This document shows positions 1 through 64,000 of a stretch of 64,000 bases of DNA, one piece after another (within the stretch, counting starts at the first letter, position 1; the number at the start of each line of letters is the position of its first letter). This DNA is from Chiloscyllium plagiosum (Eukaryota): assembly GCF_004010195.1 (NCBI RefSeq), contig NC_057735.1, positions 17,766,865-17,830,864 on the forward strand, read 5' to 3'. Made by a program: the position numbers and the translations under genes. The notes under the pieces were generated by a model. The model had not been told where the DNA came from. It made no database searches and was given only the letters and a program-made list of their open reading frames with translations.

Positions 1-455
1 CAGCAACTGCTCTGCCCAACACTGCAAGAAACAAAAGAAGGTTGTGTGCACAGCCCAGACCATCACTGAAGCCAACTTCCCATCCATGGACTCTATCTAC
101 ATGACTCATTGCCACGGAAAGACTGCCAACATCATCAAAGACCTATCCCAACCCGCTAATGCTCTCCTACAAACCTTTCTGTCAGACAGAAGATCCAGAA
201 GCTCAAAAACATGCACCAATAGGTTAAAGAACAGCTTTTCCCCTGTCATTATGAGACTTCAAATAATGCTGATCTTGTTAATGTTGATTTTGTCTTGCAC
301 ATGTCCTGTGCAATGTAAACTCTATCCAAGATTTGTTTTCACCCTATGATCTGTGTGTCCTTGCTTGCTATGATCTGCCTGTACTGCTCATAAACAAAAC
401 TTTTCACTGTACTTAGGTACACATGACAATAAGTCAAATTAATCATTCAATCAAT
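1..455 (+). mobile_element. 3' end of a non-LTR retrotransposon (L2/Rex1-like) with (AATC)n-like tail
   Basis: Degenerate coding tail, then 'cttttcactgtacttaggtac...gacaataa' and short tandem tail; same 3' end recurs near 59790-59865. Confidence 0.5.
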
Positions 456-779
456 CCTGGATCTTCTTGGAAGAGGTTAATTCCAGATGTTGGTTATACA
501 TGAGTAGAAAATGGGACTGCAGTGGCAATTTACCAGGATTGATTATTTTCCTGCTATCTTCAAATTGCCAATCTATAGTAATTGGGACTGGGTTGACCTT
601 GTTAAGTGCAAATCTGCAATAATGAGTAGAATGGGTTCTTTTTTGATTATATATTTTATTGAGATCTGTCTCTTGATTAAATTTAAACAGTATAAAACAT
701 AGGTACTAAGTTAGCCTGGAACAGAGTTTTTTAGAGCAAGAAGATGGGGCTATTTTCTGAGTTTGTATATTGTTAAGGA

Positions 780-1995
780 ACAAAAATGGCCTTCAGTAGA
801 ATGATGTGTTCTTCCTGTTGAATGTGGGAGGTCAGGGAGAGTTTCTATTTTAGTGATGATAATGCCTGCAGTAAATGTGTCTGGTTGCAAATCCTATCAT
901 ATCACATAGATCAGTAGGAACAGCAGTTGGAGGCAATAAGAAATTTACAGGAGCTAGGGGATGTGATTAATTGCATTTATAGGAAGGGAGATAATACGCA
1001 GATACAGTCAGGTAGATGGGCTGCCTTCAGGAAAGGTAGGAGCAGGAGGCAAGTAGTGCAGGAGTCTCCTGTGGCTACCCCATCTCAAACAAGTATGCTG
1101 TTTTGGAAAATATGAGGGATGATGGACTCTCAGGGGAATGTAGCACGAACAGCCAAGTTTCAAATACCGAGAATGGCTCCAATATAATGAAGGCTATACG
1201 TCAAGTTCCAAGCAATCGATTGTGATAGTGGACTCTCTAGTCAGAGGCAAAGGTAGTCATTTCTGCAGCCGGCCGTGAGATATCAGAATGGTGTGTTGCC
1301 TCCCTGGTGACAGGATCAAGGATATCTCGGGTAGGGTGCAGAATGTTCTCAAATGGGAAAGGGACCAGCAGGAAGTTGTTGTACACATTGGAGCTAACGA
1401 CATAGAAAGGAAAAGGATGAGATTCTGAAGGGAGAATGTAGACAGTTTGGCAGGAATTTAAAAAGGAAGGTCCTCAAGATTAATAATATCTGGATTATTC
1501 CGGTGCTACGAGCGAGTGAGGATAGGAATAGGAGGATAGAGCAGATGAATGCATGGCTGAGAAACTGGTGTGGGGAGAAGGATTCACATTTTTGGATCAT
1601 TGCAATCTCTTCTGGGGTAGAAGTGACCTGCGCAAGAAGGATGGATTGCACTTGAATTGGAAGAGGACTAATATACCGGCAGGGAGATTTGCTGGAGCTG
1701 CTCAGGAGGATTTAAACTAGTAAGGTGGGGGTGGGGGGTGAAATTTAAAAGGGACCTAATGGGCAACTGTTTCACACAAAGGGCGGTGCATGTGTGGAAT
1801 GAACTACCAGAAGAGGTGGTGGAGGCTGGTACAATTACAACATTTAAAAGGCATCTGGATGGGTATATGAATAGAAAATGTTTAGAGGGATATGGGCCAA
1901 GTGCTGGCAAGTAGGATTAGATTAGGTTAGGATATCTGGTCGACATGGATGAGTTGGACTGAAGGGTCTATTTCCGGGCTGTGCATCTCTATGTC
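780..1995 (+). mobile_element. Degenerate CR1 LINE pieces: ORF1 esterase region, then a CR1 3' end
   Basis: 'atggtgtgttgcctccctggt' / VVVHIGAND SGNH-like motifs similar to 38368-38784; 1740-1990 matches the CR1 3' end at 30110-30360. Confidence 0.75.
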
Positions 1996-2752
1996 AAACT
2001 ACGAGGTATGTGATAGAGTTTGTTATCCTGGGCCAGTCAGGGAAGCCTTGGCTGATCAACATAACCAAAAGATTTGCAAATCCTCAGTTGAGGGCTGACT
2101 CTGAGCTGGTTGGCTACAGCCAGTGCACTATGCACTAGTAAAAAAGGGTGACTTGGTGACTTGCCTCTGTACAGTTATGCCACAATGCCAATGCGAGGGC
2201 TGTGCTGCCTCATTATGAGGTGAGGTCTGTGCTAAGGCTAAAAGGAGAACAAGAGGGTACCTCCTTTTGCAGCTGCCCCACAGGGAAGGCAGAAATGTTT
2301 TTCCATGCTGGGCCCAGTCAAGCAGGCCCAAGCAAGTCCCTCCAGTTGTGGCAACCCATGAAATTGGTGTTTTTCCCTTGGGCCATGAACCGCCCATTTC
2401 CAGTGGATTCTCCTGGAAGTCTTGGGTGTGCTACTTCTTTACAGTTAGTGGCTTCTCCGTGCACAGGGCTGTTGGGGGGATGTGGTTGGAGAGGGCACCA
2501 TTTTGCCACTGGCAAGGTGGCAGGCAGCACAGCCAGTGAAAATTGAACCTTGTATTGTTTTAATTAGGTGCCTGCCTTCAGTTGTTAGACAGCCATGTAC
2601 TTTTTATTCCACTATCATTACAATAACACAGGGGCAGAATTATGTTGGACGGTCATACTGATGTGGCTCCTTGAGCTTCATCTGCCCACCCTCCCTCCCA
2701 GTCTGGCACCCAATCGCTCCATTATCTCTTGCAGTAACCTTTCAAAATAATT

Positions 2753-2766
2753 GGTTATTTATTAAG
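2753..2766 (+). promoter_or_regulatory. HNF1-like site in gene A promoter
   Basis: GGTTATTTATTAAG vs consensus GGTTAATNATTAAC; lies in a block conserved with the gene C promoter. Confidence 0.5.
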
Positions 2767-2907
2767 TAAAACACTTAACAATGTGAAAAAAAAGCCTGGG
2801 GACACAAACGGTGAAACATTAGACCGAAAGAGATATAACTTTCTTGCATAACACTGCATGTTGTCTTTCCTGTGATGATGAATTTGAGCAGGCATTTTGG
2901 AAATAAT

Positions 2908-2971
2908 ATGACAGTCATTTTGAAATGTGGGATATTATTATTGATTCTCTTTGACTGTCAGGCAAGTGACT
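2908..2971 (+). CDS. Gla gene A exon 1, signal peptide MTVILKCGILLLILFDCQASD
   Basis: Hydrophobic core; phase-1 GTAAGT donor at 2972; closely similar to 41861-41924; in-frame upstream ATGs at 2875/2878. Confidence 0.8.
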
Positions 2972-5012
2972 GTAAGTATCACCTTTTTTCATGAAAATTC
3001 TCTGACCAATCTGTTTCTCATGTTTTTACACACTATTCCAGAATGCCTTTATTACCCCAAATGTGCTAATGAGTCAATGCCTGGCTGAGAATTGCTCGTG
3101 ATCTCATTAATTTGCTGCCACTTTGACACCTGAACTAACTACGCATTACTGGGGCAATTAACAAACCTTTGGTCTTCATTCTGAACTGTGAACTGTCTGT
3201 GCCTCCTTCTCTGTGCATCATCTCCTGAGACATAGTTGTGATCAAGGAATGGGATAATTTTTTTTAAAATTACGTTTTCGTACATTAATGCTTTACAAAG
3301 TATATAACTATTCCTAACTTTATGCTAGAATATTCATATTCATTTCTAGTTAGGTAATTAGGCAATTAGAAAATGCATTTTGGAATGTTCAGTAGATATT
3401 TTAAACCTATGATCCAGGCAAAAACCAGCAGTCAAAATGCTCTAGGTTACGAACGACCTAAAGCTGCCCGGATTTAGCCTCAGAAATCTGAATGGATGAC
3501 CCGGCAGCCCACTTAGAGCAGCAGTGAATTTCATTCAATCAATATCAAACCCTATTCATCCATGGAGATTATAGGTGAATGTAGTCATCCACTTCTCAAT
3601 GTGGGTTTTCCACAGACCTGAGAGGAAAATGTTGTTGTGGCTTTTCTGATAGATGAAGTCAACGGAGAAGAGGATCATTGATCAGATGAGATCATCTTTA
3701 TTTTCCTTTATTTTCTATATTTCCTTTATGAGGCTGGAAGGTGAGCAAGCATTCCTCTGGACTCAAGGGAAGTTGAGGCCTGTCCTATCCCATGTTCCCT
3801 TCTTCTTCTGAAGAAGGCTCACTGGGCCTGAAATGTTATCCCTGATTTCTTTGCACAGATTCTGCCACACCTGTTGTGTTTTTACTGGAATTTCTGTTTT
3901 TGCTCACTACTCCTCCCAGAAATCACCCTTTCCAAACCTACATAATGTCAACTGCCAAACATAGGCTACCTGCTATTGTTCTGAGGGAACAGGTATGAGA
4001 TGTATGTGGCAACATATAATTGAGTTAAAATTACATGGGCCTCTTTTCATTTACAGCAGATTTTTAATTTGGCTGACCACCCAGCGACTAGAAACCAACC
4101 CAAAGTTAGAAGTTGGGCCTGAATATGTATGTTGTAGGTATCAGGCTGACATCAACGTGACTACAACCCATACAGAAAGCCATCTAAATTAAAAGGCCAT
4201 AATGCATGTCATTATGCATGAGATAAAAGATCACAGAACGTGCATCTGAAATTTTGTTACAAGGCTTGTGTTAAAAAAATACAGATTACGTTGTGGTTTG
4301 TGTTTACACGCACAAACATATCAATCTCCCCCATGCCCGTAAATGGATATAAGTTCTGTTTACTGGAAGATCTGTTACAGGATTAGTGAGCAGACAGATT
4401 TATTACAGAAGTTCACCAACTATTGTTAGAGCAAATCACCACTATGCTCATTCATACAATGTGCTGCAAGTTATATTGACATTGGCTGCTGGTCACATGT
4501 TCTATATCCTGACTACTTGTTCATTAGCATGTTCCCTTTTAAAGTGATATCATAACAGATTATGTTGGGTGTGAGTCTATTTGACAGGATTGTGTCTTTC
4601 TTAAATTTTGAAAATGTCTCCATGGCTAAGCAAACATGAATAACTAAATTACTACTGGTATACTTATTTTGTTAATTTTCCTTTATGAGCCAGAGTATTT
4701 TAGCATCAAAAGAATTTGAAAGGAACTTCAACAAAATCATTCCTCAATAGTTTGATAGATTCCAATGACAGTGTTATATCCTGGGAGATTTTAAACCAAG
4801 GTGTTAGCAAATCCAGTGAAACTCCAGCTTAGAATCTTGACTTTTGACATACTTCATACAAAAGAATTTGCATCTATAAGCATCCTTCAGAATTTCTGGA
4901 TATTGCAAAATGGTCCAATCTAACAGGATTAAAATTGGATAATATACCAATACAATGTTTTATATACATCGGCACCAGATTTATTATTACATGACTATTC
5001 AATATTATTGAG

Positions 5013-5149
5013 TGTTTTTACAGAAATCAGCTGCTGCACGGTTTTTGCCTCGATTTGAGTTTTTGAAAGGGAATCTGGAAAGGGAGTGCTGTGAAGAAAC
5101 CTGTTCCAAAGAAGAGGTCCGGGAGGTTTATGAAAATGACCAACCAACT
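5013..5149 (+). CDS. Gla gene A exon 2, propeptide+Gla (L)[45 protein letters not shown]
   Basis: GNLEREC-x-EE-x-C-xx-EE-x-RE Gla signature; carboxylase-recognition propeptide; phase-0 GTAAGG donor; acceptor is GAG. Confidence 0.88.
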
Positions 5150-5289
5150 GTAAGGACTCCACTTTAACCTTCATTTTTGCCTCTTGTCCCATGTTCATTT
5201 TCTCATTTTCATTCTTTCTCTGATCACATATCTGTAAAGATATAAGGTATTCAGGATAAAGGCTGGCTGCAAGATGAAATTTGACTAAT

Positions 5290-5440
5290 GCACCTAACCT
5301 ACACATCCCTGAACACTATAAGCAATTTAGCATGGCCAATCCACCTAACCTGCACATCTTTGGATTGCGGGAGGAAACCAAAGCACTGGGAGGAAACCCA
5401 TGCGAACACAGGGAGAATGTGCAAACTCCACACAGTTGCC
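5290..5440 (-). mobile_element. HE1-like SINE fragment
   Basis: Reverse complement of the SINE body at 6900-7030. Confidence 0.7.
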
Positions 5441-5930
5441 CACACAATGTGATTGTTTAAGTAGTTATTGTTGGATTGTGCACTCTATGGAGGGGTGATT
5501 CTGTCATTCAGTTGCAAAGTGAGAAGCTACGCTCACTGTGTGTCTTTCTCACTATATCAACAATGCACTGCCCTTGACATTCCATTGGTTTAAATCTAAT
5601 GGAAAGAAGATGGCTGCAGTGTCCCTATAAGTTCTACTGTGTTCCTGTTCGCACCAGACTGAAGAATCACTACTGTTGGAATATCCTCCTGTGACACAAA
5701 CACTTGTGTCTTTCCATTGTCTCAACTTCCTTTTTCTATCATCTCTTCTTAAGACGTTTTCCGTCCTTTGACTTGACTTCAATGTTGTGTATCCCATGTG
5801 ATATTCTTTGTGCGGTTAAATAATTATATAAATAGACATTGTTAACATGTTTTTTGGTGCAAATTATTTGTTTTATTTGTGATGTACATTTCTAATTCCT
5901 CTGGATTTAAAATCTCTCTTTTCTTTGCAG

Positions 5931-5961
5931 GAAATATTCTGGTACCTTTACATTCTCAAGA
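5931..5961 (+). CDS. Gla gene A exon 3, aromatic stack EIFWYLYILK
   Basis: ttttctttgcag acceptor; FWxxY motif; phase-1 GTATGT donor; 31 nt. Confidence 0.8.
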
Positions 5962-6229
5962 GTATGTATGATAGTCTTTGATTTGTTAATTTAACAGAAA
6001 AAACATGGATGTGGATATGCTAGAGAAACTGTGTGTCTCCCTCCCATTCAATGGATCTTGATATCCTATAGATATTTTTAATCAACCTCTTTAGATATGT
6101 TATGACACATTTTAGGACACTTTGGGACTTGAACCTAACCTTTTAGTCCACAGGTAGCGACTCCTTGCTTAGCTGTATGGACAGGAAAATTCTATTTTTA
6201 GGAACAATAGAGACAGCAACATAGATTCA

Positions 6230-6592
6230 TAGATTATAGAGTCATAGAGATGTATAGCATGGATACAGACCCTTCGGTCCAACATGACCATGCCAACCAG
6301 ATAACCTAACCTAATCTAGTCCCATTTGCCAGCACTTGGCTCATATCCCTCTAAACCCTTTTCAATTCATATATCCATCCAGATGTCTTTTAATTCTGTA
6401 ATTGTACCAGCCTCCACCACTTCCTCTGGCAGCTCATTTCATGCACACACCACCCTCTGGGTGAAAATATTGCCTCTTAGGTCCCTTTTATATCTTTCCC
6501 CTCTCACCCTAAACCAATGCCCTCTAGTCCTGGGCTCCCCCACCCCAGGGAAAAGACCTTGTCTATTTATCCTATCCATGCTCCTCATGATT
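6230..6592 (-). mobile_element. CR1 LINE 3' end
   Basis: RTRGHWFRVRGERYKRDLRGNIFTQRVV is a typical CR1 ORF2 C-terminus. Confidence 0.85.
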
Positions 6593-6821
6593 TTCTTTGC
6601 AGTCAAGAAATTTCCAGTGACTGTTCCCCCACAAGAAGAAAAGTCCAAAACTATTGACTTTTATAAAGCCTGCATTCTAACATTAACACACTGCAGGTGG
6701 CCTAAACAAAATGACAGTCAAGATTCCATCCCTCAGGGGGAGAAAGCCCATCCTCAAGAGTTGCAGGCCAATCTGATTGACCGCCAGCTCTGTCAGATCA
6801 AGTAGTGCCAGAACTACTTGT

Positions 6822-7135
6822 GGGCGGCATGGTGGCACAGTAGTTAGCACTGCTGCCTCACAGCGCCAGAGACCCGGGTTCAATTCCCGCCTCAGGCGAC
6901 TGACTGTGTGGAGTTTGCACGTTCTCCCCGTGTCTGTGTGGGTTTCCTCCGGGTGCTCCGGTTTCCTCCCACCATCCAAAGATGTGCAGGGTCAGGTGAA
7001 TTGGCCATACTAAATTGCCTGTAGTGTTAGGTAAGGGGTAAATGTAGGGGTAGGGGTGGGTTTCGCTTCGGCGGGTCGGTGTGGACTTGTTGGGCCGAAG
7101 GGCCTGTTTCCACACTGTAATCTAATCTAATCTAA
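6822..7135 (+). mobile_element. Full-length tRNA-derived HE1-like SINE
   Basis: A box tggcacagtag, B box ggttcaattcc, central 'gtggagtttgcacgttctccccgtgtct' domain, CR1-derived tail and (taatc)n. Confidence 0.85.
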
Positions 7136-7171
7136 TGTAAACTCAGTAATGGATGCTATTGGGACTGAAGA

Positions 7172-8105
7172 CATAGAACATAGAACATAGAACAGTATAG
7201 CACAGTACATGCCCTTCAGCCCTCAATATTGTGCCAGCCTTTTATCCTACTCTAAGATCAAACTAACCTACATACCCTTCATTGCACTATCTTCCATGTG
7301 CCTATCCAAGAGTCACTTAAATGTCCCTAATGTATCTGACTCTACTGCTGCTGGCAATGCATTCCACGCACCACCACTCTCTATATAAAGAACCTAGCTC
7401 TGACATCTCCCTTAAACCTTCCTCCAATTACCTTAAAGTTATGCCCCATCATGATAGACATTTCCTCCATGGGAAAAAGTCTCTGGCTATCCACTCTATC
7501 TATGCCTCATGACATCTTGTATACCTCTATCAAGTCACCTCTTATCCTTCTCCACTTTGGTGAGAAAAGCTATGCCCTCCAGGCCAGGCAGCATCCTGCT
7601 TAATCTCCTCTGCACTTTCTCGAAGTCCTCCATATCTTTCCTATAATGAGGTGACCAGAACTGAACACAATATTCCAAGTGTGGTCTAACCAGCGCTCTA
7701 TAGCGCTGCCGCATAACCTTGCGGCTCTTAAACTCAATCCCCCTGCTAATGAAAACCAACACACCATACACCCTATCAAGTTGGGTGGCAACTTTGAGGG
7801 ATCTATGGACATGGACCCCAAGATCCTCTGTTCCTTCACATTGCTAGGAATCCAGCCTTTAACTCTGTCTTCTACATTAAAATTTGACCTTCCAAAGTGA
7901 ATCACTTCACACTTTTCCAGATTAAACTCCATCCTCCACTATCAGTCCAGTTCTGCATACTGTCAATGTCCCATTGCAACTCCCAGCAGCCCTCCACACT
8001 ATCCACAACTCCACCAACCTTTGTGCCTTCAGCAAACCTACTAACCTACCCTTCCACTTCCTCATCCAAATCATTTATGAAAATCACAAAGAGCAAGGGT
8101 CCTGG
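7172..8105 (-). mobile_element. CR1 LINE RT 3' fragment
   Basis: MEFNLEKCEVIHFG and LVRPHLEYCVQFWSP motifs; (catagaa)n tail. Confidence 0.88.
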
Positions 8106-8699
8106 GGGAGACAATTTCAGGAAGATCATTGACATTGTTCAGAAGGACTTTTAGGATAAGATGAATAGTCCACCCTAGAAGGGTGTTGGGAGTGGGCATG
8201 TTTTGGATGTAAGTCAAGGAGGTAAAATCGTGGGTCTATGATCTTTCAGAGGGCTGTTCCAATTGCACCCAAGGATTCCAAATGATATATCCCTTTTCTT
8301 TCATTGTTAAAAAAGTCACAAAAATAGAAGTTTCTAGAAAATTTCAGCGGGTCTGGCAGCATCTGTGAAGAAAGATGAAAGGTAATTTTTCAGGTCCGAT
8401 GACTCTTCCTCAGAACTGGTCTCGAAACATTAACCCTGATTTCTCTTCACAGATGCTGCCAGACCTCCTGAGCTTTGCCAGCAACTTCTGTTTTGTTCCT
8501 GGTTTCAGCATCCACGGTTCTCCTATGCCTATCAATTCCCCAGAGTATTATGGAAGTGAAAGCTGATTAAGGTCTTTATGCTGACAACCATTGGCCACTT
8601 AAGACCTGCATTAGGCTGAAGGTTGAAAGTGTAGTTGGTAAAACACCCACCCTGCATTTGAGGGAACAGGTTGGGAGTTGAGGGACAGGAAAGCAAATA

Positions 8700-9790
8700 C
8701 TCAACATATTTTACATGCCCCTCCCTATATGCAAGTGCACCACCCTCTCCTTTTCCTTCAGGAGCTGAAGGACACTATGTGCTGCCCACTTCCTGATGGA
8801 CCTGTAGGCAAAGGTGTTTTTCTTTGTAAATTTCTCAACAAAGGACAGGTGATACAGGACGGTCCAACTCTTGAAGCATTCTGCGGCAACAAGGCCAGTC
8901 ACATCCTTTGCAACTCCGGGGTCAGGTAGAACCTCAGTATGTAGTGACACTTGGCGTTTTTGTACTGAGCGTCTATGCACAGCTTGATGCAGCCACACAC
9001 AAAGGTGGCCATCAGGATGAGGGTGGTGTTGTGTACATTCAATCCCCCCTTATTCAGAGCTTTGTACATGTTGCCTCTGTAGACACAGTGCATCTTAGAT
9101 TAGCAGATGATTGGGTCAGATTTGCAATACATACAACATTTGAGAAAATGCCTCATACCTGATGACCAGTTTTTTACCCAGAATAGAGAGGGTGTGGTGC
9201 TCCCAAAAGTACAATTTCTACCTCACCTTGGCAATGCGCTCCTCCCAAAACTTTGCACATACCAAGGCCACTCTGAACCATATTCCCAACCATACCTTTC
9301 AGGTAGTCTTTCCTGTTGGTGAAGGGGATAAAGAATCAATCAGCCCAGTTCCCAAAGAACATGACTTCGCTCTTGCCTCGATGTATCTTTGCTCCAGAAG
9401 CCAGTTCAAACTGGTCACAGATGTTTATGAGTCTGCGCACTGACAGCGGATCTGAGCAGAAAACAGTGACAAGAGAGGCTTTCACCTGAAGGTGTCCGCT
9501 GTCTGGAATAGTCGCCCCTCTCAGATTCATTGAGACTACACTAATCATTTTGGTGTACAACAGTTGGATCCAAATGCGGATTCCCTCCCCGAAGCTCATT
9601 TTGGACAGTGGATCCCACATGTAGGTGTGTGAAATCTTGTCAAAGGCCTCCTCCCAGTCCTGGCTGATGAGGCAGCAATCCAACACCGCCCCCTCACATC
9701 CCCTCCCCTCCGCCCCCGCCCTACATGTATGCGATCGTATCCCTGAGAAGCGCGTGACTGTCAGAGATCATTCTTCCTGGTACAATCTTT
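8700..9790 (-). mobile_element. L1/Tx1-clade LINE RT fragment
   Basis: EAFDKISHTYMW and FELASGAKIHRGKSEVMF motifs; frameshifted. Confidence 0.75.
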
Positions 9791-10158
9791 GAATCATCAT
9801 TACAGTGAGAACAATGTTAAATTGCAGTATGAGCTTTTGGAGTAATGGCTTTGCATATCATAGTTTAGAAAAGTGGTCTTTTGACTCATATGATCTTTAA
9901 AACATTTGAAATAACAAGAAACATAGAGACAGCTTCTAATACACAATGGCAATGAGATACAATCCCTAGGCTGCATTGTTGTTATTTTGGATATGAGTTT
10001 GTAAAATTTTAATTTCAGTATCTGCATACTTGGTTTATTTCTACATCTGCTTATGTTATATCACAACTAAATTTTCACATGATTGCAAACTTGTGCTAAT
10101 GACAAGTTTATACTAATTTGTCTTTGGTCTGAGTAACATGAAGTTCTGATTATTTCAG

Positions 10159-10314
10159 AGAATTCAAATCTAAAACACATTCTGGATAATGCAGCGGAAA
10201 TTCTTGAAGAGCAAATGAAAATTAATGAACTTAGAAAGGAGCTCACTGGAAAGAAACAAGAAATCAATGATTTAAAAGAACAACTCTTAGGAAAGTTAGA
10301 AAGTTGTATCGATG
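10159..10314 (+). CDS. Gla gene A exon 4, coiled coil (K)NSNLKHILDNAAEILEEQMKINELRKELTGKKQEINDLKEQLLGKLESCID
   Basis: ttatttcag acceptor; symmetric phase 1-1, 156 nt, open frame; I/L heptads; homologous to 32728-32912. Confidence 0.78.
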
Positions 10315-10488
10315 GTAAATAATAGGAAAGACATTTTACTTTACTTGTTATATTCTGCTAAGGCTGAATCAAACTATGAAGTTTATGTTAAATTTGTAAT
10401 GTTAAACTTCTTGATCAATAATGCTAATGTATGAATGATAAATGACATAAACTGAATGTAGTTTGGGCCTGTTTCATTTGTCTTTTAG

Positions 10489-10520
10489 GAGCTGTGCCTT
10501 CAGGTATTATTGTAGTTTGA
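10489..10520 (+). CDS. Gla gene A probable terminal exon (G)AVPSGIIVV*
   Basis: tttgtcttttag acceptor 174 nt after exon 4; in phase; AATAAA at 10573-10578. Alternative: exon 4 reads through to TAA at 10320-10322. Confidence 0.5.
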
Positions 10521-13309
10521 ATCTAAAATTTCACGTATGAAATATCAAAAAATGCTGTGTTGATAAATTTCTAATAAATTAGCTTCTAGTCACACTTTTA
10601 CTTGAGAGTTCCAGTTTGAATGTAATATAAACAAATCATTTTTTTGTGTTTTATCTTAACATGTATTACTGACCTCTGAATATTTGATATTTCTGAATCA
10701 ATTTGAATAGAAATGGGATTTGTCCAAATACTTTATGAAAAGAACATTTGAGGTGTTCAGAACCTTCTTCAAATATGAATGTTGCCAATTCTCAAAAGCT
10801 CCATAATTAACGATAGGCAACATTGTGTAGTATACATTATTATTTAAAAACACTGATTCAAATCGGTTGCCAAGTTTATTCCGCCATTATGTGTCAGCCT
10901 GATCTCAGTGATAGTATCATCACCTCTGAGTCAAGAGGTTGTATGTTGAAGAACTATTACAAAGTCTTGAGGATGTAGTCTCGTCTGACACTTGGAGGAT
11001 GATGGGTAAGTCTCATTATTGCTAATGAGCAGCATATGTCATTAGTGATGCTGACACACTTGGTGCTAGGACAGAGCCTGCAATGGTGTACAAAATCTCT
11101 CTCCTTCCTACTTGTGTATATGGTGTAATTAGTAAATAATATTGGTATTCCACAATATAAGGACATACATGTCACTCTCTTCACTCTTAATCTTCATCAG
11201 TCCAATTATTTGGTCCAAGAAGATGGAATTCCAGGGTAAAAGTCCAGAATTCCATTGCAACACAAAGACTAATAGATTGTGCAAAAGCTGTACGCTCTCT
11301 ACAACCAGTCACACTCACTATCCAGCAGGTGTTCCTGTACAGCTTATAAATTCAACGTTAAGGTAGAATCAGTTGTTAGCCAGACACCTATCTCACTTCT
11401 CTCTCCAACATTAGTAAGATCTCACAACGACACTATAGTGCAGCACCAAGGGAATGATATGCTCAGAGGAGCCATCTTTTGGAAGAGAAATTAAAGTGAG
11501 ACCTGGCCTGTCCAATTAGGTGAAATAGCATCATTTTGAAAGTTCTCCCAATGTCTGGGCCAATATATATCCTTCATTTGAGCTCATTAGAGCAGATTAT
11601 TCAGCCATTACATCATCGTCAGTTATGGCAATTCATTGTTACAAAATGGTGCCAAGATTTTTGCATTACAACATTCAGGATACAAAGTAATTCTGTGGCT
11701 GTAAAGGCATTTTGGGACCTCCTGAGGTGATAAAAGACTTTATCTTTCAATCCTTCCACCTTCCATCAATTTTACCGGCACTCAGACATCATCTTAGCTT
11801 CCTACTTCATAAAACGTATTTTGTAAGATCTGAGTATCACTGGCCAGGCCAGCATTTGTTGCCCATCTTTGCAAATGTGGTGGTGACCCACCTTGTTGAA
11901 CTGCAGCAGTCCATCTGGTACAGGGACATTCACTATGCTATTAGGAAGGGAGTTCCAGGATTTTGATCCCTGTGAAGGGATGGTGATAAATTTCCATGTT
12001 GGAATGGTATGCACCTTGCTGGGGAACTTGTTTATTTCATCTGCTGCCCTTCTCTGACCATACAATAGAGGTTGCAGGTTCGGATGATTGTTTTAAAGGA
12101 TCCTTGGTGAGTCCCTGTAATGTATCTTGTTTGGCACAAACAATGCTGCTACTTTGCATTGTGGTGGAAAAAAAGAGAATATTTAAGTTAGTGTATTGAG
12201 GTGTCTTTGAGCTACTTTGATCTGGATGGCATGAATTTTCCTGTAAATCTTTGGAACCACATTCATCCATGCACTTGAAGAGTATTCCATCACACTCCTG
12301 ACTTGTTGCTTTTAATGTGCATCTGCATTTTTGCTAATGATGATTTGTGAGTAAAGTTGCAGTGGATTAAATCCATCTCCAAGACAAATTCTGAAAATTG
12401 ATCGCCACTCCCTTGCCCATGCTCAGCATCTCAACTGCACATCTCTAACTGAATCTTCCCAGATGCTAAGCATCCTTTTAGTCAAGTTTCACATTAGGTT
12501 TCTTTCTGTAATGCTTAGCACATTTTGTCACACAATCTTCCCAAAATCACCTCATTAATTACCCACCACACCCCTGTGGTGCATCTTTCACCTGATGCTA
12601 ACCCAATTCTCCCAAATTACTACAACCAGATCTATTTGCCACCACCAGAATACCCCAGAACCTCTGATGTTGGCGTCATTTTTAGAAGCCTGTTATCCAT
12701 CCAGTCAAGTACTGTCAGCCAGAACCAACTTCCTTGGTTGGGACATTTGCCCCTCAATATGACAGATAAGGGGATATTGATGTCATGATCTGCATCTTCC
12801 AGGTGAACTGATCTGAAGGGTGTTTCATGGGCTTGACTGAAAACTACTTCCCTTCAACTTTGACAATTGGCCAATTGGAATGCTCACAGTGTGCTCACTG
12901 CATAAGCTGCAGTGGTGAATTTGACATGGCATGGTACCATACAGCAAGATGTCCCTCCCTCATGTCCACCTCTTGACTGATTATTGTTGTCGGCCATGAC
13001 AAGCTGCATTACTTTGTGCCTGCACTGAGAAATCAAGGCCAGGCAGAAGTACTGTGAGCCTCTTAACTCTTGCTGAGGAGGGGAAACTACAAAATGGCAA
13101 GACAAAGCAGGGATGCTAGAAGCAACTGTGTGGATGCAAAGAGAGCAAGTGCTGAGAGAGCAAGTAAGCAGCCCTGAGACGCAGCATGGTTGAAGCAGTG
13201 AGCTGGGTGCCTGCTGAAGCACACCACAGTGTCAATGTAACAGCATTGCACTGATAAGTTCAGTGCACCTCAGAATGCAGCATTAAAGTGCATAAGTGGA
13301 TCAGAGACA

Positions 13310-13400
13310 TACCATGAGTGTGCAGTGAGATGTACCATGAGTGTGCAGTGAGATATACCATGAGGGTGGAGCGATATATACCATGAGGGTGCAGTGTACA
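13310..13400. repeat. 23-bp minisatellite, ~4 copies
   Basis: Unit taccatgagtgtgcagtgagat(g/a). Confidence 0.8.
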
Positions 13401-16400
13401 TGTCAGATGCCAAGGTCCTTGGACATGGGGTGCATACAGCTGCTGCCCATGGAGTGGGCCCTAAGGCACTGGGGCCTGCTGCACAAGCTGAAGGAGTAAA
13501 CAGCAAGCTGGAATCACCAGGTACCTGTTCTGACTTTCATATCTGTAATTCTCAGTATCTAGTTTCTGTCAGACAGGTGGTCAAATAAGAGACTGTATAT
13601 TAATGAGGTGAGACTAAGTAATAATGAAGTTTTTTTTATTCATTTCAGATGTGGGCATCACTGACTAGGGCAGCATTCATTGCCCACCTCTAAATGCCCA
13701 GAGGGCAGTTGAGAGTCAACAACATTGCTGTGGGTCTGGAGTCACGTGTAGGCCAAACCAGGTAAGGATGGCAGATTTGCTTTCTTGCAGGACATTAGAG
13801 AACAAGATGGGCTATTCCTGACAATCAACAATGGTTTCATTGTCATCATTAGAATTTTAATTCCAGAATCTTTTTATATTGAATTCGAATTCTGCCATCT
13901 GCTGTGGCAGGATTTGAACCCAGTTCCCCAGAATATTACCAGGGTCTCTGGGTTAATAGGCAAATGATAACATTACCTCCCTTTCATGATGTTACAAGCC
14001 ATATGGGAAAGTGCCTCATATTCCAATGTTAAGGCTCACTACTTCTAAGATCATCACACAAGTTAAAGGTTTAAATAAATTATTCAATATTCCCAGTTTA
14101 ACCATTTGATAAACTCAGGTCAACAAAAAGCATTGATCAGGATTCTGCTATGTAGGACAAAGAAATGAATTCTAATTGCAGACTACCAAAAATATGAATT
14201 ATTACCACATAACCTTCTTAAACCTTTACATACACATGCAGACAGATACAGACAAACAAACTTGGATGTTATCAATGGAAGTGAAAAAAATATTAGGGAA
14301 ACAGTTCAATAGGACCTTTCCAAAGCACTCAATGAGATCCCTTTTGCTTCTCCTAATTTTCCATATTTCCATATCCTTTCAGTTCTGTGCTGAAGACACA
14401 GGTCAGTTGATATGTTCATTACTTAGTTTTTCAGTCACTGGTTAGAGGTTTACAGCAAATGGTAGAGAGAATAGCTAGCTGCCTTTCAGTTTTCAGTTAT
14501 TTCACTGTAGAGAGAGAGAGAGAGAGAGACTCTTGAAATCTTTGCAGTCTGGAGGTTTCTGTACAGTTACTTTGCACACATACTGTATACCTGCCTAGGA
14601 ACCAAACTGAAGACTGTTGTCATGCTGACAACTCCCGGAGTCCACAACTTGTCCTAAATGCACAAACCAATTGGCAATCTATCTCGAGGAAAAGCTTGCT
14701 CTGCACAAACATCCACAGTGACATGACATCTTAATGATCTGCCCCCACTGCTTGAACAATGCAATAAGTTAGCTCAATTAACTGGGCAGCTTGCTAACAA
14801 TGCCAACATTATGTGTTCAATTTCCACACTGGCTGAAGCTACTATGAATGACTCTCCTTCTCAATGTTTCCCTTTGTGTTAGGTGTGGTCACCCTCAGGT
14901 TAAACACCACCAGTCCTCTCTCTCTAATGAGAGAGCAGCCTGATAGTCTGGTAAGACTATGGTGCCTTTATTTTTAGTGTAAATACTTTTCACAATGAGT
15001 TCCAGGAACATTTTTTTGAGAAGTGCAACAATTACCCGTGCAGTCCTGGGTTTAAAGCAGTCCCTTTCCTATTTCAGTCTATAAACCAAAATAAAGGAAA
15101 ATTGGAAGATGTGGCCTTTTTGCAGTAATAATAAACAATAATCTTTGTTAACAGGTCTCTTACCACTCAACAGCAAGGATCTCATCTCAACGAGTGAAAC
15201 CTAATTAGAAATTGTGATTTGTCAGTCTTGATGTTGGGAAGTGCCTTATTCAACATCTCACATGATTCTCCCAAATTATCATTGTAGCCCACATCATTAA
15301 GAGCTTGGAGAGCATCCACACTGAGTGTTATCTTACTATTCTACAGGTTATGTCCAAAAGAGAAACACCTTTGGTGGACAATATGTCTATAAAATGTTGA
15401 AAATCCAGGCAATACATTCTAAATCTAGATTTGCTGGCCCTTGAATGTATTGGCAGATTAGAATGAACCAGGTTACATTAAGGACATCCTGGTGCATTTT
15501 TAACATTTTGGAGGATTCTGGGTTTAAGCCCCACCTGTTCCAGAAATGTGTGTATCAGGTTGATTAACACTGAGTTCGTGGTCCCCGAGGTTGACCACAA
15601 ATTTACAGGAACACAGTGGAAGCTGCAAAACATACAAAACTGAGGACAGACACTTCCATTAATGGAGTTGGTCTTTCGTGCCAGTCTGAGAATTGGCATG
15701 AGAGCCACAGCACATCTCTTGGGAAGGCCAGCCAAAACATCTGCTCATCAGGCACGTCTGAGGACATTGGTGGGGCTTCTTCTAGAATTAGATCCTTTGG
15801 GTCGGATTAAGGATCCAGGAGTGAGATAAGAGATTTATTTTAAGATGTGGGCAGAGAATGGAGTGGTCTTGGTTAGGCTGGGGATGTCATGATGGGAGGG
15901 GGTGCAAGAGGGTCAGAAGCAAGGATAGAGTTGGTTCCCAGCAGACACAGTCCATGCCCTTAGCCGCTGCAAAACAGAAGATGTTCTTTCTGTTTCCAGG
16001 ACAAATACATTGGGTATCAATGCCTGGGTTAATTAATCACATCACTCGTGGTAAAAGATGCTTAAACGGTTCTTAATTAGTTACTTAAGGGCTTTAGTTG
16101 AAGGCAGAGTGGGAAGGTTGATCAAGCATGATACCATCCCACCAAATTAAGTGTCCTTCCTGCCTCTGACCTTGTGCCATTTCTGGGAATTTGAAATTCT
16201 GCCTCATATCTGTGAACAGGAAAATGCAAGGTTCGAGTCATTAACTATAAGCAACAAGAAACATATTTTCAAGTTTAAAACCACTAATAAACACACTTTA
16301 AGAGAAAAACTTTGTTAAACTATTAAAGTTACAGTTATTAATTAATAATCAACTATTAATAATTTACAGAAATATTCAGTATTATGATGGGACTGAATGT

Positions 16401-17719
16401 TGCCAAAGAACAAGTATTGATCAAGTAAATATTTAGTAATATTGACCACCATCATAAGCTCACTCTGCTTAGATTCATCCTAATGCATTGTCTCTTAATT
16501 GAAAGATACAACATAAGCCCTAAGAACCTGAAATTTTAGGAAAACCAAATCAAGCTGTTTTCTAACAACCATTTTTGCAAAGATTGCATCTTCTTTCTAT
16601 AACATTGAGAGCCTATGCCTTGCTTACCCAACTGATTTCTGATTACTTAACCAGTTGGATATGCATCCAAGTATTGTCCATGCTTTGTACATGAAAGTTA
16701 ATGAAATCAGCAATCATGCTCTCAGTCAGGGAGAAAAGAAATCTGCTCAGCAAATTAAGACCATACGTATTCAGTTTCTTTTTGTGATACTTATACTCCA
16801 TAGGCCCAGAGTTGTTCTCATTGCTATAGTGCAACATCACAAAGACATTCAAAACAAAGATAGTTTAGTTGTTTCTCTATGGACTGATTACAGCAACTGA
16901 TATCTCAAAGTTCTAAGAGAGGACTCACCTTCATATCACTCACAATAGTGGCCAAATAATACAATTTCTCCATCATTATTGAGTGAGTATCTTGAAATTC
17001 TTCATCTAACAGCAGCATGGTAGCAGCATCATTTCACACTACCGTAGTTCATGGAACCAACTAACATCACCAGTCAACTCGAGATGAACTATAAAAATCA
17101 ATCTTGCCAGCAATATTAAATATTCCCTTTAAAGTGTGCCCATATATAGCTGCACAACAACCCAATGAGCACCATATAGACCACTCAAACGTCCACTTTA
17201 AAATATTGTGATTGTGCTGCTGTGCAAGAAGAAAATTATTACATACTGCACTGAACAGGTCATACAACCCAGAACAATTTTGAGGAAACGCAAACACATA
17301 TCCTTGGACTAATGTTATTGGTTGATGTGTTTCAGAAAACATTATTGAAGAAACCGAGAACTTAAGTTAAAATCTTATTAGATTTAGCTAAACTTTTGCA
17401 TGACTAATGCATCAAGTTTTTAACACTATCCCACTCTGTAGTAACCATAACACAGTAAGGAATAGGAGCCCAATCAGCCTATCAAATTGCTTTGTCATTC
17501 GACCATTACTGATGTTTTTCTATAACACTCTCCTGCCTACTCCCCATTCCTAGAACCTATCTACCTCTGTCTTAAATACAGTGAGTAAATTGACCTCCGC
17601 AACCTTCTGTGAGAATGAGTTACACAGATTCTCCAACCTCTCCAGATTAAAGACTGTTGACTTTGATGGTTTTCCTAATTATTGAGGTTTAAACTTGAGG
17701 ATGTTTTGTCTCTTGGATT

Positions 17720-18370
17720 ATCTTCCTGCTCCTCCACCCTTGAGCCCCACCCCTCCAATCGCCACCAGGACAGAACCTCACTAGTCCTCACTTATCACCC
17801 CACCAACCTCCATATACATCCTGCACCTCCACACACATCATTTACTGCATCCGCTGCACCCGATGTGGCCTCCTCTATATTGGGGAGACAGGCCACCTAC
17901 TTGCGGAACGTTTCGGAGAATACCTCTGGGATACCCGGACCAACCAACCCAACCACCCCGTGGCTCAACACTTCAACTCCCCCTCCCACTCCACCAAGGA
18001 CATGCAGGACCTTGGACTCCTCCAGCGCCAGACCATAGCAACACGACGGCTGGAGGAAGAGTGCCTCATCTTCCGCCTAAGACCCCTCCAACCACAAGGG
18101 ATGAACTCAGATTTCTCCAGTTTCCTCATTTCCCCTCCCCCCACCTTGTCTCAGTCCCAACCCTCGAACTCAGTACCACCTTCCTAAACTGTAATCTTCT
18201 TCCTGACCTCTCTGCCCCCACCTCCACTCCGGCGTATCACCCTCACCTTAACCTCCTTCCACCTTTTATCTTAGCCTGCTGGGCACACTTTCCTCATTCC
18301 TGAACAAGGGCTCATGCCTGAAACGTCGATTCTCCTGCTCCTTGGATGCTGCCTGACCTGCTGCACTTAT
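17720..18370 (+). mobile_element. Penelope-like element remnant (GIY-YIG region + pLTR)
   Basis: YIGETG...ERF GIY-YIG-like stretch; pLTR with hammerhead-like core at ~18300-18327. Confidence 0.75.
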
Positions 18371-19952
18371 CTGTAATTTAAACAACAATTCTGTTTCTTA
18401 TGAGTTTGACTTTAAAATTCCACAGTTGCAGTATTTCACTAATCTGTACAGATTATTAAAGAAATTATCCATTTATTCCACTAGATGTTCAATTCTTGTC
18501 TTTAATTTTGCTCTTTCAAGAAACTTACTTGTTTTGAGGATCAAGTGATTGTCCTAGGCTTTCCAAATTTCATCACAAGTATTTGTTGCTTCCTTTATGT
18601 CTTGATGAATTATAGTGACATTGGATATACTCCCAATTTTATTTTGAAGTGGATTTATTTGTTCAGCTTCCTGTTTACTATTTAGTCTGGAAACTCTGAA
18701 GTGCAGCATTGAAGTGCAGAAATGCATTGTAAGTGGTCCGGAGATGTGCCACGAGCATGCAGTGGGGCTGGTACAATTCAGATGCCAACATCCATGGCTG
18801 GTAGTGTACAGGTGGCTTCTGCCCATGCAGCAAGCATGAGTTGTTTGTGACTGCAGTCCAAGATGGAAGGTCAGAGGATTGAGTGGTGAACTGGAGTTGC
18901 CAGGAACCCACTCTGACTCTCATGTTGGGAATTGTCACTCTCCAGGTTCTATTCAGCTGGAATGGGGATATATGAGAAAGTGCCCATCATCAAGGCATCA
19001 TTCAGTAATAACAGCACCCTAACGCATCTGAATATATGTAAATAGGCTTCTCTTCACTTACTAGCGGAATTCTTGTATTGCTATTCAAAACTTGTTTGGA
19101 GAAATGGATCCTTCTTCTCAATTTCAAGAACCCAATTTCTGTGATCTCACCCTACTTTTTTCAGCTGTTTCACCAATGCCCACATTGTTCAGAGGCTGAG
19201 AACATATTTAAAATTGCTTTATGACCCTTGATTTCCCTTATTGTAACTGTGCCTTCTGGTGGGTACTTGCTATGATGGTGATGCTCAAGCTGAACTGTCA
19301 GCATTTTGCTTACTTCTCGCTTTCCCTGTCTGGAAGCTATTTTTAAAACAATTGTCCTCTTGCCCATGAGGGATTTCAGCTTTACACAGAGAACCTCCTA
19401 TGTCCATTCAGAGATGCAGCTGAGCCCCGGCTTGGGACTACTTCTGCAGGTCACCAGCACCCAATGCCGGTTGTAACTGCCTCTGATTCCAGGCTCCTCC
19501 CGACAATCTCCTGCTGTTGTATCTCTCTCACCAGGTTTGAAATACTTTGACCATTGACTGTACATTCTATATCTTGCCACAAGGTTTTCTTCTGTAAGAT
19601 TTATAAAGTTTCAGCCTTTCCAGCAGCAGACTGCCTGCAGCCCTCTTAAAGCTGTGTCTGAAAAAGTCTTCAGTCCTCTACCATTGCCAGTGTATAAGAA
19701 GCAGCTAAATGGAATCCTCACCATGCTATAAGATGTGTTGCCATCATTGCTGATCATGTTGTATGACCTACCTGGTACTGCCACAATCCTCTTTCTTGAT
19801 AGGGATCTATTAGACCTGCTTGGTGTGGTGTGGTCGAGGAAAGCCACTTGGTAATATAATGAGAAAAGGCTTTTGGCTTGCACAAGATATAGCTTATTGT
19901 TTTATTGCAACAAACAACAAATTCCATTGATATGATAGACATTGTCACAGAA

Positions 19953-20825
19953 TTTCGGGTGTAGGTTTGCTCACTGAGCTGTAGGTTTGATATTCAGACA
20001 TTTCATTACCTGGCTAGGTAACATCATCAGTGACGACCTCCAAGTGAAGCGAAGCTGTTGTCTCCTGCTTTCTATTTATATCTTTCTCCTGGATGGGGTT
20101 CCTGAAGTTTGTGGTGATGTCATTTCCTGTTTGTTTTCTGAGGGGTTGATAGATGGCATCTAGATCTATGTGTTTGTTTATGGCGTTGTGGTTGGAGTGC
20201 CAGAACACTGTATCAGAACACTATTCCAACGAGCCACCACACACTGCAGCATAGACGAACTTCGGAAAACAGAAGAGAACCACCTATACAACGTATTCAA
20301 GAAGGATACTCAAATAATACAGTGAGTAGATTCCTCAAGAACAAACCACGACAAGCAGACCAAACACAGCCTGAAACCCTAACCACCTTACCATGCATCA
20401 AAGAAGTTTCAGAAATGACAGCCACACTACTAAGACCCCTCAAAATCCTAGTAGCACACAAACCCACCAACACACTCAAACAAAAACTAACAAACTTAAA
20501 AGACCCAGTACAACCCATGGAAAAAACACAATGTCATCTACAAACTTCCATGCAAGGACTGCCACAAACACTACGTAGGACTAACAGGAAGAAAGTTAGC
20601 CACCAGGATACACGAACACCAGCTAGCCACAAAAAGACACGACCCTCTAGGAGAAAGATATAAATAGAAAGCAGGAGACAACAGCTTCGCTTCACTTGGA
20701 GGTTACCACTGATGATGTTACCTAGCCAGGTAATGAAACGTCTGGATATCAAACCTACAGCTCAGTGAGCAAACCTACACCCTAAACCTCAACCTGAGCT
20801 ACAAACCTTCACAAACCTTGCAAAA
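19953..20825 (+). mobile_element. Penelope-like element (RT tail + GIY-YIG) with inverted pLTR
   Basis: VIYKLPCKDCHKHYVG..GRKLATRIHEH; ~19957-20090 inverted to ~20649-20782; 12-bp TSD attgtcacagaa at 19941-19952 and 20826-20837. Confidence 0.88.
20706..20745 (+). ncRNA. Minimal type I hammerhead ribozyme motif in Penelope pLTR
   Basis: CCA-CTGATGA-tg-TTACCT(agcc)AGGTAA-t-GAAAC-GTC-TGG: both core boxes, stem II hairpin, CCA/TGG stem I. Confidence 0.7.
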
Positions 20826-21133
20826 ATTGTCACAGAAGTTCTGAGGAGGATCTGGAAAGTAGGTTGCCTCCTTCAAGATTCAAAATTGTTCTCCCACCAA
20901 GTCCATTGTGAATGCTACTTAGGGCTCTCTTCTGCATTAACCCTTTTAGGCCCATGCATCTTTACCCAATAATTATCACAAAGGATGGCACTTTTGGCAC
21001 TCAATCATATTAACCCTTTCAGACCCATAAATATTGAGTTCTCCTCTGTGCTACACACCATCTTGATGTGGAAACATATTAGTTATCACTGGAACAAATT
21101 CCTGAATTATCCAACAGCACTGTAGATGTATCT

Positions 21134-21765
21134 TGTTATTGATCAGACCAAATCTCCTTCAAATGTGTCAAGGTGATAGCCTAGACCATAACTTTTAACT
21201 GCTTTAAAGGCAAGTGTAAGATGCTGTGTTTCAGATGTAACTCAACTGGTTACACTACTCGGTTTTAAGCAAAACACACTTTATTCTTTCTCTACAGTTA
21301 AAATACAAACAAAAGAAAAGAACTGGTCTAACTTTAACTCTGTTGGAAAACTTAACAGAATAATAAGTTATTTAACTAGTAAACAGCAACTATTCCAAGA
21401 TAGTAATGTCCCATAATGTCCCTTGGCAATGACAAATTCAGTAAAATAGATTGTCTCATATGCAATTCTCCAGTCCAGAAAGAAAGAACATCAAGAGAAA
21501 ATCCTGCAAAATCAAACAAGAACTCCAATTTTTTTGCTGTAACTGAGAGAAATGTATGGCAGCTTCAAAACCCCAACTACTAAAACCCAGGATCAATGGG
21601 AACTTCTACCAATCATGGGACTTCTATTGTTCTACAATTTTAAAAAAAGGTCTCATTCGTTGTTTACCTTATTGGCTTGGAACAGACTGCTCAGACCTCT
21701 GTCTCAACCTCTTTTCATTAAAAAAAAGAACAAAGTACGTTTCTTAAAGCCATAGGATCATCACA
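21134..21765. mobile_element. Probable solo LTR
   Basis: TG...CA termini flanked by near-TSD atct/acct. Confidence 0.45.
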
Positions 21766-22347
21766 ACCTACTCCACACAGAATATAATAGTTGAAGAAGG
21801 TGGTCATCTTCACTTTCTGAAGGGTAATTAAGGATGGCTGGTAAGCATTGGCCTTGTTTGTGACACTTTGCATTCTCTTATTAAATTCACATTAGTGACA
21901 CCATTAAAATCACAATAAATCTATTTTTCTTTAAAAATTAAGTATTCATTGATTTGCAGAATTAAAACAGACTTCAGGAGTGTGAGGTTATATTGTACCT
22001 GAGCCCTTATCATTCACAGGGCATGGACAAGTTAAGTATTATCAGCTTAGCTGGCTGGATGACTTGCTTGTAATGCAAAACGAAACCAGTGGTTTGGGTT
22101 CAATTCAAACTCTGGCTGAGGTTATCACAAAGGTTCAACTTTGCCCCTCAACTAATGTGTGCTGACCGTCAGGTTAAGGCACTGCCAGTTATCTCTGTCT
22201 AATAGGAGACTATGACTATGGTGACTTTACCTTCACCTACTCCTAACTCACACAAGCAAAACAGGGAATGGGTTGTCAATGTCGGTAATCTTGGAGTGGC
22301 TTTTACCAGAATTAGATTTTAAGGCAAATTGACTTAAAAAAAACACT

Positions 22348-22361
22348 GGTTAATTATTAAC
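22348..22361 (+). promoter_or_regulatory. Consensus HNF1 site in gene B promoter
   Basis: GGTTAATTATTAAC, exact consensus match, ~110 bp upstream of the ATG. Confidence 0.65.
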
Positions 22362-22469
22362 TAGATATTTACAATAAGTAAAAACCATGAGCTGTACTGC
22401 AAATAATGAAACAACATTCATAATTGCACAAAATCTTCTTGTTTCTCAGACTTAAGGAGGTATTTTGAA

Positions 22470-22542
22470 ATGAACATGAATATTATTTTGAAGTATGAGA
22501 CAATCTTTTTGTTTCTCTTTTGGTCCTCTCAAGTGAACTGCA
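22470..22542 (+). CDS. Gla gene B exon 1, signal peptide MNMNIILKYETIFLFLFWSSQVNC
   Basis: Aligns with gene A/C signal peptides (ILK...LF..Q); phase-1 GTAAGT donor at 22543. Confidence 0.75.
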
Positions 22543-23699
22543 GTAAGTAATTGTAATCATAACTCAAAATATAATGAGGCGATCTCTTAAACGCGGGACT
22601 TCTTTTACAAATCTCGCTAGTAATTGATTAATTAAAAGTAGTGCTGATATTAATTTTTGGTGTTGCTGATATGGCATATGACAAATATAACTATAACGTT
22701 CAGTTAACTTATGCAGTTCTAAAATGACTGTGCAGTAAGCAGGTCTAAAGCTGAAGGAAAATTATACTTCACATTTCACACAGACAGTCAATGTAGTTAG
22801 GTGACTAACATGGGACGATCGTATGAGAAAGAAAATAGTAAAGAGGAAAGTAATTCGTGAAAATAAGGTTTCCAGTCATTCTGATGCTCCATTTTGAACT
22901 ATACAAGATGTGACATTCACACGTTTTCCATTTTCTTTACCTAATTGGAGAAGTAATCTCATATCACTCTCAGTTATACCGGTTCTGGTTATATAGAGAC
23001 AAAATAGTGTTTAAAAAGTTCCTAGGTCATGCAAATAATTTAATAATATCATAAATAAAGCTACTCTCCCTGATGATGTTTATTTAGAAAAGGTATTCAG
23101 CTCTATTTTTCATTATCAGTGAATGAGGAGGAATGACTTTATAATTTGGGCCTCACACCTCTCTATCTGATTGGTACTAGACACAAACTAGTATACCTCT
23201 GGGACAATACCCCAAAAGACTTGGCCATCTGCCCTGCATTTTCAGAAAAACTGAGTATCAAATGAATTGTTTAGATACTTACTGAAGACTCATTTTGCTC
23301 AACGGCACCTAAATAAGATTTCAAGTGACAATACTTATGCTGAAATCATAATCTGTGTCCAGGAGCATCTGGGAACTGATTGCTTTTGATGGTTCTCAGG
23401 TTTTCTGAAGTCAGAAGTGGCAACTTGTTATCTGGTGACAGCTTTGCCGTAAGTGACAGCAGTAAATGCACATTTAAATTTAGTCATGGTACAGCAGGAT
23501 TAAGTTCTCTGTTAACATTATTTTCACTGGGACTTGTTTCATACTGGCCGTTAGAGAACCTAGGGATATGGAGATAGAGCAAAATAATGGAATTGAGGAA
23601 AAATGAAGTGAACCATCATGCTAATTTGTTGTCAGTCAGGCCTGTATTCTTGTTCCTATTTCATATAATCTTATGAAGGCCTAACCATGTTAGTTACAG

Positions 23700-25140
23700 A
23701 ACATTATCGGAACAATCCTGAGTCATGTGGCACCTGTGTTCAGTGGGCAATTATTTCTCAAAGAGGTAGAGATTACTTAAGGATAGTCAGTATGGCTGTG
23801 TTGGGTGAGATCATGTATAACAAATTTGATTGAATTTTTTGAGGAGTTTACTAGGTGTATAGATGAGGATAGTGCAGTTGACGTAGTCTATGTTGATGTT
23901 AGTAAGGCTTTTCACAAGGTTTCACATTGGTAGACTGGTTAAGAAGCTAAGAACCCATGGAATCCAGGGCAATTTGGCAAATTTGATCCAAAATTGGCTT
24001 AAGGTGATGGTTAATGAATAGTTTTGTTACTGGAAGCCTGTGTCCAGTGGTGTACCACAGGATTCATTGCCTAGGCCCTTGCTGTTTGCTATGTGCATTA
24101 GTAATATAGACCTGAATGTAGGAGTTATTATCAGTAATTTTTGCAGAGAATTGTTAGTGTGGTAAATAGTGAGAAGGAAAGCCTTAGACGAAAGATATCA
24201 TCGATGGGCTGAACAGTGACAATTAGGACTAATGCTGAAAAGTGTGAGATGATGCATTTTGGAAGGATGAACAAGGAAAGTGAATAAACGTTGAATGGTA
24301 GGACCTTAGGAAATACAGAGGATTGGCGTGACCTTGATGTGGATGCCCATAGACTTTTGAAGGCAGTAGGTCAGGTAAATAAAGGTCACGTTAAGAAGAC
24401 ATATGGGATATTTGCATTTATTAGTCAAGGCATTGATGCAGGAGCAAGGAGGTTATGATGAAGCTGCCTAGAATATTGACTAGGCCACAGCTAAAACACT
24501 GTGTGCAATTGTGGCCGCCTAACCCATAGGATGGATGTGATTGAACAGGCAGAGGTGCAGAGGAGATTCATCAGGATGTTAGAGTGATTCATCTCTGAAG
24601 TGAGATAGGCTGGGACTGTTTTCCTTAGGGGAGAAAGTGAGGACTGCAGATGCTGGAGATCAGAGCTGAAAATGTGTTGCTGGAAAAGCGCAGCAGGTCA
24701 AGCAGCATCCAAGGAACAGGAGAATCGACGTTTCGGGCATAAGCCCTTCTTCAGGAATGTTTTCCTTAGAGCAGACAAGGCTGAGTGGGGAACCTGACTG
24801 AGGTGTACAAGATTATGAGGGATTTTGATAAGGAAGGTAGGGAGAAATCTTTCTCCTTAGCACAAGATTAATGACAAGGAGACACATTTTTAAAAGGGAG
24901 CAGGAGGTTTAGGTGGTTCTGAGGAGAAATCTTTTCAGCCAGAGGTTATCAGAAGCTCACTGCCTGGAAGGGTGATAGAAGCAAGAACCCTCATAACATT
25001 TAAGAACTATTTAGATAAGCACTTGAAACATCATGGCACAGAATGCCTTGGACCAAGTGCTGGAAAATGGGATCAAAATAGATAGACACATGATGACCAT
25101 TGCTGAAGGGCCACTTCCCACTCTGTAAAAACTCTATAAC
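23700..25140 (+). mobile_element. Degenerate CR1 LINE RT
   Basis: [21 protein letters not shown] motifs with stops and frameshifts. Confidence 0.8.
24629..24757 (-). mobile_element. Penelope pLTR-derived short insertion nested in CR1
   Basis: 12-bp TSD tgttttccttag at 24617-24628 and 24758-24769; minus strand reads CTGAAGA-aGGGC ttat GCCC-GAAACGTC. Confidence 0.8.
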
Positions 25141-25233
25141 TCTGCAATTAAATTATTGCTAGAAACAGCAAAAGAAAGACTTTTTTCATGTGTGTTATGT
25201 GGATAAAGGTACTCTTAACCCACTATGATTTAG

Positions 25234-25394
25234 TGTTTTTGCAGAAATCACTTGCCAACACCTTCCTTTCCCGGATCCGGAGGGCTAATGACGGCCTGGA
25301 GGAACTACTACTTGATAATATGGAAAGAGAATGCTGTGAAGAAAAGTGTTTGCCAGAAGAGACTCAAGAGGTTTTGAGAAATTCTCCAAAACCT
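25234..25394 (+). CDS. Gla gene B exon 2, propeptide+Gla (M)FLQKSLANTFLSRIRR/ANDGLEELLLDNMERECCEEKCLPEETQEVLRNSPKP
   Basis: TAG acceptor; RIRR/AN furin site; Glu at 6,7,14,16,19,20,25,26,29; phase-0 GTAAGG donor. Confidence 0.9.
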
Positions 25395-27556
25395 GTAAGG
25401 ATTGCATCTAAAGCAATTCAATCTTAACAGCTGCTCAGCAGTATGAGTGGTCTAAAATGGGATTAGTATTTGACACTTAACACCCATTTCATTGGCAACA
25501 TGTAGAATATTATTGCCCAAACTAGCTGCTCAAAAGCATAATTACAGGTTACTTCCAGTGAAGCCTAGCCTACTTAACATGATTAATAACTGTAACTTTT
25601 GTAATGTAGCTCATCCTAATTCCATATTATAGCATCTAATAGTTCCTCATGACCCTCTTCTTCACTCCCACACCCTCTCATAATTGACACTAACAGAGTG
25701 TTCACCTGATCTGACTCAGGAACCTAGTTACCTGACAGTTGTTGTGCCAATAACAACAACCTGACTTGCCTTTGTATTTGACATACTTCTCAAAATTCAG
25801 GCTGAAATAACTCCACAGATGTTGGTATCTTCATCACCAAGTCACCCTTTATTTAACATGTGGAAAGTCCTTGTCCCTGGCACAGCCTTATCAGAGTCAG
25901 TACCCAGAGTAAGAGAATTCTGACCCTCTTCTTTTCATCTGTCAGCCAGAGCTCCCTGATTGGACAAAATCAATAGTCCCAATCAAGGAACTCATATTCT
26001 ATGAGGTCCAGCTGGCCGGCCTCATTACAATCACTACACAGGCCCAATTAATTTAGAAGATTCAGGACCACGTCCAGGTAGAAAGGGGAAGACAGGTTAT
26101 GATTTGACATTCTCAGAGTGTTCAAATAGACTGCACTCCTAAATTTCAAGACCATAAACAAAGGAAGATGAAGATTCCAGTAAACATGCCAATATTTCTA
26201 TTTATAAAGTCAGAGTCTGAAAGTTACTATTGACAATATTAATAAACAAATGTGTGATATGTTAGCATAAATCCCTTTCTATTGCGTTTCAACCGAGGCA
26301 TCAACCATTTAAAGCAAACTGATTATACTAAATTAAAGAAGTCCGCAGAGAAACTTTAAATGTTAATATACATGTTAATGTCTTATTGTAATATTTGTAG
26401 CTTAGTTACATGACGATTCAGGAACATAAACATAACTGCAATCTTACTGTCATCATATTTATTTATGTTTTAAATGTTTTTAATATATTTCGTAATGGTG
26501 GGCATCTTTAATTGACATTTGCTCCTAATAACCCAGTGCTGGACCACTTATCTCTTACAACAGATCCATATGTGGAGTTGATTCATAAGAGAGGCTTACA
26601 GTATATATGAGGACAATTTTATAAATTCAATGAAATATGTACACCACTCACACTTATTGAGAAATTCTAGAGCAAGAGTTGTTGATGGTGAAACCATTGG
26701 GCTGAATTTTCTCAGTCTCTTAATGATGAGGCAATGATGGGAAGTTTGGGAAATACAACAAAAGTGAAAAGTTGAAATTCTGGATGTTGAGAAAACAGGG
26801 TCCAATTTTTCACTTGAGGTTTCATAGCAAGTTGAGAATCTTGCTCATGAAAAGTGAGGGGCCTATTGAATGCATTAATGAGCATTAACATTTAATTATT
26901 TTCTAATCTCATCTCATTTTTGTGCAAGTTGTTTTTTCCCAGTTGTCAGGGAGAAGTTAGACAGTGCCACTTCCCAATTTAAAGGACCTGGTAGCTGCAG
27001 TTCACAAGCACCTTCACCTTCTTGGCAGCATTCCCTCAGCATGCTCCTTGGGCAGCAACCATCTGAACCTTCTGTCCATGGAAGTCAGCAATCACTTCAT
27101 CACTTCACCATGGCACAGCCTTAACTAATTTACAATATGGTTCAGCGTTTAAATACAGCACTTTGGAGTTCACTGACAAATTTTGCTCCAATGCAGCTGC
27201 CATGTCATTTTGTGCACAGGGAATAGGTTGCGTACTATGGCTAATAAATTGCTTTCTGAAGCAATTGTGCATACTTTATGAGGTGATCAGTGTAAAATTG
27301 AGTGAGAAAAGTTTCTATGCCTCACAAAGAATGACTCTCTGTGAAATGCCCCAAAATTGATACTTAGCCAAATCTAACATTGAAGGGATCTGTACTGTGC
27401 TGTAATGGAAATTCAGCCTATTGTTTTCAAGTATGTGGAATTAATCAGTAGGACTCCAAAATAATACTGCTCATTTGTAACATCCCTCCTATTATTGTTG
27501 AGAAGCATGTGTCTATTTGTGTGCTGCACGAACTAAGCTAAGATTTGTTTTTGCAG

Positions 27557-27581
27557 GAACAAACTTGGATTACGCCCAATG
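27557..27581 (+). CDS. Gla gene B exon 3, degenerate aromatic stack EQTWITPN
   Basis: ttgtttttgcag acceptor; 25 nt as in F7/F9/F10 exon; Trp retained; GTATGT donor. Confidence 0.75.
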
Positions 27582-28947
27582 GTATGTTTTTTTAAAAAAT
27601 CAATTTGATCCATAGATTATGCTTTGAGTACGTTTATTATTGTTTATCCTGCACTAAAACAACAGGCAGTGAAAATTTATACAAACACATTTAAATATTC
27701 ATATTTAGTACTAACTGTCACACTGCTTGAATTTAACCCATTTGGAATTATTAGTGAGGAGACAATTAATGCAGTTATGGATTGGCACCAAAAGCCGGCC
27801 ATGTCCATATTCGATGAAAGAATCATGAACTAGTGCTGGATTTCAAAATGGCTTGTAAAATGAGGAGATGATCTCTGATGCCTTTCTATAGGTTATGGTA
27901 CATAAGACAGCCTGAATATGGACAGAGCAAGAACAAATTCAATAGCATAACTAAGAGGTTTGATGGGATGTTAGTGGCAGAATGTGTTAGCAAAGACATG
28001 GCAGAAAACATATCCATAAACTCGCCAGTCAGGACCGGTCAATTCTGGCCCTTCATGCCCATCTCTTGAAGTGTAACTGCACTTGCAGGACCTTAAAATT
28101 AAGGCCACAACAACCCATTACAAGCATCTTATAAATATTGACAGAGAAGCATGTGATCTTGCTGATATTCAAAATCACAAATTAGCATTCCGTTGATCCC
28201 TAAAATGACTTAGGTTTACAAATTGCACTTCCAAGTACATGTAGCAGATATTACTTACATATTGGAATGGGATCACCTTTTTTTGCTGTTGCTGTGTAAA
28301 AATAATGGAACTTTCTTCCTATCAACGCTGTGGATACACCTGCCTGCCAACCATGCATGGAGTATAGTCAGATAAGAAGGTAAGTGATTATCACATCTTC
28401 AAAGACAATTAGCGATGAGCAATAAATGCTGGAAAAGCCAGTGATATCCACATTCCACAATCAAATAAATAAAATAAATCCTGTCAGAGAACCTTTTCTG
28501 AAATTCCTTCCTTCCAACTGAACAAAATATGCTTTGTCCATCCGCATTAAAGATATAATGATGGATCATGGGGAAATGTTCCTTGCTATGTTGCAGATAT
28601 AGTGTTTATATTTCTCATAGTTTAATGAGTCTCTCCAGGTTGAAAATTGTTTGTTTGTAATTCTTTCACCAGAATGTAATATGAGCAAAGTGCAAAGTAT
28701 TGGAAAGTGGAGCTTCTAAAAGATTATTATTAATCATATGTGGAGTTAAAGAGGGTTGGTTGCCATTTTATACAGATACAGCCTGTAATTGTCATATTTT
28801 GCATGACATCTTATACTAACCCCAATTTGCATTGCATGAATAGTGTAATGATTTCTATGTTTTTTACTTACTGTAAAGATAAACTTGTTAAAAAAATTTA
28901 GCTGAAATTACAATGTCCCTTTAACACAAAGTGTCTTTTTTGTACAG

Positions 28948-28983
28948 GCAGCGTTAGACCTCTCCCCTGTTTTCTGAGCCAAT
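28948..28983 (+). CDS. Gla gene B probable exon 4, linker (G)SVRPLPCFLSQ
   Basis: cttttttgtacag acceptor; GTAAGT donor; 36 nt, phase 1-1. Confidence 0.55.
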
Positions 28984-29039
28984 GTAAGTTTGTAATACAA
29001 TTCACAAATCACATAAATCTATGATTGAAAAACACGATT

Positions 29040-30365
29040 CAGATTGCTGGGCCTCTTGCTGAGATATTTGATAGTCACAGCTGAGGTGCCGGAAGACTGA
29101 AGGTTGGCAAACGTGGTGTCACTGTTTAAGAAGGGTGGTAAAATCAAGCCAGGGAACTATAGACCAGTGAGCCTGATCTCGGTGGTGGGCAAGTTGTTGG
29201 AGGGAATCCTGACGGACAGGATGTACATGTATTTGGAAAGGCAAGGACTGATTCGGGATAGTCAACATGGCTTTGTGTGTGGGAAATCATGTCTCACAAA
29301 CTTGATTGAGTTTTTTGAAGAAGTAACAAAGAAGATTGATGAGGGCAGAGCAGTAGATGTGATCCATATGGACTTCAGTAAGGCGTTTGACTCGGTTCCC
29401 CATGGGAGACTGATTAGCAAGGTTAGATCTCATGGAATACAAGGAGAACTAGCCACTTGGATACAGAACTGGCTCAAAGATAGAAGACAGAGGGTGGGGG
29501 TGGAGGATTGTTCTTCAGACTGGAGGCCTGTGACCAGTGGAGTGCCACAAGGATCGGTGCTGGGCCCTCTAATTTTTGTCATTTACATAAATGATTTGGA
29601 TGTGAGCATAAGAGGTACAGTTAGTAAGATTGCAGATGACACCAAAGTTGGAGGTGTAGTGGACAGCAAAGAGGGTTACCTCAGATTACAGCAGGATCTG
29701 GACCATGGGCCAATGGGCTGAGAAGTGGCAGATTGAGTTTAATTCAGATAAATGCAAGGTGCTGCATCTTGGGAAAGAAAATCTTAGCAGGACTTATACA
29801 CTTAATGGTAAGGTCCTAGAGAGTGTTGCTGAACAAAGAGACCTTGCAGGTTCATAGCTCCTTGAAAGTGGAGTTGCAGGTAGATAGGATAGTGAAGAAG
29901 GCATTTGGTATGCATTCATTTATTAGTCAGAGTATTGAGTACAGGAGTTGGGAGGTCATGTTGCAGCTGCACAGAACATTAGTTCAGGCACTGTTGGAAT
30001 ATTGCGAGCAATTCTTGTCTCCTTCCTATTGGAAGGAGGTTGTGAAACTTGAAAGGGTTCAGAAAAGATTTACAAGGGTGTTGCCAGATAGGTTTAGGGT
30101 GAGAGGGGAAAGATATAAAAGAGACCTAAGGGGCAACTGTTTCACACAGAGGGTGGTACGTGTATGGAATGAGCTGCCAGAGGATGTGGTGGAAGCTGGT
30201 GCAATTGCAACATTTAAGAGGCATTTGGATGGGTATATTAAATGGGAAGGGTTTGGATGGATATGGGCCGGATGCTGGCAGGTGGGACTAGGTTGGGTTG
30301 GGATATCTGGTCGGCATGGACCGAAGGGTCTGTTTCCATGCTGTACATCTCTATGACTCTATGAC
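29040..30365 (+). mobile_element. CR1 LINE (HER1-like) RT, 5'-truncated
   Basis: [37 protein letters not shown] motifs; (ctatga)n tail. Confidence 0.92.
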
Positions 30366-31719
30366 TAAATGGAATTGTTGATTTTTCTTGGAAGTAAGAT
30401 AAACACAATAGCTGAGTAACATAAATATCATAAATATCATTATGGTACAAAAGCACTGTAATGAAATAATTTGAGTAGTTATGATAGATTACCTACTACT
30501 TTTCAGGGATATTGGCCCTAAAATATAGCCACAAAGCAGGAAGCAAACCTGGCTGACAGATCTATTAGCCAGAAAACGTGTTTCTCATGAGGGTGGATAC
30601 AATTTAAGTTTTTGTCAAATTAATTTGCCAGCTGAATTAGGAGCTGTTGGGTGGAGGGGTGGGGAGGAAGAGGAGATGGGGACGGCTAGGGATTGGAGTG
30701 AACATGAGTCAGATGTGATGCTAGGGGTGAAGTCAAACATCAAAAGGGATAGGAGTTGAAAATCTTGGAAGGCGAGGTCAGTGGTGGAGGTGAATGGGGA
30801 GGGGGTAACATCACCAATTCAATTATATGGGGCAAGGAGCCCAACAACTAGATACTGGAAGGGTCCCAACCCTGTCTTTAAATGTGAATGCACTAATCAC
30901 GTAGGAGATGAGCTTGGAACCCAGTTAGTGATACCAAGTTTGGCCAGGAGCTGCCAGCAATGCACAAGCAACAAAGGCAAATGGCAACAATGTTAGGACC
31001 TGCTTTTGCCTTGCAAAGGAGAGAAGACTGCTCTTCTCTGAGGGCTAGCAGCCTCATTAAGAATAAAGCTGACCAAAAGCCAAATATAAGGTCAAACACA
31101 TGAAATGGTGCCCGATCTTACAGCTTCTGAAGATCTCTAAAATTAAAAAAATAGATTATTTTCTTCTGCCTTTGAACAGAAACGATGTGCACTAATGTTC
31201 ATTAGTCTATACAGATTCAGCAGATTCAAATTTGAGTACTTGCTTCTGGCCTACCTGACCTGTTAAGAAGTGCCTCAGGGAGCTTAGTGGGCTGTTAACT
31301 GGAGGCAAATTGCTTCCCCATTGCCCTCCCACCTCCTGTCCTCCCATTGAAAATTGTATTGTGCTTCAGAAGAGGTAACATCCAGTGTCACACTCCAGGA
31401 ACTTAATTTTCAAATTATGCATCCCCTTGACCTTCAGCTTCACTGGTAGTTGAAAACCCTGTGACATTTCATCTAGGAATCATTGAGAAGATGGGAATTT
31501 AATTTTAATTTTCTGGCAGTGATACTGCTGACACCTCCAGCTGATATTCAGCTGATTCAAAATAGCGTTGAGTTCAAGCTCAGGACTTACCTGGGTTACC
31601 GTCCCTCCTGTGGGGCTAATTATTTGCGCTGCTATTTCAGAACACATTCTCTATGTCTTGTTGGTCTGTCTGGAGAGCACATGGTACATTTCACAGTCCA
31701 AAGACTCTAACAGAGTGAA

Positions 31720-32440
31720 GTGCAGTGGGATTTGTGAGAGCATTCTTGTGCATGAAACAAGAAAAGTTAGCATGAGATGTAGCAAGTAATTAAGAAGGCA
31801 AGTGGAATTTTGACTTTTATTGTTGGGGTGGGGTGGTTTGCATTTTAAAATAAAACTGTACAAAATGTTGGTGAGGTCCCATTGGAACATTGCGTACAGC
31901 TTTGGTCCCCGTATTTTAGAAAGGATATATTGGCTTTGAAGGCAGTTCAAAACAGATTCACAAGGCTGATTCCTTGGATGGAAGGGTTGACTTATCAAGA
32001 ATGGATAAACAGGTTAGGCCTTTATTCATTAGACTTTAGAAGAAGGAGGGGTGATTTATGGAAACATACAAGATTCTGCAGCAGTTTGACAAGGTAGATG
32101 TTGAGAAGATGTCTTCACTAGTGTTACATAGTTATTAAATAAGGGGACACTCATTTAAAGCAGAGATGCAAAGGGATTCCTTCTTCCAGAAGTGAATGCC
32201 TTGAATTCTTTACCCCAAAGACCTGTGGAACCAAGAAAACTGAAATTGTTTAAATGCGATGTGTATGTATTTAATATGTTTAGATATATTCCCAATTTGG
32301 ATTTAGTGGGAAGTTGAGGGTTATGAGGAAATGGCACAAAAGAGTGGTTGAAGTCTGAGGCAAATCAGCAAATGATCTTATAGAATGGTGGGACAGGCTT
32401 GAGGCACCAAATAGCTACTCCAGCTCTTACTTCTTATAAT
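31720..32440 (+). mobile_element. Degenerate CR1 3' fragment
   Basis: EHCVQLWSPYFRKDI, RFTRLIP motifs. Confidence 0.8.
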
Positions 32441-32727
32441 CTTATTTCAAGAGACATTTACTTCTTATTCCATCTGCCTTTGTTTATTGTTTGTGAGTTA
32501 ACTTGGAAATATCCTCAAATTTTAACTATTCAAGCACTATCCTGATGATAATTGTAAATAAATGAATTTTTACAAGCAGAAAACAATATTGCCTTGTCAT
32601 GGAATATGTTATAAGAAACACAATCACAATTTTAATTTAAACATTGTGAACTTGAATTAGCTTAATACATATTCTAATCCTGCATTAAAATGGCATTGTT
32701 GTTTAAACTCTTCTTTCTTGTTCATAG

Positions 32728-32912
32728 CACGCTGTGCAAAGGACAATCTGAAAGAGGTCTATTCCATAGGAAAGAAAATCTTTGAAAAACAAAAGGAAGT
32801 TGTCTATCTTCATCAGCAACTGATCCATCGCAAGTCGTACATTTTGTACCGGATGAGCAATCTATTTCAAAGCATAGAACGTTTGGTTTGGTTGATATCA
32901 GATCAGCTTTAA
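32728..32912 (+). CDS. Gla gene B terminal exon, coiled coil (S)RCAKDNLKEVYSIGKKIFEKQKEVVYLHQQLIHRKSYILYRMSNLFQSIERLVWLISDQL*
   Basis: ttctttcttgttcatag acceptor, phase 1; heptads align without gaps to gene A exon 4; AATAAA at 33007-33012. Confidence 0.72.
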
Positions 32913-35669
32913 ATGATCTGCATATTGTTTATTTTGAATGTGAATATGTTATTAGTGGGTCCATGCACTGGATAATGCTTAGAAAACATTGAAATTTCAC
33001 CTTTGGAATAAAAAAATTAACTTTTTCTCAAACTCTTTTCAACTTGTTGTAATAATATTGCAGCAACTTTAAACATTTTAGCTGTAAGTCTACAATAAAA
33101 TTCTTGTCGTACTTTTGCAATGTTTTTAACTGCAAAAGTTAAACCAAAATAATTATAGGAGTATTTTATACAGAACATACAGCATAGAAATAGACTGTTC
33201 AGCTCAATTGACCCATGCTGATATTTATGCTCCACATGACTGTTTTGTTATCCCATTTCATCAAATCGGGTGAGCGTAATAACAACAACTTGCATTTATC
33301 TAGCATCTTTAATAAAGCAAAAGATTCCAAGATGATCTACAGGAGCATTATCAAACAAAAAGTGACACAACTGTATAAAGACAAATTAGGACAGGTGCCC
33401 AAAAGGTTGCTCAAAAGCATTGGTTTTAAGGAACATCTTGAAGGAGGAAAGTTCAGTAGAGGAGCAGAAAATCTAAGAATCGAATTCAATGGTTTTGGGC
33501 TTCAGCAGTTGAAGTCAAGATCACCAGCTAAGGAGTGGGTAAAATCATGGTTGTGGAAGATCTGGGAATCAAAGGAATCTTGGAATATTTTTGGGCTGAG
33601 GGGTAATCTGAAATTGGAAAGAGCCAGGACACATGAAATAATCTGAAAGATGATAATCATGGCAGATGGTGGAATTTGCATTCAATAAAAATCCAAACTA
33701 AAGAGTCTAACGATGACAATAAATCAATTGCCGATTGTTGGAAAACCCATCTGGTTCATTAATGTTCTTTAGGGAAGGAAACTGCTATCCTTACCTCGTC
33801 TGGACTATATTTGACTCCAGACCTTTCTGGGCAATTAGGGATAGGCAATAAATGGTCACCAAGCCTGCGATGTCCTCAACCCATGAATGAGGTCTTGCTT
33901 AACTGAAGACCAAATGTAGTTTAGTGAGCACAGGAAGAATAAGAAGTGAACAGGACTTGTGTGAGTTAACCTTCAATTTTTTTCTCCCTGATATTTCCCT
34001 GGCTTTGGGGAAATGCATATATCATTCTAAAGACTCTCTGGGAAGAGGTCTTTCCTGAATTCCCTTTTGAATTTAGTTTTGACTTTCTAATACATATAGC
34101 CCTCAGTTTTGGATTTCTCAATAAATGGAAGCATTATCACTGGGTGGAATCTTTCATTTTTTTGGGCTAAGTCCAACTTGTATCAAATTCTTTGGTGTGA
34201 TTCTTGCCATGAGGCCGAGTGAGAATTCTCACTGTACTTTACCAAATGAGTCTCATTAACTACTTATTCCACCTAAAGTCATCCTTCATATCTGAACTTA
34301 TCACATGCCATTCCCAGAACAACTTTCTACTCACTGGATAGCAATCAAGAGCCCAGCATCCCTGGCACCTGCTGCTCTGCACTTGGATAAGCACTGACTT
34401 GAACCTGAACTTGTCGTGGAATGGCGCTGTGATTCTCTGACAGGGGCAAGGAGATCCTGGTCAAGGGATTGGTGCAAAGGAGTCCTTATCCACGATGGAC
34501 TGGCAATGGAGGGTGTCCTGCTCATCCAAGGTCGCTCCTTGGGTCAGTGCCATTTCTATGCTACAGAGGAAGTGACAGTAGTGCCATAAGGTGGTCAATG
34601 ACCTTTTCCACTCCACCAGAGTAAGTGCTACACTTTTCTGTCTGTCACCTCACACTCACTCTGTCTTTGCTACTGGACTCCACCACCTACCAAGGTTTAT
34701 CACGTACCAATCACACTATTGTCTGCAGCATTTTCCCTTGCCAGCTCTCACCCCTCATCCCAACATTCCACACCACTAATCCTACACACTCTCTGCACTG
34801 CTTCCTCAATCCCTGAAAACCCTTCACCACCTTTTGAACTATCATTAACAGTTGTGCCATCCACTTGCATCGCATTCAACCCCTCCGTTCCTTCATTCAA
34901 GTAGAAAACAGCCCTTGATAGGGGAGAAAGGTGCTGGACGTGTGGACAAGTGCATAACGTTTGATTCCTCAACCTTCAGAGGAGAGGACTAGCACTGCCC
35001 CTGCATGCTGAGACATCAATGTCCCAACAACCGTCTAAGTACCACTCTTCATTCCATTGCAGGCTTCACAGTAAATCCGCTATCTGTGTAATACATTGTG
35101 TACGACTCCTAACCACTAGTTGTAAAGCCTTCAAACTCTTTTGTCTTGAGGTACTACCGGTATATCCACAACCACTTTGGAGAAATAGTCAGCTCCCCCA
35201 GAAACGTCTTGCCCAACCTCGAAGGATGAGAATACAGAGGTGTCAGAGGAAGCAGCAACAAAGCAGCCTTCTGCACATTCTACCAGCGCAGATGTTGACA
35301 CTTCGATGGGAACATTCATCTTGGGGGCACAATCTAGTGAGAACCTAACTATGACAGCTCCACAGCTGCTGGAGGGAGAAACAGCCCAAGTCACTGGTAC
35401 TTGGATGGAGACCAGGTCGCTACTCAGCTGCAGGCAGGAGATGACTCTGTCGCATTGGTAATTAGGAACTTTGTCCACAAGCACAGGGAGGAACAGTAAG
35501 CAGCAGACAGGAATGTGGGGCACAATAGCCCTTATTGCTCAGAAGCTACAACAGTACACAAGTCAAGTAACCAGCTGTTTCTTTCAATGAACAGGTTGGT
35601 AGCTGCCATGGAGAGCTAGGATCAGTGCCCTCAGGGTTTGCTGGAGAGACATATATACCTATACTCCAT

Positions 35670-36385
35670 CATAGAACATAGAAAAATACAGCGCAGTACA
35701 GGCCCTTTGGCCCTCGATGTTGCGCTGATCCAAGCCCACCTAACCTACACTAGCCCACTATCCTCCATATGCCTATCCAATGCCTGTTTAAATGCCCATA
35801 AAGAGGGAGAGTCCACCACTGCTACTGGCAGGGCATTCCATGAACTCACGTCTTGCTGAGTAAAGAATCTACCCCTAACATCTGTTCTATACCTACCACC
35901 CCTTAATGTAAAGTTATGCCCCCTCGTAATAGCTGACTCCATACGTGGAAAAAGGTTCTTATGGTCAACCCTATCTAAACCCCTAATCATCTTGTACACC
36001 TTTATCAAGTCACCCCTAAACCTTCTTTTCTCCAATGAAAAATATAACTCAGGTTCTTTTTCAATCTTTCCCTTCTCAACTTGAACCAGGCCCTCTAGTT
36101 TTGGACTCTCCCACTCCAGGGAAAAGACATTGACTATCACCCTGTCCACGTCTCTCATGATTTTACAAACCTCAATAAGATCACTCCTCAGCCTCCGACA
36201 CTCCAGGGAAAACAGCCCCAGCCTATTCAGCCTCTCTCTATAGCTCAAACCCTCCAAACCCGGCAACATCCTTGCACATCTTTTTTGAGCCCTTTCAAGT
36301 TTAACACCATCTTTCCTATAGAAGAGTGACCAGAATTGAATACAGTGGCCTCAGCAGCCGCAACATGAAATCCCAACTCAATACC
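35670..36385 (-). mobile_element. Two adjoining CR1 3' fragments
   Basis: Repeated LFSLE.RR.RGDLI motifs in ORF 35745-36269. Confidence 0.85.
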
Positions 36386-37002
36386 CAACGCATTTGGATG
36401 GGTTTGTCTGATTGGGCCGAGGAGAGATCTACCTCCTCCATTCTTCTTCCTCCTCCTTCACCTCCTGCTCCTCGGCTGCTCAATGATGCCAAGAGCTATG
36501 TTCTGTTCATAGTGAGATGGCACAGGGTTCAGGAGAGCACAGTGAAACTGAATACCCGCGGTGGGACAGTGGAAATGTTGTTTCGGCACTTTGAGGTATT
36601 ATTCATTGACATGCTGTGTAGCAGTATGACTTTCAGTGTCCATAAATTGAGGAGGGAGTGGTGCAGTGACATTAACACTGGATGAATAACCCAGAACTCT
36701 GATTGAATCTGTGAGGAACTGTTAGCTTGCATCCCTCCAAGGAACTTGGTAAAGTTAGCAATCAATTGATAAACCTGGAATTAAAAACTGGTCACTTGGT
36801 TCAGTACCAAAGAAGACTGACTGGAAATTTTAGCTCTGTTTCTCTCTTCACAGGTGCTACCAGACCTGCTGAGTTTCTCTGTGCTCAGTTCAGATCTCCA
36901 GCATCTGTGGTATCTGCCTTCGTTGAAAATTCCTGCTGTGCAAACCCGAGTCCTAATCACCTCTGCCCTCTGACCTTCTTCAGCTCCTACTCCACACCCA
37001 TC

Positions 37003-38785
37003 ACTTCACCATTCTACTTAATTGTGACTCAGTATTCACATTGACAATAATGTCCTGTTCCTGATTGAATACTGACGAAAAGTATTCTTTCAGTGTCTCC
37101 CCAATCTCTTCAGCCTCTACACGCAACTTCCCACTACTATCCTTGACTGGACCTATTCCTACCCTAGTCATTCTTTTATTCCTGACATACCTATAGAAAG
37201 CTTTAGGGTTTTCCCTAATCCTACCAACTAAGGACTTTTCATGTCCCCTCCTTGCTGCTCTTAGCTCTCTCTTCAGATCCTTCCTGGCTACCTTATAACT
37301 CTCAATCGCCCCCAATTGAACCTTCACGCCCCATCTTTACATATGCCGCCCTCTTCCATTTAACTAGGGATTCCAACTCCTTATTAAACCACGGCTCCCT
37401 CACACGACCCTTTCCTCCCTGCCTGACAGGTACATACTTATCAAGGACACTCAATAGTTGCTCCTTGCACAAGCTCCACATATCAATTGTGCCCATGCCT
37501 TGAAGCCTACCTTTACAAGCCACGCATCCTAAGTCGTGCCTCACTGCATCATAATTTCCCTGTCCCCAGCTATAACTCTTGCCCTGCAGTGCACACTTAT
37601 CCCTCTCCATCACTAGAGTAAAAGTCACTGAATTGTGGTCACTGTTCCCAAAGTGCTCACCTACCTCCAATTCTAACACCTGGCCTGGTTCGTTACCCAG
37701 AACCAAATCCAGTATGGCCTCACCTCTTGTTGGCCTGTCTACATATTGTCAGGAAACCAGCCTGCACACATTGGACGACCACCGACCCATCTAACGAACT
37801 CGAGCTATAGCTTTCCCAGTCAATATCTGGAAAGTTAAAGACCCCATAACAACTTCCCTATTACTTTCACTCTTCTCCTGAATCATCCTCACAATCCTTT
37901 CTTCTACATCTCAAGGACTATTAGGAGGCCTGTAGAAAACTCCTAACAGGGTGACCTCACCTTTCCTATTCCTAACCTATTTGCACGTTCTCCCCGTGTC
38001 TGTTTTACCCCCATCTCTGACCCTACTAAAACATTTAAACCCTGGAACCTGCACCAGCCAATCCTGTCCCTGTTCTAGCCATGTCTCCGTAATAGCCACA
38101 ACATCGAAATCCCAGGTACCAACCCACGCTGCAAGTTCACCTACCTTATTTTGTATACTTCTTGCATTGAAGCATACACACTTCAAGCCACTTTCCTGTT
38201 TACAGGCGCCCTCCTTTGAGATTGATGTCATGTTCCTAACCTCCCTACACTCCAGGTCCTGCACCCTAAAGCTACAGTCTGGGTTCCCATGCCCCTGCAG
38301 AGTTAGTTTAAACCCCCCCCAAGAGCACTAGCAAACCTCCCAACAAGGATACTGGTGCCCCTTAGGTTCAGGTGTAGACCATCCTGTTTAAATGGTCCCA
38401 CCTTCCCCAGAAAGAACCCCAGTTATCCAGATACCGGAATCCCTCCCTCCTGCACCATCCCTGTAGCCACGCATTTAACTGTTCTCTCTCCCTATTCCTC
38501 GACTCTCTATCACGTGGCACGGGTAACAAACCAGAGACAACAACTCTGTTTGTTCTAACTCTGAGCTTCCAGCCTACCTCCCTGAAAGCCTGCCTAACAT
38601 CCTCAGCCCTCCTCTTACCTATGTCATTGGTGCCAATGTGGACCATGACTTCGGGCTGCTCCCCCTCCCCCTTAAGGACCTGGAAAACACGATCAGAGAC
38701 GTCACGTACCCTTGCACCTGGGAGGCAACATACCAAACGTGAATCTCTCTCGCCCCCACAGAACTGCCTATATTCCTCAGCCATT
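37003..38785 (-). mobile_element. CR1 LINE 5' part: ORF1 esterase and ORF2 endonuclease
   Basis: CLPGARVRD/VHIGTND esterase; FNARSI, VAITETWL, SDHNSV endonuclease; NPKAFYRY. Confidence 0.9.
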
Positions 38786-39389
38786 TATCATTAGGACTGA
38801 AGGCATAGGTAAAGAGGGCTGGGGAGCCTGGCATGCCTACAAGGCGCCCCTTGCTCATAAGGAGATAGAACAATGCCACAGAGCACTCAGCTGGTGAGGT
38901 TTCTCATGGTCCCTCAGAGGTCTTCTCACAGGACACTCCAGATATGGTCTGTGAGGAGACCTCCATTATGCCCTTGGAGGTTTAAACTGAGGGGGTACCA
39001 CTTAATCCTGGCAAGTAGACCCTTAGCCTGTCCAAGATACAAATGTTCTTGCAGTCACCCAACCAAACCTTCAGGGCCAATGGGCTCCATTGCTGAGATG
39101 TGCCCTGCAATCTATTGTAGAAGCAGGAGGAGACCAAGATGTTATGGGAGTGATAAAAAGAGAAAACCTATTTTCGGGCACTTTGGATGCATACGTAGCA
39201 ATGTATTATACATGAATTTAAACATTTGCATAAATTTCACTGTCCTTGATTTCAAACTGCTTGCTTGAGTATCTCTGTAGCTGCAAAAGCAACTTTTTTA
39301 GCATGATGCTTAACTTCATATGTGCCAAGGACTGTGGTGAAAGGCAGCGTGTGTAAGCGAGATGAACAAGGTCAATAAAGTGTTAGACT

Positions 39390-40060
39390 CATAGAGAAAT
39401 AAACAGCACGGAAACAGGTCCTTTGGTCCAACTTGTCCATGCCAACCAGATATTCTAAAAAATCTAGTCACGTTTGCCATCTTTTGGCCATATCCCTCTA
39501 AACCCTTCCTATTCGTATACCCATCCCCAGATGCCTTTTAACTGTTGTAAGTGCACCAGCCTCCACCACATCCTCTGCAGCTCATTCCATACAAACATGA
39601 CCCTCTGTGCGAAAAAGTTGTCCCTTAGGTCCCTTTTAAATCGTTCCCCTCTCACCTTAAACTTATGTCCTCTAGTTTGGACTCCCCCACTCTGGTGAAA
39701 AAGACCTTGTCTATTTACCCTATCCATGTCCTTCATGATTTTATAAACCTCTATAAGATAATCCCTCAGCCTCCGATGCTCCAGGGAAAATAGTGCCAGT
39801 CTGTTCAGCCTCTTCCTATAGCTCAAACCCTCCAACCCTGGTAACATCCTTGTAAATGTTTTCTCAACCCTTTCACGTTTCACAATATTTCCTATAGCAG
39901 GAAGACCTGAATTGCATGCAATATTCCTATAATGGCCTAACCAATGTCCGGGGTGCAAAATGACATCCAAATTCCTATACTCAATGCATTGACCAATGAA
40001 GGCAAGCTTACCAAATGCCTCCTTCACTATTCTATCCAGCTGCAACTTCACCTTCAATCT
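39390..40060 (-). mobile_element. CR1 LINE 3' fragment
   Basis: ORF 39509-40057, RGHKFKVRGERFKRDLR. Confidence 0.85.
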
Positions 40061-41711
40061 TGGCCTATAGGATCTACTGTCATAGTTGCCCCTCGTCCTG
40101 AAACATCACTATATTTTCCCTGGTCTATGTGTCCAAACGTTTTGGTGTGAATCAAATGGTGAGTAATATCTGGGGCAGGGAGTTATATAACAAAGAGGAG
40201 ACTTAAATGCCAGGATGGGCCAGGGATAAGGGAGTCCACAGACCTATGCCCCGTAAGGTGCATGGGTCTTTGTGTGACATTGTTCTCCTTCCTCGTGACC
40301 CTCCCTCACACCCACTGCCTTCCCCGTGCCACCCTGCCCCATTGCACACTTTCAATTTCCAGCATGATGGAAGGGGACAGTGAGCACTCAATGATCAGTG
40401 GCTTCCAGCCACTACCTCTACATGTCAGTAAGGCTCTGACCATCTATATCCCACTCTTTGAATTTACTGTTGCCTCCTTTATAATTATCATTACCCACCT
40501 CCATCCAGCCTGCAGCCCTAAATCCTGAGGAATAGTTTGCCATGTCTCCTACACAGGCAGCATCGACCCAACACCAACCTCATCCCCAACCCAACCCCCA
40601 CCCAGTCCCCTACCTTCCCCATAGCCTTTCACCCTCCAGAATGGCTGCTGTGGAGCCAAAGAACTAACAGTGACAAACTACCTGGTCTGCACAGACAGAA
40701 ACTCCTTCCCCACACCCCCTACCAATTGAAACATCCTGATCTGATGACTAACTGTGGGCAATTCCCTGGACTGGCATCAGAGGCTGTCCAGGACTAACTG
40801 TGACAGAACCCTTGTTTAATGGGTGCCTCCATGTGCATATTTGAGGACAACCTCCCTGAGAATTTGAGACAGGTTTGCTTGTTTGTTGCACATACAATGC
40901 ACTGCATTGCAGGCTGCAAGCACATGTGCAGGCATGAGATTGACAATAGCCGTCCAGCAAGATGTATGCCCCTTGACTGAGGAGTGTTGAGCAGCAGGGC
41001 AAGCTGCCCCGGTTGTATCACTGCCCTAATCAGTATGACAAGGCAAGGCAAACTATAGATGGCATTAAAGAGAACTGTTGTTAAACCTGTATAGGGAAGG
41101 ACAAGATGCCTCCACTTGGTGCCCTCCACAGAGGAGGCAGAAATTTCACTTCTCTGCCAAGCCAGCAGGCTGACCCTGGCACCAAGGAGAACTATCACTC
41201 ACCTCCAAAGTTGCTATTAGGGAAATGGGAGGAGTCATTGCCTCCCGGGGCCACCCTTTTAGCCAAATAGCCACCAATTCCAATGGCTCCAACACATTCC
41301 ACTCAAAAGCTTCTAGGAGACTGCCTCCCTTCATCTGGCAATTCTCCCATATGATAATGGCAAAATGCCAGTAGTCTCACAAAATGGGCCCCTAAGGTGC
41401 TCTTAGTTACTTAAACTAGCTGTTTGTCTCCAGTTGGTAGTTAGCTCCTATGTTTACAGTCCTGTCTCTAGTAAAATGGCCTGGGGTTGGGACTACATTG
41501 ATGGGATATGCCCTCTCAATGCTTCCCGACATTTTACCAGCCCTCACCTCCCCCCTCTCCAACTCTCCATGGGGTACCAGTAAGATTCTACCCCATGTTA
41601 AACAGTTACAATATGTATCTGCTTTGAGATAAGAAATTATATATTTTGCGGACACCATCAATACTGAAATAAGTGCGCTGTGAACTGCTGTGACAGCATT
41701 TCAAAATAATT

Positions 41712-41725
41712 GGTTACTTATTAAG
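41712..41725 (+). promoter_or_regulatory. HNF1-like site in gene C promoter
   Basis: GGTTACTTATTAAG in a block shared with 2740-2775. Confidence 0.5.
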
Positions 41726-41860
41726 CAAAACATTTTAGCAGTGATAGTAAAACACTGACTATACAAACAGTGAAACATCAGTTTGAGTGAAGTCCAATTA
41801 GCTAATACAAAATTGCATCTTGACTTTGCTGTACATTTGAGCAGGAATTTTGGGAGTAAA

Positions 41861-41924
41861 ATGACAGTAATTTTGAGCTACGGGATAATATCATTGCTTC
41901 TCTTTGGCTGTCAAGCAAATGACT
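41861..41924 (+). CDS. Gla gene C exon 1, signal peptide MTVILSYGIISLLLFGCQAND
   Basis: aaaATGa start; hydrophobic core; phase-1 GTAAGT donor. Confidence 0.82.
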
Positions 41925-42828
41925 GTAAGTATCAATGTTTACCACAGTATCAATGTTTCTCAGGATAATTCTTCACAGAGTCTGATTTTAGACATAGACC
42001 CCTTGTTCCCTCCGTTGCTCCCATATACAGTGCTGAGTTAGTCCCTGTCTGACAATATGTTGATGATCTGATTTGTTCTCTACCACTTTGACTTTTGTAT
42101 CCACTGCCCACTGACTGTCGGTGATTGCCACACTCAATTTAATATGTTCAGTTATAGCCGCCTAGTCTGTGACTTTTTATTTCATATTTTGTTGTATGTT
42201 AAGGGTTTTTCCACAGGGTGTGGATTTTTCACTTTAACGTATTAATCTTTTTTACAAACTAAGTGCTTATTTTCTACAGATGGACTGGAATAAACAACCC
42301 TCAGGTCTTCATTCTCAATCATGAATTATCTGTTTCTCCTCTTCGTACCATCCCTTCAGACACAGTTGAGATCAAGGAATGTGATCATAATACTGTTTCT
42401 TAAAAAATAAATTTTTGTGTAAGTGCATTTACGTTTTGTGTAAAAACATTAATGAATACAAAATATTCATACACCTTTTGCTGGTTTTATGTGGCATGAT
42501 AGTACTGATATTTTGAGTGGTTTCCATTAAGGTAATTGGATTATGACATTTAGATTGGAAAAATGGCAGTTTTAATGCTATCCACTGGGTGTAAACTGGA
42601 GTGATATGTAGTTAAAATATCCCTGATTATTTATCCATACTAGAGCTAGTCACAATTTTGACTCAAGCTTCAGAAAGGGTGCTAAGCAGCCCAGACAAAT
42701 GCACAGGGTCCTCACTGACATGTTCAGACTACAGGTGAAATAAGTCATCCACCTCTGACTGTTAATTTTCTCCCTGGCCTGAGTAAGTGAGATACTGTGG
42801 CTCTTTCGCCAGGTAAATATTCAAGTGA

Positions 42829-42954
42829 AAAATGTGTTGCATAAGCCCGAAACGTCGATTCTCCTGCTCCTTGGATGCTGCCTGACCTGTTGCGCTTTTC
42901 CAGCAACACATTTTTCAGCTCTGATCTCCAGCATCTGCAGTCCTCACTTTCTCC
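42829..42954 (+). mobile_element. Penelope pLTR-derived short insertion
   Basis: 14-bp TSD aaatattcaagtga at 42815-42828 and 42955-42968. Confidence 0.8.
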
Positions 42955-43918
42955 AAATATTCAAGTGAGAAGAGGATCATGGATCAGATGAGCCCACTTT
43001 TATTTTCTTTATGAGGTTGGGAGGACTGCAAAGGTTCCTCTGGGCTCAAGGCAGGTTGAATTCTCTCTTGCTCCGGGCTCCCTCCTTCTTCTGTCCTTTG
43101 AGATCCTCCTAGAATTTCTCTTGATATATGTCCTTGACTGCCAGCAGTCAACCATGGATCACTTCCTGAACAAAAGCAGAAAATTCTGCTGTGAAGAAAA
43201 GTCATATTAAAAAGTTAACTCTGACAGATCTGCTGAGTGTCTCCAAAATTTTCTGGTTTTGTTTCAAATTTCCAGCACCTGCTTTTATATGGGCCACTAC
43301 TTTCTGCAGAAATAGGTGTGAAGTGGATCTGATAGCCTATTCATGAGTTAAAATTGCTGGGGCCTTTTTTTTCTCTAATAGCGACTTACAGTCTACCTGC
43401 TAGCAACTGCCCCCTAATTAAAACCAGAGCTTGGACGTATGAATGATTCCAGTCCATCTGCTAAGAGCAAATACTTGGTTTATTAAAGAGAAAAAAATTT
43501 TAAAGTGAAACTTCCACACCACACAGAAAAAAATTAACACACAATAAAATATGAAATAAAAGGTCACAGACCAAGCTGCTACAGTGAAACAGATTATACT
43601 GAATGTGGCAATGTTTGACAAGATTGTGGAGAAAATGCTTACTTGTGTTTTTTTTTAATTTGAAACTATCTCTGCAGCTGAGCAAGGCTAAATAATTATC
43701 AATTTACTTACTATAGGATTTAACCACATCAGGCCACAGTACTTTAGCTCAAATAATTTTTGAATGATTTTGCAAAATTCATCCCTTAATATTTTGACAA
43801 ACTTCTGTGGCTGGTCTATTTCCTGGGAAATTTAAAACCAGCAACTCCAGTAAAATTCCAGCTTAGAGTCTTGACTCTTATACTTCAAAGAAATGAAAAA
43901 ACTTGCATCTATTGAGTA

Positions 43919-44130
43919 AGGAAATGTGTTGCTGGAAAAGCGCAGCAGGTCAGGCAGCATCCAGGGAACAGGAGAATCGACGTTTCGGGCATAAGCCCTT
44001 CTTCAGGAAGAAGGGCTTATGCCCGAAACATCGATTCTCCTGTTCCCTGGATGCTGCCTGACCTGCTGCGCTTTTCCAGCAACACATTTCCAGCTCTGAT
44101 CTCCAGCATCTGCAGACCTCACTTTCTCCT
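43919..44130. mobile_element. Palindromic Penelope pLTR insertion
   Basis: 85-bp inverted arms 43920-44004 and 44007-44091; 13-bp TSD catctattgagta. Confidence 0.85.
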
Positions 44131-44271
44131 CATCTATTGAGTATGTTTTGCAACTTCAAACTATTACAACAGACACTTCACACAACAATATTATCATGGT
44201 ACAATAAAATATCACATAAAATCTACACAGGCACCTGATTTATTATTGCATTATTATTCAAAAATATGGAG

Positions 44272-44435
44272 TATTTTTACAGAAATCAGCTGCTGCACAG
44301 TTCCTGTTTCGATTTCGTAGAGCTAACAATTGGAGATTTGAGGAGCTTAAGTCTGGGAATTTGGAAAGAGAGTGTATAGAAGAAACCTGTTCCAAAGAAG
44401 AGGTCCGAGAGATTTTTGAAGATGATCAAAAAACT
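44272..44435 (+). CDS. Gla gene C exon 2, propeptide+Gla (L)[54 protein letters not shown]
   Basis: Canonical Gla domain with Glu at 7,8,15,17,20,21,26,27,30,33; RFRR furin site; GTAAGG donor; acceptor is GAG. Confidence 0.92.
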
Positions 44436-45501
44436 GTAAGGACCAAGTTTATTCTTGTCTAACTCTCACCGCTCCTTTCTCATTTTCACATAAATAATTA
44501 CATAACTGAGAAGGTCTCAGATGTCCAGCAGAGTGAGCTGGCTGCAATATGGAACTTGCTGTTTCCATTGCTTATTGTGAGTAGCTCTAGAAACTCACTG
44601 AACTATTTGTCACCACACTGCCATATGGGAATAGGTAAAGATGGCATTGACTGATAAAGAATCCTAATTTTTTTCTGTGGTGTGGGTATGCTTTGGGTTG
44701 ATTTCCTTCTCTCAGTGCTAAGTAATTACTTAGCTCAACAAGACCTCCACATCAAGTCTGAAACTATGGTCGTTCTGTGCCCTGTTGCTGCATCCTCCGA
44801 TTTATTTCTGCAGAAAACAGTTTTTATTGCACATTTTCAAATAATTTATTCTAATCTACTGAAGCCATTTCCTAAGGCAAACCACCATGAATGGTGTTGG
44901 GATCCTGCCCTACATAGAATAATAATTGATGAAAGGCACACAGGCAGAAAAGTGCTGTCTGTTTGCATTTCTGTTTGGAAAATGAAGGTCTAAATGCCCT
45001 TACCTTTTGATTTAAAATATTAAACAAGAAACATAATCATTTTCAACAAAGCAGTTAGATTTAAAATGCCAACTTCATTAAGAATTGTGAAGTGAATGTA
45101 ATTGTTGACTAATTGTTTGAGGAGAGCAGATTGTATTCTAATCTGATCAATGTCTGCTAAACTATGTACAAGAGGGCACTTAGTATGAAAACCGTAGTTG
45201 TAGCATGTAAAGATATTGCACTTTATCTCAAGTTAAAAGTAATCTTAAACAGTGCTAAAAACCACACAACACCAAGTTATAGTCCAGCAGGTTTATTCAG
45301 AAGCACTAGCTTTCAGAGTGCTGTTCCTTCATTAGGTGGTTGTGACAGATAATGCTGCTCCTTCATTGGGTGATGTTCTAAGCGCCAACCATGTAACAAT
45401 TAAATTGGAGTTGGCCTGAGACTGTGTTTAATTAGGAACAATTGATTTTTGGCCTTAAAAGTACAAAATTAATAATCTTTTCTTTATTTCCTTTCTTCAA
45501 G

Positions 45502-45526
45502 GAAATTTTCTGGGACTTCTATACAG
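45502..45526 (+). CDS. Gla gene C exon 3, aromatic stack EIFWDFYT
   Basis: 25-nt exon, FWxxY, phase 0-1, long pyrimidine tract. Confidence 0.88.
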
Positions 45527-46183
45527 GTATGCTTTCTCTAATACATCACAATTTAAAGTATTGTGCTTATTTAGACCAATCAGGTTCTGACATCATAAAA
45601 GCTATTTTCCTGACCATGTGATTAGTTTAATAAAGTAGTTCGAAGGTAGTTTCATTTCAGAAAGAAAAAAATAAAGACCTCATGATGCCTCAAAGCACTT
45701 TGCAATTGGTGGCACAGTTTTGAGAAGTATTTTACTCAGATCAGCCTCCCGAAAAATACTCCCTAAAAAAGTGATGAATGAACAGTGATGAATGGTTTTG
45801 GTAACTTTAACTAAGGATCCAATATTTACCAGTACTCCAAGGGTAATTATGCTGCCCTTTATAATAGTGTCACAGGATCTTTTGTGTTCACTTTAAACAG
45901 CATCTAGGATCTCAGTTTAATGTTGCAACCAAAAGCCATTACCCTTTACAGGTTGCATGCCCTCAGAACTGCATCAGATTGTCAGCCTAGCATTTGCGTT
46001 CAGGTATCAAGCGTGAGTGACACCAAGAATTCTCTTTTCTGTATTCTAAAGGCCCAATTGGTATTATGTGGCCTAACAAATCGAATAATATTAATGAGTG
46101 AGAGTCAATGTCCTGAAACAAACAAAAAACACAGAATGTGTTGGAGATATTCAGCAAGCCTGGCTGCACCTGTTGGGGAGAGA

Positions 46184-46214
<31 letters not shown>

Positions 46215-46824
46215 CGAGAGAGAAACAGAGTTAATGGGCTGATTTTTTTACCAAAAATTGTTTAAGACCATAAGATGATAAGACACAAGAGCAGAAATAG
46301 ACCATTCAGGCCATCGAGTCTCTCCGCCATTTGATCATGGCTGATATGTTTCTCAAACCCATTCTCCTGCCTTCTCCTCATAACCTTTGATCCCCTAACT
46401 AATCAAAAACTTATATACCGCTGTCTTAAATACTCTCAATGGCTTGGAATCCATGACCTTCTGCAGTAATGAGTTTCAGAGATTAATCACCCTCTGGATG
46501 AAGTGTAAATTTTGTGACTTCAGGTCATTCTGCTATAATGCACGTTTCGTTAATGCGAATTCGCTATAATATGATTGACGAATTGGAGACACTGTTTCCA
46601 AAGTGCAAACTTTTAAAGCGTGTACTGGCTATAATGCGTTTCTGGCCCCATTAGTTTAAATGGTGCTGCTATTATGCAAATTTTTAATAACACGGGATTG
46701 CATCAGACCAGAACTGCCGCATTATAGCAGAACCGACTGAATCAGGAAGGATTTCTATTTGCAAGCTCCAGGAGATTATCTCACACAATTGTCTGCAATG
46801 GCTTCCTCACTCGTGTGGAAGTCA

Positions 46825-48055
46825 ACTAGGAGAAAGGTGAGGACTGCACATGCTGGAGATCACAGTCGAGCATGTGGTGCTGGAAAAGCACAGCAGGTCA
46901 GCCAGCACCGAGGAGTAGGAGAATTATCGTTTCAGGTATAAACCCTTCATCAGGAATGAGGCTAGTGGGTCAGGGGGCTGAGAGATAAATGGGAGGGAGG
47001 TGGTGGGGCTGGGGGAAAGGTAGCTGAGAATGCAATAGGTAGATGAAGATGACAGGTCAGAAAGGAGGGTGGAGATGTGGTCTCTACATTGGGGAGACAG
47101 GATGCCAACTTGTGGATCATTTCAGAGAACATATCTGGGAAACCTGCACCAACCAATCTCACAGTCACGTGGCTGAACATTTCAATTCCTCCTCTCACTC
47201 CACCAAGGACATGCAGGTCCTGGGCCTCTTCCATCTCCAAACGCTACCCACACGATGCCTGGAGGAAGAACGCCTCATTTTCTACCTTGAGACCCTGCAA
47301 CCACGTGGGATTAATGAGGATTTCACCAGTTTCCTCATTTCCCCTCCGCCCCCACCTTATCAGAGTCCAAAGCCTCCAACTCAGCATCACCCTCATTCCC
47401 ATCAAATCATCTTCCGCCACTTCCACCACCTACAAACAGACCCCACCACAAGAGATATATTTCCCTCCTCAGCCCTACTAGCGTTTTGGAGAGATCATTC
47501 CCTCCGCGACTCCCCTGTCAGGCTAACGTCTCCACCAGCCCTCAACTCATTCCGTGCACCTTACCCTGCTACCACAGGAAGTGCAAACACTGCACCCACA
47601 CCTGCCCTTCACCTCCGTCCCAGGCACTAAAGGATCCTTCCACATTCAACATAAATTTACCTGTACCTCCACCAATGTCATCTATTGCATCCTTTGGTCT
47701 CCTCTCCATTGGGGAGACAGGATGACAATGTGGGTCATTTCAGAGAACATCTCTGGGACACCCATACCAACCAACCCCATAGCCCTATGGCTGAACACTT
47801 CAACTCCCCCTCCCACTCTAACAAGGACATGCAGGTCCTGGGCTTCCTACATCGCCAAACCTAACCATGCCTGGAGGAAGAATGCCTCATCTTTCGCCCT
47901 GGGACCCTGCAACCACTCGGGATCAATGTGGATTTCACCAGTTTCCGCATTTCCCCTCCCCTTCATCCAGGCATTGGGTGGTAAGGGAGTGGCGATGGAG
48001 GAGGCCCAGGACCTGCATGTCATGAGGGAGTGGCGATGGAGGAGGCCCAGGCTTT
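46825..48055. mobile_element. Rearranged Penelope-like remnants
   Basis: Two GLYIGETG..HFREH-like GIY-YIG segments; inverted pLTR at the left end. Confidence 0.75.
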
Positions 48056-48504
48056 TTTAATGACAACTTCAGGGGTATTTTTGTTCTATTTGGGTAACAT
48101 TCAGAAAGTGTAAAAAATGCATAAGCGTTTGTCAGCACATTGAACCACATTTTAAATGCTCCTTTCATGGTTAACAAGCCTAGACATGATAATTGAACAT
48201 AGAGGCAGAGACTCTTCCTCTCGACTATATGATCTCCTAGAAGACAGACAAGAAACGATTAAGAAATAGCAGATGATGAATTACATTTTCCAACATTAAT
48301 GGTCAAATGCAGAACAGATTCAAACCAATTCCCTTACCTATTACTTTAGACTTATATCTGCTGGTATTGGCATTCAAATTTTCTACTCTACATGCAGAAA
48401 AATCTAAATAAACTGTTAGAGCAATTTCTGCTAATTCTAGAAATGCCGTGCCTTATATGATGCCAGATCAAAATAAAAACTCCAATTTAATTTCTCTTTT
48501 TCAG

Positions 48505-48618
48505 GCAGAACAATATGCGATTCATCTCCCTGTCAAAATAATGGGCGGTGTGTAGATTTGTACGGCGAATTTTATTGCAAATGTCTTGGAGGATTTAATG
48601 GAACATTCTGCGAACAAG
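48505..48618 (+). CDS. Gla gene C exon 4, EGF1 (G)RTICDSSPCQNNGRCVDLYGEFYCKCLGGFNGTFCEQ
   Basis: Six-Cys EGF; 114 nt, phase 1-1, like F7/F9/F10 EGF1; strong acceptor. Confidence 0.92.
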
Positions 48619-48943
48619 GTCTGAGAATTTTTGTCACAAAATTCATTCTTTCTCTTGAGATTCCCATAGATTCTCCAATCCCAATGGTGTCACTAGTTGT
48701 GTACTGTGAGGGCAAGGTGTTCTTACATTATCTATCATAATCTATTCACATAAATTGAGTGCAATAATAATTGGTGCAGACCTTTCTTTAGTACTTTTTC
48801 TAGGTCTTATACTGAATCAGGTGATAATAACAACTGTGGTATGGGTAATGATCACTAGGAACAGGTTTTCCTGTAGCAACCCAAACCAGGACCAAAGATA
48901 GAAGATCACAGCAAGATTGATTAAATGACTGATAGAATATGAT

Positions 48944-49163
48944 GAGGTAAAAACAATGACTGCAGATGCTGGAAACCAGATTCTGGATTAGTGGTGCTGG
49001 AAGAGCACAGCAGTTCAGGCAGCATCCGAAGAGCAGTAAAATCGACGTTTTGGACAAAAGCCCTTAAATTCCTGATGAAGGGCTTTTGCCCGAAACGTCT
49101 ATTTTACTGCTCCTCAGATGCTGCCTGAACTGCTGTGCTCTTCCAGCACCACTAATCCAGAAT
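48944..49163. mobile_element. Palindromic Penelope pLTR insertion
   Basis: Inverted arms; near-TSD gatagaa(t/c)atgat. Confidence 0.75.
49068..49103 (+). ncRNA. Minimal hammerhead ribozyme core
   Basis: CTGATGA-a-GGGC tttt GCCC-GAAAC-GTC. Confidence 0.65.
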
Positions 49164-52100
49164 GATAGAACATGATTCTCAATTTGCTGTAATGCCACAC
49201 CATTGACCACAGCCCCACAACCTACAACTCCCATTGCAGATCTTCCTGTTTGTGGCACAAGCTCCACTGCCCAGCTTTGTGAGCATCCCTCCATTGGAAT
49301 ACACTAAGACCTGATGAAGAGAAACATAAGAGCAGAAAGGCTTGAAAAATTCTGTCTCCCAAAAATTACGAAGCCCTGGCTGGGCTTGCAATGAAACCAA
49401 GTGCTTGTCAAGTGAAATAGAGAAAGTTCCCTGAAATCCTGCAATAGTATTGTGATAGCAGAGACTTGATAAAAGTGTTCTCAAAACTTGCTAACAATTG
49501 TTCTTTCTTACTTGTTCATGGGATGTGGATGTTACTAGCTAGGCCAGCATTTAGTGCCCAGACCTAATTGCCCTAGAAAAGGTGGTGGAGACCCACCATT
49601 TATTCATTCATTCACTGGATGAGGATGTCACTTGATTGGTCAACATTTATTGCCCATCCCAGACAGCAGTTAAGAGTCAACCACATAGCTGTGGGTCTGG
49701 AGTCATATGCAGTCCAGGCCAGGTAAGAATGGCAGTTTCCTTCCCTAAAGGACATTTCTGAACCAGATGTGTTTTTCTCAACAATACAATAGTTTCATAT
49801 TTTTATTGATAACAAATTCCACCATATGTCAATGGCAGGATTTGAACTCGGATCCCAGAACATTACCTGGATTTTTGGATTAACAATCCAGCAATAATGC
49901 CACTAGGCTATTGCCTCCCCAATTTTATCATCCAATGCAGGGTAGGGACACCCACAATGCTGTTAGGAAGGGACTTCCATGATTTTGATCCAATTACAGT
50001 GAAGGAATTGTGATATATTTCAGAATGGCGTGTTTCTTGGATGGAAACCTGTAGGTGGTGGAGTCCCCATAATCTGCTGCCACTTTCAGGTGGTAGAGGT
50101 CATGGGTTTGTAATGTGCTATTGAAGGAGCATTGGTGAGTTCCCGTAATGCATTGCTTCCACTGCTTAGCAGTGGGTATGGATGACATGCCAATAAAGCA
50201 TGTCATTTTGTCTTGGCTTGTGTCAAGCTGCTTGAGTGTTCTTGGAGCTTCACACATTTGGCTTCACCCCATTTCCTCTTACTGTTCCTGGCAACTGAGT
50301 ACACACCAAACACAACAGAGAAAAATCTGGTCTGGTGACTTATATATATTTAATACAATTTATAACACAAAAGGGCATGACAATATCATAATGTAATTTT
50401 ACATTTATTTCAGTCATGTATTTCTTCCCAAATTGAGAATAACCACTAGATAGTTAAAAGTCAAAGCTTTGTGGCTTATTAACTACCGTGGCAGTTGGGA
50501 CAGATAACTGATTAAGTGTGCACAGCTAAGATGGATAGATAGTCTATGTAGAGCTATACGCAATGACTCAACCTTGCTAGATCAATTAAAAAACATATTT
50601 GTTATTTAACAGGCATGTCATTCATGATGCTAGATCCTATTAGCTATTCGCAGAATAGCTATTGACAGAATATTAGGATCTGGCATCTCGTAGAGGATTT
50701 GGGCTGCTTCCTTCCTAAAAAGACAATATTAAAGATGTTGTATACAGCATTCAAAACAGATAAAACTGATTGTGCCACTAGAAATGAACAAGCACAATCT
50801 GATAGCAATTACAGGGACATTGTTTCAGGGTGGCATAGATTGAGATCTAAATATTGAAGGGTAAAAGACACTTAGAAAAATGGAGAGGTTTCTTTGTTAA
50901 TTAATGTCATTATTAAAATTATAGACAGGGATGACCTAAATTTAGGAAACCAGGAAGTAGGGTCGAGTTGAGAAATGATAAAGGAAAGAGGATACTTGTG
51001 AAACAACACATAAGCTCCCAAACAGTAATTACACAGAGTATAAATACAAAAAAAAAAGTTTGTCAGAAAACTGCGGTCAGTCATTGGGAATTTTAATCTG
51101 CATACACATTGGAAAACCAGATGTACAAAGATAACATACAAGAGGGTTTCATAGAATATTTTGGGGCTTATTTATTAGAACAGCACATTTGAAGCTGACC
51201 AGTAAGCAGGCTATACCAGACTTGTTAGAGGGAGAGAGAAGTGAATCTAAGACTATTATTTTAAACTTGAGTAAGAGCAATTCTGGTTGAAAGAAGAGTG
51301 AGCTAAAGTGTACTTGCAAATCAGGTTAATGGTTAGATCAAAAGAGATGCAGTGGCAGACATTTAAAGGGATATTTTGTTTTATACATTGTGTAACAAAC
51401 AAGGCATTCACTTTTAATAACTGGGCAGCCTCTGGTGCATATTTGCTCCACAACACTGACAAGGACATTTAGTGTCTGGTGCCTTCCCAGTCAATGTGTT
51501 GGTTTACTGAAAGGATTTTGCTGATCTAAGGTTCATCTTCCCCTCTTAACATTCATCTGTTCTGCTTCCTGACATCTCTGAAGTAAAATCTTCTTTGGAG
51601 TGTAATAAATCTGATAAAGAATCATCAGGAAATCTGACAACAATTCTGTCCTTTATGAATTCTGATTTTAAATCACCAGTACATTTCTACATGTAATTAA
51701 TGATAATTAATTAAGTAATCTATGTATCTCCCTGAATGCTAAGCTATCTGATAAAATCTTGCTTTTCCAATTATTTTATTTGTTTTAAGAATAAGACAAT
51801 TGTCAAAGGCTTTTGGTACTTCTTCAAAAGAACTTGTTACTTGTTTACCACTTAGTGAATTATAACATCATTGATTATACTCCTAAATGAATATTAAAAT
51901 GTACAAACATATTCAGTTTCAGATTTAGTATCTAATTTTGAAACTGTTCTATGTTTTAAGAATTGTTTTCTCCAAAATGTCCAATTCTGTGTTCTATTTG
52001 TCCATCTCTGAAATGAATCTTTCTGGCAATTTTATTTCTGATGCCATGTATTTGTAATATGATTATTTTGTTTCCTTGCTTAAAAGGTTTTTTTTGCAGT

Positions 52101-53824
52101 GATGGTAGTGCTGCTGCTGTGTTCTGCTTTGCTACAGGTTTCCCAGCTTTTGCAGGCATATCGAAGGATTCTACTTTTCCTACATTTTCACTGGATGTTT
52201 TTTGTCTTTAATAAATGATACATATTTTCTTAACAGCTTTACTGAATTAACTCTGCTGCCTCTGGCTTTAATCCTGTATTAAACATGGTTTCATTAAGTT
52301 ACTCCCTCAAGTCATGGCTTTAATAGATGAATCCTACTTCTATTTTTATTCTGTGTTTCCTGCTTCCCATTGATTAAAACACATTTTTCTTGCCTTTAAT
52401 GTGATTTTATTGAAGGATCCCCTGTCTTTTGTTTCAACAAAATCGGCTCCCTTCCTTTATCTGTTAGACCATGGCTGCTGAGGCTTCCCATCTGCCCTTT
52501 CATCACTTTAATTCTGGCTTTGCAGTGTCCCTGGATCTCAGTTTAGGTTACTCTGAGCCCTTAATTTCTCTTGTTGTAACAGACCTCCACCACTGTCAGC
52601 GTATTGCATTAGACAGCTAAATGAAATCAGCACTGCTGCTTACCATGTTGTATATGCAGTCAAACTGAGTCTGCACCTCAGCATTGGGGAGGTTTGCTGT
52701 CACAACCCCCTTTTAAGTTTCAGGATTGGCTTACTCAAGTGTGGTTGAGGAAAACCATTTATTGGACTAACTAGATGACCTCTTGAAAAAGTAGTTTATT
52801 GCATGCTTGCAACTAGTTACTGGTTACCTTTATATGTTAGGCATTGTTACAGCAATGATAAGGAGGGCCTAGATCTCAATCCAGGCCCTAAGCTGTTTTC
52901 CCTAAAATTAAAAATGAGATCATCATATTGGGTGGTGCTTAAGGCACTCTTGGTATTATCCTTGTCAGATTCTTACATTGTTAAATAACACAAACTAGAA
53001 GGCAAAAGTTTCCAACATTGTTGTCTTCTTGGGTGATATAAACACTGACCTAGCTGAATAAATCTGACATCTAAGTTAACTGAAAATGGTGGTTCAAGCA
53101 ATTAACAATAAAATTAATAGTTACCAGCAAATTTTGTAGTTGGATACCATTCTGTTGTCTGCATTTTCTGGAGTGCAAACAGAATTGAAGAACATATAAA
53201 GACATTGTGGTCTGTACTCCAACATGGAGAACTTTCAAGATGTGCACTCTGTAAAGAGGCAGGCAAGTGTGATAAAGTCCACAAGCCTGGTTGATGACCC
53301 TTGTGTGACTCAACTCTTAAAAGGGCACTGTCTTCACATAAAATACACCAACAATAATACATAACAGATACCAATATAATACCGTTTTAGGAAATACTTT
53401 TGTGCTTATTAAATGAGGAGCACTAATGAACATTATCCATTCAGGACCTTAGTTTAGAACAGTCTAGCTAGCTACAGAATGATGTTTCCTCTATTGCACT
53501 GTAAAGCTATGTCACTGCCTCAATATAAGGGCAGCTTGTCATTTTGTCTATCTCTCACAGACTGTGGCCTTCCATATTGAAGTAGATTTTGGGTCATCTT
53601 TTAGAGGTGGCTTAGATAGAATGGCCTAAATGGCCTCCTACTCTACAGTTCTATGAAACCTACATAAAGACAGCCAGCAGAGAACCTTCTGAACATCTGG
53701 GTTTGAAATCAGATCTCAACAGGAAAAGACATTTGTCTACACCTCTATACTTTGCACTTATGCTCAAAAGACTGAAATATTATTATAAAAGCAGTAAATA
53801 ACGTGGTTTATAATTATTTTCCAG

Positions 53825-53955
53825 ATATCAATGAGTGTGAGCTCATGAACCCTTGCCCACCAGGATCAACGTGCGTAGATGGAGTCAATAACTTTACTTG
53901 TAATTGTCCACCTGAAGGGTGCAATTTATTCAGAAACGACACTGGATTTTACTAA
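53825..53955 (+). CDS. Gla gene C terminal exon, Ca-binding EGF (D)[42 protein letters not shown]
   Basis: ttttccag acceptor, phase 1; DINEC cbEGF signature; TAA at 53953-53955; AATAAA at 54145-54150. Confidence 0.88.
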
Positions 53956-54604
53956 AATTTTAATTAAATGTACAAGTTTATGGATACACAAATGGAAATG
54001 AGACATATGTTTTCTAAATGATGCAATCAATCATAACCTGTGATTACTGATCTCTTCTGATTCTGGTCATCACAGAATGATTTATAAAGCATCTACGAAA
54101 CTTGACTTTGTTGTCAATGCAACAATTTTTACACTTGTTCCAAAAATAAAGCCACATATGGAACATGTTTCAACTAAATAATCAGTACTATACTTTAAAT
54201 GTTTCTGATTTAAGTAAAATAACAAATTCAGTCTGAAATGTGACAGTTTGAAGATCTATTGTTATTCTAACATACTGTAGAAAATTATTACTTGTTGGAA
54301 AGAGAAAATTATTTCATGTCACAACTACAATTTCATGTATCTTATAAGATTGAATAAACTAAATAGGCTGCTCAATATTGCAAATTAAATTTGGTCTGTT
54401 GGAAAAATCGAGCTATGTTTCCTTTCATATAAAATGTTAAAATGTCCGTGGAAACCAACTATCGAAAGGAACCAAATTAACTGAACAGCTCAATGAAGAA
54501 ACCAAATGGACAAATTTCCAATTTATATTTAACATATGTCTAACTTACATTTCAACAATCAAACTCAGAATCAAATAAGTCAAATATAGGTGAACAGTAG
54601 AACA

Positions 54605-54985
54605 GCAATCAACCCCACCGCCCTGTGGCCCAACATTTCAACTCCCCCTCTCACTCTGCCGAGGACATGCAGGTCATGGGCCTCCTCCAGCTCCGCTCCC
54701 TCACCACCCAACACCGAGAGGAAGAACGCCTCATCTTCTGCCTCGGAACACTTCAAACCCATGGTATCAATGTGGATTTCACCAGTTTCCTCATTTCCCC
54801 TTCCCCCACCTCACCCCAGCTCTATTGTACTCTATGCTACTTTCTCCCCACCCCAACCCCCCCTCTCATTTATCCCTCCACTCTGCAGGCACCCTGCCTC
54901 TATTCCTGATGAAGGGCTTTTGCCCGAAACATCGGTTTTCCTGCTCCTCGGATGCTGCCTGACCTGCTGTGCTTTTCCAGCACCA
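54605..54985 (+). mobile_element. Penelope-like 3' remnant with hammerhead-like core
   Basis: Similar to 17950-18360; CTGATGA at 54906 followed by GGGC tttt GCCC GAAA. Confidence 0.75.
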
Positions 54986-55786
54986 TCTAATCTAGCTTAC
55001 ACCCACTATCCAGTGAAAAATGGATATATATTACACATTAATGAAAAGATGCCACAGAGTTAAATCTTAGAGTATATGTGGCACAATGTTGAGTCACAAA
55101 ATTCTGCTTTCCTTAGGTAGAGTTATAGGTCCTTTTCTCATCCAGGAATTAGCCATTGACAGTAATTGGAGCTGCTATTACGTTCATTCAAATGTGAGCA
55201 GAAAATTCAAAACTAACACTGGACTGTCATCAGATGTCACATTTTCCATCATTACCACCATAAAACAATTGTACTTCATGAACTGAGCACATAACCAGAG
55301 TCCAGTGCTGGCATGAAGTCTGGGGAGACATCTACTTTTAGAACCCCCCCCCCCTCTTTAAAACCCTAATTGATTGTAGAAGAATCTATAACACCTATAA
55401 CCCTGAGAATGGAAGATAATACGCTTTAATTCTTAAGCTATCATTGACATTTCTATGTGTAAGAAAGAGAGAGAGAGAGAAGAGAAGTAGTTATATAGCA
55501 ATTGTGCATCAGACAATGAGGCAAGACAAGGCCTCCATGAACTACCATAGTCAATACCTGTAAGGATTGAATCCACATTGTTGGCATCACTGCACTATGC
55601 TCCAACCATCTGTGTTAACTCCACCTGAAAAATATAAACTTGTTCCAAAATGCTAAACCAGCTGTACATCTGGCAGTTTGTTGTGCTAAATAAGATGATA
55701 AAATACCAAATAAACAATGTGATCTACAACTGACAGGGACAGAGTATCATTCTTGGCTTAGTGGTAACACCTTAACCTTTGAATCT

Positions 55787-56409
55787 TGTCACAAAGCTGG
55801 TTTCTGTTTCTCTAAAAGCTGTTCCTTTTCTCAATCATACTATGTCCCTTTTTTTTTCAGAGGGGTAACAAACCACTCTTGGTGCTGATTAGTCTGGTTT
55901 GGTACAGAAATTAAAGGATATTGAGAGGCCTTTTTGTTTATATGTAAACAGATGAGACTTCAGGCTGAAGTGACCTGTATAATGAAAGAGGAGTGGTCAA
56001 CTCTCTAGCTGAGCCGTTCAGTTCAGTTCAGTTCAGAACTAGTTGGGCGTTCAACAGTAAGCTGTGTGGAAACAAACTCTCTCTCTCTGCCCTTCTAATT
56101 CCAACCTGTAAGCATCTGTTCCATGTATTTATACTGGTTTCTAAGGGGTTTGGTTATTGGGACTGTTGTGTATATTTGGAACACCATAATTAAGTCTAGT
56201 TTGGATAGACTGAGTTCTGTAGGCTTTCGTTATTCTGTTCTTTGTGTTTCATTGTATAATTTTATGAATATAGTTTTGTTTGTTTCTAACCTAGTAGTCA
56301 ACCTCACTAAATTACTCTGGGTAATTTTCACTGTACACTTACCAAAACAAGTTATGATCTGGGCTGCCTGCTTAAGAATGTTTTAAGTAGTCTGGCCGAG
56401 TCCATAACA
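55787..56409. mobile_element. Solo LTR inserted in a tRNA-like SINE head
   Basis: TG...CA termini and 4-bp TSD atct; splits A box (tggcttagtgg) from B box (gattcaaatcc). Confidence 0.65.
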
Positions 56410-56589
56410 ATCTGATCATTGATTCAAATCCCTTTCCAGAAATTTAAGTACATCACAGAGATTGACATTTTGGTGCAGAGTCAAAGGAGATATATAATAT
56501 TGGAAGTCTTTCAGGCAAAACATTAAACTGAGATCCCATCTCAGGATTACTCATAGTGCCAGATGCTAATGAGCATAACAACAGGAAGA

Positions 56590-58075
56590 TCCATTGATTG
56601 AAAACATGACTGGAGAACTGGTATAAGAGGGAGAATATCAGTTTTCTGAGGCCTTGAGACCAGTTCTACGCAAGTGGGTCCTGTCCTAGCTGGACTGGTT
56701 ACATATTAATGAGGCTAGGATTGATATTCTCACAGGGAGATTTGTTTGAGCTGTCAGAATTAGTTTAAACGAGCTTGTTAAGGGGATAGATCCTCAGGGA
56801 TCTTTCAAATTAGAAGGAAACAAATTTCCTTACAGGAAGTAGAAAAGTTGCAAAGGGACACAGAAGACAGGAAAAGCAAAGTCAAGCATTGAGTATCCCT
56901 AGAATTTGGAATGACATCATAAAGTCAAAGTTAATGGCACATCTCCTGAACACACTCAGCATTCATAACAATATAGATGATCCTAAATAGAGGTAAATGT
57001 TTGTGGCACAATTCCTATTACAGAAGAATGGTGACCAGGGCTGTGAATGGATATTCAAGGATATGCAATGTTTAGGAAGGACAGTCAAAAATGAATAGGA
57101 GATGGAATTGGTACTGATAATGCAAGATGGGATCAGTACATTCGTCAGGGAGAATCTAAGATTGAAAGAACAATATATGAAATCTATTTCAGTGGAATTC
57201 AGAAATTGCAAGGGACAGCAAACATTGGTTGGAGTGATTAATAGCCTACAACACCATAAAGATAATATAGGCCATGGTTTAATCAGGTGATGAGTGAAGT
57301 TTGTTGTACAAGCAATACAGCAAACATGGATTACTACAATCTGCATATAAACCAATGGAGCACCAAAACTGTAGGGAATACATTCCTGAAATGTCTTAGG
57401 GATGATTTTCTGAAGCAGCTTTTTGAGATAAGTAATTTTAGATTTGATAAGGAAAAGGGGATAATGAATAATATTGTTCTAAAAGAGATAACAACTACAA
57501 TAAGATAAAACTTCAGTACAAAAATGAATAGTTAGAAGTTTGTGAGAAGATTTGTATCTCGGGTGCTTGAGTGAATAGTTAGATCAGAAACAAGGGTGCT
57601 ATGCACAATATGAGGCACAAGTTGGCTCAGCTGGATTGGGGAAATAAATTAAAAGGCATGACTGTATGTAGGCAATAGACAGTCTTTAAATAACTATTCT
57701 GTAACTTACAGCAACAATATATTCCTTCAAAAATAAAAAAAATTTAAAGAAAGGACAGTCAACTATGGCTGACAAAGCAAGTTAATGATTGTGTAAGATT
57801 AAAAAAAAAAGAAGGCCAGAAATAATAATAATTCTAAGGATTGGAAAGTTTTTAGAATGCAGCATAAAGAACCAAGAAACTGAAAAGAAGGGAAATACAG
57901 GATATGAATGCAATCTAGTAAAATACCTAAAAATGGATTGTATAAGCTTCTACAGGACTGCAAAAACAAAAGTTTTGCTAAGACCTTGTGAGTCTAGTAA
58001 AGGCAGAGCCCTGAGAATTTACAATGGGGAATAGTGAAATATGGAGAGACTAACTGATTACTTTGCATGGACTCT
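56590..58075 (+). mobile_element. Highly degenerate CR1 (ORF1 end and endonuclease)
   Basis: Residual KSISVEFRN..G..TLVGV, FLKCLRDDFLKQ and SFY motifs. Confidence 0.6.
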
Positions 58076-60019
58076 TACAGAGGTCTGAGCAATGTGGACT
58101 ATGGACAGATTTGTAACAGAACTGAACAAGAAATCCAGCGAGTCTATCTCCATGTCAAGAGTATCTCGTGCCATCTTTTATGCTTGTCAAAAACAATGTG
58201 CCAAGTTCCTCGCTAGTCAGAAACCAGTTGCCAATTAAAGGGAAATTATAACCTGTTAAACACCCATTTGATGACCCAATTTGCCTCATTAGTCCAGCTT
58301 TCTATCTTAACAAACTCACCAACAAGCTGGACATCCAGCAAATATGAGATAGAAACCAGAGTAGGTAATTGGCATATTCAACTTGCTCTGAATAACTTCC
58401 AAATTGTGTTTAATCAAACTGAAAGTCAGTGCACAATCCATGGGAATCAGCTACATGCACCTCTTGTACATAGACATTAACATCTAGTAGCTGTCAATCC
58501 ATCACAACCATGTCACCTCTCTGATACAGTTGCAAATCTCTTAAGAAGCAAAGATTCAAATTACAAGGTGCATTGAAAGGCTGCAACAAAGGCACTTTGT
58601 GTCCAAGGACAAGAACCTAACTCAAGTGTTGGACTGGGCTGTATGCTAGGGCTGAACCATTTCTCTTAGCATTCAATTATTTAGCACCTACCTGCATTCC
58701 CACATTATCCATGCCTTGCATTGGCTTGCCATGCCAGCCTGTTATAACATTGCATATCATTAAAGCAGAAGTTGATAGATTATCTCTTGATTGGAGAGGT
58801 CATTGCCTGGCACTTGTGAGGCATGAATGTTACTTGCCACTTTTCAGCCCAAGCCTTACTTCATTTGGACAGATTGTTTCTATATCTGAAGAGTTGCAAA
58901 TGTGTTGAATTTGTGCAATCACCAGTGAACATCCCACTTCTAACCTTATGATGAATAGAAGTTCATTACTGGAATGCCTAGTCAAAGGAACACCTTGAAT
59001 TGAGCTGATTCACCTCCAAGAACCATAATCATTTTGTGTTAAGTATGACTCAGAGTAGTGGAGAGTTTTCCCCAATTCGCACTGACTCCAGTTTTGCTAT
59101 TTCAACATTATATTTGAACTGTCAAGTATTTCAAACCTTTATTATTGTGCATAGCTATAGAACCATAGAGTAATATTGCAATTATGTCATGGAGCTGCTC
59201 CTCAATGGGCATAAATAACAGTTTGAGCAGAGTTGTGGGATAAGCTTGAAGTCTAGCCATGTGGATGTTCGAAACATGGAGAAGATCCAACTAGCTTATT
59301 TAGACTATAGAAATCATTGAAAAGTCTTTCAATAATGTAAGATTAGGCCCAACTAAATCACAGACTACCATATATTGCATCTTTAGATTTATTTAATAGT
59401 TTACATGTACCTAAATACAGTGAAAAATGTTGTTTCGCATGTTATTTGTAAAGTTTTGCCATACACTAACACCATCTTGTATCACTGATTGTATTGCATG
59501 TTATGTTATAAAATGTTATAAAAAAGCCTAATCCTGAAGACAGTCATTGACTATAAGAAATAGGAACAGAAATAGGGCATTCAGCACGTCAAGCCCGCTC
59601 CAACAATCAGTTGGATCATTGCTGATTGGACACTATTCATACCCAATTTGGATATCCTTGGATTCAAGATGGTGCCAACACAGGGAGCTCTCTACAACAG
59701 ATCATATTCTCACATTTCTTTCAATTGTTCTACACTTTCTACTGTATCTTTGTATTTCTTACTCTGTTCTATCACTCTATGATCTTTGTATGGTATGATC
59801 TGCCTGTATTGAGACTAAAACAAAGCTTTTCACTGTACTTAGGTACGCTGACAATAATAAACCAATTCTTCAATTTCCTGTTTTCCTCATAAACCTTGTT
59901 TGCCCCCGATCAATTAGTGAAGCCAAATTCATGGATGTGAGCTTAAATGCACACAAAAATCTTAGAGCAGAAAGTAATTTAAAACGAATTCTGCAAATAC
60001 ACACAAGTACAGGCTACAA

Positions 60020-60320
60020 AACTTATTGACACGCGCATGCGTGGAGCGATGTGGCTGGCTTGAGGCAAGCGGCACGGATTTAGAAGCGCATGCGTGAAAA
60101 CTGACGCACGCGCATTGGGGAGTGTGGCCTTTGTGGCGGCGCGGGTCGGGCATTGGGAATATTCCCGTGCTCTCGGTAAAGTGGAACATTTAAAATATGC
60201 GGAGCGTTTCGCGTTTAGTCTTTTATAAAATCGGAGAGACTGGGTAGGGGGAGTTTGTGGGGAGGGTGGTTGGAGAGGTGATTGGGGTCCGGGGTGTGGG
60301 AGGGGAAGGGCGTGACCGGT
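60020..60320 (+). promoter_or_regulatory. CpG-rich housekeeping promoter / probable non-coding exon 1 of C1orf74
   Basis: CpG-dense non-repeat segment; NRF1-type GCGCATGCGT at 60033-60042 and 60086-60095; candidate donor G|GTAAAG at 60176. Confidence 0.7.
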
Positions 60321-60724
60321 GATGATAGAGTCTGTCCCATAAACCCTTCCCCCGGAGCAACATGTCCAGAGACAGCGGTTCCTGGTTTTAAACCCACTGG
60401 CTCTGAATTGACGAGTGTGGTACAGGCCTGACCGGTGGGGAAGCAATGGCTGCGTTTGAATCATGGCGGCGTGGGAATTTAGCGAGGATAGGATTGAACC
60501 CTGCAGTTATGGATTTTGCTGCCACTCTGTTCTTAAAGGATCAGAGAGCTTCAGTCGCATCAAATTGCTGCCTTCAAAAAGGAAGCTTGAGGGATAGGTT
60601 TGTGACTGTTGGAATGCAGGAAAGAAAACCGACGTGGGAAAGCAAAATTGAACTTACTTGCTCTTACCTGACCTAATTTTCAGAGAAGGATTTTGCAATG
60701 GCTTACCCCTTTTGCCCGAACTAA

Positions 60725-61205
60725 AGATCATTGAATTGCTACGGCGTGACAACAAGTCCACACCGACCCTCCAAAGAGTAACACACCTAGACCGATTTTC
60801 CTACCTTATTGTTCTACAATACCCTGACTAGTGCACCCAACCTACACATCCCTTGTCACTTTGGACTCTGGGGGGAGACTAGAGCAACCAGAGGAAACCC
60901 ATGCAGACACAGAAAGCATATGCAAAATCCAAAGACAGTTGCCCTAGGCTGGAATTGAAACTGGGACCCAGGTGCTGTGAGGCAGCTGTGCTAATCACTG
61001 AGCCAGATTATGAAGGAGAGGACATGTGCAGGTTAGGTGAATTGGCCATGCTAAATTCCCAAAGTGTTCAGGGATGTGTAGGTTAGGTATTTAGTCAGGG
61101 ATAAATATAGGATAATAGGGTAGGGGAATGGGTCTGGGTGGGATACTTTTTGGTTGGTGTGGACTTGTTGGACCGAAGGCCCTGTTTCCACAATGAAGGG
61201 ATTAT
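60725..61205. mobile_element. Two HE1-like SINE pieces in opposite orientation
   Basis: 60725-61000 is the reverse complement of the SINE; 61020-61200 is its forward 3' part. Confidence 0.7.
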
Positions 61206-61414
61206 GTGAGACAATATTAGTGGTCTTTGTTGGCTCTCTATTCTCTCTTTAAAAAAGAAAGCAGACAGTACTAGAGTGTAAATGTACAGGATCTGGGTAA
61301 TATTGGTATTATAAATGAAATTACTTGTAAGTCACAGCATGAAAGAGTGTTATTCTGGCAAAATATCAAATTTTTGCTTGTATATTTTTCAGTTCCTGAA
61401 ATTAGTTTTTTTTC

Positions 61415-62272
61415 ATGATCTTCTTATCTGCAAATAGATTTTGTCTGATTTCTACCATAATGGAGACTATACTGAAAGAACAACTGATCTTTGCTGCACA
61501 GAAGACCTTAAGAATAGGACAAAAGAAGAATTTTTCTGCATCACGTTGCTTGGGTCTCTTTGCTGAGATCCTAGCTGTAGATTCGGAATTGAAGCCTGCT
61601 TTCCTGTTTGATTACAGTCTAGCAAAATCTGAACAGGTCCAGAACTACATCCAGGAGATACAGAAGATTGGGCTTTTTTCTCAGGATTTACATATCCTCA
61701 GCATGGAAGAAAACGTACTGATAATAAACTTAAACAAAACCATAAGACATTTGGAAAGAACATTGCAAGAAAATAGGGTTCCAATCATTGATGTTTCTGC
61801 ACATAGGTCCAGCCCAAGCCTAGCTGAGACATGCGTTAGTAAACAAGTGAAGGCCCAGTTGGATCTACTTTTGAAGCATCTGAAATCCCAAGTAGTTCAA
61901 AAGGGAAGATGTGAATTAGGTGTTGTTAGTGCAAGTAAAATTTTCTCTTCAGAGTGGAATCTATGTACAATGTTTGGATTTCTCCTTGGGTTCCCAGCTG
62001 CATACTGGTTTGATTTTAGCACATCTTTTGAGAATTGTTTGAGCATGACTGAGCTTCGGGTTTTCTCTGTCTCTGCTTTTTGTCACCAAATCACTAAAAA
62101 CCTCAAGCATCAAATGTATTCGTTCAGTATTCCAGAAATCCTTTACTTGGAGTTACAGAGCATTGTAGCATGTTGGAACAGAGATCTTCAGTCAGACTTT
62201 ATCAAGCAGTCCAATTTCTCTGAACTCAATATTTCCACAGAGATCACCTGTCAGCCTGCAATTACACTTTAA
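61415..62272 (+). CDS. C1orf74: UPF0739 protein C1orf74 homolog (single coding exon; start at 61415 or at METILK, 61459)
   Basis: Recognised motifs AAQKTL, EILAV..LKPAFLFD, WNLCTMFGFLLGFP, YSFSIPE and C-terminal PAITL, as recalled from human C1orf74. Confidence 0.9.
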   Translation: MIFLSANRFCLISTIMETILKEQLIFAAQKTLRIGQKKNFSASRCLGLFAEILAVDSELKPAFLFDYSLAKSEQVQNYIQEIQKIGLFSQDLHILSMEENVLIINLNKTIRHLERTLQENRVPIIDVSAHRSSPSLAETCVSKQVKAQLDLLLKHLKSQVVQKGRCELGVVSASKIFSSEWNLCTMFGFLLGFPAAYWFDFSTSFENCLSMTELRVFSVSAFCHQITKNLKHQMYSFSIPEILYLELQSIVACWNRDLQSDFIKQSNFSELNISTEITCQPAITL

Positions 62273-64000
62273 ATATTGAGCAAATGGAATATTGTCATTT
62301 GCTAATTAATTCTAAGAAGCCAAATACTGAGGATGCTGGAAATGATGAAGTAAGAACAGAAAATGCTGGAGGCATTCAGCAGGTTAAACAGTATCTGTGA
62401 AATTCTGACAAAACATTATAAGACCTCTCTGGGAATGCTGCCTGACCTGTTTAGTATTTACTTCCACTTAATGGCAATTCATTTTCTTGAAAGTGCAACA
62501 TTGCTTTGTGTTAGTCACAAAGCCTGCATAAATGCAATGATAGCTCATGAAATCAAAGTCTGTGAAACTTATCAATGTCCAAAGTCAATTAATATAATTA
62601 CGAAATTCAGCAATAAATATTGTACCAGTTGATTTGCTTTTTCAATTGTACTCGACCTGTGCAACAAAGCATATAGTCTGCTTGATAACTAGTAAATGGA
62701 ACAAATATTTGTGTTTTCATATTTGGCAAGCACTAGTACTGTTCAAATTATATTTATTGTTACTACATTCTTGGTATGTTGATAGAAAATACATATGAAG
62801 CAAAGCATTTGTATTACATTTCTTACAGATTGTCCATTCAGATGAGAAATGAACGGGTACCTTTCTTATGTCATGTTTTTGAATCTTCATGATTCAGCCT
62901 CTGCTGAAGTGATTGAAGTGCATGCTAAATGCTGATCATTCTGTGGATGAAACAATTCTTAACATAGTCCTCAAACAGCCTTGTTCCATTTTCAGTCAAT
63001 GTCCCATTATTCTGAGGTGGTTGTCTAGAGTTTATTGAGTTCTAGTTCCATCTATTGGCTCTTCCAAGGTTCCTTGAGAAGTTGGTGTACTTTCTTGAGC
63101 TCCTAAATCTTTGAAGAGGTTCTCTGGATTTGTCTTTTTTTAACATCAGTATTAACCCATGTATTTCTATAGACATATTTCAACTACTTTCTTTTAAGAT
63201 TTCCAGCAGTTCATGCATTGAAAAGTAAAGAAGAGGCCAGTTCAGAAATTCGTGGACTGTGCCACGTTACCAGATGTTTTCTTTACTTGTTGTAACACAA
63301 CAATTGCAATAGCATCCACTGTTGCTTCCAATTCCACTTACATTGTTATTGCAACTTGCCCATTGAAAAGCCACTGATGAATTGGTATTTCTCTGGTTCG
63401 CTGCCTGAAAGCAGGTCCTTTTCAGAAAATACATATGAACTATTTCTTGAACTGTAGCAAAATGCTGTATTTTGTTTTATTGTATGGGTGAATGATAGGT
63501 CCAGAGTATACCTTAACCACAGCAAGATTCAAAAGCCCATCAGTTGGTGTTAAGTTGCTCCACACATGAACTGAGCTATAGGAAACCAGTGATATACCAG
63601 TCAGTATCCCAATACAACTTGAATTATTTTGTGTCATGTCACCTCCAAAATCAGCTTTTGTCTCAGAGTTACCAATGATGGCATTATGTACTGTACCTTA
63701 TACTGCAGTGGACAGGTAAATCAAAATAAAACACACACATTTATATTTCTGGTTGTCTTTATACTTGACTGAAGTTAGATATCAAAATGGAAAAAAATGC
63801 ATATGTAAGCATTTTATATATATATGTATTATAGTGGTTAAAACCTCACTGGTTGGTCGTATTTGTTTTGCTGTTGAGATATGGAATTATTCCGTTTCCA
63901 GTCTGAAGTGGAGTAGGATTTCACAATCAACTGCACTAGAGGTGAGCAGAGCCTTATTTAATGCATGTTCAAGTAATACTGGAAGTATTATAGAACATAG

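Follow-up and report, generated by a model that had tools for sequence, protein, structure and literature searches.

Related Gla proteins and the four-gene cluster

Coagulation factors have the build Gla-EGF-EGF-protease, and exons of 25 nt and 114 nt occur in factor IX. Matrix Gla protein retains its carboxylase recognition sequence in the mature protein. The second EGF of the coagulation factors is described as the FXa-inhibition type (PMC9643190), the Gla domain as containing 9-13 Glu (PMC9669250), and the propeptide residues recognized by the carboxylase as F-16, A-10 and L-6 (10.1101/2025.02.18.638829). Gas6 and protein S are described as Gla proteins without enzymatic activity that link phosphatidylserine to a partner (PMC5686386). 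For the neighbouring paralogues SIGLEC11 and SIGLEC16, the ligand-binding 5' part is reported to be kept alike by repeated conversion in each lineage, whereas the 3' parts differ (PMC5701461).

Four small Gla genes in tandem, in the order D-A-B-C, were identified in Chiloscyllium plagiosum. Genes A, B and C lie in the window (the whole stretch of 64,000 nt analysed here) and D lies just upstream. IRF6-like and C1orf74-like genes flank the locus. By exon structure, D, A and B are coil-type genes and C is a Gla-EGF-EGF gene (Table 1). Like the light chain of factors VII, IX and X, protein C and protein Z, the products contain a signal peptide (judged by eye from the hydrophobic N-terminus), propeptide, Gla domain and aromatic stack, and factor X precursors are their best counterparts in the PDB (E 3e-24, profile positions 6-90). 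Unlike the coagulation factors, the four genes carry no protease domain in their models (the stop follows the coil or EGF2) or by Pfam, and in A, D and B a coil stands where the EGFs would be. A tblastn search for a protease exon with P0111 (partial protease) matched only Gla and EGF exons in 264 kb including 7,034 N.

The exon sizes and phases of gene C after exon 2 are those of the coagulation factor light chain (25 nt, 114 nt). Its second EGF is not of the FXa-inhibition type of coagulation factors: Pfam found EGF/hEGF in C and P0015 and did not find PF14670 at E 0.1, and A has no EGF. The EGF2 of C scored 100-132 against the final EGF of a lungfish Gla-EGF-EGF protein and those of three Gla-EGF x3-4 proteins, versus 35-81 for five coagulation-type proteins. 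The gene C family may bear on the origin of the clotting-factor light chain. Unlike Gas6 and protein S, the shark Gla proteins have no laminin-G domains and comprise 130-170 residues. To our knowledge, the Gla+coil form has no counterpart, and no paper describing the family was found in the open literature, subscription journals being mostly outside the coverage. Two protease-free architectures (Gla+coil and Gla-EGF-EGF), hidden behind automatic RefSeq names that for most family proteins read 'factor X-like' or 'protein Z-like', are added to the vertebrate vitamin K-dependent inventory.

Splicing and expression are based on RefSeq models, which equal our own exon calls for A and C (C from exon 2 on), and on conservation. 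The RefSeq model of gene A starts at the ATG at 2875, a second ATG is present at 2908, and a poly(A) signal (AATAAA) lies at 10573, downstream of the stop. Alternative splicing of A onto EGF exons via a possible phase-1 donor before the stop (10314/10315) was rejected because there is no EGF exon between A and B, the poly(A) signal follows and most relatives end there.

Table 1. Features of genes A, B and C in the window
Feature	Position	Strand	Basis or remark
Gene A proximal upstream region, homologous to C and D	2740..2874	+	70% to C, 80% to D, 162 columns, block 2740-2907
Gene A exon 1 coding part, signal peptide, phase-1 donor	2875..2971	+	exon calls, RefSeq model
Gene A intron 1	2972..5012	+	C-intron-1-homologous blocks 3156-3258, 3659-3810, 4689-4877, 4958-5012
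Gene A exon 2, propeptide and Gla, extra Cys, phase-0 donor	5013..5149	+	Pfam Gla 57.9 bits
Start of gene A intron 2, last non-coding C-similar stretch, 3' edge of homogenised tract	5150..5280	+	score 34, 0/200 shuffles
Gene A exon 3, aromatic stack, 31 nt, phase 0-1	5931..5961	+	goes with coil module
Gene A exon 4, predicted coiled coil, C-terminal Cys, stop 10320-10322	10159..10322	+	exon calls, RefSeq model
Gene B exon 1, signal peptide	22470..22542	+	23/24 aa identical to whale shark P0091
Gene B exon 2, propeptide and Gla, intact cleavage site, extra Cys	25234..25394	+	exon calls
Gene B exon 3, 25 nt	27557..27581	+	exon calls
Gene B mini-exon, 36 nt, phase 1-1	28948..28983	+	also in whale shark orthologue
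Gene B last exon, divergent coil paralogue	32728..32912	+	23% to A exon 4
Gene C upstream region and exon 1, ATG 41861	41699..41924	+	self-BLAST, exon calls
Gene C exon 2, propeptide and canonical Gla, 164 nt	44272..44435	+	exon calls, Pfam
Gene C exon 3, 25 nt	45502..45526	+	exon calls
Gene C exon 4, EGF1, 114 nt, phase 1-1	48505..48618	+	exon calls, Pfam
Gene C exon 5, family-specific terminal EGF ending CPxxGC, stop; no protease	53825..53955	+	exon calls, RefSeq

The 5' block shared by genes A and C

The C-like front half of gene A is best explained by recurrent conversion of the promoter-to-exon-2 block between coil and EGF genes (probability about 0.8). Genes A and C have in common the promoter, exons 1 and 2, intron 1 and ~130 nt at the start of intron 2; their non-coding similarity is 66-77%. 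Collinear blocks were found by self-BLAST at 2740-2981/41699-41934 (74%), 3156-3258/42289-42388 (75%), 3659-3810/42961-43093 (68%), 4689-4877/43733-43912 (71%) and 4962-5157/44221-44443 (74%). A genome search with block 4689-4877 gave two matches, the block itself and gene D, and missed the C copy; the count is no proof of rarity. The A-C DNA identities of exons 1 and 2 are 53/64 and 112/137, and those of A-B are 44/63 and 92/137, respectively.

The start of intron 2 is significantly similar between A and C (0/200 shuffles reach the score), whereas its end (113/200) and both ends of intron 3 compared (147/200 and 102/200) are at shuffle level. Exon 3 shows 17/25 identical nt (0/500 shuffles), but it measures 31 nt in A and 25 nt in C and its flanks fail to align. 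The edge of the homogenised tract lies in early intron 2. The earlier note had aligned A with C from the promoter to exon 3 and placed a switch in the phase-1 intron 3; the alignment stands for the promoter, exons 1-2 and the intron 1 blocks, and the position of the switch is contradicted. Its description of A as a mosaic is sound, although not peculiar to A, since gene D has the same build.

Intron 1 and the promoter are common to A, D and C. Over 631 non-coding columns, the distances are 0.22 (A-D), 0.34 (A-C) and 0.34 (D-C), and 99 site patterns unite A and D versus 46 and 48 for the other pairings. A tract with non-coding DNA and a sharp edge is seen for A, D and C in the Chiloscyllium plagiosum genome; conversion tracts outside this genome are deduced from proteins. 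Three groupings are compatible with the N-half protein tree, namely a Chiloscyllium-only A+D+C clade (p 0.155), A with B (p 0.167) and skate B with the ray genes (p 0.056), and dating the end of conversion therefore depends on the shared Cys and on non-coding DNA. In the line leading to bamboo sharks, exchange would have been over before the A/D duplication, after which A would have lost the cleavage site and the Gla N-terminal loop; exon 2 of A, from which both are lost, is 27 nt shorter than that of C and D.

Coil family and grouping of the 5' halves in sharks and rays

The earlier note took exon 4 of A to be homologous to the last exon of B. At the protein level, the local score is 45 against a shuffle mean of 23 (0/2000 shuffles reach 45), but the DNA similarity is not significant (148/500 shuffles). 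With heptad-preserving shuffles, the four B-type coils are above the null in 43, 32, 65 and 2 of 5000, and the A-type and B-type coils are matched by hhalign with a probability of 91%. An unrelated coiled coil, P0093, scored above every B protein on the coil HMM, so the homology leans on shared position and splice phase. Judged from these sequences, the two coil exons are likely homologous, and B is not a recent donor. No donor of the coil exon was found in a search of 1.84 billion representatives (6 matches, namely 4 family members and 2 generic coiled coils), and Pfam gave only sub-threshold coil families, including Fib_alpha (E 0.001-0.02).

An extra Gla cysteine is present in A, D and B. 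It occurs in 6/6 carpet-shark coil proteins and in 0/2 other full B proteins (whale shark, skate); on this distribution it is a carpet-shark coil-gene trait and not inherited from B, so that its presence in A and B, as claimed earlier, holds and its derivation from B does not. Micro-conversion of this Cys from A/D into B was also considered and set aside, the 13 identical nt around the Cys being too short to distinguish it from convergence.

Both the Gla+coil and the Gla-EGF-EGF genes occur in sharks and in rays, and gene B has orthologues in whale shark and skate. In the coil tree, 16 A-type rows (14 shark/ray species) and 4 B-type rows form reciprocal clades (100/98), each containing sharks and batoids, and the AU test rejects a grouping of B with the A/D coils of Chiloscyllium (p-AU 0.0008). 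A single recent exon shuffle in intron 3, joining the C 5' half to the B last exon, is highly improbable in view of these data. The A-C non-coding similarity, the protein similarity of the two coil exons, the extra Cys of A and B and the unrejected grouping of A with B in the N-half tree agree with it. However, exon 4 of A is 60% identical to Heterodontus, 37-41% to ray coils and only 23% to B, whale shark and skate B lack the extra Cys, and A and C show no similarity in the parts of intron 3 that were compared. The four intron stretches set side by side for A and B all score at chance level (reached by 72-198 of 200 shuffles), and the promoter (0/200) and 3' flank (1/200) have weak scores of 27 and 30. 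The order D-A-B-C does not fit either, because one B-C unequal crossover would place the hybrid between B and C. The intron-3 exon shuffle is thus refuted as 'recent', the age given to it earlier, and survives solely as an account of how the coil genes arose long ago.

Under recurrent conversion, a copy of an old Gla-EGF gene would have gained a coil exon in place of its EGF exons before the shark/ray split (roughly 250-300 million years ago). This copy would then have duplicated into B and the A/D line; B would have stayed largely apart from 5' exchange, and the A/D-type gene and C would have kept swapping the 5' block, independently in early carpet sharks, basking shark, smooth-hound, catsharks and rays.

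The 5' halves of coil and EGF genes group by lineage and the coil and EGF exons by gene type; per-exon trees with shark and ray homologues are incongruent, and the earlier suggestion that conversion or unequal crossover was involved is borne out. The pattern is shared with SIGLEC11/SIGLEC16. Unlike these paired receptors, the genes encode predicted soluble Gla proteins with unrelated modules as tails (coil versus EGF-EGF), they span all elasmobranchs instead of primates, and any opposing functions are hypothetical.

The N-half trees mix the architectures, with coil/EGF pairs in Cetorhinus, Mustelus and Scyliorhinus canicula and all 12 ray coil and EGF rows in one clade (99/99). AU tests reject an EGF-gene clade on the N-half (p 1.4e-6) and a coil-gene clade on the N-half (p 3.1e-6), exon 2 alone (4e-59) and exon 1 alone (2.6e-4). 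The N-half identity in Pristis and Mustelus is 93% within species versus 83% and 79% to the best other-species coil gene, respectively, and two catsharks share 45 and 44 of 49 columns within species and 37-41 between. In only 6/13 coil rows (42-80 columns) is the EGF gene of the same species clearly the best N-half match; it is tied or within a point in 3/13 and lower in 4/13 (A, Rhincodon, Hemitrygon and Mobula hypostoma). For exon 3, the best EGF match from another species exceeds the identity within species in 12/12 comparisons, and the best coil match from another species exceeds it in 10 and equals it in 2, although such best-of-many comparisons favour lower within-species identity.

All homologues are gene predictions, the adjacency of coil and EGF genes in other species is deduced from near-consecutive accessions on contigs of equal length, and the tree alignments are short (22-80 columns), with many forks without resolution. 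Isoforms and fused or duplicate models (P0087, P0094, P0097, P0105, P0109, P0112, P0020 and P0088) were left out of the trees, as was Mustelus P0014 from the later ones, its 3' end being neither coil nor EGF. The partial P0003 and five distant rows were left out of the AU tests of the coil-gene clade, the Chiloscyllium-only A+D+C clade, A with B and skate B with the ray genes; the trees of exon 1 alone and exon 2 alone also omit outgroups, Heterodontus and all B rows. In S. torazame, model P0019 visibly fuses neighbouring genes. The Heterodontus coil gene has a distant N-half (46-56%), and its EGF model P0103 has no Gla. No chimaera member was seen in length- and word-limited searches, the Callorhinchus match being a factor X fragment.

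Heads made alike in each lineage by parallel selection, lineage composition or mis-annotated shared exons, with no conversion, are improbable. The Gla heads are constrained as well as short, the coil and EGF models of Pristis have an identical exon 1, and the fusion in P0019 is of the kind this explanation needs; but the signal peptides encoded by exon 1 also group by lineage, intron 1 and the promoter are common to A, D and C, and exon 2 coil/EGF pairs always differ at several residues and are thus separate exons. In addition, exon 2 of the carpet-shark coil and EGF genes (D, C, both Stegostoma, both Rhincodon) carries an insertion of one residue that the other elasmobranch rows lack.

Repeated unequal crossover (birth and death), in which each lineage forms a new C-head/coil-tail hybrid and loses the older coil gene, would look like conversion and is the less unlikely of these alternatives, though still unlikely. 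The cluster turns over, as seen from the A/D tandem duplication (~13.8 kb), the extra EGF paralogues in Hypanus and Mobula and the double-Gla model in Hemitrygon, and a single crossover per event would suffice because the shared tract includes the promoter. Each event, however, duplicates B too and needs the loss of the older coil gene and one B, whereas the Chiloscyllium plagiosum genome contains one B-type coil exon only, with none between D and A, and most species gave one A-type coil gene in homologue searches. With recurrent conversion as the preferred reading, the family offers a natural test of partial concerted evolution across the very long span since the shark-ray split. Some lineages appear to be still converting and others to have escaped, the Gla head having decayed in most escaped copies, and Gla-head trees of these genes are no guide to orthology.

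Gla heads and predicted function

The Pfam Gla domain (PF00594, cut-off 27 bits) was detected in A, D, C and whale shark B with 57.9, 45.3, 70.5 and 51.3 bits, respectively. The Gla regions of A, D, B and C contain 10, 9, 10 and 11 Glu, and the two-Cys loop is present, with a third Cys in A, D and B. F-16, A-10 and L-6 occur at the aligned spacing in A, D and C; the gene B propeptide has the F and L, and its A appears to lie one place off the aligned column of C. The basic cleavage site and the mature Ala-Asn N-terminus/omega loop are present in B and C, altered in D and missing in A, and are kept in 10/15 assessable A-type coil proteins. Gene A is likely a released copy whose product keeps the propeptide and has a Gla that would no longer fold for membrane insertion. 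Since the cleavage site is lost, A and D would keep the carboxylase recognition sequence, a likeness to matrix Gla protein in principle only, as that protein differs in Gla type, gene structure and locus.

The products are likely secreted, vitamin K-carboxylated and non-enzymatic, with the same head and different tails. The Gla head would bind calcium and phosphatidylserine, and the EGF pair would bind a partner protein. In the A-type coil, the heptad position is hydrophobic or Cys in 110/112 cases and the terminal Cys is present in 15/16 proteins; AlphaFold gives a helix at 91-139 with a block pLDDT of 91-97 over residues 101-140 (whole-model pTM 0.36). Such a coil, hydrophobic at every seventh position and with a conserved terminal Cys, would form a parallel, probably disulfide-linked dimer. 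In the ESM Atlas, A had no usable match and the EGF form matched only generic Gla-EGF clusters. Conversion would hold both kinds co-expressed and aimed at one surface, where the coil form would act as a bivalent competitor of the EGF form.

A wider and rather doubtful proposal is that these genes may represent an undescribed elasmobranch vitamin K-dependent system, in which C would be a relic protease-free Gla-EGF(n) protein predating the vertebrate clotting factors (also in lungfish), paired with a dimeric Gla-coil antagonist, the head and promoter being kept in step by conversion since before the shark/ray split. If true, a soluble 'same head, opposite tail' pair would control access to phosphatidylserine surfaces in clotting or dead-cell clearance. 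The aromatic stack is F-W in A, D and C and W alone in B.

Gene content of the cluster

The window spans G000:C26:17766865-17830864. Three Gla exons, all on the forward strand, are present in it and belong to genes A, B and C. Gene A contains four coding exons, which encode the signal peptide, the propeptide and Gla domain, an aromatic stack (31 nt) and a coiled coil, respectively. Genes B and C contain five coding exons each, including a 36-nt mini-exon in B and two EGF modules followed by a stop in C. All exon models have GT-AG edges and open frames, and the model of A is identical to XP_043572568.1 (RefSeq, Chiloscyllium plagiosum). Exon 4 of A used as a query retrieved a second copy (75% identical) approximately 1.4 kb upstream of the window. 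This copy is part of a fourth gene, D, which has the same four exons as A; its exon 2 is of full length, but the cleavage site encoded there is altered. The exon 2 acceptor of A, C and D is weak, and several RefSeq models (P0088, P0021 and P0115) instead begin within exon 2.

An IRF-domain gene, in our reading a probable IRF6, lies 37 kb upstream of the cluster D-A-B-C. We take the downstream DUF4504 gene to be C1orf74-like, and the coiled-coil exon beyond it is presumably TRAF3IP3-like. With these names, the Gla cluster is placed inside the IRF6-C1orf74-TRAF3IP3 block; the human block is not known to contain a Gla gene.

Features in and around the Gla cluster (G000:C26, coordinates on NC_057735.1; L003 and L004, stretches upstream of the window)
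Feature	Location	Strand	Remark
Gene D (Gla and coil)	L004:9064-9127; L003:2731-2894, 5264-5294, 8417-8580 (G000:C26:17755928-17765444)		RefSeq XP_043572566.1
IRF-domain exons	G000:C26:17718624-17719598	+	Upstream of cluster
DUF4504 gene, single-exon open frame	Window 61406-62269	+	Downstream of cluster
CpG-rich stretch	Window ~60000-60500		Upstream of DUF4504 frame; resembles its promoter and first exon
Coiled-coil exon	~23 kb beyond window end	-	Downstream of cluster
Exon 2 acceptors of A, C, D	Window 5004-5012, 44264-44271; L003:2722-2730		Weak GAG, no pyrimidine tract
Inverted repeat pair, 144 nt	Window 19953-20096 and 20643-20786		94% identity
Open frame	Window 20142-20660		Retroelement-like look; flanked by the 144-nt repeats
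Near-palindromes in C and D introns	Window 43922-44130, 48936-49160; L003:2069-2290		Short repeat family, copies paired head to head

Similarity of gene A to genes C and B

The earlier note described A as a recent mosaic of a C-like 5' half and a B-like last exon, with a switch in intron 3. The A-C blocks are present, collinear and 68-75% identical. Identity of A to C is 83% in exon 1 and 82% in exon 2, versus 70% and 67%, respectively, to B. The edge of A-C homology lies in early intron 2 instead of intron 3. The first 130 nt of A intron 2 score above all 200 shuffles against C, and similarity is at shuffle level where intron 2 ends (113 of 200) and at either end of intron 3 (147 and 102 of 200). 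Gene D retains approximately 350 nt more C-like intron 2 than A. None of the A-B intron stretches tested scored above chance. Likeness of A exon 4 to the last exon of B was recovered in protein (0 of 2000 shuffles reached the score) but not in DNA (148 of 500). The likeness persists under heptad-preserving shuffles of the coil, of which 43 of 5000 reached the score for this genome's B, and 32, 65 and 2 of 5000 for three other B-type coils. The hhalign probability is 91%, although one unrelated coiled coil scores above the B proteins on the coil HMM.

Homologues were searched using exon 4, the coil-gene alignment and the EGF-gene alignment as queries. A-type Gla and coil proteins were found in 14 species, nine sharks and five rays, and 16 of these proteins entered the analysis. 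Gla-EGF-EGF proteins came from lungfish as well as from sharks and rays. The whale shark has a B orthologue, mini-exon included; a likely one is present in skate, and a B-type coil fragment lies within a fused catshark model. Because A-type, B-type and EGF relatives occur across sharks and rays, all three gene types are older than the shark-batoid split. A-type and B-type coil exons form reciprocal clades (100/98), and A exon 4 shares 89% identity with its C. punctatum counterpart, 60% with Heterodontus, 37-41% with rays and 23% with B. A recent derivation of the A coil from B is contradicted by rejection of a clade of Chiloscyllium A/D and B coils (p 0.0008). With 1 of 12 inner branches starred, the EGF tree has little resolution but sets sharks apart from rays and holds carpet sharks together.

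Proposed exchange of heads between coil and EGF genes

The per-exon trees that the earlier note called for are discordant, since coils group by gene type and heads (signal peptide, propeptide and Gla domain) by lineage. In head trees, the coil gene is joined to the EGF gene of its own species in Cetorhinus, Mustelus and S. canicula (starred); the four catshark rows fall together, and so do the 12 ray rows, in a single clade. Grouping of heads by architecture is rejected with 24 rows (p 1.4e-6), with 34 rows (p 3.1e-6), and for exon 2 (p 4e-59) and exon 1 (p 2.6e-4) separately. Head paralogues are 93% identical within Pristis and within Mustelus, and those of two catsharks match at 45/49 and 44/49 within species versus 37-41/49 between species. 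Counter to this pattern, just 6 of 13 rows have their own-species partner as the clear best head match; in 3 it is tied and in 4 another row matches better. In stingrays and mantas, these columns do not separate exchange from speciation in time. Exon 3 does not track the head, which agrees with a homology edge in intron 2.

From the observed gene structure, tract edge and tree discordance, we infer, with a probability of about 0.8, an old swap of modules, which would have been followed by recurrent conversion of the 5' block between coil and EGF genes and then by escape from conversion in carpet sharks. Repeated unequal crossover, which would yield the same trees, is improbable, as it demands repeated losses and only one B-type coil exon was found in the genome. 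In carpet sharks, the heads of Stegostoma and Rhincodon fall together by gene type, which places the end of exchange before the split of these two. A one-residue insertion in exon 2 is confined to carpet sharks, where coil and EGF genes share it, and places one exchange on their stem.

Over 631 non-coding columns, the Jukes-Cantor distance is 0.22 for A-D and 0.34 for both A-C and D-C, and 99 site patterns unite A and D versus 46 and 48. The last homogenisation with C is therefore older than the A/D duplication, the unit of which is approximately 13.8 kb (73-91% identity). Exon 1 of D is 94% identical to that of C, which may be a retained ancestral state, since almost the same signal peptide occurs in Mustelus and Cetorhinus. 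An extra Cys occurs in 6/6 carpet-shark coil proteins, 0/3 carpet-shark EGF proteins, 0/10 other coil proteins and 1/3 B proteins, and thus arose in the coil gene once exchange at that codon had stopped. A and B do share this residue, as first noticed; in this genome's B it stems either from convergence or from a short tract passed on by A/D. Taken by themselves, protein trees reject neither a Chiloscyllium-only A+D+C clade (p 0.155) nor A grouped with B (p 0.167). When the two Chiloscyllium species are compared, A shows 83% identity (window 2875-10322 versus P0002), with a one-residue difference in the exon 2 deletion, and D shows 96% in a partial model (P0004 versus P0003); A may be either faster-evolving or not a strict orthologue.

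Protein features and related families

Of the Gla protein features given in PMC9669250 and 10.1101/2025.02.18.638829, protein A retains the residues recognised by the carboxylase, 10 Glu, the F-W stack and the Cys loop, but not the cleavage site or the Gla N-terminal loop. Five of the 15 coil proteins that could be assessed lack the cleavage site (A of both Chiloscyllium species, D, Rhincodon and Heterodontus), and none of the five bears a sign of recent exchange. Two divergent EGF paralogues from rays lack the site as well. Stegostoma has kept it despite having escaped exchange. One heptad position of the coil is almost invariant (hydrophobic in 110 of 112), the terminal Cys is found in 15 of 16 proteins, and AlphaFold gives a single confident helix (91-139) and a low-confidence head. 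Under established coiled-coil rules, Ile/Leu at the near-invariant heptad position, with its partner position mixed and a Cys in the core, would suggest a parallel disulfide-linked dimer. Tentatively, the products are predicted to be secreted calcium/phosphatidylserine binders, with the coil form possibly competing, as a bivalent binder, with the EGF adaptor and with A possibly a released derivative.

Identity with factor X or protein Z was rejected because the protease is absent. Likeness to the clotting-factor light chain lies in component parts, and to SIGLEC11/16 (PMC5701461) in mode of evolution. Gla and coil or protease-free Gla-EGF-EGF architectures were not noticed in the accessible part of the clotting-factor catalogue PMC9643190, and no published description of this gene family was found in the open literature, most subscription journals being outside coverage. 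The distinctive terminal EGF of C is of a type shared by lungfish and by three Gla-EGF x3-4 proteins, not by coagulation factors. The protease-free Gla-EGF(2-4) proteins that carry it (P0108 and P0112 of Protopterus annectens; P0099, P0101 and P0102) suggest an old family persisting in lungfish and beyond.

The Hemitrygon akajei model P0094 contains two Gla domains (Gla-EGF-Gla-EGF-EGF-EGF), from either a real internal duplication or fused tandem genes. In Heterodontus francisci, the EGF model P0103 is without Gla, and the coil protein P0009 combines a well-conserved coil (60% to A) with a distant head (46-56%), which may be an unconverted ancestral one.

Follow-up and report, generated by a model that had tools for sequence, protein, structure and literature searches.

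Four Gla genes, designated A0, A, B and C, stand in tandem at this locus and are flanked by an IRF gene and a DUF4504 gene. Coordinates refer to the window, i.e., the whole 64,000-nt stretch of Chiloscyllium plagiosum DNA that was analysed, and all features given with coordinates lie on the + strand. The DUF4504 gene (61457..62272; Pfam PF14953, E 6e-73), which we take to be C1orf74, lies downstream of the cluster. Gene C (41861..53955; exons 41861-41924, 44272-44435, 45502-45526, 48505-48618 and 53825-53955) encodes an intact Gla domain and two EGF modules with no protease; its relatives are P0010, P0018-P0020, P0022, P0023 and P0027-P0030. Gene B (22470..32912) is a divergent paralogue with an open frame and GT-AG sites, and its exons are found at 22470-22542, 25234-25394, 27557-27581, 28948-28983 and 32728-32912. 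The fourth of these is a 36-nt Cys-containing mini-exon, while the fifth encodes a divergent helix, to which the helix profile was matched with E 0.012 (rank 3 of 6083 frames). The relatives of gene B are P0025 and P0026.

Gene A is built from four exons that agree with RefSeq model XP_043572568.1 (2908-2971, 5013-5149, 5931-5961 and 10159 onward). Exon 1 (2908..2971) ends in phase 1 and encodes a signal peptide predicted by eye; the RefSeq start is the in-frame ATG at 2875. Exon 2 (5013..5149) encodes the propeptide, with F-16, A-10 and L-6, and the Gla core. An acceptor at 5024 was rejected because it creates an in-frame stop after exon 1, and 5013 was used, as in RefSeq. The exon is 27 nt shorter than its counterparts in A0 and C, the RRAN site and the N-terminal EE loop are missing from it, and an additional Cys adjoins the first Gla Cys. 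Exon 3 (5931..5961), which measures 31 nt (genes B and C: 25 nt), encodes the aromatic stack, runs from phase 0 to phase 1 and has a GT donor. The coding part of exon 4, including the stop (10159..10322), follows an AG acceptor in phase 1 at 10159 and encodes the heptad helix; its conserved Cys lies four residues from the protein end, and the exon is most likely the terminal one. The domain order is signal peptide, propeptide, Gla, aromatic stack and a heptad helix of ~50 residues. Since the stop falls at 10320-10322, gene A has neither an EGF nor a trypsin-type module, and Pfam returned no match to either.

It had been proposed in a preliminary description that the helix is encoded by a 156-nt, phase 1-1 exon that replaces EGF1, with a further, last exon implied at 10489..10520. 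The exon indeed sits at the place that EGF1 takes in gene C, after exon 3 and in phase 1, but its proposed length and end phase were not borne out. A GT is present after 10314, but reading through it gives two codons and then TAA TAG. The same double stop is found in A0, which has no AG acceptor at the place matching 10489-10520 of gene A, and in 12 of the 15 aligned models the conserved Cys is followed by exactly four more residues. For these reasons, the coding sequence of gene A most likely ends at 10322 and not at 10520. Four of those 12 models carry Asp or Thr at the site where a phase-1 GT demands Gly, Ser, Arg or Cys. By these signs, the helix exon is almost certainly the last one of the gene. 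The stretch 10489..10520 is unsupported and not part of RefSeq model P0001, and is probably 3' UTR; the first AATAAA past the stop, at 10573..10578, is a candidate poly(A) signal.

The fusion of a Gla domain with a coiled coil, as described earlier, is supported, and it belongs to a whole protease-free family and not to a one-off gene. Helix-bearing gene models were found in 13 shark and ray species, and a search of limited sensitivity found none beyond sharks and rays. These relatives are predicted models throughout, and RefSeq names them factor X, "factor X-like" or "venom prothrombin activator-like". Fifteen proteins were aligned (two of the rows are partial), leaving out the helix-less P0009 and P0021, the isoform P0005 and the B-type P0025 and P0026. 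The earlier statement that no vertebrate protein combines Gla with a coiled coil holds for the searchable literature, in which no description of the family was found (paywalled journals and supplements were outside its reach), but misnamed RefSeq models of it already exist. As judged from sequence, the architecture of gene A is real, and Gla plus coiled coil is a new architecture inside a known domain family.

The 5961/10159 junction of gene A rests on conservation across gene models; a search of sequencing runs with the helix exon listed no RNA dataset. One could argue that the helix exon is foreign to the Gla gene and that the join is an annotation artefact, as a 4.2-kb intron with repeats lies between the exons and the automated models come from one pipeline. 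However, the join is found in the same phase across models of 13 species and occurs three times in the A0-C cluster, which makes such an artefact barely credible. No donor of the helix exon emerged: when the genome was queried with the exons of A and B and with a Heterodontus protein, the helix was matched only in the A0-C cluster. The coiled-coil exons of a downstream minus-strand gene gave no match to the helix profile, Pfam gave only sub-threshold generic coiled-coil matches on the helix, and an Atlas search with the helix returned unrelated helices and no usable feature match.

The Gla domain of P0001 scored 57.9 bits in Pfam (cut-off 27). Gene A keeps all eight core Glu residues, both Gla Cys and the FW aromatic stack, and F-16, A-10 and L-6 are present in gene A and throughout the complete sequences (13 of 13). 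Passages of PMC12647623 state that these three residues mediate carboxylase binding. Because the carboxylase grip residues are in place, the gene A protein is likely gamma-carboxylated, and its propeptide would be left on. The RRAN site and the EE loop, which are absent in A, are both kept in genes B and C and in 7 of the 15 aligned members. Their loss tracks the length of the linker. Among members with a long linker (47 residues from Cys63 to Ile110), RRxN..EE is missing in 7 of the 7 that could be assessed, whereas it is kept in 7 of 7 members with a shorter one. This suggests that the uncleaved form is a subtype and not the decay of a single copy; as far as the gene models go, the subtype spans Heptranchias, Heterodontus and carpet sharks. 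Some long-linker members have lost core Glu residues (five of eight are left in Heptranchias, six of eight in A0).

The membrane binding that had been proposed for gene A becomes doubtful, since the lack of RRAN and the EE loop had been overlooked. According to PMC8911121, a propeptide left uncleaved in factor IX disturbs the folding of the Gla domain and prevents phospholipid binding. With both elements missing, clotting-type membrane binding by the gene A copy appears unlikely. An intact Gla start is found in rays, Mustelus, Cetorhinus and gene B, and these relatives would instead coat phosphatidylserine membranes without enzyme activity.

It could also be that gene A arose by recent duplication, evolves under relaxed selection and is turning into a pseudogene, and that the function of the family lies with the intact members. 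The helix exon is under weak constraint: comparison of A with A0 gives a dN/dS of 0.65 for the exon as a whole (6 synonymous and 17 non-synonymous changes) and 0.35 for its last 40 codons. For the Gla core, dN/dS between paralogues is 0.23-0.32 (25 codons). Exon 1 shows seven non-synonymous and no synonymous changes between A and A0. Gene A carries a 27-nt deletion in exon 2, and its C. punctatum orthologue has a deletion of another length and lacks one core Glu. However, A, A0 and their C. punctatum counterparts are all free of stops and frameshifts, the deletions are in frame and spare the docking residues and the core, and the uncleaved subtype occurs in distant shark lineages. Relaxed decay is therefore considered very unlikely.

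The series I,I,I,L,I,L with its seven-residue spacing, as first described, was confirmed in the open frame, and a Cys follows it. In 20,000 shuffles, a six-residue i+7 aliphatic run was reached in 0.35% and the heptad moment was equalled in 0.33%. The moment has its maximum at 103-104 degrees and not at 100, with a periodicity of ~0.6 versus 1.09 at 100 degrees. In the AlphaFold model, residues 91-140 form a helix (block pLDDT 76-97 across residues 101-140), while the Gla part is unreliable (pLDDT <50 at residues 1-63 and 66-80). Across the 15-protein alignment, 104 of the 105 cells of the main heptad position hold a hydrophobic residue, and 14 of the 15 proteins carry the Cys at the helix end. 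A long helix with heptad periodicity, as expected of a coiled coil, is thus found, but the second core position is weak: the candidate partner positions are about one-third hydrophobic (32 of 90 at the second core position). A homo-oligomer may consequently be weak or depend on a partner.

The helix might also be monomeric, with no self-association. The 58-residue tail of gene A is charged and appears to carry a single hydrophobic stripe; this stripe is narrow and many would-be core positions are charged, as would suit a monomeric amphipathic segment for lipid particles or another protein. Against this stand the coiled-coil-like position of the periodicity maximum and the Cys count from the propeptide onward, which is three in three species and would leave the conserved Cys unpaired if the chain were alone. 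Counted from the propeptide, gene A itself encodes four Cys, and its two extra ones could form a bond inside a single chain. Overall, a monomer seems quite improbable.

The number of chains was addressed by the sequence rule for designed trimers, in which Ile occupies both a and d according to passages of PMC12186253; natural trimers may break this rule. Ile or Val fills 50 of 105 cells at the main heptad position, but only 7 of 90 cells at one candidate partner position and 1 of 103 at the other. The hint at a trimer given in the preliminary description is not supported by the sequence, because Ile/Val fill just one core position. A three-copy complex prediction of residues 86-142, made with the alignment unused, scored 0.02 against a mark of 0.32 and gave no answer. 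A trimer that binds phosphatidylserine membranes through Gla, like a multivalent clotting-factor head, would fit the heptad periodicity, the intact Gla start of 7 of the 15 members and a reading of both helix ends that places Ile at d and further hydrophobic residues at e, an arrangement that would favour three or four chains. Yet A has no RRAN or EE, and a single conserved Cys per chain would pair unevenly among three chains. Such a trimer is regarded as improbable.

Alternatively, the helix may serve as a pairing module through which A, A0 and B, or another secreted coiled-coil protein, hetero-oligomerise, with A, whose Gla start is disabled, tuning or blunting the membrane binding of intact partners. 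The three helix-bearing paralogues adjoin, B retains RRAN and EE, and Gln107, Lys121 and Lys134 beside the core are conserved in 13, 14 and 14 of the 15 proteins, as expected of specificity positions. However, the B helix is just 26% identical to the A helix and has no end Cys. Hetero-oligomers of this kind are on the unlikely side.

The reading tentatively favoured, at somewhat less than an even chance, is that gene A encodes an oligomeric, multivalent, uncleaved, non-catalytic Gla binder of calcium-rich or mineral surfaces. The product would be a small, likely secreted Gla protein in which a heptad helix replaces the EGF and protease modules. Without furin release, the protein would have neither a free N-terminus nor a loop that inserts into membranes; a row of Gla residues would be displayed on the Glu-rich helices that remain, as in MGP with its kept propeptide. 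The helix would mediate self-association, most likely into a dimer with a disulfide at the single conserved Cys near the helix end, and the resulting avidity would multiply weak binding.

The Gla front ends group by lineage and not by tail type, which points to gene conversion among them. A broader and rather unlikely proposal is an elasmobranch-specific vitamin K-dependent class, in which a tandem cluster swaps Gla front ends onto coiled-coil or EGF tails by conversion and yields both cleaved, multivalent, phosphatidylserine-masking and uncleaved, mineral-binding oligomers. If true, a clotting-type Gla domain would in the uncleaved form have become an MGP-like regulator of calcified cartilage, teeth or denticles. 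Vertebrate vitamin K-dependent proteins make up a short, well-studied list, which an undescribed conserved architecture lengthens, and shark studies should be cautious in scoring "factor X-like" or "venom prothrombin activator-like" models as clotting factors. The family is a natural test of a Gla domain made multivalent or left uncleaved. Its functional value is prospective: intact members might become natural multivalent phosphatidylserine probes, and uncleaved ones may bear on the control of elasmobranch mineralisation.

Like MGP and osteocalcin, the gene A product is small, predicted to be secreted, non-enzymatic and vitamin K-dependent, and its predicted retained propeptide recalls the central one of MGP described in excerpts of PMC12647623. 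The same excerpts report no sequence homology between MGP/osteocalcin and the Gla-domain factors. No osteocalcin/MGP Pfam match was found in gene A at E 0.1, and the likeness is confined to the working principle. GRP/UCMA, a secreted protein of cartilage, combines a coiled-coil segment with numerous Gla residues but is not known to contain a PF00594 domain. It is the nearest counter-example to the claimed absence of a vertebrate Gla coiled coil; the literature searched returned no text on its coiled coil. In the complex of protein S and C4b-binding protein, a Gla head sits on an oligomer whose chains are tied together through a C-terminal helix with Cys links, although these are two separate proteins, unlike the single chain of gene A. 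Pfam found no C4bp_oligo on the gene A helix, and a genome search for it gave no match, with the control equally silent.

PRRG1-4, the nearest Atlas clusters (all below the 0.9 lead bar), are likewise small, non-catalytic Gla proteins with a helix past the Gla domain. In gene A, however, the helix is charged, amphipathic and protein-terminal, and by sequence it is no membrane span followed by a cytoplasmic tail. Gene A shares the Pfam Gla domain and the propeptide docking residues with factors X, IX and VII and proteins C and Z, and its exons follow the order of F9 exons 1-3 (signal, propeptide plus Gla, aromatic stack) as given in parts of PMC8911121. Unlike the Gla-EGF-EGF-protease factors, it has no EGF, protease, furin site or EE loop. 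A fold search with the Pristis model gave no match at E 0.001, its best 15 rows being Gla-containing chains. The best solved relatives are factor X (E 2e-24) and factor IX (E 5e-21), and in all 45 solved-structure matches the best-scoring stretch stops by profile position 96 of 139.

The tandem genes A (2908–10322), B (22470–32912) and C (41861–53955) each contribute one Gla exon to the window, at about 5.1, 25.3 and 44.4 kb respectively. A fourth Gla exon in this genome, about 7 kb upstream of the window, belongs to A0, a close duplicate of gene A (contig 17755928–17765447, just upstream of the window; RefSeq XP_043572566.1). Gene A has plus-strand exons at 2908–2971, 5013–5149, 5931–5961 and 10159 onward, with GT-AG ends, phases 1, 0 and 1 and a single open frame. 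Its product from the ATG at 2908 is XP_043572568.1 of Chiloscyllium plagiosum, labelled 'venom prothrombin activator oscutarin-C catalytic subunit-like', yet it has no protease. That a spliced gene joining a Gla domain to a helix exists is regarded as nearly certain. The preliminary description closed the helix exon at 10314 and spliced it to 10489. Past 10314, however, the frame gives two further codons and then TAA TAG; A0 shares this double stop and has no AG where gene A has the 10489 acceptor. Twelve of the 15 predicted helix-type models aligned end four residues past a conserved Cys, and four of the 12 carry a residue incompatible with a GT donor at the proposed exon end; the remaining three end 1, 5 and 11 residues past this Cys. 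An AATAAA also lies downstream of the stop (10573, plus strand), and the helix exon is therefore most likely terminal.

The exon 2 acceptor at 5013 (44272 in gene C) is a weak GAG, 11 nt upstream of a CAG at 5024 (44283); the CAG sites look stronger but break the frame. The predicted models P0024 and P0030 (both starting with MTK), P0029 and P0005 (a short isoform) resemble products of the second acceptor, which is possibly a built-in off switch. A 23-nt tandem repeat in four copies (13304–13396) lies between genes A and B.

Protein database searches returned Gla-helix models from at least 13 species among the matches listed: two proteins each in C. plagiosum and C. punctatum, and others in Rhincodon, Stegostoma, Cetorhinus, Mustelus, Heterodontus, Heptranchias, Pristis, Hemitrygon, Mobula (two species) and Hypanus. 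One search covered the best 120 of 230 matches, in the size range of 52–265 residues only. A helix-only profile matched 16 of 122 proteins at E 4e-20 or better (15 had been used to build it, the sixteenth is an isoform), Amblyraja P0025 and Scyliorhinus P0026 matched at about 3e-4, and beyond those 18 none of the 122 fell below E 0.19. These two weak matches, from a ray and a shark, are similar to gene B, for which the profile scored the helix exon (32728) at E 0.012 among 6083 frames. Two helix subfamilies are therefore probably older than the divergence of sharks and rays. The matches listed included no helix member from a chimaera or a bony vertebrate, which is weak evidence from a word-based search. 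A longer Ser/Thr/Gly/Pro-rich linker precedes the helix in P0025, and a gene B mini-exon (28948–28983; 36 nt, phase 1-1, one Cys) resembles a stretch of P0026. The models P0009 (Mustelus) and P0021 (Mobula) have no helix; their tails look like an EGF exon read out of frame.

No description of the Gla-helix family was found in the literature searched. The available portions of two comparative studies of clotting-factor domains (PMC9643190, PMC9669250) lack the word 'coiled' and do not feature this architecture; the former, in that portion, samples cartilaginous fish with one species, a chimaera. Because the proteins already stand in databases under wrong names, the combination is an unrecognised rather than unrecorded architecture inside a known domain family. 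GRP/UCMA is presumably a near-precedent for a vertebrate Gla protein with a coiled coil.

Exon 4 of gene A does encode I, I, I, L, I, L at every seventh residue, as first described, with C next in the series. Its heptad run was equalled in 0.35% of 20,000 shuffles, and its hydrophobic moment has a maximum at 103–104 degrees. AlphaFold2 predicted a single helix over residues 91–140 (block pLDDT 76–97 over 101–140), with which the Pristis model agrees; the Gla part of the gene A model is unreliable. Across the 15-protein alignment, hydrophobic residues fill 104 of 105 cells at the main heptad position, 32 of 90 at +3 and 31 of 103 at +4. The mid-helix pattern is Ile at a and Leu at d, the reversed reading being possible at the helix ends; Ile at a with Leu at d is a dimer-type coiled-coil pattern. 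A trimer had been suggested from the beta-branched core, but the helix sequence departs from the trimer design rule of Ile in both core positions, a and d, found in the available part of PMC12186253. A Cys near the helix end is conserved in 14 of the 15 proteins and would be left unpaired within the chain in three species, a pattern that fits an even chain number. As the predicted oligomer state of gene A, we put a dimer first.

According to the accessible text of PMC12647623, F-16, A-10 and L-6 are gripped by the carboxylase. They are kept in 13/13 complete helix-type members, and gene A keeps 8/8 core Glu. However, exon 2 of gene A falls 27 nt short of its length in A0 and C, and it has neither RRAN (the propeptide cleavage site) nor the subsequent EE (the N-terminal Glu pair of clotting-factor Gla domains); A0 has a full-length exon 2, in which other residues stand in place of RRAN and EE and two of the core Glu have been lost. 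When the propeptide of factor IX stays uncleaved, both the fold of the Gla domain and its binding to membranes are disrupted (PMC8911121, available part). Loss of RRxN..EE tracks a subtype, being found in 7/7 assessable members with a Cys63–Ile110 spacing of 47 residues (Stegostoma has RRAN but no EE; P0003 is partial), whereas 7/7 members with shorter spacing keep the motif, these rows sharing kinship and representing fewer than 14 independent events. An extra Cys past the first Gla Cys occurs in 6/6 carpet-shark helix-type proteins and gene B, versus 0/10 proteins with EGF-type tails.

Comparison of A with A0 gives a dN/dS of 0.65 over the helix exon and 0.35 over the final 40 codons of that exon, with 0.23 in the Gla core, all from small counts; the non-coding flanks show 0.20–0.25 differences per site. 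A stronger sign of function is that frame, heptad and end point are kept across 13 species. The gene A product would be secreted and carboxylated and would retain its propeptide; helix-type chains may self-associate and bind calcium-rich surfaces by avidity, mineral rather than membrane for gene A, while relatives with an intact Gla start would be membrane binders. We offer this chain, from secretion to avidity binding, tentatively, and rate it as a whole at slightly less than an even chance.

Trees of the front ends (signal, propeptide and Gla parts only; 75 columns) cluster helix-type and EGF-type proteins of one lineage together, with support of 99/95 and 100/96 for the Mustelus grouping and 99/99 for rays with Scyliorhinus in the first tree. 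A topology that unites the ten EGF-type front ends in a single clade was rejected (log-likelihood 104 lower, p-AU 8e-73); the forks are mostly unresolved, and the placement of two long-branch rows is uncertain. Within the cluster described here, gene A matches C at 117 of the 137 positions of exon 2 and A0 at 101 of 137, while the flanks of this exon are 82% and 80% identical to A0 versus 71% and 59% to C. Since front ends group by lineage and exon 2 is nearer C while its flanks are nearer A0, the simplest reading is that front-end exons were exchanged by gene conversion. Faster change in A0 could have contributed as well.

On the plus strand, an IRF gene some 47 kb upstream comes first, followed by A0, A, B, C and a DUF4504 gene, beyond which lie minus-strand coiled-coil exons. 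From human gene order, we take these neighbours to be IRF6, C1orf74 and, probably, TRAF3IP3; no Gla gene is known to lie between IRF6 and C1orf74 in human. The minus-strand exons, at about window-equivalent 79,800–93,300, belong to the next gene, and the helix profile gave no match to them. Gene C (plus strand) encodes Gla-EGF-EGF and then a stop, with no protease, an architecture for which no description was found; ten shark and ray models of its relatives were retrieved. Ray genomes each have several copies of this type, and in some of the copies the Gla start is shortened (P0027, P0028).

What the first reader, a model, noticed from the sequence alone, without database searches (positions are those of the whole stretch)
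2908..53955. Tandem cluster of three secreted, protease-less vitamin K-dependent (Gla) protein genes
Seen: three same-strand genes, each with a phase-1 signal exon, a propeptide/Gla exon and an aromatic-stack microexon. Spliced lengths of 420, 480 and 498 nt are all in frame, and each ends at a stop followed by AATAAA. Established: this 5' exon layout is that of F7/F9/F10/PROC/PROZ, but those continue into a (pseudo)protease domain; GAS6/PROS1 continue into four EGF plus LamG domains; PRRGs are transmembrane. Inference: these ~140-165 aa proteins fit none of these classes and may be an uncharacterised secreted Gla family acting as Ca/phosphatidylserine-binding modulators. The ORF track misses most exons.
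Basis: partly seen in the sequence, partly recalled or inferred. Interest (0 to 1): 0.92.

Follow-up and report, generated by a model that had tools for sequence, protein, structure and literature searches.

The report
Shark protease-free vitamin K proteins
Three neighbouring shark genes encode small secreted proteins that carry the membrane-gripping module of clotting factors but no enzyme, two of them on a coiled-coil stalk, a build absent from the known list of such proteins, so sharks and rays may have an undescribed class of blood regulators.

Summary
The cluster is real, but it holds two architectures, not one. Gene C (41861-53955, 165 aa) is signal-propeptide-Gla-EGF-EGF-stop. Eleven database proteins from 10 shark and ray species end at the same place, auto-named 'factor X-like'. 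Its second EGF is Notch-type, not clotting-factor type. Genes A (2908-10322, 131 aa) and B (22476-32912, 157 aa) are Gla plus a cysteine-flanked coiled coil; all 8 non-repetitive hits of a coiled-coil profile carry Gla. A lacks the furin site, as does an ortholog at 53% identity, so it probably keeps its propeptide and binds membranes poorly. All three keep the carboxylase docking residues and share an HNF1-like promoter site. No protease, factor-X-type EGF2 or membrane helix was found. Best reading: liver-secreted, carboxylated, non-catalytic phosphatidylserine binders (C an adaptor or competitor, B multivalent). Expression, carboxylation, oligomer state and function are unshown. Two database models fuse B to C, so read-through is open. 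Ten literature searches found no description.

The parts
2754..2766 (+). HNF1-like palindrome upstream of gene A (2 mismatches)
   Evidence: consensus recalled
2908..2971 (+). Gene A exon 1, signal peptide, phase 1 (in-frame ATGs also at 2875 and 2878)
5013..5149 (+). Gene A exon 2: docking residues F-16/A-10/L-6 kept; RR/AN cleavage site and omega-loop start deleted (27 nt shorter than C); Gla core
5931..5961 (+). Gene A exon 3, aromatic stack, 31 nt
10159..10322 (+). Gene A last exon: coiled coil with C-terminal Cys, TAA stop; AATAAA at 10573
22349..22361 (+). Exact HNF1-like palindrome upstream of gene B
   Evidence: consensus recalled
22476..22542 (+). Gene B exon 1, signal peptide, phase 1
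25234..25394 (+). Gene B exon 2: propeptide with RIRR/AN site, Gla domain (9 of 10 canonical Glu)
27557..27581 (+). Gene B exon 3, 25 nt, degenerate aromatic stack
28948..28983 (+). Gene B exon 4, 36 nt, Cys-bearing segment ahead of the coil
   Evidence: aligns with P0004 residues 136-148, weak on its own: E 0.64
32728..32912 (+). Gene B last exon: coiled coil, TAA stop; AATAAA at 33007
41713..41725 (+). HNF1-like palindrome upstream of gene C (2 mismatches)
   Evidence: consensus recalled
41861..41924 (+). Gene C exon 1, signal peptide, phase 1
44272..44435 (+). Gene C exon 2: propeptide with RFRR/AN site, complete Gla domain (10 of 10 canonical Glu); inner acceptor at 44283
45502..45526 (+). 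Gene C exon 3, aromatic stack, 25 nt
48505..48618 (+). Gene C exon 4, EGF1
53825..53955 (+). Gene C last exon: Notch-type EGF2 with short C5-C6 loop (CPxxGC), TAA stop; ATTAAA at 53963, AATAAA at 54145

Best explanation
An elasmobranch tandem family of secreted, non-catalytic Gla-domain proteins, built by joining the clotting-factor 5' cassette (signal, propeptide, Gla, aromatic stack) to different phase-1 3' exons. Shown by sequence: gene structures, orthologs, intact carboxylase docking residues, no protease. Inferred: (1) liver transcription through the shared HNF1-like site; (2) gamma-carboxylation; (3) furin removes the propeptide of B and C, giving Ca2+-dependent binding to exposed phosphatidylserine; (4) C acts like a free factor X light chain, a monomeric competitor or adaptor on procoagulant membranes, with its conserved EGF2 as the partner-binding surface; (5) B oligomerises through its Cys-flanked coiled coil and binds by avidity, shielding or bridging such surfaces (activated thrombocytes, dying cells); (6) A keeps its propeptide, so it is a Ca2+-binding polyanion on a related stalk rather than a membrane binder.
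For: Gene models in frame with canonical sites; A matches database protein P0018 letter for letter. C orthologs: 11 of the 12 hits (14 candidates), from 10 species, end 3-18 residues after the last EGF2 Cys; window C is 61-79% identical to the 8 compared. B is 44-73% identical to 4 homologs, A 53% and 65% to 2. F-16/A-10/L-6 are present in all 3 window genes and all 12 family homologs tested; their role: bioRxiv 10.1101/2025.02.18.638829, passages. Heptad period 3.5, reached by 0 of 5000 shuffles; helix 91-139 predicted with block pLDDT 74-93 over residues 91-140. HNF1-like site at the homologous place in all three promoters, exact in B; 1.6% of 170-nt windows hold one. No protease or factor-X-type EGF2 in six frames (best E 0.87 and 0.61; no catalytic motifs).
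Against: No expression, carboxylation, binding or clotting data. The C ortholog search was limited to under 195 aa, so it could not return long forms; the longer search missed known orthologs such as P0010 and is weak. B-type domains have lost Glu32 in 5 of 5 and have a variable aromatic stack, so membrane affinity may be low. HNF1-like matches at 2 mismatches are not enriched window-wide (8 seen, 4.3 expected, 9 of 100 shuffles as high), and the A and C sites are duplicates. Two database models fuse B to C. The whole-protein models are low confidence (mean pLDDT 60 and 46).
Confidence: 0.5

Rival explanations
1. The proteins are mineral or calcium regulators in the manner of matrix Gla protein: polyanionic Gla heads bind calcium phosphate in plasma or calcified cartilage. 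Most plausible for A and B.
For: A and ortholog P0022 keep the docking site but have no furin site; PMC8006282 (passages) calls a furin site typical of Bgp but not Mgp. B lacks Glu32 and often the aromatic stack.
Against: C keeps a complete membrane-type Gla domain (10 of 10 Glu; closest solved relative factor X, E 1.8e-13). B keeps RxRR/AN and Glu6/7 in 5 of 5, which mineral binding alone would not need (inference).
Confidence: 0.2
2. B and C also, or mainly, form one read-through transcript: a double-Gla polyprotein (Gla, coil, propeptide, Gla, EGF, EGF) that furin splits into the two products.
For: Heptranchias P0001 (named isoform X2) has two Gla domains in this order; Scyliorhinus torazame P0002 joins the coil to a C-type Gla; both enter at the residue matching the inner acceptor at 44283.
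Against: The two joins leave the coil at different residues. P0016, nearly identical to P0002 in the coil, reads on to its own stop. C has its own promoter site and signal exon, as do most orthologs. None of the 10 GT sites in the window's B last exon looks like a strong donor by eye.
Confidence: 0.12
3. C is a signalling or bridging ligand: Gla anchors it on dying cells and the Notch-type EGF pair engages a receptor, as GAS6 does through LamG domains.
For: EGF2 is the most conserved part (17 of the 25 invariant columns of alignment A6), its best solved matches are Notch EGFs, and it carries an O-fucose-type motif (consensus recalled).
Against: No LamG or other known receptor-binding domain. 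Notch ranks first partly because repeats add up; EGF similarity is generic.
Confidence: 0.13
4. The genes are decaying, truncated duplicates of factor X without function.
For: A and the ray protein P0014 lost the cleavage site; window A lost 9 codons relative to C; A and B carry an unpaired extra Cys in the Gla loop.
Against: Open frames and matching ends across sharks and rays; EGF2 is not the FXa_inhibition type found in shark factor X; the coil has no counterpart in factor X; A's loss of the site is shared with a 53%-identical ortholog.
Confidence: 0.05

Closest known systems
Factor X / VII / IX / protein C / sirtilin (Gla-EGF1-EGF2-protease)
   Same: Exon 1-4 layout as described for F9 (PMC8911121, passages); propeptide and Gla closest to factor X among solved chains; EGF1 matches factor X EGF1 (E 6e-09).
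   Different: No protease or activation peptide; EGF2 is Notch/hEGF type with a 4-residue C5-C6 loop rather than FXa_inhibition type; A and B have a coiled coil instead of EGFs; neighbour is C1orf74.
Protein Z
   Same: Non-catalytic secreted Gla-EGF-EGF protein acting as a cofactor on membranes; nearest Atlas cluster is a 185-aa 'Protein Z' group (score 0.87, a lead only).
   Different: Protein Z has Gla-EGF-FXa_inhibition-trypsin-like domains (PMC9643190, passages); C has neither of the last two.
Protein S / GAS6
   Same: Protease-less secreted Gla proteins that act as cofactors or bridges on phosphatidylserine.
   Different: They have four EGF and two LamG domains; none of the three has LamG, and C has two EGFs.
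PRRG1-4 (TMG)
   Same: Gla domain without protease; TMG2 is the second-best family among solved chains (E 2.6e-11).
   Different: No membrane helix after Gla (19-residue hydropathy at most 0.75 in the window proteins).
Matrix Gla protein
   Same: A resembles it in keeping the carboxylase docking site without a furin site.
   Different: A has a PF00594 clotting-type Gla core and a coiled coil; no sequence relationship was tested.
Collectins, ficolins, thrombospondin/COMP-type oligomers (recalled analogy)
   Same: A recognition head on a Cys-flanked coiled-coil stalk, giving avidity.
   Different: No sequence match: the coil profile hit no natural solved chain below E 0.03 and no Atlas cluster. 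Works-like analogy only.

Membership tests
Clotting-type Gla-domain (PF00594) proteins | Gla domain above the curated cut-off | tested here: met
   50.3, 34.6 and 60.5 bits against a cut-off of 27
Clotting-type Gla-domain (PF00594) proteins | Signal peptide and carboxylase docking residues F-16, A-10, L-6 | tested here: met
   All three genes; signal peptide judged by hydropathy and homology only
Clotting-type Gla-domain (PF00594) proteins | Furin site RxxR before Ala-Asn (genes B and C) | tested here: met
   RIRR and RFRR
Clotting-type Gla-domain (PF00594) proteins | Furin site RxxR before Ala-Asn (gene A) | tested here: not met
   Absent in A and in P0022; P0019 is truncated and uninformative
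Clotting-type Gla-domain (PF00594) proteins | Actual gamma-carboxylation and Ca2+-dependent membrane binding | not testable with these tools
   Needs protein chemistry
F7/F9/F10/PROC/sirtilin/PROZ | C-terminal trypsin-like (pseudo)protease domain | tested here: not met
   Shark factor X protease against six frames: best E 0.87; no catalytic motifs; orthologs stop after EGF2
F7/F9/F10/PROC/sirtilin/PROZ | EGF2 of FXa_inhibition type (PF14670) | tested here: not met
   Present in P0003, absent from C exon 5 and from P0001, P0005, P0010, P0011
F7/F9/F10/PROC/sirtilin/PROZ | Gla phylogeny nested in one clotting-factor clade | tested here: inconclusive
   Only one outgroup (shark factor X) was available; root unresolved
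PROS1/GAS6 | Four EGF plus two LamG domains | tested here: not met
   Two EGF at most, no LamG in the exons and homologs scanned; no LamG profile was run on the introns
PRRG1-4 | Membrane helix after Gla and cytoplasmic PPxY tail | tested here: not met
   Maximum 19-residue hydropathy -0.05, 0.75, 0.31; at most 1.05 in 15 homologs
Coiled-coil oligomer (works-like collectin/thrombospondin) | Heptad periodicity in a long helix | tested here: met
   Period 3.5, 0 of 5000 shuffles; helix 91-139
Coiled-coil oligomer (works-like collectin/thrombospondin) | Measured oligomer state and interchain disulfides | not testable with these tools
   Needs SEC-MALS and non-reducing gels
Ciona and other invertebrate Gla proteins | Same domain architecture | not tested
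   Kulman 2006 seen only as a reference-list entry

The most novel reading that the evidence does not exclude
Sharks and rays have a third arm of Gla biology: a collectin-like, multivalent phosphatidylserine sensor. B forms disulfide-linked coiled-coil oligomers that coat or opsonise exposed phosphatidylserine; A is a deliberately non-cleavable, membrane-blind subunit that co-assembles through a related coil to tune valency or scavenge mineral; and an optional B-C read-through makes a double-Gla polyprotein that furin splits into both effectors.
Probability: 0.2. Interest if true: 0.9.

Novelty: new variant of a known kind. Interest (0 to 1): 0.72.

Why it matters
The vertebrate Gla inventory is treated as closed (19 members in a 2026 review, PMC13462327, passages). 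Gla-coiled coil and Gla-EGF-EGF-stop are not among the architectures seen there or in PMC9643190. A conserved family hidden under 'factor X-like' names would change how haemostasis and phosphatidylserine sensing in cartilaginous fish are read. It would show the Gla cassette being reused by exon shuffling inside jawed vertebrates. It also offers two natural experiments: a multivalent Gla scaffold, and a clotting-type Gla protein that seems to keep its propeptide, a state known in humans as a haemophilia B defect.

Tried and rejected
Five-exon gene A ending at 15204: rejected for the four-exon form (database match, same coil length to the stop as P0004, no nearby AATAAA). A as a pseudogene: rejected because of orthologs P0022 and P0019. 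Missing linker exons in B (P0004 has about 50 more residues there): none found. Further degenerate gene copies in the window: none; exactly three of each 5' exon. Origin of the coil: no donor found by HMMER over 1.84 billion representatives (5 of 13 hits are repetitive proteins without Gla, set aside), PDB sequences, Atlas or fold search (generic coiled coils, best Z 6.3). Three-copy complex prediction of the A coil: no verdict (scores 0.02 and 0.01, alignment not used), neither for nor against. AlphaFold model of a C ortholog: too poor to use (pLDDT 46). Tree: B is one group (99/100), A and C 5' halves unresolved. Literature searches without a description of these genes; the library lacks most subscription papers, and no supplements were read. 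PMC3141003 and PMC7564532 (passages) were not relevant.
Full report
Setting. The window is vertebrate DNA of 40% GC with many interspersed repeats. The closest named relative of gene C is from Stegostoma tigrinum (79% identity), so the source is probably a carpet shark (inference). A six-frame motif scan found three Gla cores, all on the + strand. The only other gene recognised is C1orf74 (DUF4504, E 6e-73; gene name recalled), behind a CpG island at 60001-60500, about 6 kb after gene C.

Gene models. Built from splice sites and checked by translation. A: 2908-2971, 5013-5149, 5931-5961, 10159-10322; 396 nt, 131 aa. B: 22476-22542, 25234-25394, 27557-27581, 28948-28983, 32728-32912; 474 nt, 157 aa. 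C: 41861-41924, 44272-44435, 45502-45526, 48505-48618, 53825-53955; 498 nt, 165 aa. All introns are GT-AG, and the first three have phases 1, 0, 1. Database protein P0018 ends with the 131 aa of gene A letter for letter and starts at the ATG at 2875. That is an independent model, probably of the same genome, not proof of expression. Poly(A) signals are present but weak evidence (18% chance per 260 nt).

Gene C. Exons 4 and 5 are EGF modules. A search with the matching part of P0001, limited to proteins under 195 aa, returned 12 of 14 candidates. Eleven are C-type proteins from 10 shark and ray species, named 'factor X-like', 'factor IX-like', 'protein Z-like', 'venom prothrombin activator-like' or 'delta homolog 2-like'. 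All end 3-18 residues after the last EGF2 cysteine. The length limit means long forms could not appear there. The two searches for longer proteins gave only P0001, P0002 and shark factor X (3 of 12 candidates) and P0001 and P0004 (2 of 478); one search missed known orthologs, so it is weak. The window itself is firmer: shark factor X protease and EGF2 find nothing in six frames, and no catalytic motif occurs. EGF2 is not the FXa_inhibition type that shark factor X has. Its best solved matches are Notch EGFs, its last loop is shortened to CPxxGC, and it holds 17 of the 25 invariant columns among 10 orthologs. C is therefore not just a cut-off factor X. Against full novelty: the Atlas holds clusters of short Gla-EGF proteins (185 aa 'Protein Z', 121 aa 'factor VII'; scores 0.87 and 0.86), which may be fragments or true short forms in other chordates; I could not resolve this.

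Genes A and B. Their last exons are homologous to each other and to the C-terminus of Heterodontus P0004. A profile of five coil sequences against 1.84 billion representatives gave 13 hits. Eight carry a Gla domain: two were in the query, one is gene A itself, five are new (P0016, P0017, P0019, P0022, P0026; organisms not known here). The other five are repetitive proteins without Gla and were set aside. So, in this search, the coil occurs only together with Gla. Hydropathy across 7 sequences has period 3.5 (0 of 5000 shuffles), with Ile/Leu at residues 96, 103, 110, 117, 124, 131 of P0018, and AlphaFold predicts one helix 91-139 with good local confidence. A-type coils end in a conserved Cys (3 of 3); B-type proteins carry one to three Cys beside or in the coil (5 of 5). 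Interchain disulfides are inferred. In a coil-only tree A and B separate (100/99).

Processing. F-16, A-10 and L-6 are kept in all three genes and all 12 family homologs tested; mutating these in factor IX lowers carboxylation (bioRxiv 10.1101/2025.02.18.638829, passages). B and C have RxRR before Ala-Asn. C has 10 of 10 canonical Glu positions, as do 8 of 9 orthologs tested; B has 9 of 10. A lacks the site through a deletion, and P0022 (53% identical) lacks it too, with a shorter deletion. One ray C-type protein, P0014, also lost it. In factor IX an uncleaved propeptide disrupts the Gla structure and membrane binding (PMC8911121, passages). A is thus predicted to be carboxylated but membrane-blind. 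This rests on two full-length sequences, and cleavage by another protease is not excluded.

Regulation and history. An HNF1-like palindrome (consensus recalled) sits 154, 127 and 148 nt upstream of the three ATGs, exact in B, and the three sites align. Only 1.6% of 170-nt windows hold such a site, but matches are not enriched overall and A and C are duplicates. Liver expression is a reasonable inference. A and C share collinear similarity of 68-75% across promoter, exon 1 and intron 1, while A's last exon is of B type. A is therefore a mosaic, or its 5' half was homogenised with C. B and C are linked in other sharks: fused in the Heptranchias and S. torazame models, and the Heterodontus B and C proteins list the same longest contig length. 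All named relatives are elasmobranchs; absence elsewhere is not shown, and synteny outside the window was not checked.

Read-through. P0001 has two Gla domains and P0002 joins the coil to a C-type Gla; both enter at the residue matching the inner acceptor at 44283. The joins leave the coil at different residues, P0016 shows the catshark-like coil running to its own stop, and the window has no convincing donor. Annotation chimeras are more likely, but a minor real transcript is open.

Mechanism and comparison. The best-supported reading (0.5) is a set of liver-secreted, carboxylated, non-catalytic phosphatidylserine binders: C a monomeric competitor or adaptor, B a multivalent shield or bridge, A a non-membrane subunit or calcium binder. 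All functional steps are inferred. They work like protein Z, protein S or GAS6 in having no enzyme, and B like collectins in build, but fail the membership tests of each family. Known architectures were taken from PMC9643190, PMC9669250, PMC13462327 (passages) and PMC6850207 (first of five parts). Ten searches found no paper on these genes. The library lacks most subscription journals, the Ciona Gla paper was not seen, and no supplements were read.

Verdict. Real, conserved genes; a new variant of the Gla-domain kind with two undescribed architectures and one probable retained-propeptide member. Interest 0.72.

Noticed in passing
window 61460-62272 (+): Single-exon ORF matching DUF4504 (C1orf74), with a CpG island at 60001-60500; it bounds the cluster on the 3' side and gives a synteny anchor.
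   Followed up: partly
window 5013-5149 and 25234-25394: A and B both have an extra, unpaired Cys next to the first Cys of the Gla loop (also in P0019, not in most homologs); could allow disulfide linkage.
   Followed up: no
window 4991-5012, 25212-25233, 44250-44271: The exon 2 acceptors have almost no pyrimidine tract, while a better-looking AG lies 11 nt downstream; several database isoforms (P0006, P0008, P0009) enter there and lack F-16.
   Followed up: partly
window 10309-10320 and 15155-15204: A GTAAAT donor just before A's stop and an in-frame 50-nt exon candidate downstream could give an alternative C-terminus (145 aa).
   Followed up: partly
P0004, P0001, P0016, P0026 versus window 27582-28947: Other B-type proteins have a 40-60 residue Ser/Thr-rich linker between Gla and coil; the window's B and P0017 lack it.
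   Followed up: partly
P0013, P0014: Ray C-type proteins with altered or lost cleavage sites, suggesting repeated loss of propeptide processing in this family.
   Followed up: no
window 29101-30356, 35745-36350, 37001-38784, 39509-40105, 17744-18187, 47043-48060: Decayed retroelement-like reading frames (reverse transcriptase and related; identity recalled, not tested) make up most long ORFs of the window.
   Followed up: no

Follow-up and report, generated by a model that had tools for sequence, protein, structure and literature searches.

Gene B of Chiloscyllium plagiosum and a chondrichthyan family of Gla-coiled-coil proteins with a putative non-enzymatic role

The window analysed here is a 64,000-nucleotide stretch of the Chiloscyllium plagiosum genome (GCF_004010195.1 NC_057735.1:17766865-17830864). 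One of its genes, gene B (22470..32912, plus strand), has a product that is letter-identical to RefSeq XP_043572565.1, a protein with the automatic name 'coagulation factor X-like' that contains no EGF and no protease domain. What kind of protein is this, and how is it related to the neighbouring gene A, which ends in a similar coil? Vertebrates have a small, well-catalogued set of Gla proteins. Judging from the sequences, a chondrichthyan family that joins a Gla domain to a coiled coil adds a new architecture to it. This family appears uncharacterised; a literature search found no description of a Gla-plus-coiled-coil protein, and searches of paper texts for six accessions or locus ids gave no match.

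Structure of gene B

Five exons on the plus strand join into a single open frame of 159 codons, with GT-AG junctions in phases 1, 0, 1 and 1. The coding part of exon 1 (22470..22542) ends in a phase-1 donor and encodes a putative signal peptide, assigned from its position and hydrophobicity; 23 of the 24 residues are the same in the whale shark, whose orthologue also has 159 residues, with 73% identity overall. Exon 2 (25234..25394), recognised by Pfam Gla and by its match to factor X, carries an intact carboxylase propeptide, a furin site and the Gla domain. The 25-bp, phase 0-to-1 exon 3 (27557..27581) corresponds to the aromatic-stack exon, here decayed to TWITP, and is equal in size and phase to exon 3 of gene C. 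An N-x-S sequon spans the junction with exon 4 (28948..28983), a 36-bp phase 1-1 linker with a Cys in an LPC motif; other sharks and rays have a longer S/T/P-rich stalk at this position. The coding part of exon 5 (32728..32912) encodes a six-heptad amphipathic helix, or coiled coil, and the stop codon, past which the first AATAAA (33007..33012, plus strand) is a candidate polyadenylation signal. Intron 4 contains a passenger, a decayed LINE-type reverse transcriptase fragment (29101..30356, plus strand; RVT_1 E 7e-27 over 29101-29718). No hidden stalk or EGF exons were found in the gene B introns or downstream by tblastn with 19 relatives, nhmmer and a Cys-pattern scan, and no EGF-like Cys pattern occurs in the plus-strand frames of introns 3-4 or of the 8.7 kb downstream.

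The head of the protein is of the clotting-factor type. The propeptide has F-16, A-10, L-6, R-4 and R-1, the characteristic propeptide and basic-cleavage positions of such Gla proteins, and after the furin site, RIRR, comes AN. When the Gla domain is numbered by its ungapped match to solved factor X chains, Glu is present at positions 6, 7, 14, 16, 19, 20, 25, 26 and 29, as is a C17-C22 pair with an additional Cys18. The initial annotation had stated that gene B keeps the furin site and the nine core Glu, and we found both, with all nine positions filled. The Pfam Gla score is 34.6 bits (range 34.6-35.6) against a cut-off of 27, the factor X propeptide and Gla domain match at E 2e-10, and the same region aligns with the factor X and IX propeptide and Gla chains of the PDB. 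The annotated loss of most of the aromatic stack (FWxxY to TWITP) is also seen: positions 40-44 read TWITP, and W41 alone remains of the F/YW stretch. Compared with factor X, gene B has Gly in place of Phe at omega-loop position 4 and L31/R32 in place of F31/E32. In PMC9669250, the F/YW dipeptide is placed among the most conserved Gla positions and described as likely fold-stabilising, so the gene B head, with TWITP here, may fold unlike a clotting-factor Gla domain. Its AlphaFold2 model has a pLDDT of 50-59 there.

These features recur in other species. All 15 of the B-type and chimaera sequences have the EE pair behind the cleavage site and F-16/A-10/L-6/R-4/R-1. The nine core Glu are complete in nine of them, the remaining six missing Glu14, and FWxxY is intact in eight (batoids, Heptranchias and the chimaera). 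All seven galeomorph rows, gene B among them, have lost the aromatic stack and retained the propeptide, Glu 6/7 and Glu 16-29; they form a clade (support 97/94) that also has an N-x-S/T sequon in common.

How does gene B compare with known Gla proteins? It has in common with the clotting factors VII, IX and X, protein C and protein Z the signal peptide, carboxylase propeptide, basic cleavage site and a Gla domain at the N-terminus that carries the nine core Glu, and its 25-bp aromatic-stack exon and phase-1/0/1 introns agree with the clotting-factor gene layout. However, it has no EGF domain, activation peptide, protease or pseudo-protease, ends in a coiled coil and has a decayed stack. Gla is the sole Pfam domain above cut-off in proteins of this type, which lack the two EGF domains and the trypsin-like domain of a clotting factor, and it is from the Gla match alone that 'factor X-like', 'factor IX-like' and 'protein Z-like' were given as names in the database. 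The phmmer alignment of gene B runs on into EGF1 of factor X, which gave rise to the idea that the 36-bp exon is an EGF1 relic; this was rejected, as none of six linker ends beat shuffles (p 0.14-0.81). Gas6 and protein S, which bridge or regulate, are likewise secreted Gla proteins without a protease, and the whale-shark orthologue is automatically named Gas6-like, but gene B has no EGF array or laminin-G and hence no known receptor-binding part, the 159-residue protein ending after the coil. PRRG1-4, an Atlas lead (score 0.83), are also short Gla proteins without a protease, whereas gene B has an amphipathic heptad helix at its C-terminus and neither transmembrane segment nor cytoplasmic tail. 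Matrix Gla protein, osteocalcin and GRP resemble it in being small, secreted, vitamin K-dependent and present in cartilaginous fish, but differ in Gla type, position and exon plan, and no coiled coil is described for them in the sections of PMC8006282 that were consulted.

The coil and its family

The last exon of gene B had been aligned without gaps to gene A exon 4 from NLK onward, and we reproduced this alignment, with 12 of 45 residues identical and the heptad pairs I/V, I/I, I/V, L/L, I/I and L/L found every seventh residue. The best ungapped score is 45, compared with 41 for a one-heptad slip and 36 for reversed B. In tests with 5000 shuffles each, this score stood out clearly from full shuffles (p=0.0004) and was marginal against heptad-preserving ones (p=0.032 with B shuffled, 0.031 with both), so that the alignment on its own only just passes the comparison with shuffled coils that the initial annotation had set. 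At p ~0.03 against the latter, the pairwise alignment is too weak alone as proof of homology and was rejected in that use. A profile of 14 non-A coils, however, matches three of four A-type coils in register (p=0.003-0.010, heptad-preserving shuffles), with the reservation that the register was anchored by hand and that three of the A coils, all from Chiloscyllium, do not count as independent. The fourth, the Mobula A coil, is not significant (p=0.18). In the reverse direction, 10 of 15 non-A coils fall below p=0.05 with the A profile, and C. plagiosum B is at p=0.058. Homology of the A and B coils is supported by these family profiles rather than by the marginal pairwise alignment.

Across sharks, rays and a chimaera (Callorhinchus), 15 species in all yielded 19 proteins or protein segments with such a coil. 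In agreement with the initial annotation, these are therefore not chance intronic open frames; the exons are real and the coding sequence is conserved. Among 8000 candidates, the matches of a profile search were 12 chondrichthyan proteins, a factor VII from a frog and a fragment with no name, but five cluster representatives among its own queries escaped it. The exhaustive search covers the best 150 of 269 matches at E<=0.001, with coils looked for mainly among the named and the higher-scoring ones. Within the window, 159 acceptor-opened phase-1 frames reach at least 50 residues; six hydrophobics fall at one heptad position in seven of these, two of which are free of proline, and the gene B last exon alone is also charge-rich (0.36 vs 0.14).

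AlphaFold2 gives gene B a helix at 101-158, with pLDDT of about 89-96 over 111-159, and in both the chimaera protein and gene B the model shows one continuous high-confidence helix. Hydrophobicity has a period of 3.52 in the family and 3.54 in gene B, compared with 3.6 for a lone helix. With the register assigned by hand, the hydrophobic fraction is 0.89 at d, 0.82 at e, 0.41 at g, 0.33 at a and 0.02-0.09 at b, c and f. Mid-coil position a is polar (G, Q, H/R, K), unlike that of a standard zipper, and the pattern points to a wide a-d-e face rather than a leucine zipper. There is no transmembrane stretch in the gene B last exon (maximum 19-residue Kyte-Doolittle mean 0.75).

The proposal that the heptad pattern is under constraint agrees with the comparison of the two Chiloscyllium B coils, in which all six differences within the six heptads are at outer b/c/f positions (p=0.006) and no core a/d/e residue has changed. 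The C. plagiosum coil has new Tyr, His and Val residues at outer positions. Overall, 9 of 61 coil residues differ between the congeners against 1 of 74 in front (p=0.005). This fast change hints at a partner-binding surface, which the membrane-binder model proposed below would leave unexplained.

Searches with the coil gave no Pfam family above cut-off in 16 proteins, a best E of 0.02-0.07 against the PDB, to unrelated helices, and no usable feature match in the Atlas, where structure matches were to generic long helices. A resemblance to COMP/thrombospondin or matrilin coils was dropped; these models are reported neither by Pfam up to E 1 in the 16 proteins nor by the PDB searches. A fold search with the chimaera model returned nothing at E<=0.001, and its best 15 rows are all Gla-containing clotting-factor chains.

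Exchange of heads among neighbouring genes

Gene A, on the plus strand, has a C-type signal-peptide exon 1 (2875..2971), a Gla exon 2 (5013..5149) that is 24 bp shorter than that of B and lacks the furin site and Glu 6/7, a 31-bp aromatic-stack exon 3 with FWxxY intact (5931..5961), and an exon 4 (10159..10322) whose coil is homologous, by the profiles, to B exon 5 and has a Cys-containing motif at its end. Gene A has a deletion that looks damaging. Gene C, on the same strand, comprises a signal-peptide exon 1 (41861..41924, from the modelled ATG), exon 2 with propeptide, furin site and intact Gla (44272..44435; Pfam Gla 60.5 bits), a 25-bp aromatic-stack exon 3 with FWxxY intact (45502..45526), EGF domain 1 in exon 4 (48505..48618; Pfam EGF E 5e-7) and EGF domain 2 with the stop, and no protease after it, in exon 5 (53825..53955; Pfam hEGF E 2e-5). 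The only stop of the model is at its end. All three genes have the front exons and a promoter motif in common, but behind the phase-1 intron C has its two EGF exons where A and B have the coil exon.

From its promoter through exon 1 and intron 1 to exon 2, gene A runs colinear with gene C, with a DNA identity of 67-74%; A and B are similar only in short exon patches. Forcing A-type and B-type fronts into one clade is rejected (p-AU 0.0015) in a front tree that omits two rows of uncertain type (Mustelus and a second Mobula record). Gene A is a C-type front on a B-related coil, produced by chimerism or repeated gene conversion. Of the old A/B duplication under selection that the initial annotation had put forward, coil homology and heptad constraint stand; a simple duplication does not, because the front of A is a copy of that of the Gla-EGF-EGF gene. 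Nor is gene B the odd copy among the retrieved sequences, in which B-type fronts come from 13 species and A-type fronts from three. The order B then C is implied in Heptranchias and Scyliorhinus torazame as well, where predictors fused both genes. This cluster displays exon swapping at the phase-1 intron after Gla, the junction at which the clotting factors were probably built.

Proposed role and alternatives

A perfect HNF1 consensus site (22349..22361, plus strand) ends 109 bp upstream of the gene B ATG; the 64 kb window has no other exact match, and 0.02 would be expected by chance. HNF1-like sites with two mismatches, aligned with that of B, lie upstream of gene A (2753..2766) and gene C (41712..41725), both on the plus strand. 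HNF1 is active in kidney, gut and pancreas too. HNF1alpha is described as liver-enriched in PMC2781434, which prints the consensus. Given the perfect site at its promoter, gene B is probably expressed in the liver.

We suggest, with slightly less than even confidence, that gene B encodes a secreted, vitamin K-dependent and non-enzymatic chain of an oligomer with multivalent Ca2+/phosphatidylserine binding; for the family as a whole, a multi-headed membrane binder in plasma is the probable role. The carboxylation, cleavage, oligomerisation, ligand and physiological role would be as follows. Made in the liver under HNF1 control, the chain would enter the secretory path by its signal peptide, its propeptide would recruit gamma-glutamyl carboxylase, and a furin-type convertase would free the Ala1-Asn2 N-terminus. 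Chains would be bundled by the C-terminal helix, more probably in threes to fives than in pairs in view of the wide a-d-e face, and cysteines close by may lock the bundle. With several Gla heads presented on a flexible, glycosylated stalk, the oligomer could then bind by avidity to the Ca2+/phosphatidylserine surfaces of activated blood cells, dying cells or vesicles. Collectins, tetranectin, matrilins and COMP combine a head with an oligomerising coiled coil, and the design principle would be analogous, a weak head made multivalent by a Cys-flanked coil, with no sequence match. Gla proteins bind anionic phospholipids and calcium, and Gas6 and protein S are non-protease members that bind phosphatidylserine, according to PMC6220832. 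Because there is no protease, EGF or receptor-binding domain, gene B would act by occupying or cross-linking surfaces, as a shield against clotting factors or a membrane bridge. In galeomorph heads without the stabilising FWxxY helix, avidity would have to compensate, or the ligand may have shifted.

In an unlikely alternative, the carboxylated oligomer would be a mineral chaperone like matrix Gla protein or osteocalcin, in plasma or calcifying cartilage, with calcium-phosphate nuclei or apatite in place of membranes as its target. Loss of the stack in all seven galeomorph rows with Glu 6/7, Glu 16-29 and propeptide kept is expected if Ca2+ binding outweighs the membrane-binding fold, and shark Mgp and Bgp Gla domains are calcium-binding mineralisation regulators according to PMC8006282; but the gene B Gla is of clotting-factor type at a mature N-terminus, FWxxY is kept in 8 of 15 sequences (batoids, Heptranchias, chimaera), and the promoter motif indicates liver or other HNF1 tissues over cartilage. 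Somewhat less probable again is that the coil pairs with a partner (a receptor, a fibrous protein of the plasma or what gene A encodes) that the Gla head delivers to membranes, with A and B possibly in one hetero-oligomer. Chiloscyllium A keeps FWxxY and has lost the furin site and Glu 6/7, B being the reverse; the two coils are alike in register and length, the promoter motif is common to both, a positions are polar and outer positions change rapidly. Against this, the analysis revealed no partner domain, only 3 species yielded A-type coils whereas 13 yielded B-type fronts, and the intact Mobula A head means that the complementarity does not hold generally.

Defence genes typically show tandem duplication, swapping of heads and fast evolution of surfaces. 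The presence of these traits in the cluster, with a head-stalk-coil layout, would suit an oligomer that recognises the anionic surfaces of microbes or viral envelopes and causes their agglutination or opsonisation, in the manner of collectins, whose heads bind sugars. We consider this improbable, since gene B has no EGF domain, and PMC6796875 assigns the antibacterial action of the light chain of factor VII to EGF1/EGF2, the Gla domain being inactive. The protein used there came from E. coli and was presumably uncarboxylated. Very improbable is that gene B is a decaying duplicate in its lineage, or untranslated, its frame surviving by inertia. The loss of the aromatic stack and most of the stalk, the new residues in the outer coil and the damaging-looking deletion in gene A would fit, but the whale-shark orthologue keeps the full 159 residues at 73% identity, the congeners differ at 1 of 74 positions in front and at no core a/d/e position, the decayed stack is common to the 97/94-supported clade with its sequon, and the HNF1 site is perfect.

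Beyond the oligomeric membrane binder itself, a broader reading seems rather doubtful: a vitamin K-dependent plasma class that predates the chimaera-elasmobranch split and is not known from bony vertebrates, built of multivalent Gla heads on a coil hub, with head exchange from neighbouring genes and mixed A/B oligomers. It would be a protease-free avidity regulator of phosphatidylserine surfaces (anticoagulant shield or dying-cell bridge), and gene C could be a surviving model of the light-chain module that gave rise to the clotting factors. With this family one can ask directly if Gla heads that lack the aromatic stack bind membranes by avidity instead, and probes or blockers of phosphatidylserine with several heads could be designed after it. 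It is also hidden under automatic 'factor X-like' names, which matters for name-based counts of clotting factors in chondrichthyan genomes.

Gene B and its Gla head

Three Gla genes lie in tandem in the window, all on the plus strand: A (Gla and coil), B (Gla, linker and coil), and C (Gla-EGF-EGF, protease-free). The five exons of gene B (22470-32912) named in the initial annotation are joined by GT-AG introns of phases 1, 0, 1, and 1 into one 159-codon frame. When the last exon alone served as the query, a single protein emerged from 10 candidates: XP_043572565.1, a predicted 159-residue model from Chiloscyllium plagiosum labeled 'coagulation factor X-like', which is identical to this frame. 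Alignment to solved factor X chains places mature residue 1 at Ala42 and confirms the nine core Glu residues (6, 7, 14, 16, 19, 20, 25, 26, and 29), together with Cys17 and Cys22. The aromatic stack has decayed, as had been noted, and positions 40-44 read TWITP. Its domain and propeptide place B in the Gla superfamily of clotting-factor type; the intact aromatic stack that is a feature of these proteins is missing from it. It is distinct from factors VII, IX, and X, proteins C and Z, Gas6 and protein S, PRRG, and Mgp/Bgp. An extra Cys lies beside Cys17 of the Gla loop (25317-25340, plus strand) and has counterparts in gene A and in the copies of C. punctatum. Together with the pair of cysteines in the linker, it could allow inter-chain disulfides.

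In all 15 B-type and chimaera rows, propeptide residues F-16, A-10, L-6, R-4, and R-1 are kept, as is the EE pair that follows the point of cleavage. All nine core Glu residues are present in 9 of the 15, and the remaining rows lack Glu14. The FWxxY motif is intact in eight rows (batoids, Heptranchias, and the chimaera) and lost in all seven rows of a galeomorph shark clade (support 97/94); the S. canicula model is possibly mis-spliced at this point. These seven have in common an N-x-S/T sequon immediately following the decayed stack. PMC9669250 counts the F/YW dipeptide with those Gla positions that are most conserved, so the head of B probably has lower stability or a different way of binding. 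The damage in gene A is the opposite, with FWxxY retained and a deletion that removes the furin site together with Glu 6/7. Exon 2 of gene A (5013-5149, plus strand), without these elements, is 24 bp shorter than its B counterpart. This region is altered in both C. punctatum A copies too, while Mobula A is unaltered.

The coiled-coil tail and its relatives

The last exon of B had been aligned by hand to exon 4 of gene A, and the count was correct: from NLK onward, 12 of 45 residues are identical without gaps, with six hydrophobic pairs at seven-residue spacing. The match is clear against full shuffles (p = 0.0004) but only marginal against heptad-preserving shuffles (p = 0.032 and 0.031), and slipping the alignment by one heptad gives a score of 41, compared with 45 in the original register. 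That the match is more than chance is settled by relatives. Searches and look-ups recovered named Gla and coil proteins, with 19 coils from 15 species, so these are not chance ORFs. A profile built from 14 non-A coils finds three of the four A-type coils in their expected register (p = 0.0047, 0.010, and 0.0027), and without Chiloscyllium it matches A-type coils at p = 0.0013-0.0027; because of the close relationship among the three A coils from Chiloscyllium, the tests are not independent. The Mobula A coil does not match the non-A profile significantly (p = 0.18). The reverse test, A-type against non-A coils, is passed by 10 of 15. Visibly intermediate coils occur in Narcine and Scyliorhinus.

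AlphaFold2, run on B with an alignment of 15 rows, gives a single helix at 101-158, with pLDDT about 89-96 over 111-159 and low elsewhere (mean 66.5); the chimaera protein model has a helix at 107-174. The family hydrophobicity period is 3.52 (power 3247 at 3.5, 2286 at 3.6, and 910 at 3.67), which fits a coiled coil better than it fits an 11/3 helix of the lipid-binding kind. With the register assigned by hand, the hydrophobic fraction is 0.89 at d, 0.82 at e, 0.41 at g, 0.33 at a, and 0.02-0.09 at b/c/f. A wide face made of a, d, and e positions, with beta-branched residues at d, is usually associated with bundles of more than two helices. No transmembrane stretch was found in B, and the coil was not assigned to any known family. 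The last exons of the two Chiloscyllium species differ at 9 of 61 residues, compared with 1 of 74 for the front (Fisher p = 0.005), and all six differences inside the six heptads fall at b/c/f (p = 0.006). Changes between B and the whale shark fall there in 9 of 16 cases, which is not significant (p = 0.20). A possible phase-1 donor in the gene A coil exon (10312-10320, plus strand; 7 of 9 consensus matches), three codons upstream of the stop, might splice that coil onward; no downstream exon for it was found.

In most relatives an S/T/P-rich stalk separates the head from the coil, and in Chiloscyllium and Rhincodon this link is reduced to a 12-residue Cys-bearing exon. Leucoraja has two near-identical B-type genes (database proteins P0014/P0158), and the Rhinoraja protein P0016 has a three-fold repeat within its stalk; stalk length thus varies widely within the family. 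Gla and coil proteins occur in the sharks C. punctatum, Rhincodon, two Scyliorhinus, Cetorhinus, Heterodontus, and Heptranchias, in Hemitrygon, Pristis, Leucoraja (two), Rhinoraja, Narcine, and Mobula, and in the chimaera Callorhinchus. Every coil-bearing relative retrieved is chondrichthyan, from a profile search that missed five of its own query representatives and an exhaustive search whose unnamed lower hits lie mostly outside the coil check, and the family is likely restricted to cartilaginous fish. No description of a Gla and coiled-coil protein was found in the mainly open-access literature covered; the word 'coiled' does not occur in the available portion of PMC9643190. The family is real and old, combines domains in a new way, and is apparently uncharacterised.

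Possible function of the gene B product

An exact HNF1 consensus lies at 22349-22361, the only one in the window (0.02 expected; 2 of 100 shuffles had one). With up to two mismatches, there are six matches at four places, against 2.36 expected; six of 100 shuffles reach six, so by itself the looser count lacks significance, but three of the four places coincide with the promoter position that aligns among A, B, and C. The consensus is printed for the liver-enriched factor HNF1alpha in an excerpt of PMC2781434. The site at the B promoter suggests a plasma protein made in the liver; kidney or gut would be possible too.

The gene structure, motifs, family range, helix, and periodicity are established here, and all that concerns expression and the steps after it is inferred. 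We lean, tentatively, toward a B product that would be secreted, carboxylated, and furin-processed, its chains forming an oligomer that would bind Ca2+/phosphatidylserine surfaces by avidity. Since B has no catalytic or receptor-binding domain, it would act by shielding or bridging surfaces.

A role as a mineral chaperone seems unlikely, and one as an adaptor or in an A/B hetero-oligomer a little less likely again. We doubt still more that B is an innate collector: in the sections of PMC6796875 available, the factor VII Gla domain is inactive against bacteria whereas EGF1/2 is active, which is more relevant to gene C. Least probable is a decaying gene. The lost stack might be read as decay, but this loss and the sequon are common to seven rows, so the decay is old and shared, not recent rot.

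Gene order and the origin of the heads

Gene A is colinear with gene C from the promoter through exon 2, introns included (67-74% DNA identity); the similarity of A to B is limited to short patches in exons. In a tree of 25 fronts, the 14 B-type fronts form one side of a branch (88/88), no firm position was obtained for the chimaera front, and A-type fronts group with the C-type fronts of the lineage they come from (shark A with shark C, 97/97; Mobula A with Mobula C, 94/91). A constrained tree with A, B, and chimaera fronts as a single group was rejected (p-AU 0.0015). The coil tree puts the four A-type coils in one group (93/87) adjoining Narcine, with long branches that call for caution. 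Judging from both trees and the colinearity, the coil exon has a single origin, and the C-type head of A arose by chimerism or repeated conversion. Thus, the old duplication of A and B proposed in the initial annotation holds for the coil but not for the rest, since A carries a C-type head.

Downstream of gene A, 18369-18695 and 19828-19950 (plus strand) match gene C intron 4 (51624-51945 and 52739-52852) at 65% identity in the same order and strand, with no third copy in the window. These stretches could be left over from a complete C-type duplicate that surrounded A, or could be old repeats. Fused predictions, A1-A2-B in C. punctatum and B-C in both Heptranchias and S. torazame, imply the same gene order there.

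Gene C (41861-53955, plus strand) has an intact propeptide and Gla domain without a protease and would in effect be a free-standing clotting-factor light chain. It has relatives in Mobula, Heptranchias, Mustelus, and S. torazame. The unnamed 259-residue record P0022, by eye, has a Gla-like front, several EGF-like repeats, and a C-terminal Cys motif like the last EGF of gene C, of which it may be a distant relative. Beyond gene C is a single-ORF DUF4504 gene (61460-62272, plus strand; Pfam E 6e-73), presumably C1orf74, which is a useful anchor for synteny with other vertebrates; a CpG-rich stretch lies nearby at about 60000-60450. A decayed retroelement with a reverse transcriptase fragment occupies part of B intron 4 (29101-30356), and a stretch of B intron 1 (23781-24580) is 63% identical to it. 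The decayed retroelement pieces of the introns and spacers also include 17744-18187 and GIY-YIG-like fragments below the cut-off.

Follow-up and report, generated by a model that had tools for sequence, protein, structure and literature searches.

Our analyses establish that the bamboo shark Chiloscyllium plagiosum transcribes a Gla-EGF-EGF gene without a protease, gene C, which occupies positions 41861–53955 on the forward strand of the window (the whole 64,000-nucleotide stretch of DNA that was analysed) and whose five exons encode a 165-residue product: behind a signal peptide and a propeptide that ends in a furin site come an intact Gla domain and two EGF modules, after which the frame stops. 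Starting from what was observed directly, namely the structure and splicing of the gene, the absence of a protease, the conservation and domain types of the product and its position in a cluster, we infer the rest and tentatively favour the view that gene C encodes a non-catalytic adaptor, a membrane-anchored protein that may hold a partner through its last EGF. Databases carry the family as 'factor X-like', no paper on it was found in the literature, and it is apparently undescribed so far.

Structure and transcripts of gene C

The preliminary description had placed the ATG at 41861 and the TAA stop at 53953–53955, and these coordinates proved base-exact. A single 498-nt frame runs across the exons, with every intron GT..AG. 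The coding part of exon 1 (41861–41924, 64 nt) encodes a predicted signal peptide and ends in a phase-1 donor; exon 2 (44272–44435, 164 nt), supported by spliced contigs and Pfam, carries the propeptide and Gla domain; exon 3 (45502–45526, 25 nt), with joints in all four runs, the aromatic stack; exon 4 (48505–48618, 114 nt) an EGF of the clotting-factor EGF1 type; and the coding part of exon 5 (53825–53955, 131 nt) a calcium-binding-type EGF, a 10-residue tail and the stop, all on the forward strand. Transcript contigs contain each of the four GT-AG joints, three joints occurring in four runs out of four and the 41924–44272 joint in three to four of the four; exon 1 is covered by transcript from 41834 or earlier, and one 809-nt contig spans exon 2 to the 3' end. 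None of the runs was registered as RNA; these spliced joints are the evidence that gene C is transcribed, and the earlier concern that the locus might be an unexpressed fragment did not come true. The assembly around the gene is gap-free from −52,976 to +130,119.

The 3' UTR (53956–54407, forward strand) contains AATAAA at 54145 and 54353 and ATTAAA at 54384. The poly(A) signal reported earlier does exist as the AATAAA at 54145, but the contigs end further on: one spliced contig stops at 54407, just past the ATTAAA, and contigs from three other runs extend to 54635–54645. Sequence and database models also indicate an alternative splice acceptor at 44283 (forward strand), 11 nt inside exon 2, the use of which would lose the signal-peptide frame; it is found in the models with an 'MTK' start (P0012, P0013, P0018 and P0021), and a joint to it is absent from the transcript joints listed for the four runs. 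The 29-nt loose 5' end of one contig matched nothing in the window or in 53 loci.

Domains of the protein and the absence of a protease

Read by eye, the protein starts with a hydrophobic leader and a carboxylase-recognition propeptide ending in a furin-type site, RFRR; measured against the propeptide consensus for carboxylase recognition, it has F-16, A-10, L-6, R-4 and R-1. Pfam finds Gla and EGF only, the Gla domain, which has the Cys-x4-Cys loop, scoring 70.5 bits (cut-off 27). All ten core Glu are intact, as had been claimed, but the E39 that had been named in addition is numbered on the protein itself: it aligns one residue ahead of the Glu preceding Phe-Trp in factor X and is therefore not the homologue of factor X Gla39. 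The protein is likely, from these features, to be vitamin K-dependent, gamma-carboxylated and secreted into the blood, and by analogy the Gla domain is predicted to bind phosphatidylserine-exposing membranes with calcium. The Gla exon groups apart from PRRG-like exons, and the PRRG1–4 traits (transmembrane helix, cytoplasmic PY motifs) were not found in the 165-residue sequence. Factor X is the top full-length structure match to gene C; the AlphaFold model of P0012 is of low confidence (pLDDT 56.7). R5 was considered as a counterpart of the collagen-binding position of factor IX and dropped, the extra residue occurring in just 3 of 11 members.

The first EGF is of the EGF1 type, without the N-terminal calcium motif and with a conserved N-glycan sequon, NGT. 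The last begins with DINEC, carries the beta-hydroxylation and O-fucose consensus and has a C5–C6 loop of 4 residues instead of 8. It agrees with the consensus of calcium-binding EGFs of Notch type (a D-x-N-E-C start plus C-x-D/N-x4-F/Y-x-C), and the second of these motifs and the O-fucose consensus are each present in 12 of the 12 family members tested. EGF comparison scores were 21–27 against EGF2 of five shark factors, which is chance level, and 51–86 against their EGF1; PF14670 (the FXa_inhibition-type EGF2) gave no match in gene C and one in a ray factor X, and Pfam EGF_CA gives no score on the shortened module. Outside the family the last EGF comes closest to Crumbs repeats (34 bits, versus 67–80 for family members), and Notch2 repeats align with the two EGFs taken as a pair (E 7.7e-28). 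We conclude from its sequence that the last EGF is not a clotting-factor EGF2 but a calcium-binding EGF of the Notch/Crumbs type whose last loop is shortened. The Notch/Crumbs matches are the best of many to repeats of a generic kind, and they do not identify a donor gene. Hence the second EGF followed by a stop stands as first described, but not as the EGF2 of F7, F9 and F10 (scores 21–27), and the label 'light chain only' is unsupported, because the last EGF is unlike EGF2 and all 14 Cys are used by the Gla and the two EGFs, leaving none for a heavy chain.

A trypsin profile found nothing in the 264 kb around gene C (120 kb upstream, the window and 80 kb downstream; best E 0.24), and as a positive control it recovered 13 segments at E<0.01 in five control loci. 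The TBLASTN check for trypsin domains that had been proposed was negative, as was a protease motif scan of the sequence around the gene, and a genome-wide Pfam trypsin search (150 of 296 candidates scored) listed no match near the locus. Only two EGF exons lie within the 264 kb, and activation peptide, inter-chain Cys and trypsin-like domain are all missing from gene C. The preliminary claim that there is no protease holds across the 264 kb, the transcript ending after exon 5, and the onward splicing to a protease that might have overturned it did not appear, the 809-nt contig ending past exon 5. Elsewhere in the same genome there are five complete Gla-EGF-EGF-protease genes, and in all five the 25-nt and 114-nt exons are the same, bearing out the likeness to clotting factors noted at the outset. 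Since these five full Gla proteases exist elsewhere and protease-free relatives occur in 13 species, gene C is not a broken clotting gene.

A tandem cluster within an elasmobranch family

Between IRF6 and C1orf74 lie four Gla genes in tandem, with gene C in the last place; its three paralogs (A, B and Z) have a predicted coiled coil as their C-terminal end. Paralog A (2908–10322, forward strand; exons 2908–2971, 5013–5149, 5931–5961 and 10159–10322), modelled by homology, has an open frame for a signal, a shortened propeptide/Gla and the predicted coil. Paralog B (22476–32912, forward strand; exons 22476–22542, 25234–25394, 27557–27581, 28948–28983 and 32728–32912) is spliced, with three internal joints in four of four runs and exon 1 as a loose end in three, and its product comprises signal, propeptide, Gla, a short Cys linker and the predicted coil. 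Genes A and Z are partly degraded, and since the Gla N-terminus is degraded in both of them and in P0022 and P0031, membrane binding is not retained by every member. A database model from Heptranchias carries two Gla domains; in the four runs, the 15 joints listed out of 29 include no comparable read-through from B to C. The ESM Atlas gave no usable match for a Gla-coil paralog. Downstream of gene C lies the C1orf74 (DUF4504) reading frame (61460–62272, forward strand), of which the CpG-rich stretch at about 60.0–60.3 kb is likely to be the promoter. Gla exons resembling those of protein S and Gas6 were seen elsewhere in the shark genome.

An HNF1-like palindrome (41713–41725, forward strand) lies 148 nt ahead of the gene C ATG, with 2 mismatches to the HNF1 consensus. 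Like sites are aligned in the promoters of paralogs A, B (there perfect) and Z, against a background of 13 in 600 random 300-nt windows; being homologous, the four sites are not independent, and the 8 matches in the window against 4.3 expected are not significant alone. The shared site may be taken as pointing to liver-type expression; HNF1 factors are active in kidney and gut too. The supplements of PMC13188829 held no match to the family.

At E<=1e-10, 21 of 21 matches were shark or ray proteins (from 35 candidates of 91–293 aa). Gla-EGF-EGF forms without protease occur in eight shark and five ray species (13 in total); every member found is elasmobranch, and none from lamprey, chimaera or bony fish came up among the matches found. 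The search for longer relatives was dominated by Notch/Crumbs repeats (best 120 of 1700), and the ESM Atlas contains short Gla-EGF proteins in two clusters from chordates (185 and 121 aa, scores 0.95 and 0.93), the former with the EGF2 family in 56%; both clusters are probably clotting-factor pieces. The family forms one clade in the tree (100/99), and 10 of 11 aligned members have all ten core Glu. Mean shark–ray identity is 80% in the last EGF, 70% in the Gla, 54% in the first EGF, 54% in the propeptide and 9% in the tail; with 21 of 33 columns invariant, the last EGF is the most conserved part of the protein.

Possible roles, origin and relation to known systems

By comparison with known Gla proteins, we suggest that the propeptide would recruit the carboxylase, that signal-peptide and furin cleavage would trim the product to its mature 127 aa (14.6 kDa when unmodified), and that W4, F6 and L9 of the Gla would insert into anionic membranes, those of activated thrombocytes, wounds and dying cells. 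Judging from conservation, the first EGF would serve mainly as a spacer and the last, stiffened by calcium and probably O-fucosylated, as the docking end; the partner-holding role is read from this conservation, which constraints of folding and glycosylation can explain too. The most likely setting would be the tuning of clotting or its inhibition on phosphatidylserine surfaces, in the way that protein Z brings a serpin to the membrane.

Alternatively, gene C may be a bare decoy anticoagulant, its Gla-EGF part competing for phosphatidylserine or cofactor sites and its last EGF having no partner of its own. An intact Gla with an EGF1-type module near factor X would suit this, as would Gla-coil paralogs that retain the Gla and exchange the C-terminus, as expected of a membrane-shielding family; we nevertheless consider a decoy unlikely, because the last EGF is conserved above the Gla domain (80% versus 70%), and among the folded parts the EGF1-like module is conserved least (54%). 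A better fit appears to be a bridging or adaptor role. Its other form, an opsonin that, as do Gas6/protein S or MFG-E8/Del-1, would join phosphatidylserine on dying cells or vesicles to a receptor of phagocytes by means of its two EGFs, has the same anatomy of membrane anchor and conserved distal module, and the EGF pair weakly matches Del-1 (E 2.8e-12); it is quite unlikely, given a sequence without laminin-G domains or RGD and a genome with protein S- and Gas6-like Gla exons elsewhere.

As to origin, a factor X-like gene would have had exons 1 to 4 duplicated, the duplicate moved between IRF6 and C1orf74 and a new last exon added, with tandem multiplication following; we regard this course as likely. 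The trees leave placement undecided: likelihood is highest when the family joins factor X, for which the AU test gives p 0.51, and the test gives p 0.32 for a tree that keeps the family and all proteases apart, p 0.31 for grouping with factor VII and p 0.06 for grouping with factor IX. That the family instead survives from an ancestor of the clotting factors that had as yet no protease, an origin compatible with any function, is doubtful. The tree with all proteases outside it is not rejected, and in the ribbon-worm model P0045 a propeptide-Gla precedes EGF and then calcium-binding EGF repeats, so that this order occurs beyond vertebrates; yet the members found are all elasmobranch, factor X gives the best likelihood, and no such gene is known in the human IRF6–C1orf74 interval. 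Equally doubtful is the wider proposal of an unreported elasmobranch branch of vitamin K-dependent proteins, encoded in a tandem cluster, that would regulate events on phosphatidylserine surfaces and preserve a pre-protease Gla-EGF-cbEGF layout; the ends joined to its Gla anchor would be non-catalytic and interchangeable, whether a docking pair of EGF and cbEGF, a coil giving multivalency, or two Gla in one furin-cut precursor.

PMC6796875 reports that, in human factors VII, IX and X, light chains as well as EGF1 and EGF2 act against Gram-negative bacteria, and that the Gla domain is inactive. Light-chain-sized gene C might be a stand-alone form of this activity, and tandem duplication with species-specific paralogs is typical of defence genes, but we think this very improbable: the Gla inactive in those assays shows strong conservation in this family, the EGF part carries a net acidic charge (4 K+R versus 10 D+E), and the last EGF evolves slowly, contrary to pathogen-driven change. 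A pseudogene, truncated clotting gene or assembly artefact, suggested by the name 'coagulation factor X-like' and the partly degraded paralogs A and Z, is refuted at the transcript level and has negligible probability: the frame is open, its transcripts are spliced and the assembly has no gaps here, orthologs exist in 13 species, and the genome holds five complete Gla proteases elsewhere.

Finally, comparing gene C with known systems, it has the signal, propeptide-Gla, 25-nt and 114-nt exons and phases in common with F7, F9, F10, protein C and sirtilin, its Gla is identical to that of shark factor X at 37 of 61 positions, and the first EGF of both is of the EGF1 type. In contrast to the clotting factors, it has no FXa_inhibition-type EGF2, activation peptide, linking Cys or protease, lies elsewhere on the chromosomes, and closes with a calcium-binding EGF in the last exon and then a stop. 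Protein S and Gas6 also carry EGFs after the Gla, lack a protease and bind phosphatidylserine, but they add a loop exon and two laminin-G domains and have four EGFs, as PMC9643190 gives for protein S, where gene C has two EGFs and nothing beyond. From the EGF-cbEGF pairs of Notch and Crumbs gene C differs in having just two repeats, no membrane anchor and a 4-residue last loop. P0045 shares the order of propeptide-Gla, EGF and calcium-binding EGF; unlike gene C it is a predicted membrane protein of 1571 aa with >20 EGFs, and the tree gives no evidence of orthology. Vertebrate Gla-domain proteins are few and well studied, and to our knowledge they include no small secreted Gla-EGF-cbEGF or Gla-coiled-coil protein.

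Sharks and rays anchor studies of clotting evolution, and the strongest constraint, falling on the non-clotting end of the protein, points to a new partner and a new step on phosphatidylserine surfaces. Protease-free members appear in databases as 'coagulation factor X-like', 'protein Z-like' and 'venom prothrombin activator-like', an annotation trap that may mislead plasma-proteome and stingray-spine studies. At 14.6 kDa, with a single anchor and a single predicted docking module, the protein should be easy to express and test, and could be a compact phosphatidylserine-targeting scaffold. For the adaptor that we favour, the model is protein Z, a membrane-bound cofactor that retains EGF2 and an inactive protease domain binding the serpin, both of which gene C lacks in its transcript and in the 264 kb searched; like gene C it is a non-catalytic Gla protein, and its mode of action is the one on which we model that of gene C.

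Structure and transcription of gene C

The analyses described here establish that gene C (41861–53955) is real, expressed and conserved, and that it is a new architecture among Gla-domain proteins. Located on contig C26 of the 3.56-Gb shark genome, it consists of five forward-strand exons (41861–41924, 44272–44435, 45502–45526, 48505–48618 and 53825–53955) in a single 165-aa frame, which encodes a signal peptide, a propeptide with an RFRR end, a Gla domain, an aromatic stack, a pair of EGF modules and a tail of 10 residues (computed mature chain 127 aa, 14.6 kDa). A database protein recorded from Chiloscyllium plagiosum is identical to most of it. Exon 2 has two acceptors 11 nt apart (44272 and 44283), a layout also seen in the paralogs A and Z; the upstream AG, with a poor pyrimidine tract, is the acceptor of the full-length frame, and the downstream one is chosen in database models of four species, with loss of the signal-peptide frame.

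In contigs assembled from public sequencing runs, the joints 44435–45502, 45526–48505 and 48618–53825 occur in 4/4 runs, and 41924–44272 in three of four (all four in a second comparison of run contigs), the first count being of 15 listed among 303 joints. The runs are not recorded as RNA, and splicing is shown by the joints being GT..AG at exon borders; gene C is thus not an unexpressed fragment. A single 809-nt contig runs from exon 2 past the stop and ends at 54407, directly behind the ATTAAA at 54384, and contigs of three other runs continue to 54635–54645, the start of a repeat. No joint leaving exon 5 is among those listed, and onward splicing to a protease was not seen. The search for trypsin domains downstream that the preliminary description had proposed, run as a profile over 264 kb around gene C, gave no protease match (best E 0.24) and found 13 segments in the control loci, in agreement with the earlier view that no protease follows the second EGF; the assembly here is gap-free from −52,976 to +130,119.

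One contig starts at 41834 with 29 leading letters that match nothing in the window or in 53 loci. Within intron 1, contigs of up to three runs show clusters of A-to-G differences (42154–42196 and 43482–43503), which could be alleles; they sit within an inverted repeat pair (42124–42291/43446–43612, 75% identity) and resemble A-to-I editing within a hairpin of the pre-mRNA.

The genome holds 17 Gla exons, five of which belong to Gla-EGF-EGF-protease genes that we take, by likeness, to be F7-, F10-, F9-, protein C- and sirtilin-like (the factor X locus examined without its last exon). The 13 Gla exons outside the tandem cluster described below (L021–L033) appear to make up the complete vertebrate complement, namely prothrombin, F7, F9, F10, protein C, protein Z, sirtilin, protein S, Gas6 and four PRRG-like genes. 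In all five protease genes, as in gene C, exon 3 measures 25 nt and exon 4 114 nt, bearing out the clotting-factor exon lengths noted previously. In the factor IX-like gene (G000:C15, locus L048) the catalytic-His exon is present in two near-identical copies ~190 nt apart, either a tandem duplicate or an assembly artefact. A broken clotting gene is ruled out, the five protease genes lying on other contigs; nor is gene C a sirtilin, since sirtilins retain the protease according to the parts of PMC6850207 consulted.

The tandem cluster and the shark and ray family

Four Gla genes stand in tandem on the forward strand: Z (L005–L006, directly upstream of the window on the same contig), A (2908–10322), B (22476–32912) and, last, gene C. 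An IRF-family exon, presumably of IRF6, lies 39 kb upstream of the window, and C1orf74 begins 7.5 kb past the gene C stop. The C-terminal end of A, Z and B is a predicted coiled coil instead of EGFs, an architecture that we know from no other vertebrates; Gla-coil proteins of 136–182 aa are on record in six other sharks. Gene B is spliced in 4/4 runs, the frame of A is open, and the genome contains no further copy of the A-type coil exon. Considering that the coils of A and B are weakly alike (E 4e-4) and that the Gla exon of A groups with C-type exons and that of B with the first Gla of a Heptranchias model, we suggest that A and Z may be hybrids in which the front of C is joined to the end of B. 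In gene A nine codons spanning the furin site and the Gla N-terminus are missing, the N-terminus of Z is degraded, and A, B and Z carry one extra Cys within the Gla loop (ECC). An HNF1-like palindrome 127–156 nt upstream of the ATG in all four promoters is a hint, not proof, that expression may be of liver type.

With the zebra shark ortholog as query, a search dependent on shared exact words gave 35 candidates (91–293 aa), of which 21 reached E<=1e-10; each of these 21 comes from a shark or ray, and the family is likely confined to elasmobranchs. Protease-free Gla-EGF-EGF forms occur in eight sharks and five rays (search plus cluster members; one shark's inside a longer double-Gla model) and form a single clade (support 100/99), with 10/10 core Glu retained in 10 of 11 aligned members. 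In Heptranchias perlo, models P0001 and P0009 (356 and 359 aa) carry, in one predicted chain, a B-type Gla, a linker and the coil, followed by another propeptide and furin site, a C-type Gla and the two EGFs. This could be a precursor with two Gla domains or two gene models run together; among the joints listed for this genome's runs, none leads from B to C. Rays have several family paralogs per species, and the Hemitrygon akajei model P0014 (288 aa; two Gla, four EGFs) suggests further internal exon duplication.

Family proteins are present, misleadingly named, in public annotation. A full-text search, most subscription literature lying outside its coverage, found no paper on the family, its locus or its origin, and the parts of PMC9643190 consulted, with Callorhinchus as sole cartilaginous fish, name no such protein. 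As far as searched, gene C is predicted in annotation but undescribed.

The last EGF, putative function and origin

The first EGF of gene C scores 65–96 when compared with EGF1 of the five shark factors. The last EGF scores 51–86 against their EGF1 and 21–27, chance level, against their EGF2, so that the 'light chain' identity originally proposed does not hold. It starts with DINEC, has only four residues between Cys 5 and Cys 6, and in 12/12 members tested carries consensus sites for beta-hydroxylation and O-fucose. It is also the most conserved part of the protein: mean shark–ray identity (6 shark × 5 ray sequences) reaches 80% there, with 21/33 columns invariant, compared with 70% in the Gla domain and 54% in the first EGF.

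In Gla proteins, the leader and propeptide provide for secretion, carboxylation and cleavage by furin, and phosphatidylserine is bound by the Gla domain in calcium. By analogy, the gene C product would be secreted, carboxylated and cleaved by furin, its Gla domain would anchor it, in blood, to phosphatidylserine on activated or damaged membranes, and its last EGF would dock a partner there. Such a non-catalytic adaptor is a reading that we put forward tentatively, judging its chances somewhat short of even. We prefer it because a bare decoy would need little besides Gla, whereas it is the far end that is under the strongest selection; the decoy is accordingly unlikely, and a bridging opsonin, proposed alongside it, appears slightly more doubtful. 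An antibacterial role (compare PMC6796875, in the parts consulted) is improbable.

As to origin, a tree built from roughly 100 columns, with a ribbon-worm Gla-EGF-repeat model as its root, gave the highest likelihood to a grouping with factor X (AU test, p 0.51); grouping with factor VII (p 0.31) and branching outside all proteases (p 0.32), the position of a pre-protease relic, were likewise not rejected, and grouping with factor IX was weakest (p 0.06). Since the known range is narrow, we favour derivation from a factor X-like front end. The Tubulanus polymorphus model P0045 (ribbon worm, 1571 aa) is a Notch-ligand-like protein with a Gla domain: a Delta/Jagged-like N-terminal part precedes the propeptide-Gla, more than 20 EGF repeats follow it, and a membrane helix is predicted.

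The last exon of gene C is either a copy of an EGF1 exon or was recruited from a gene of the Notch type. Notch2 repeats align with its EGF pair about as well as factor X does with the whole protein, and the nearest outside repeats to the last EGF are those of Crumbs, yet these score far below family members.
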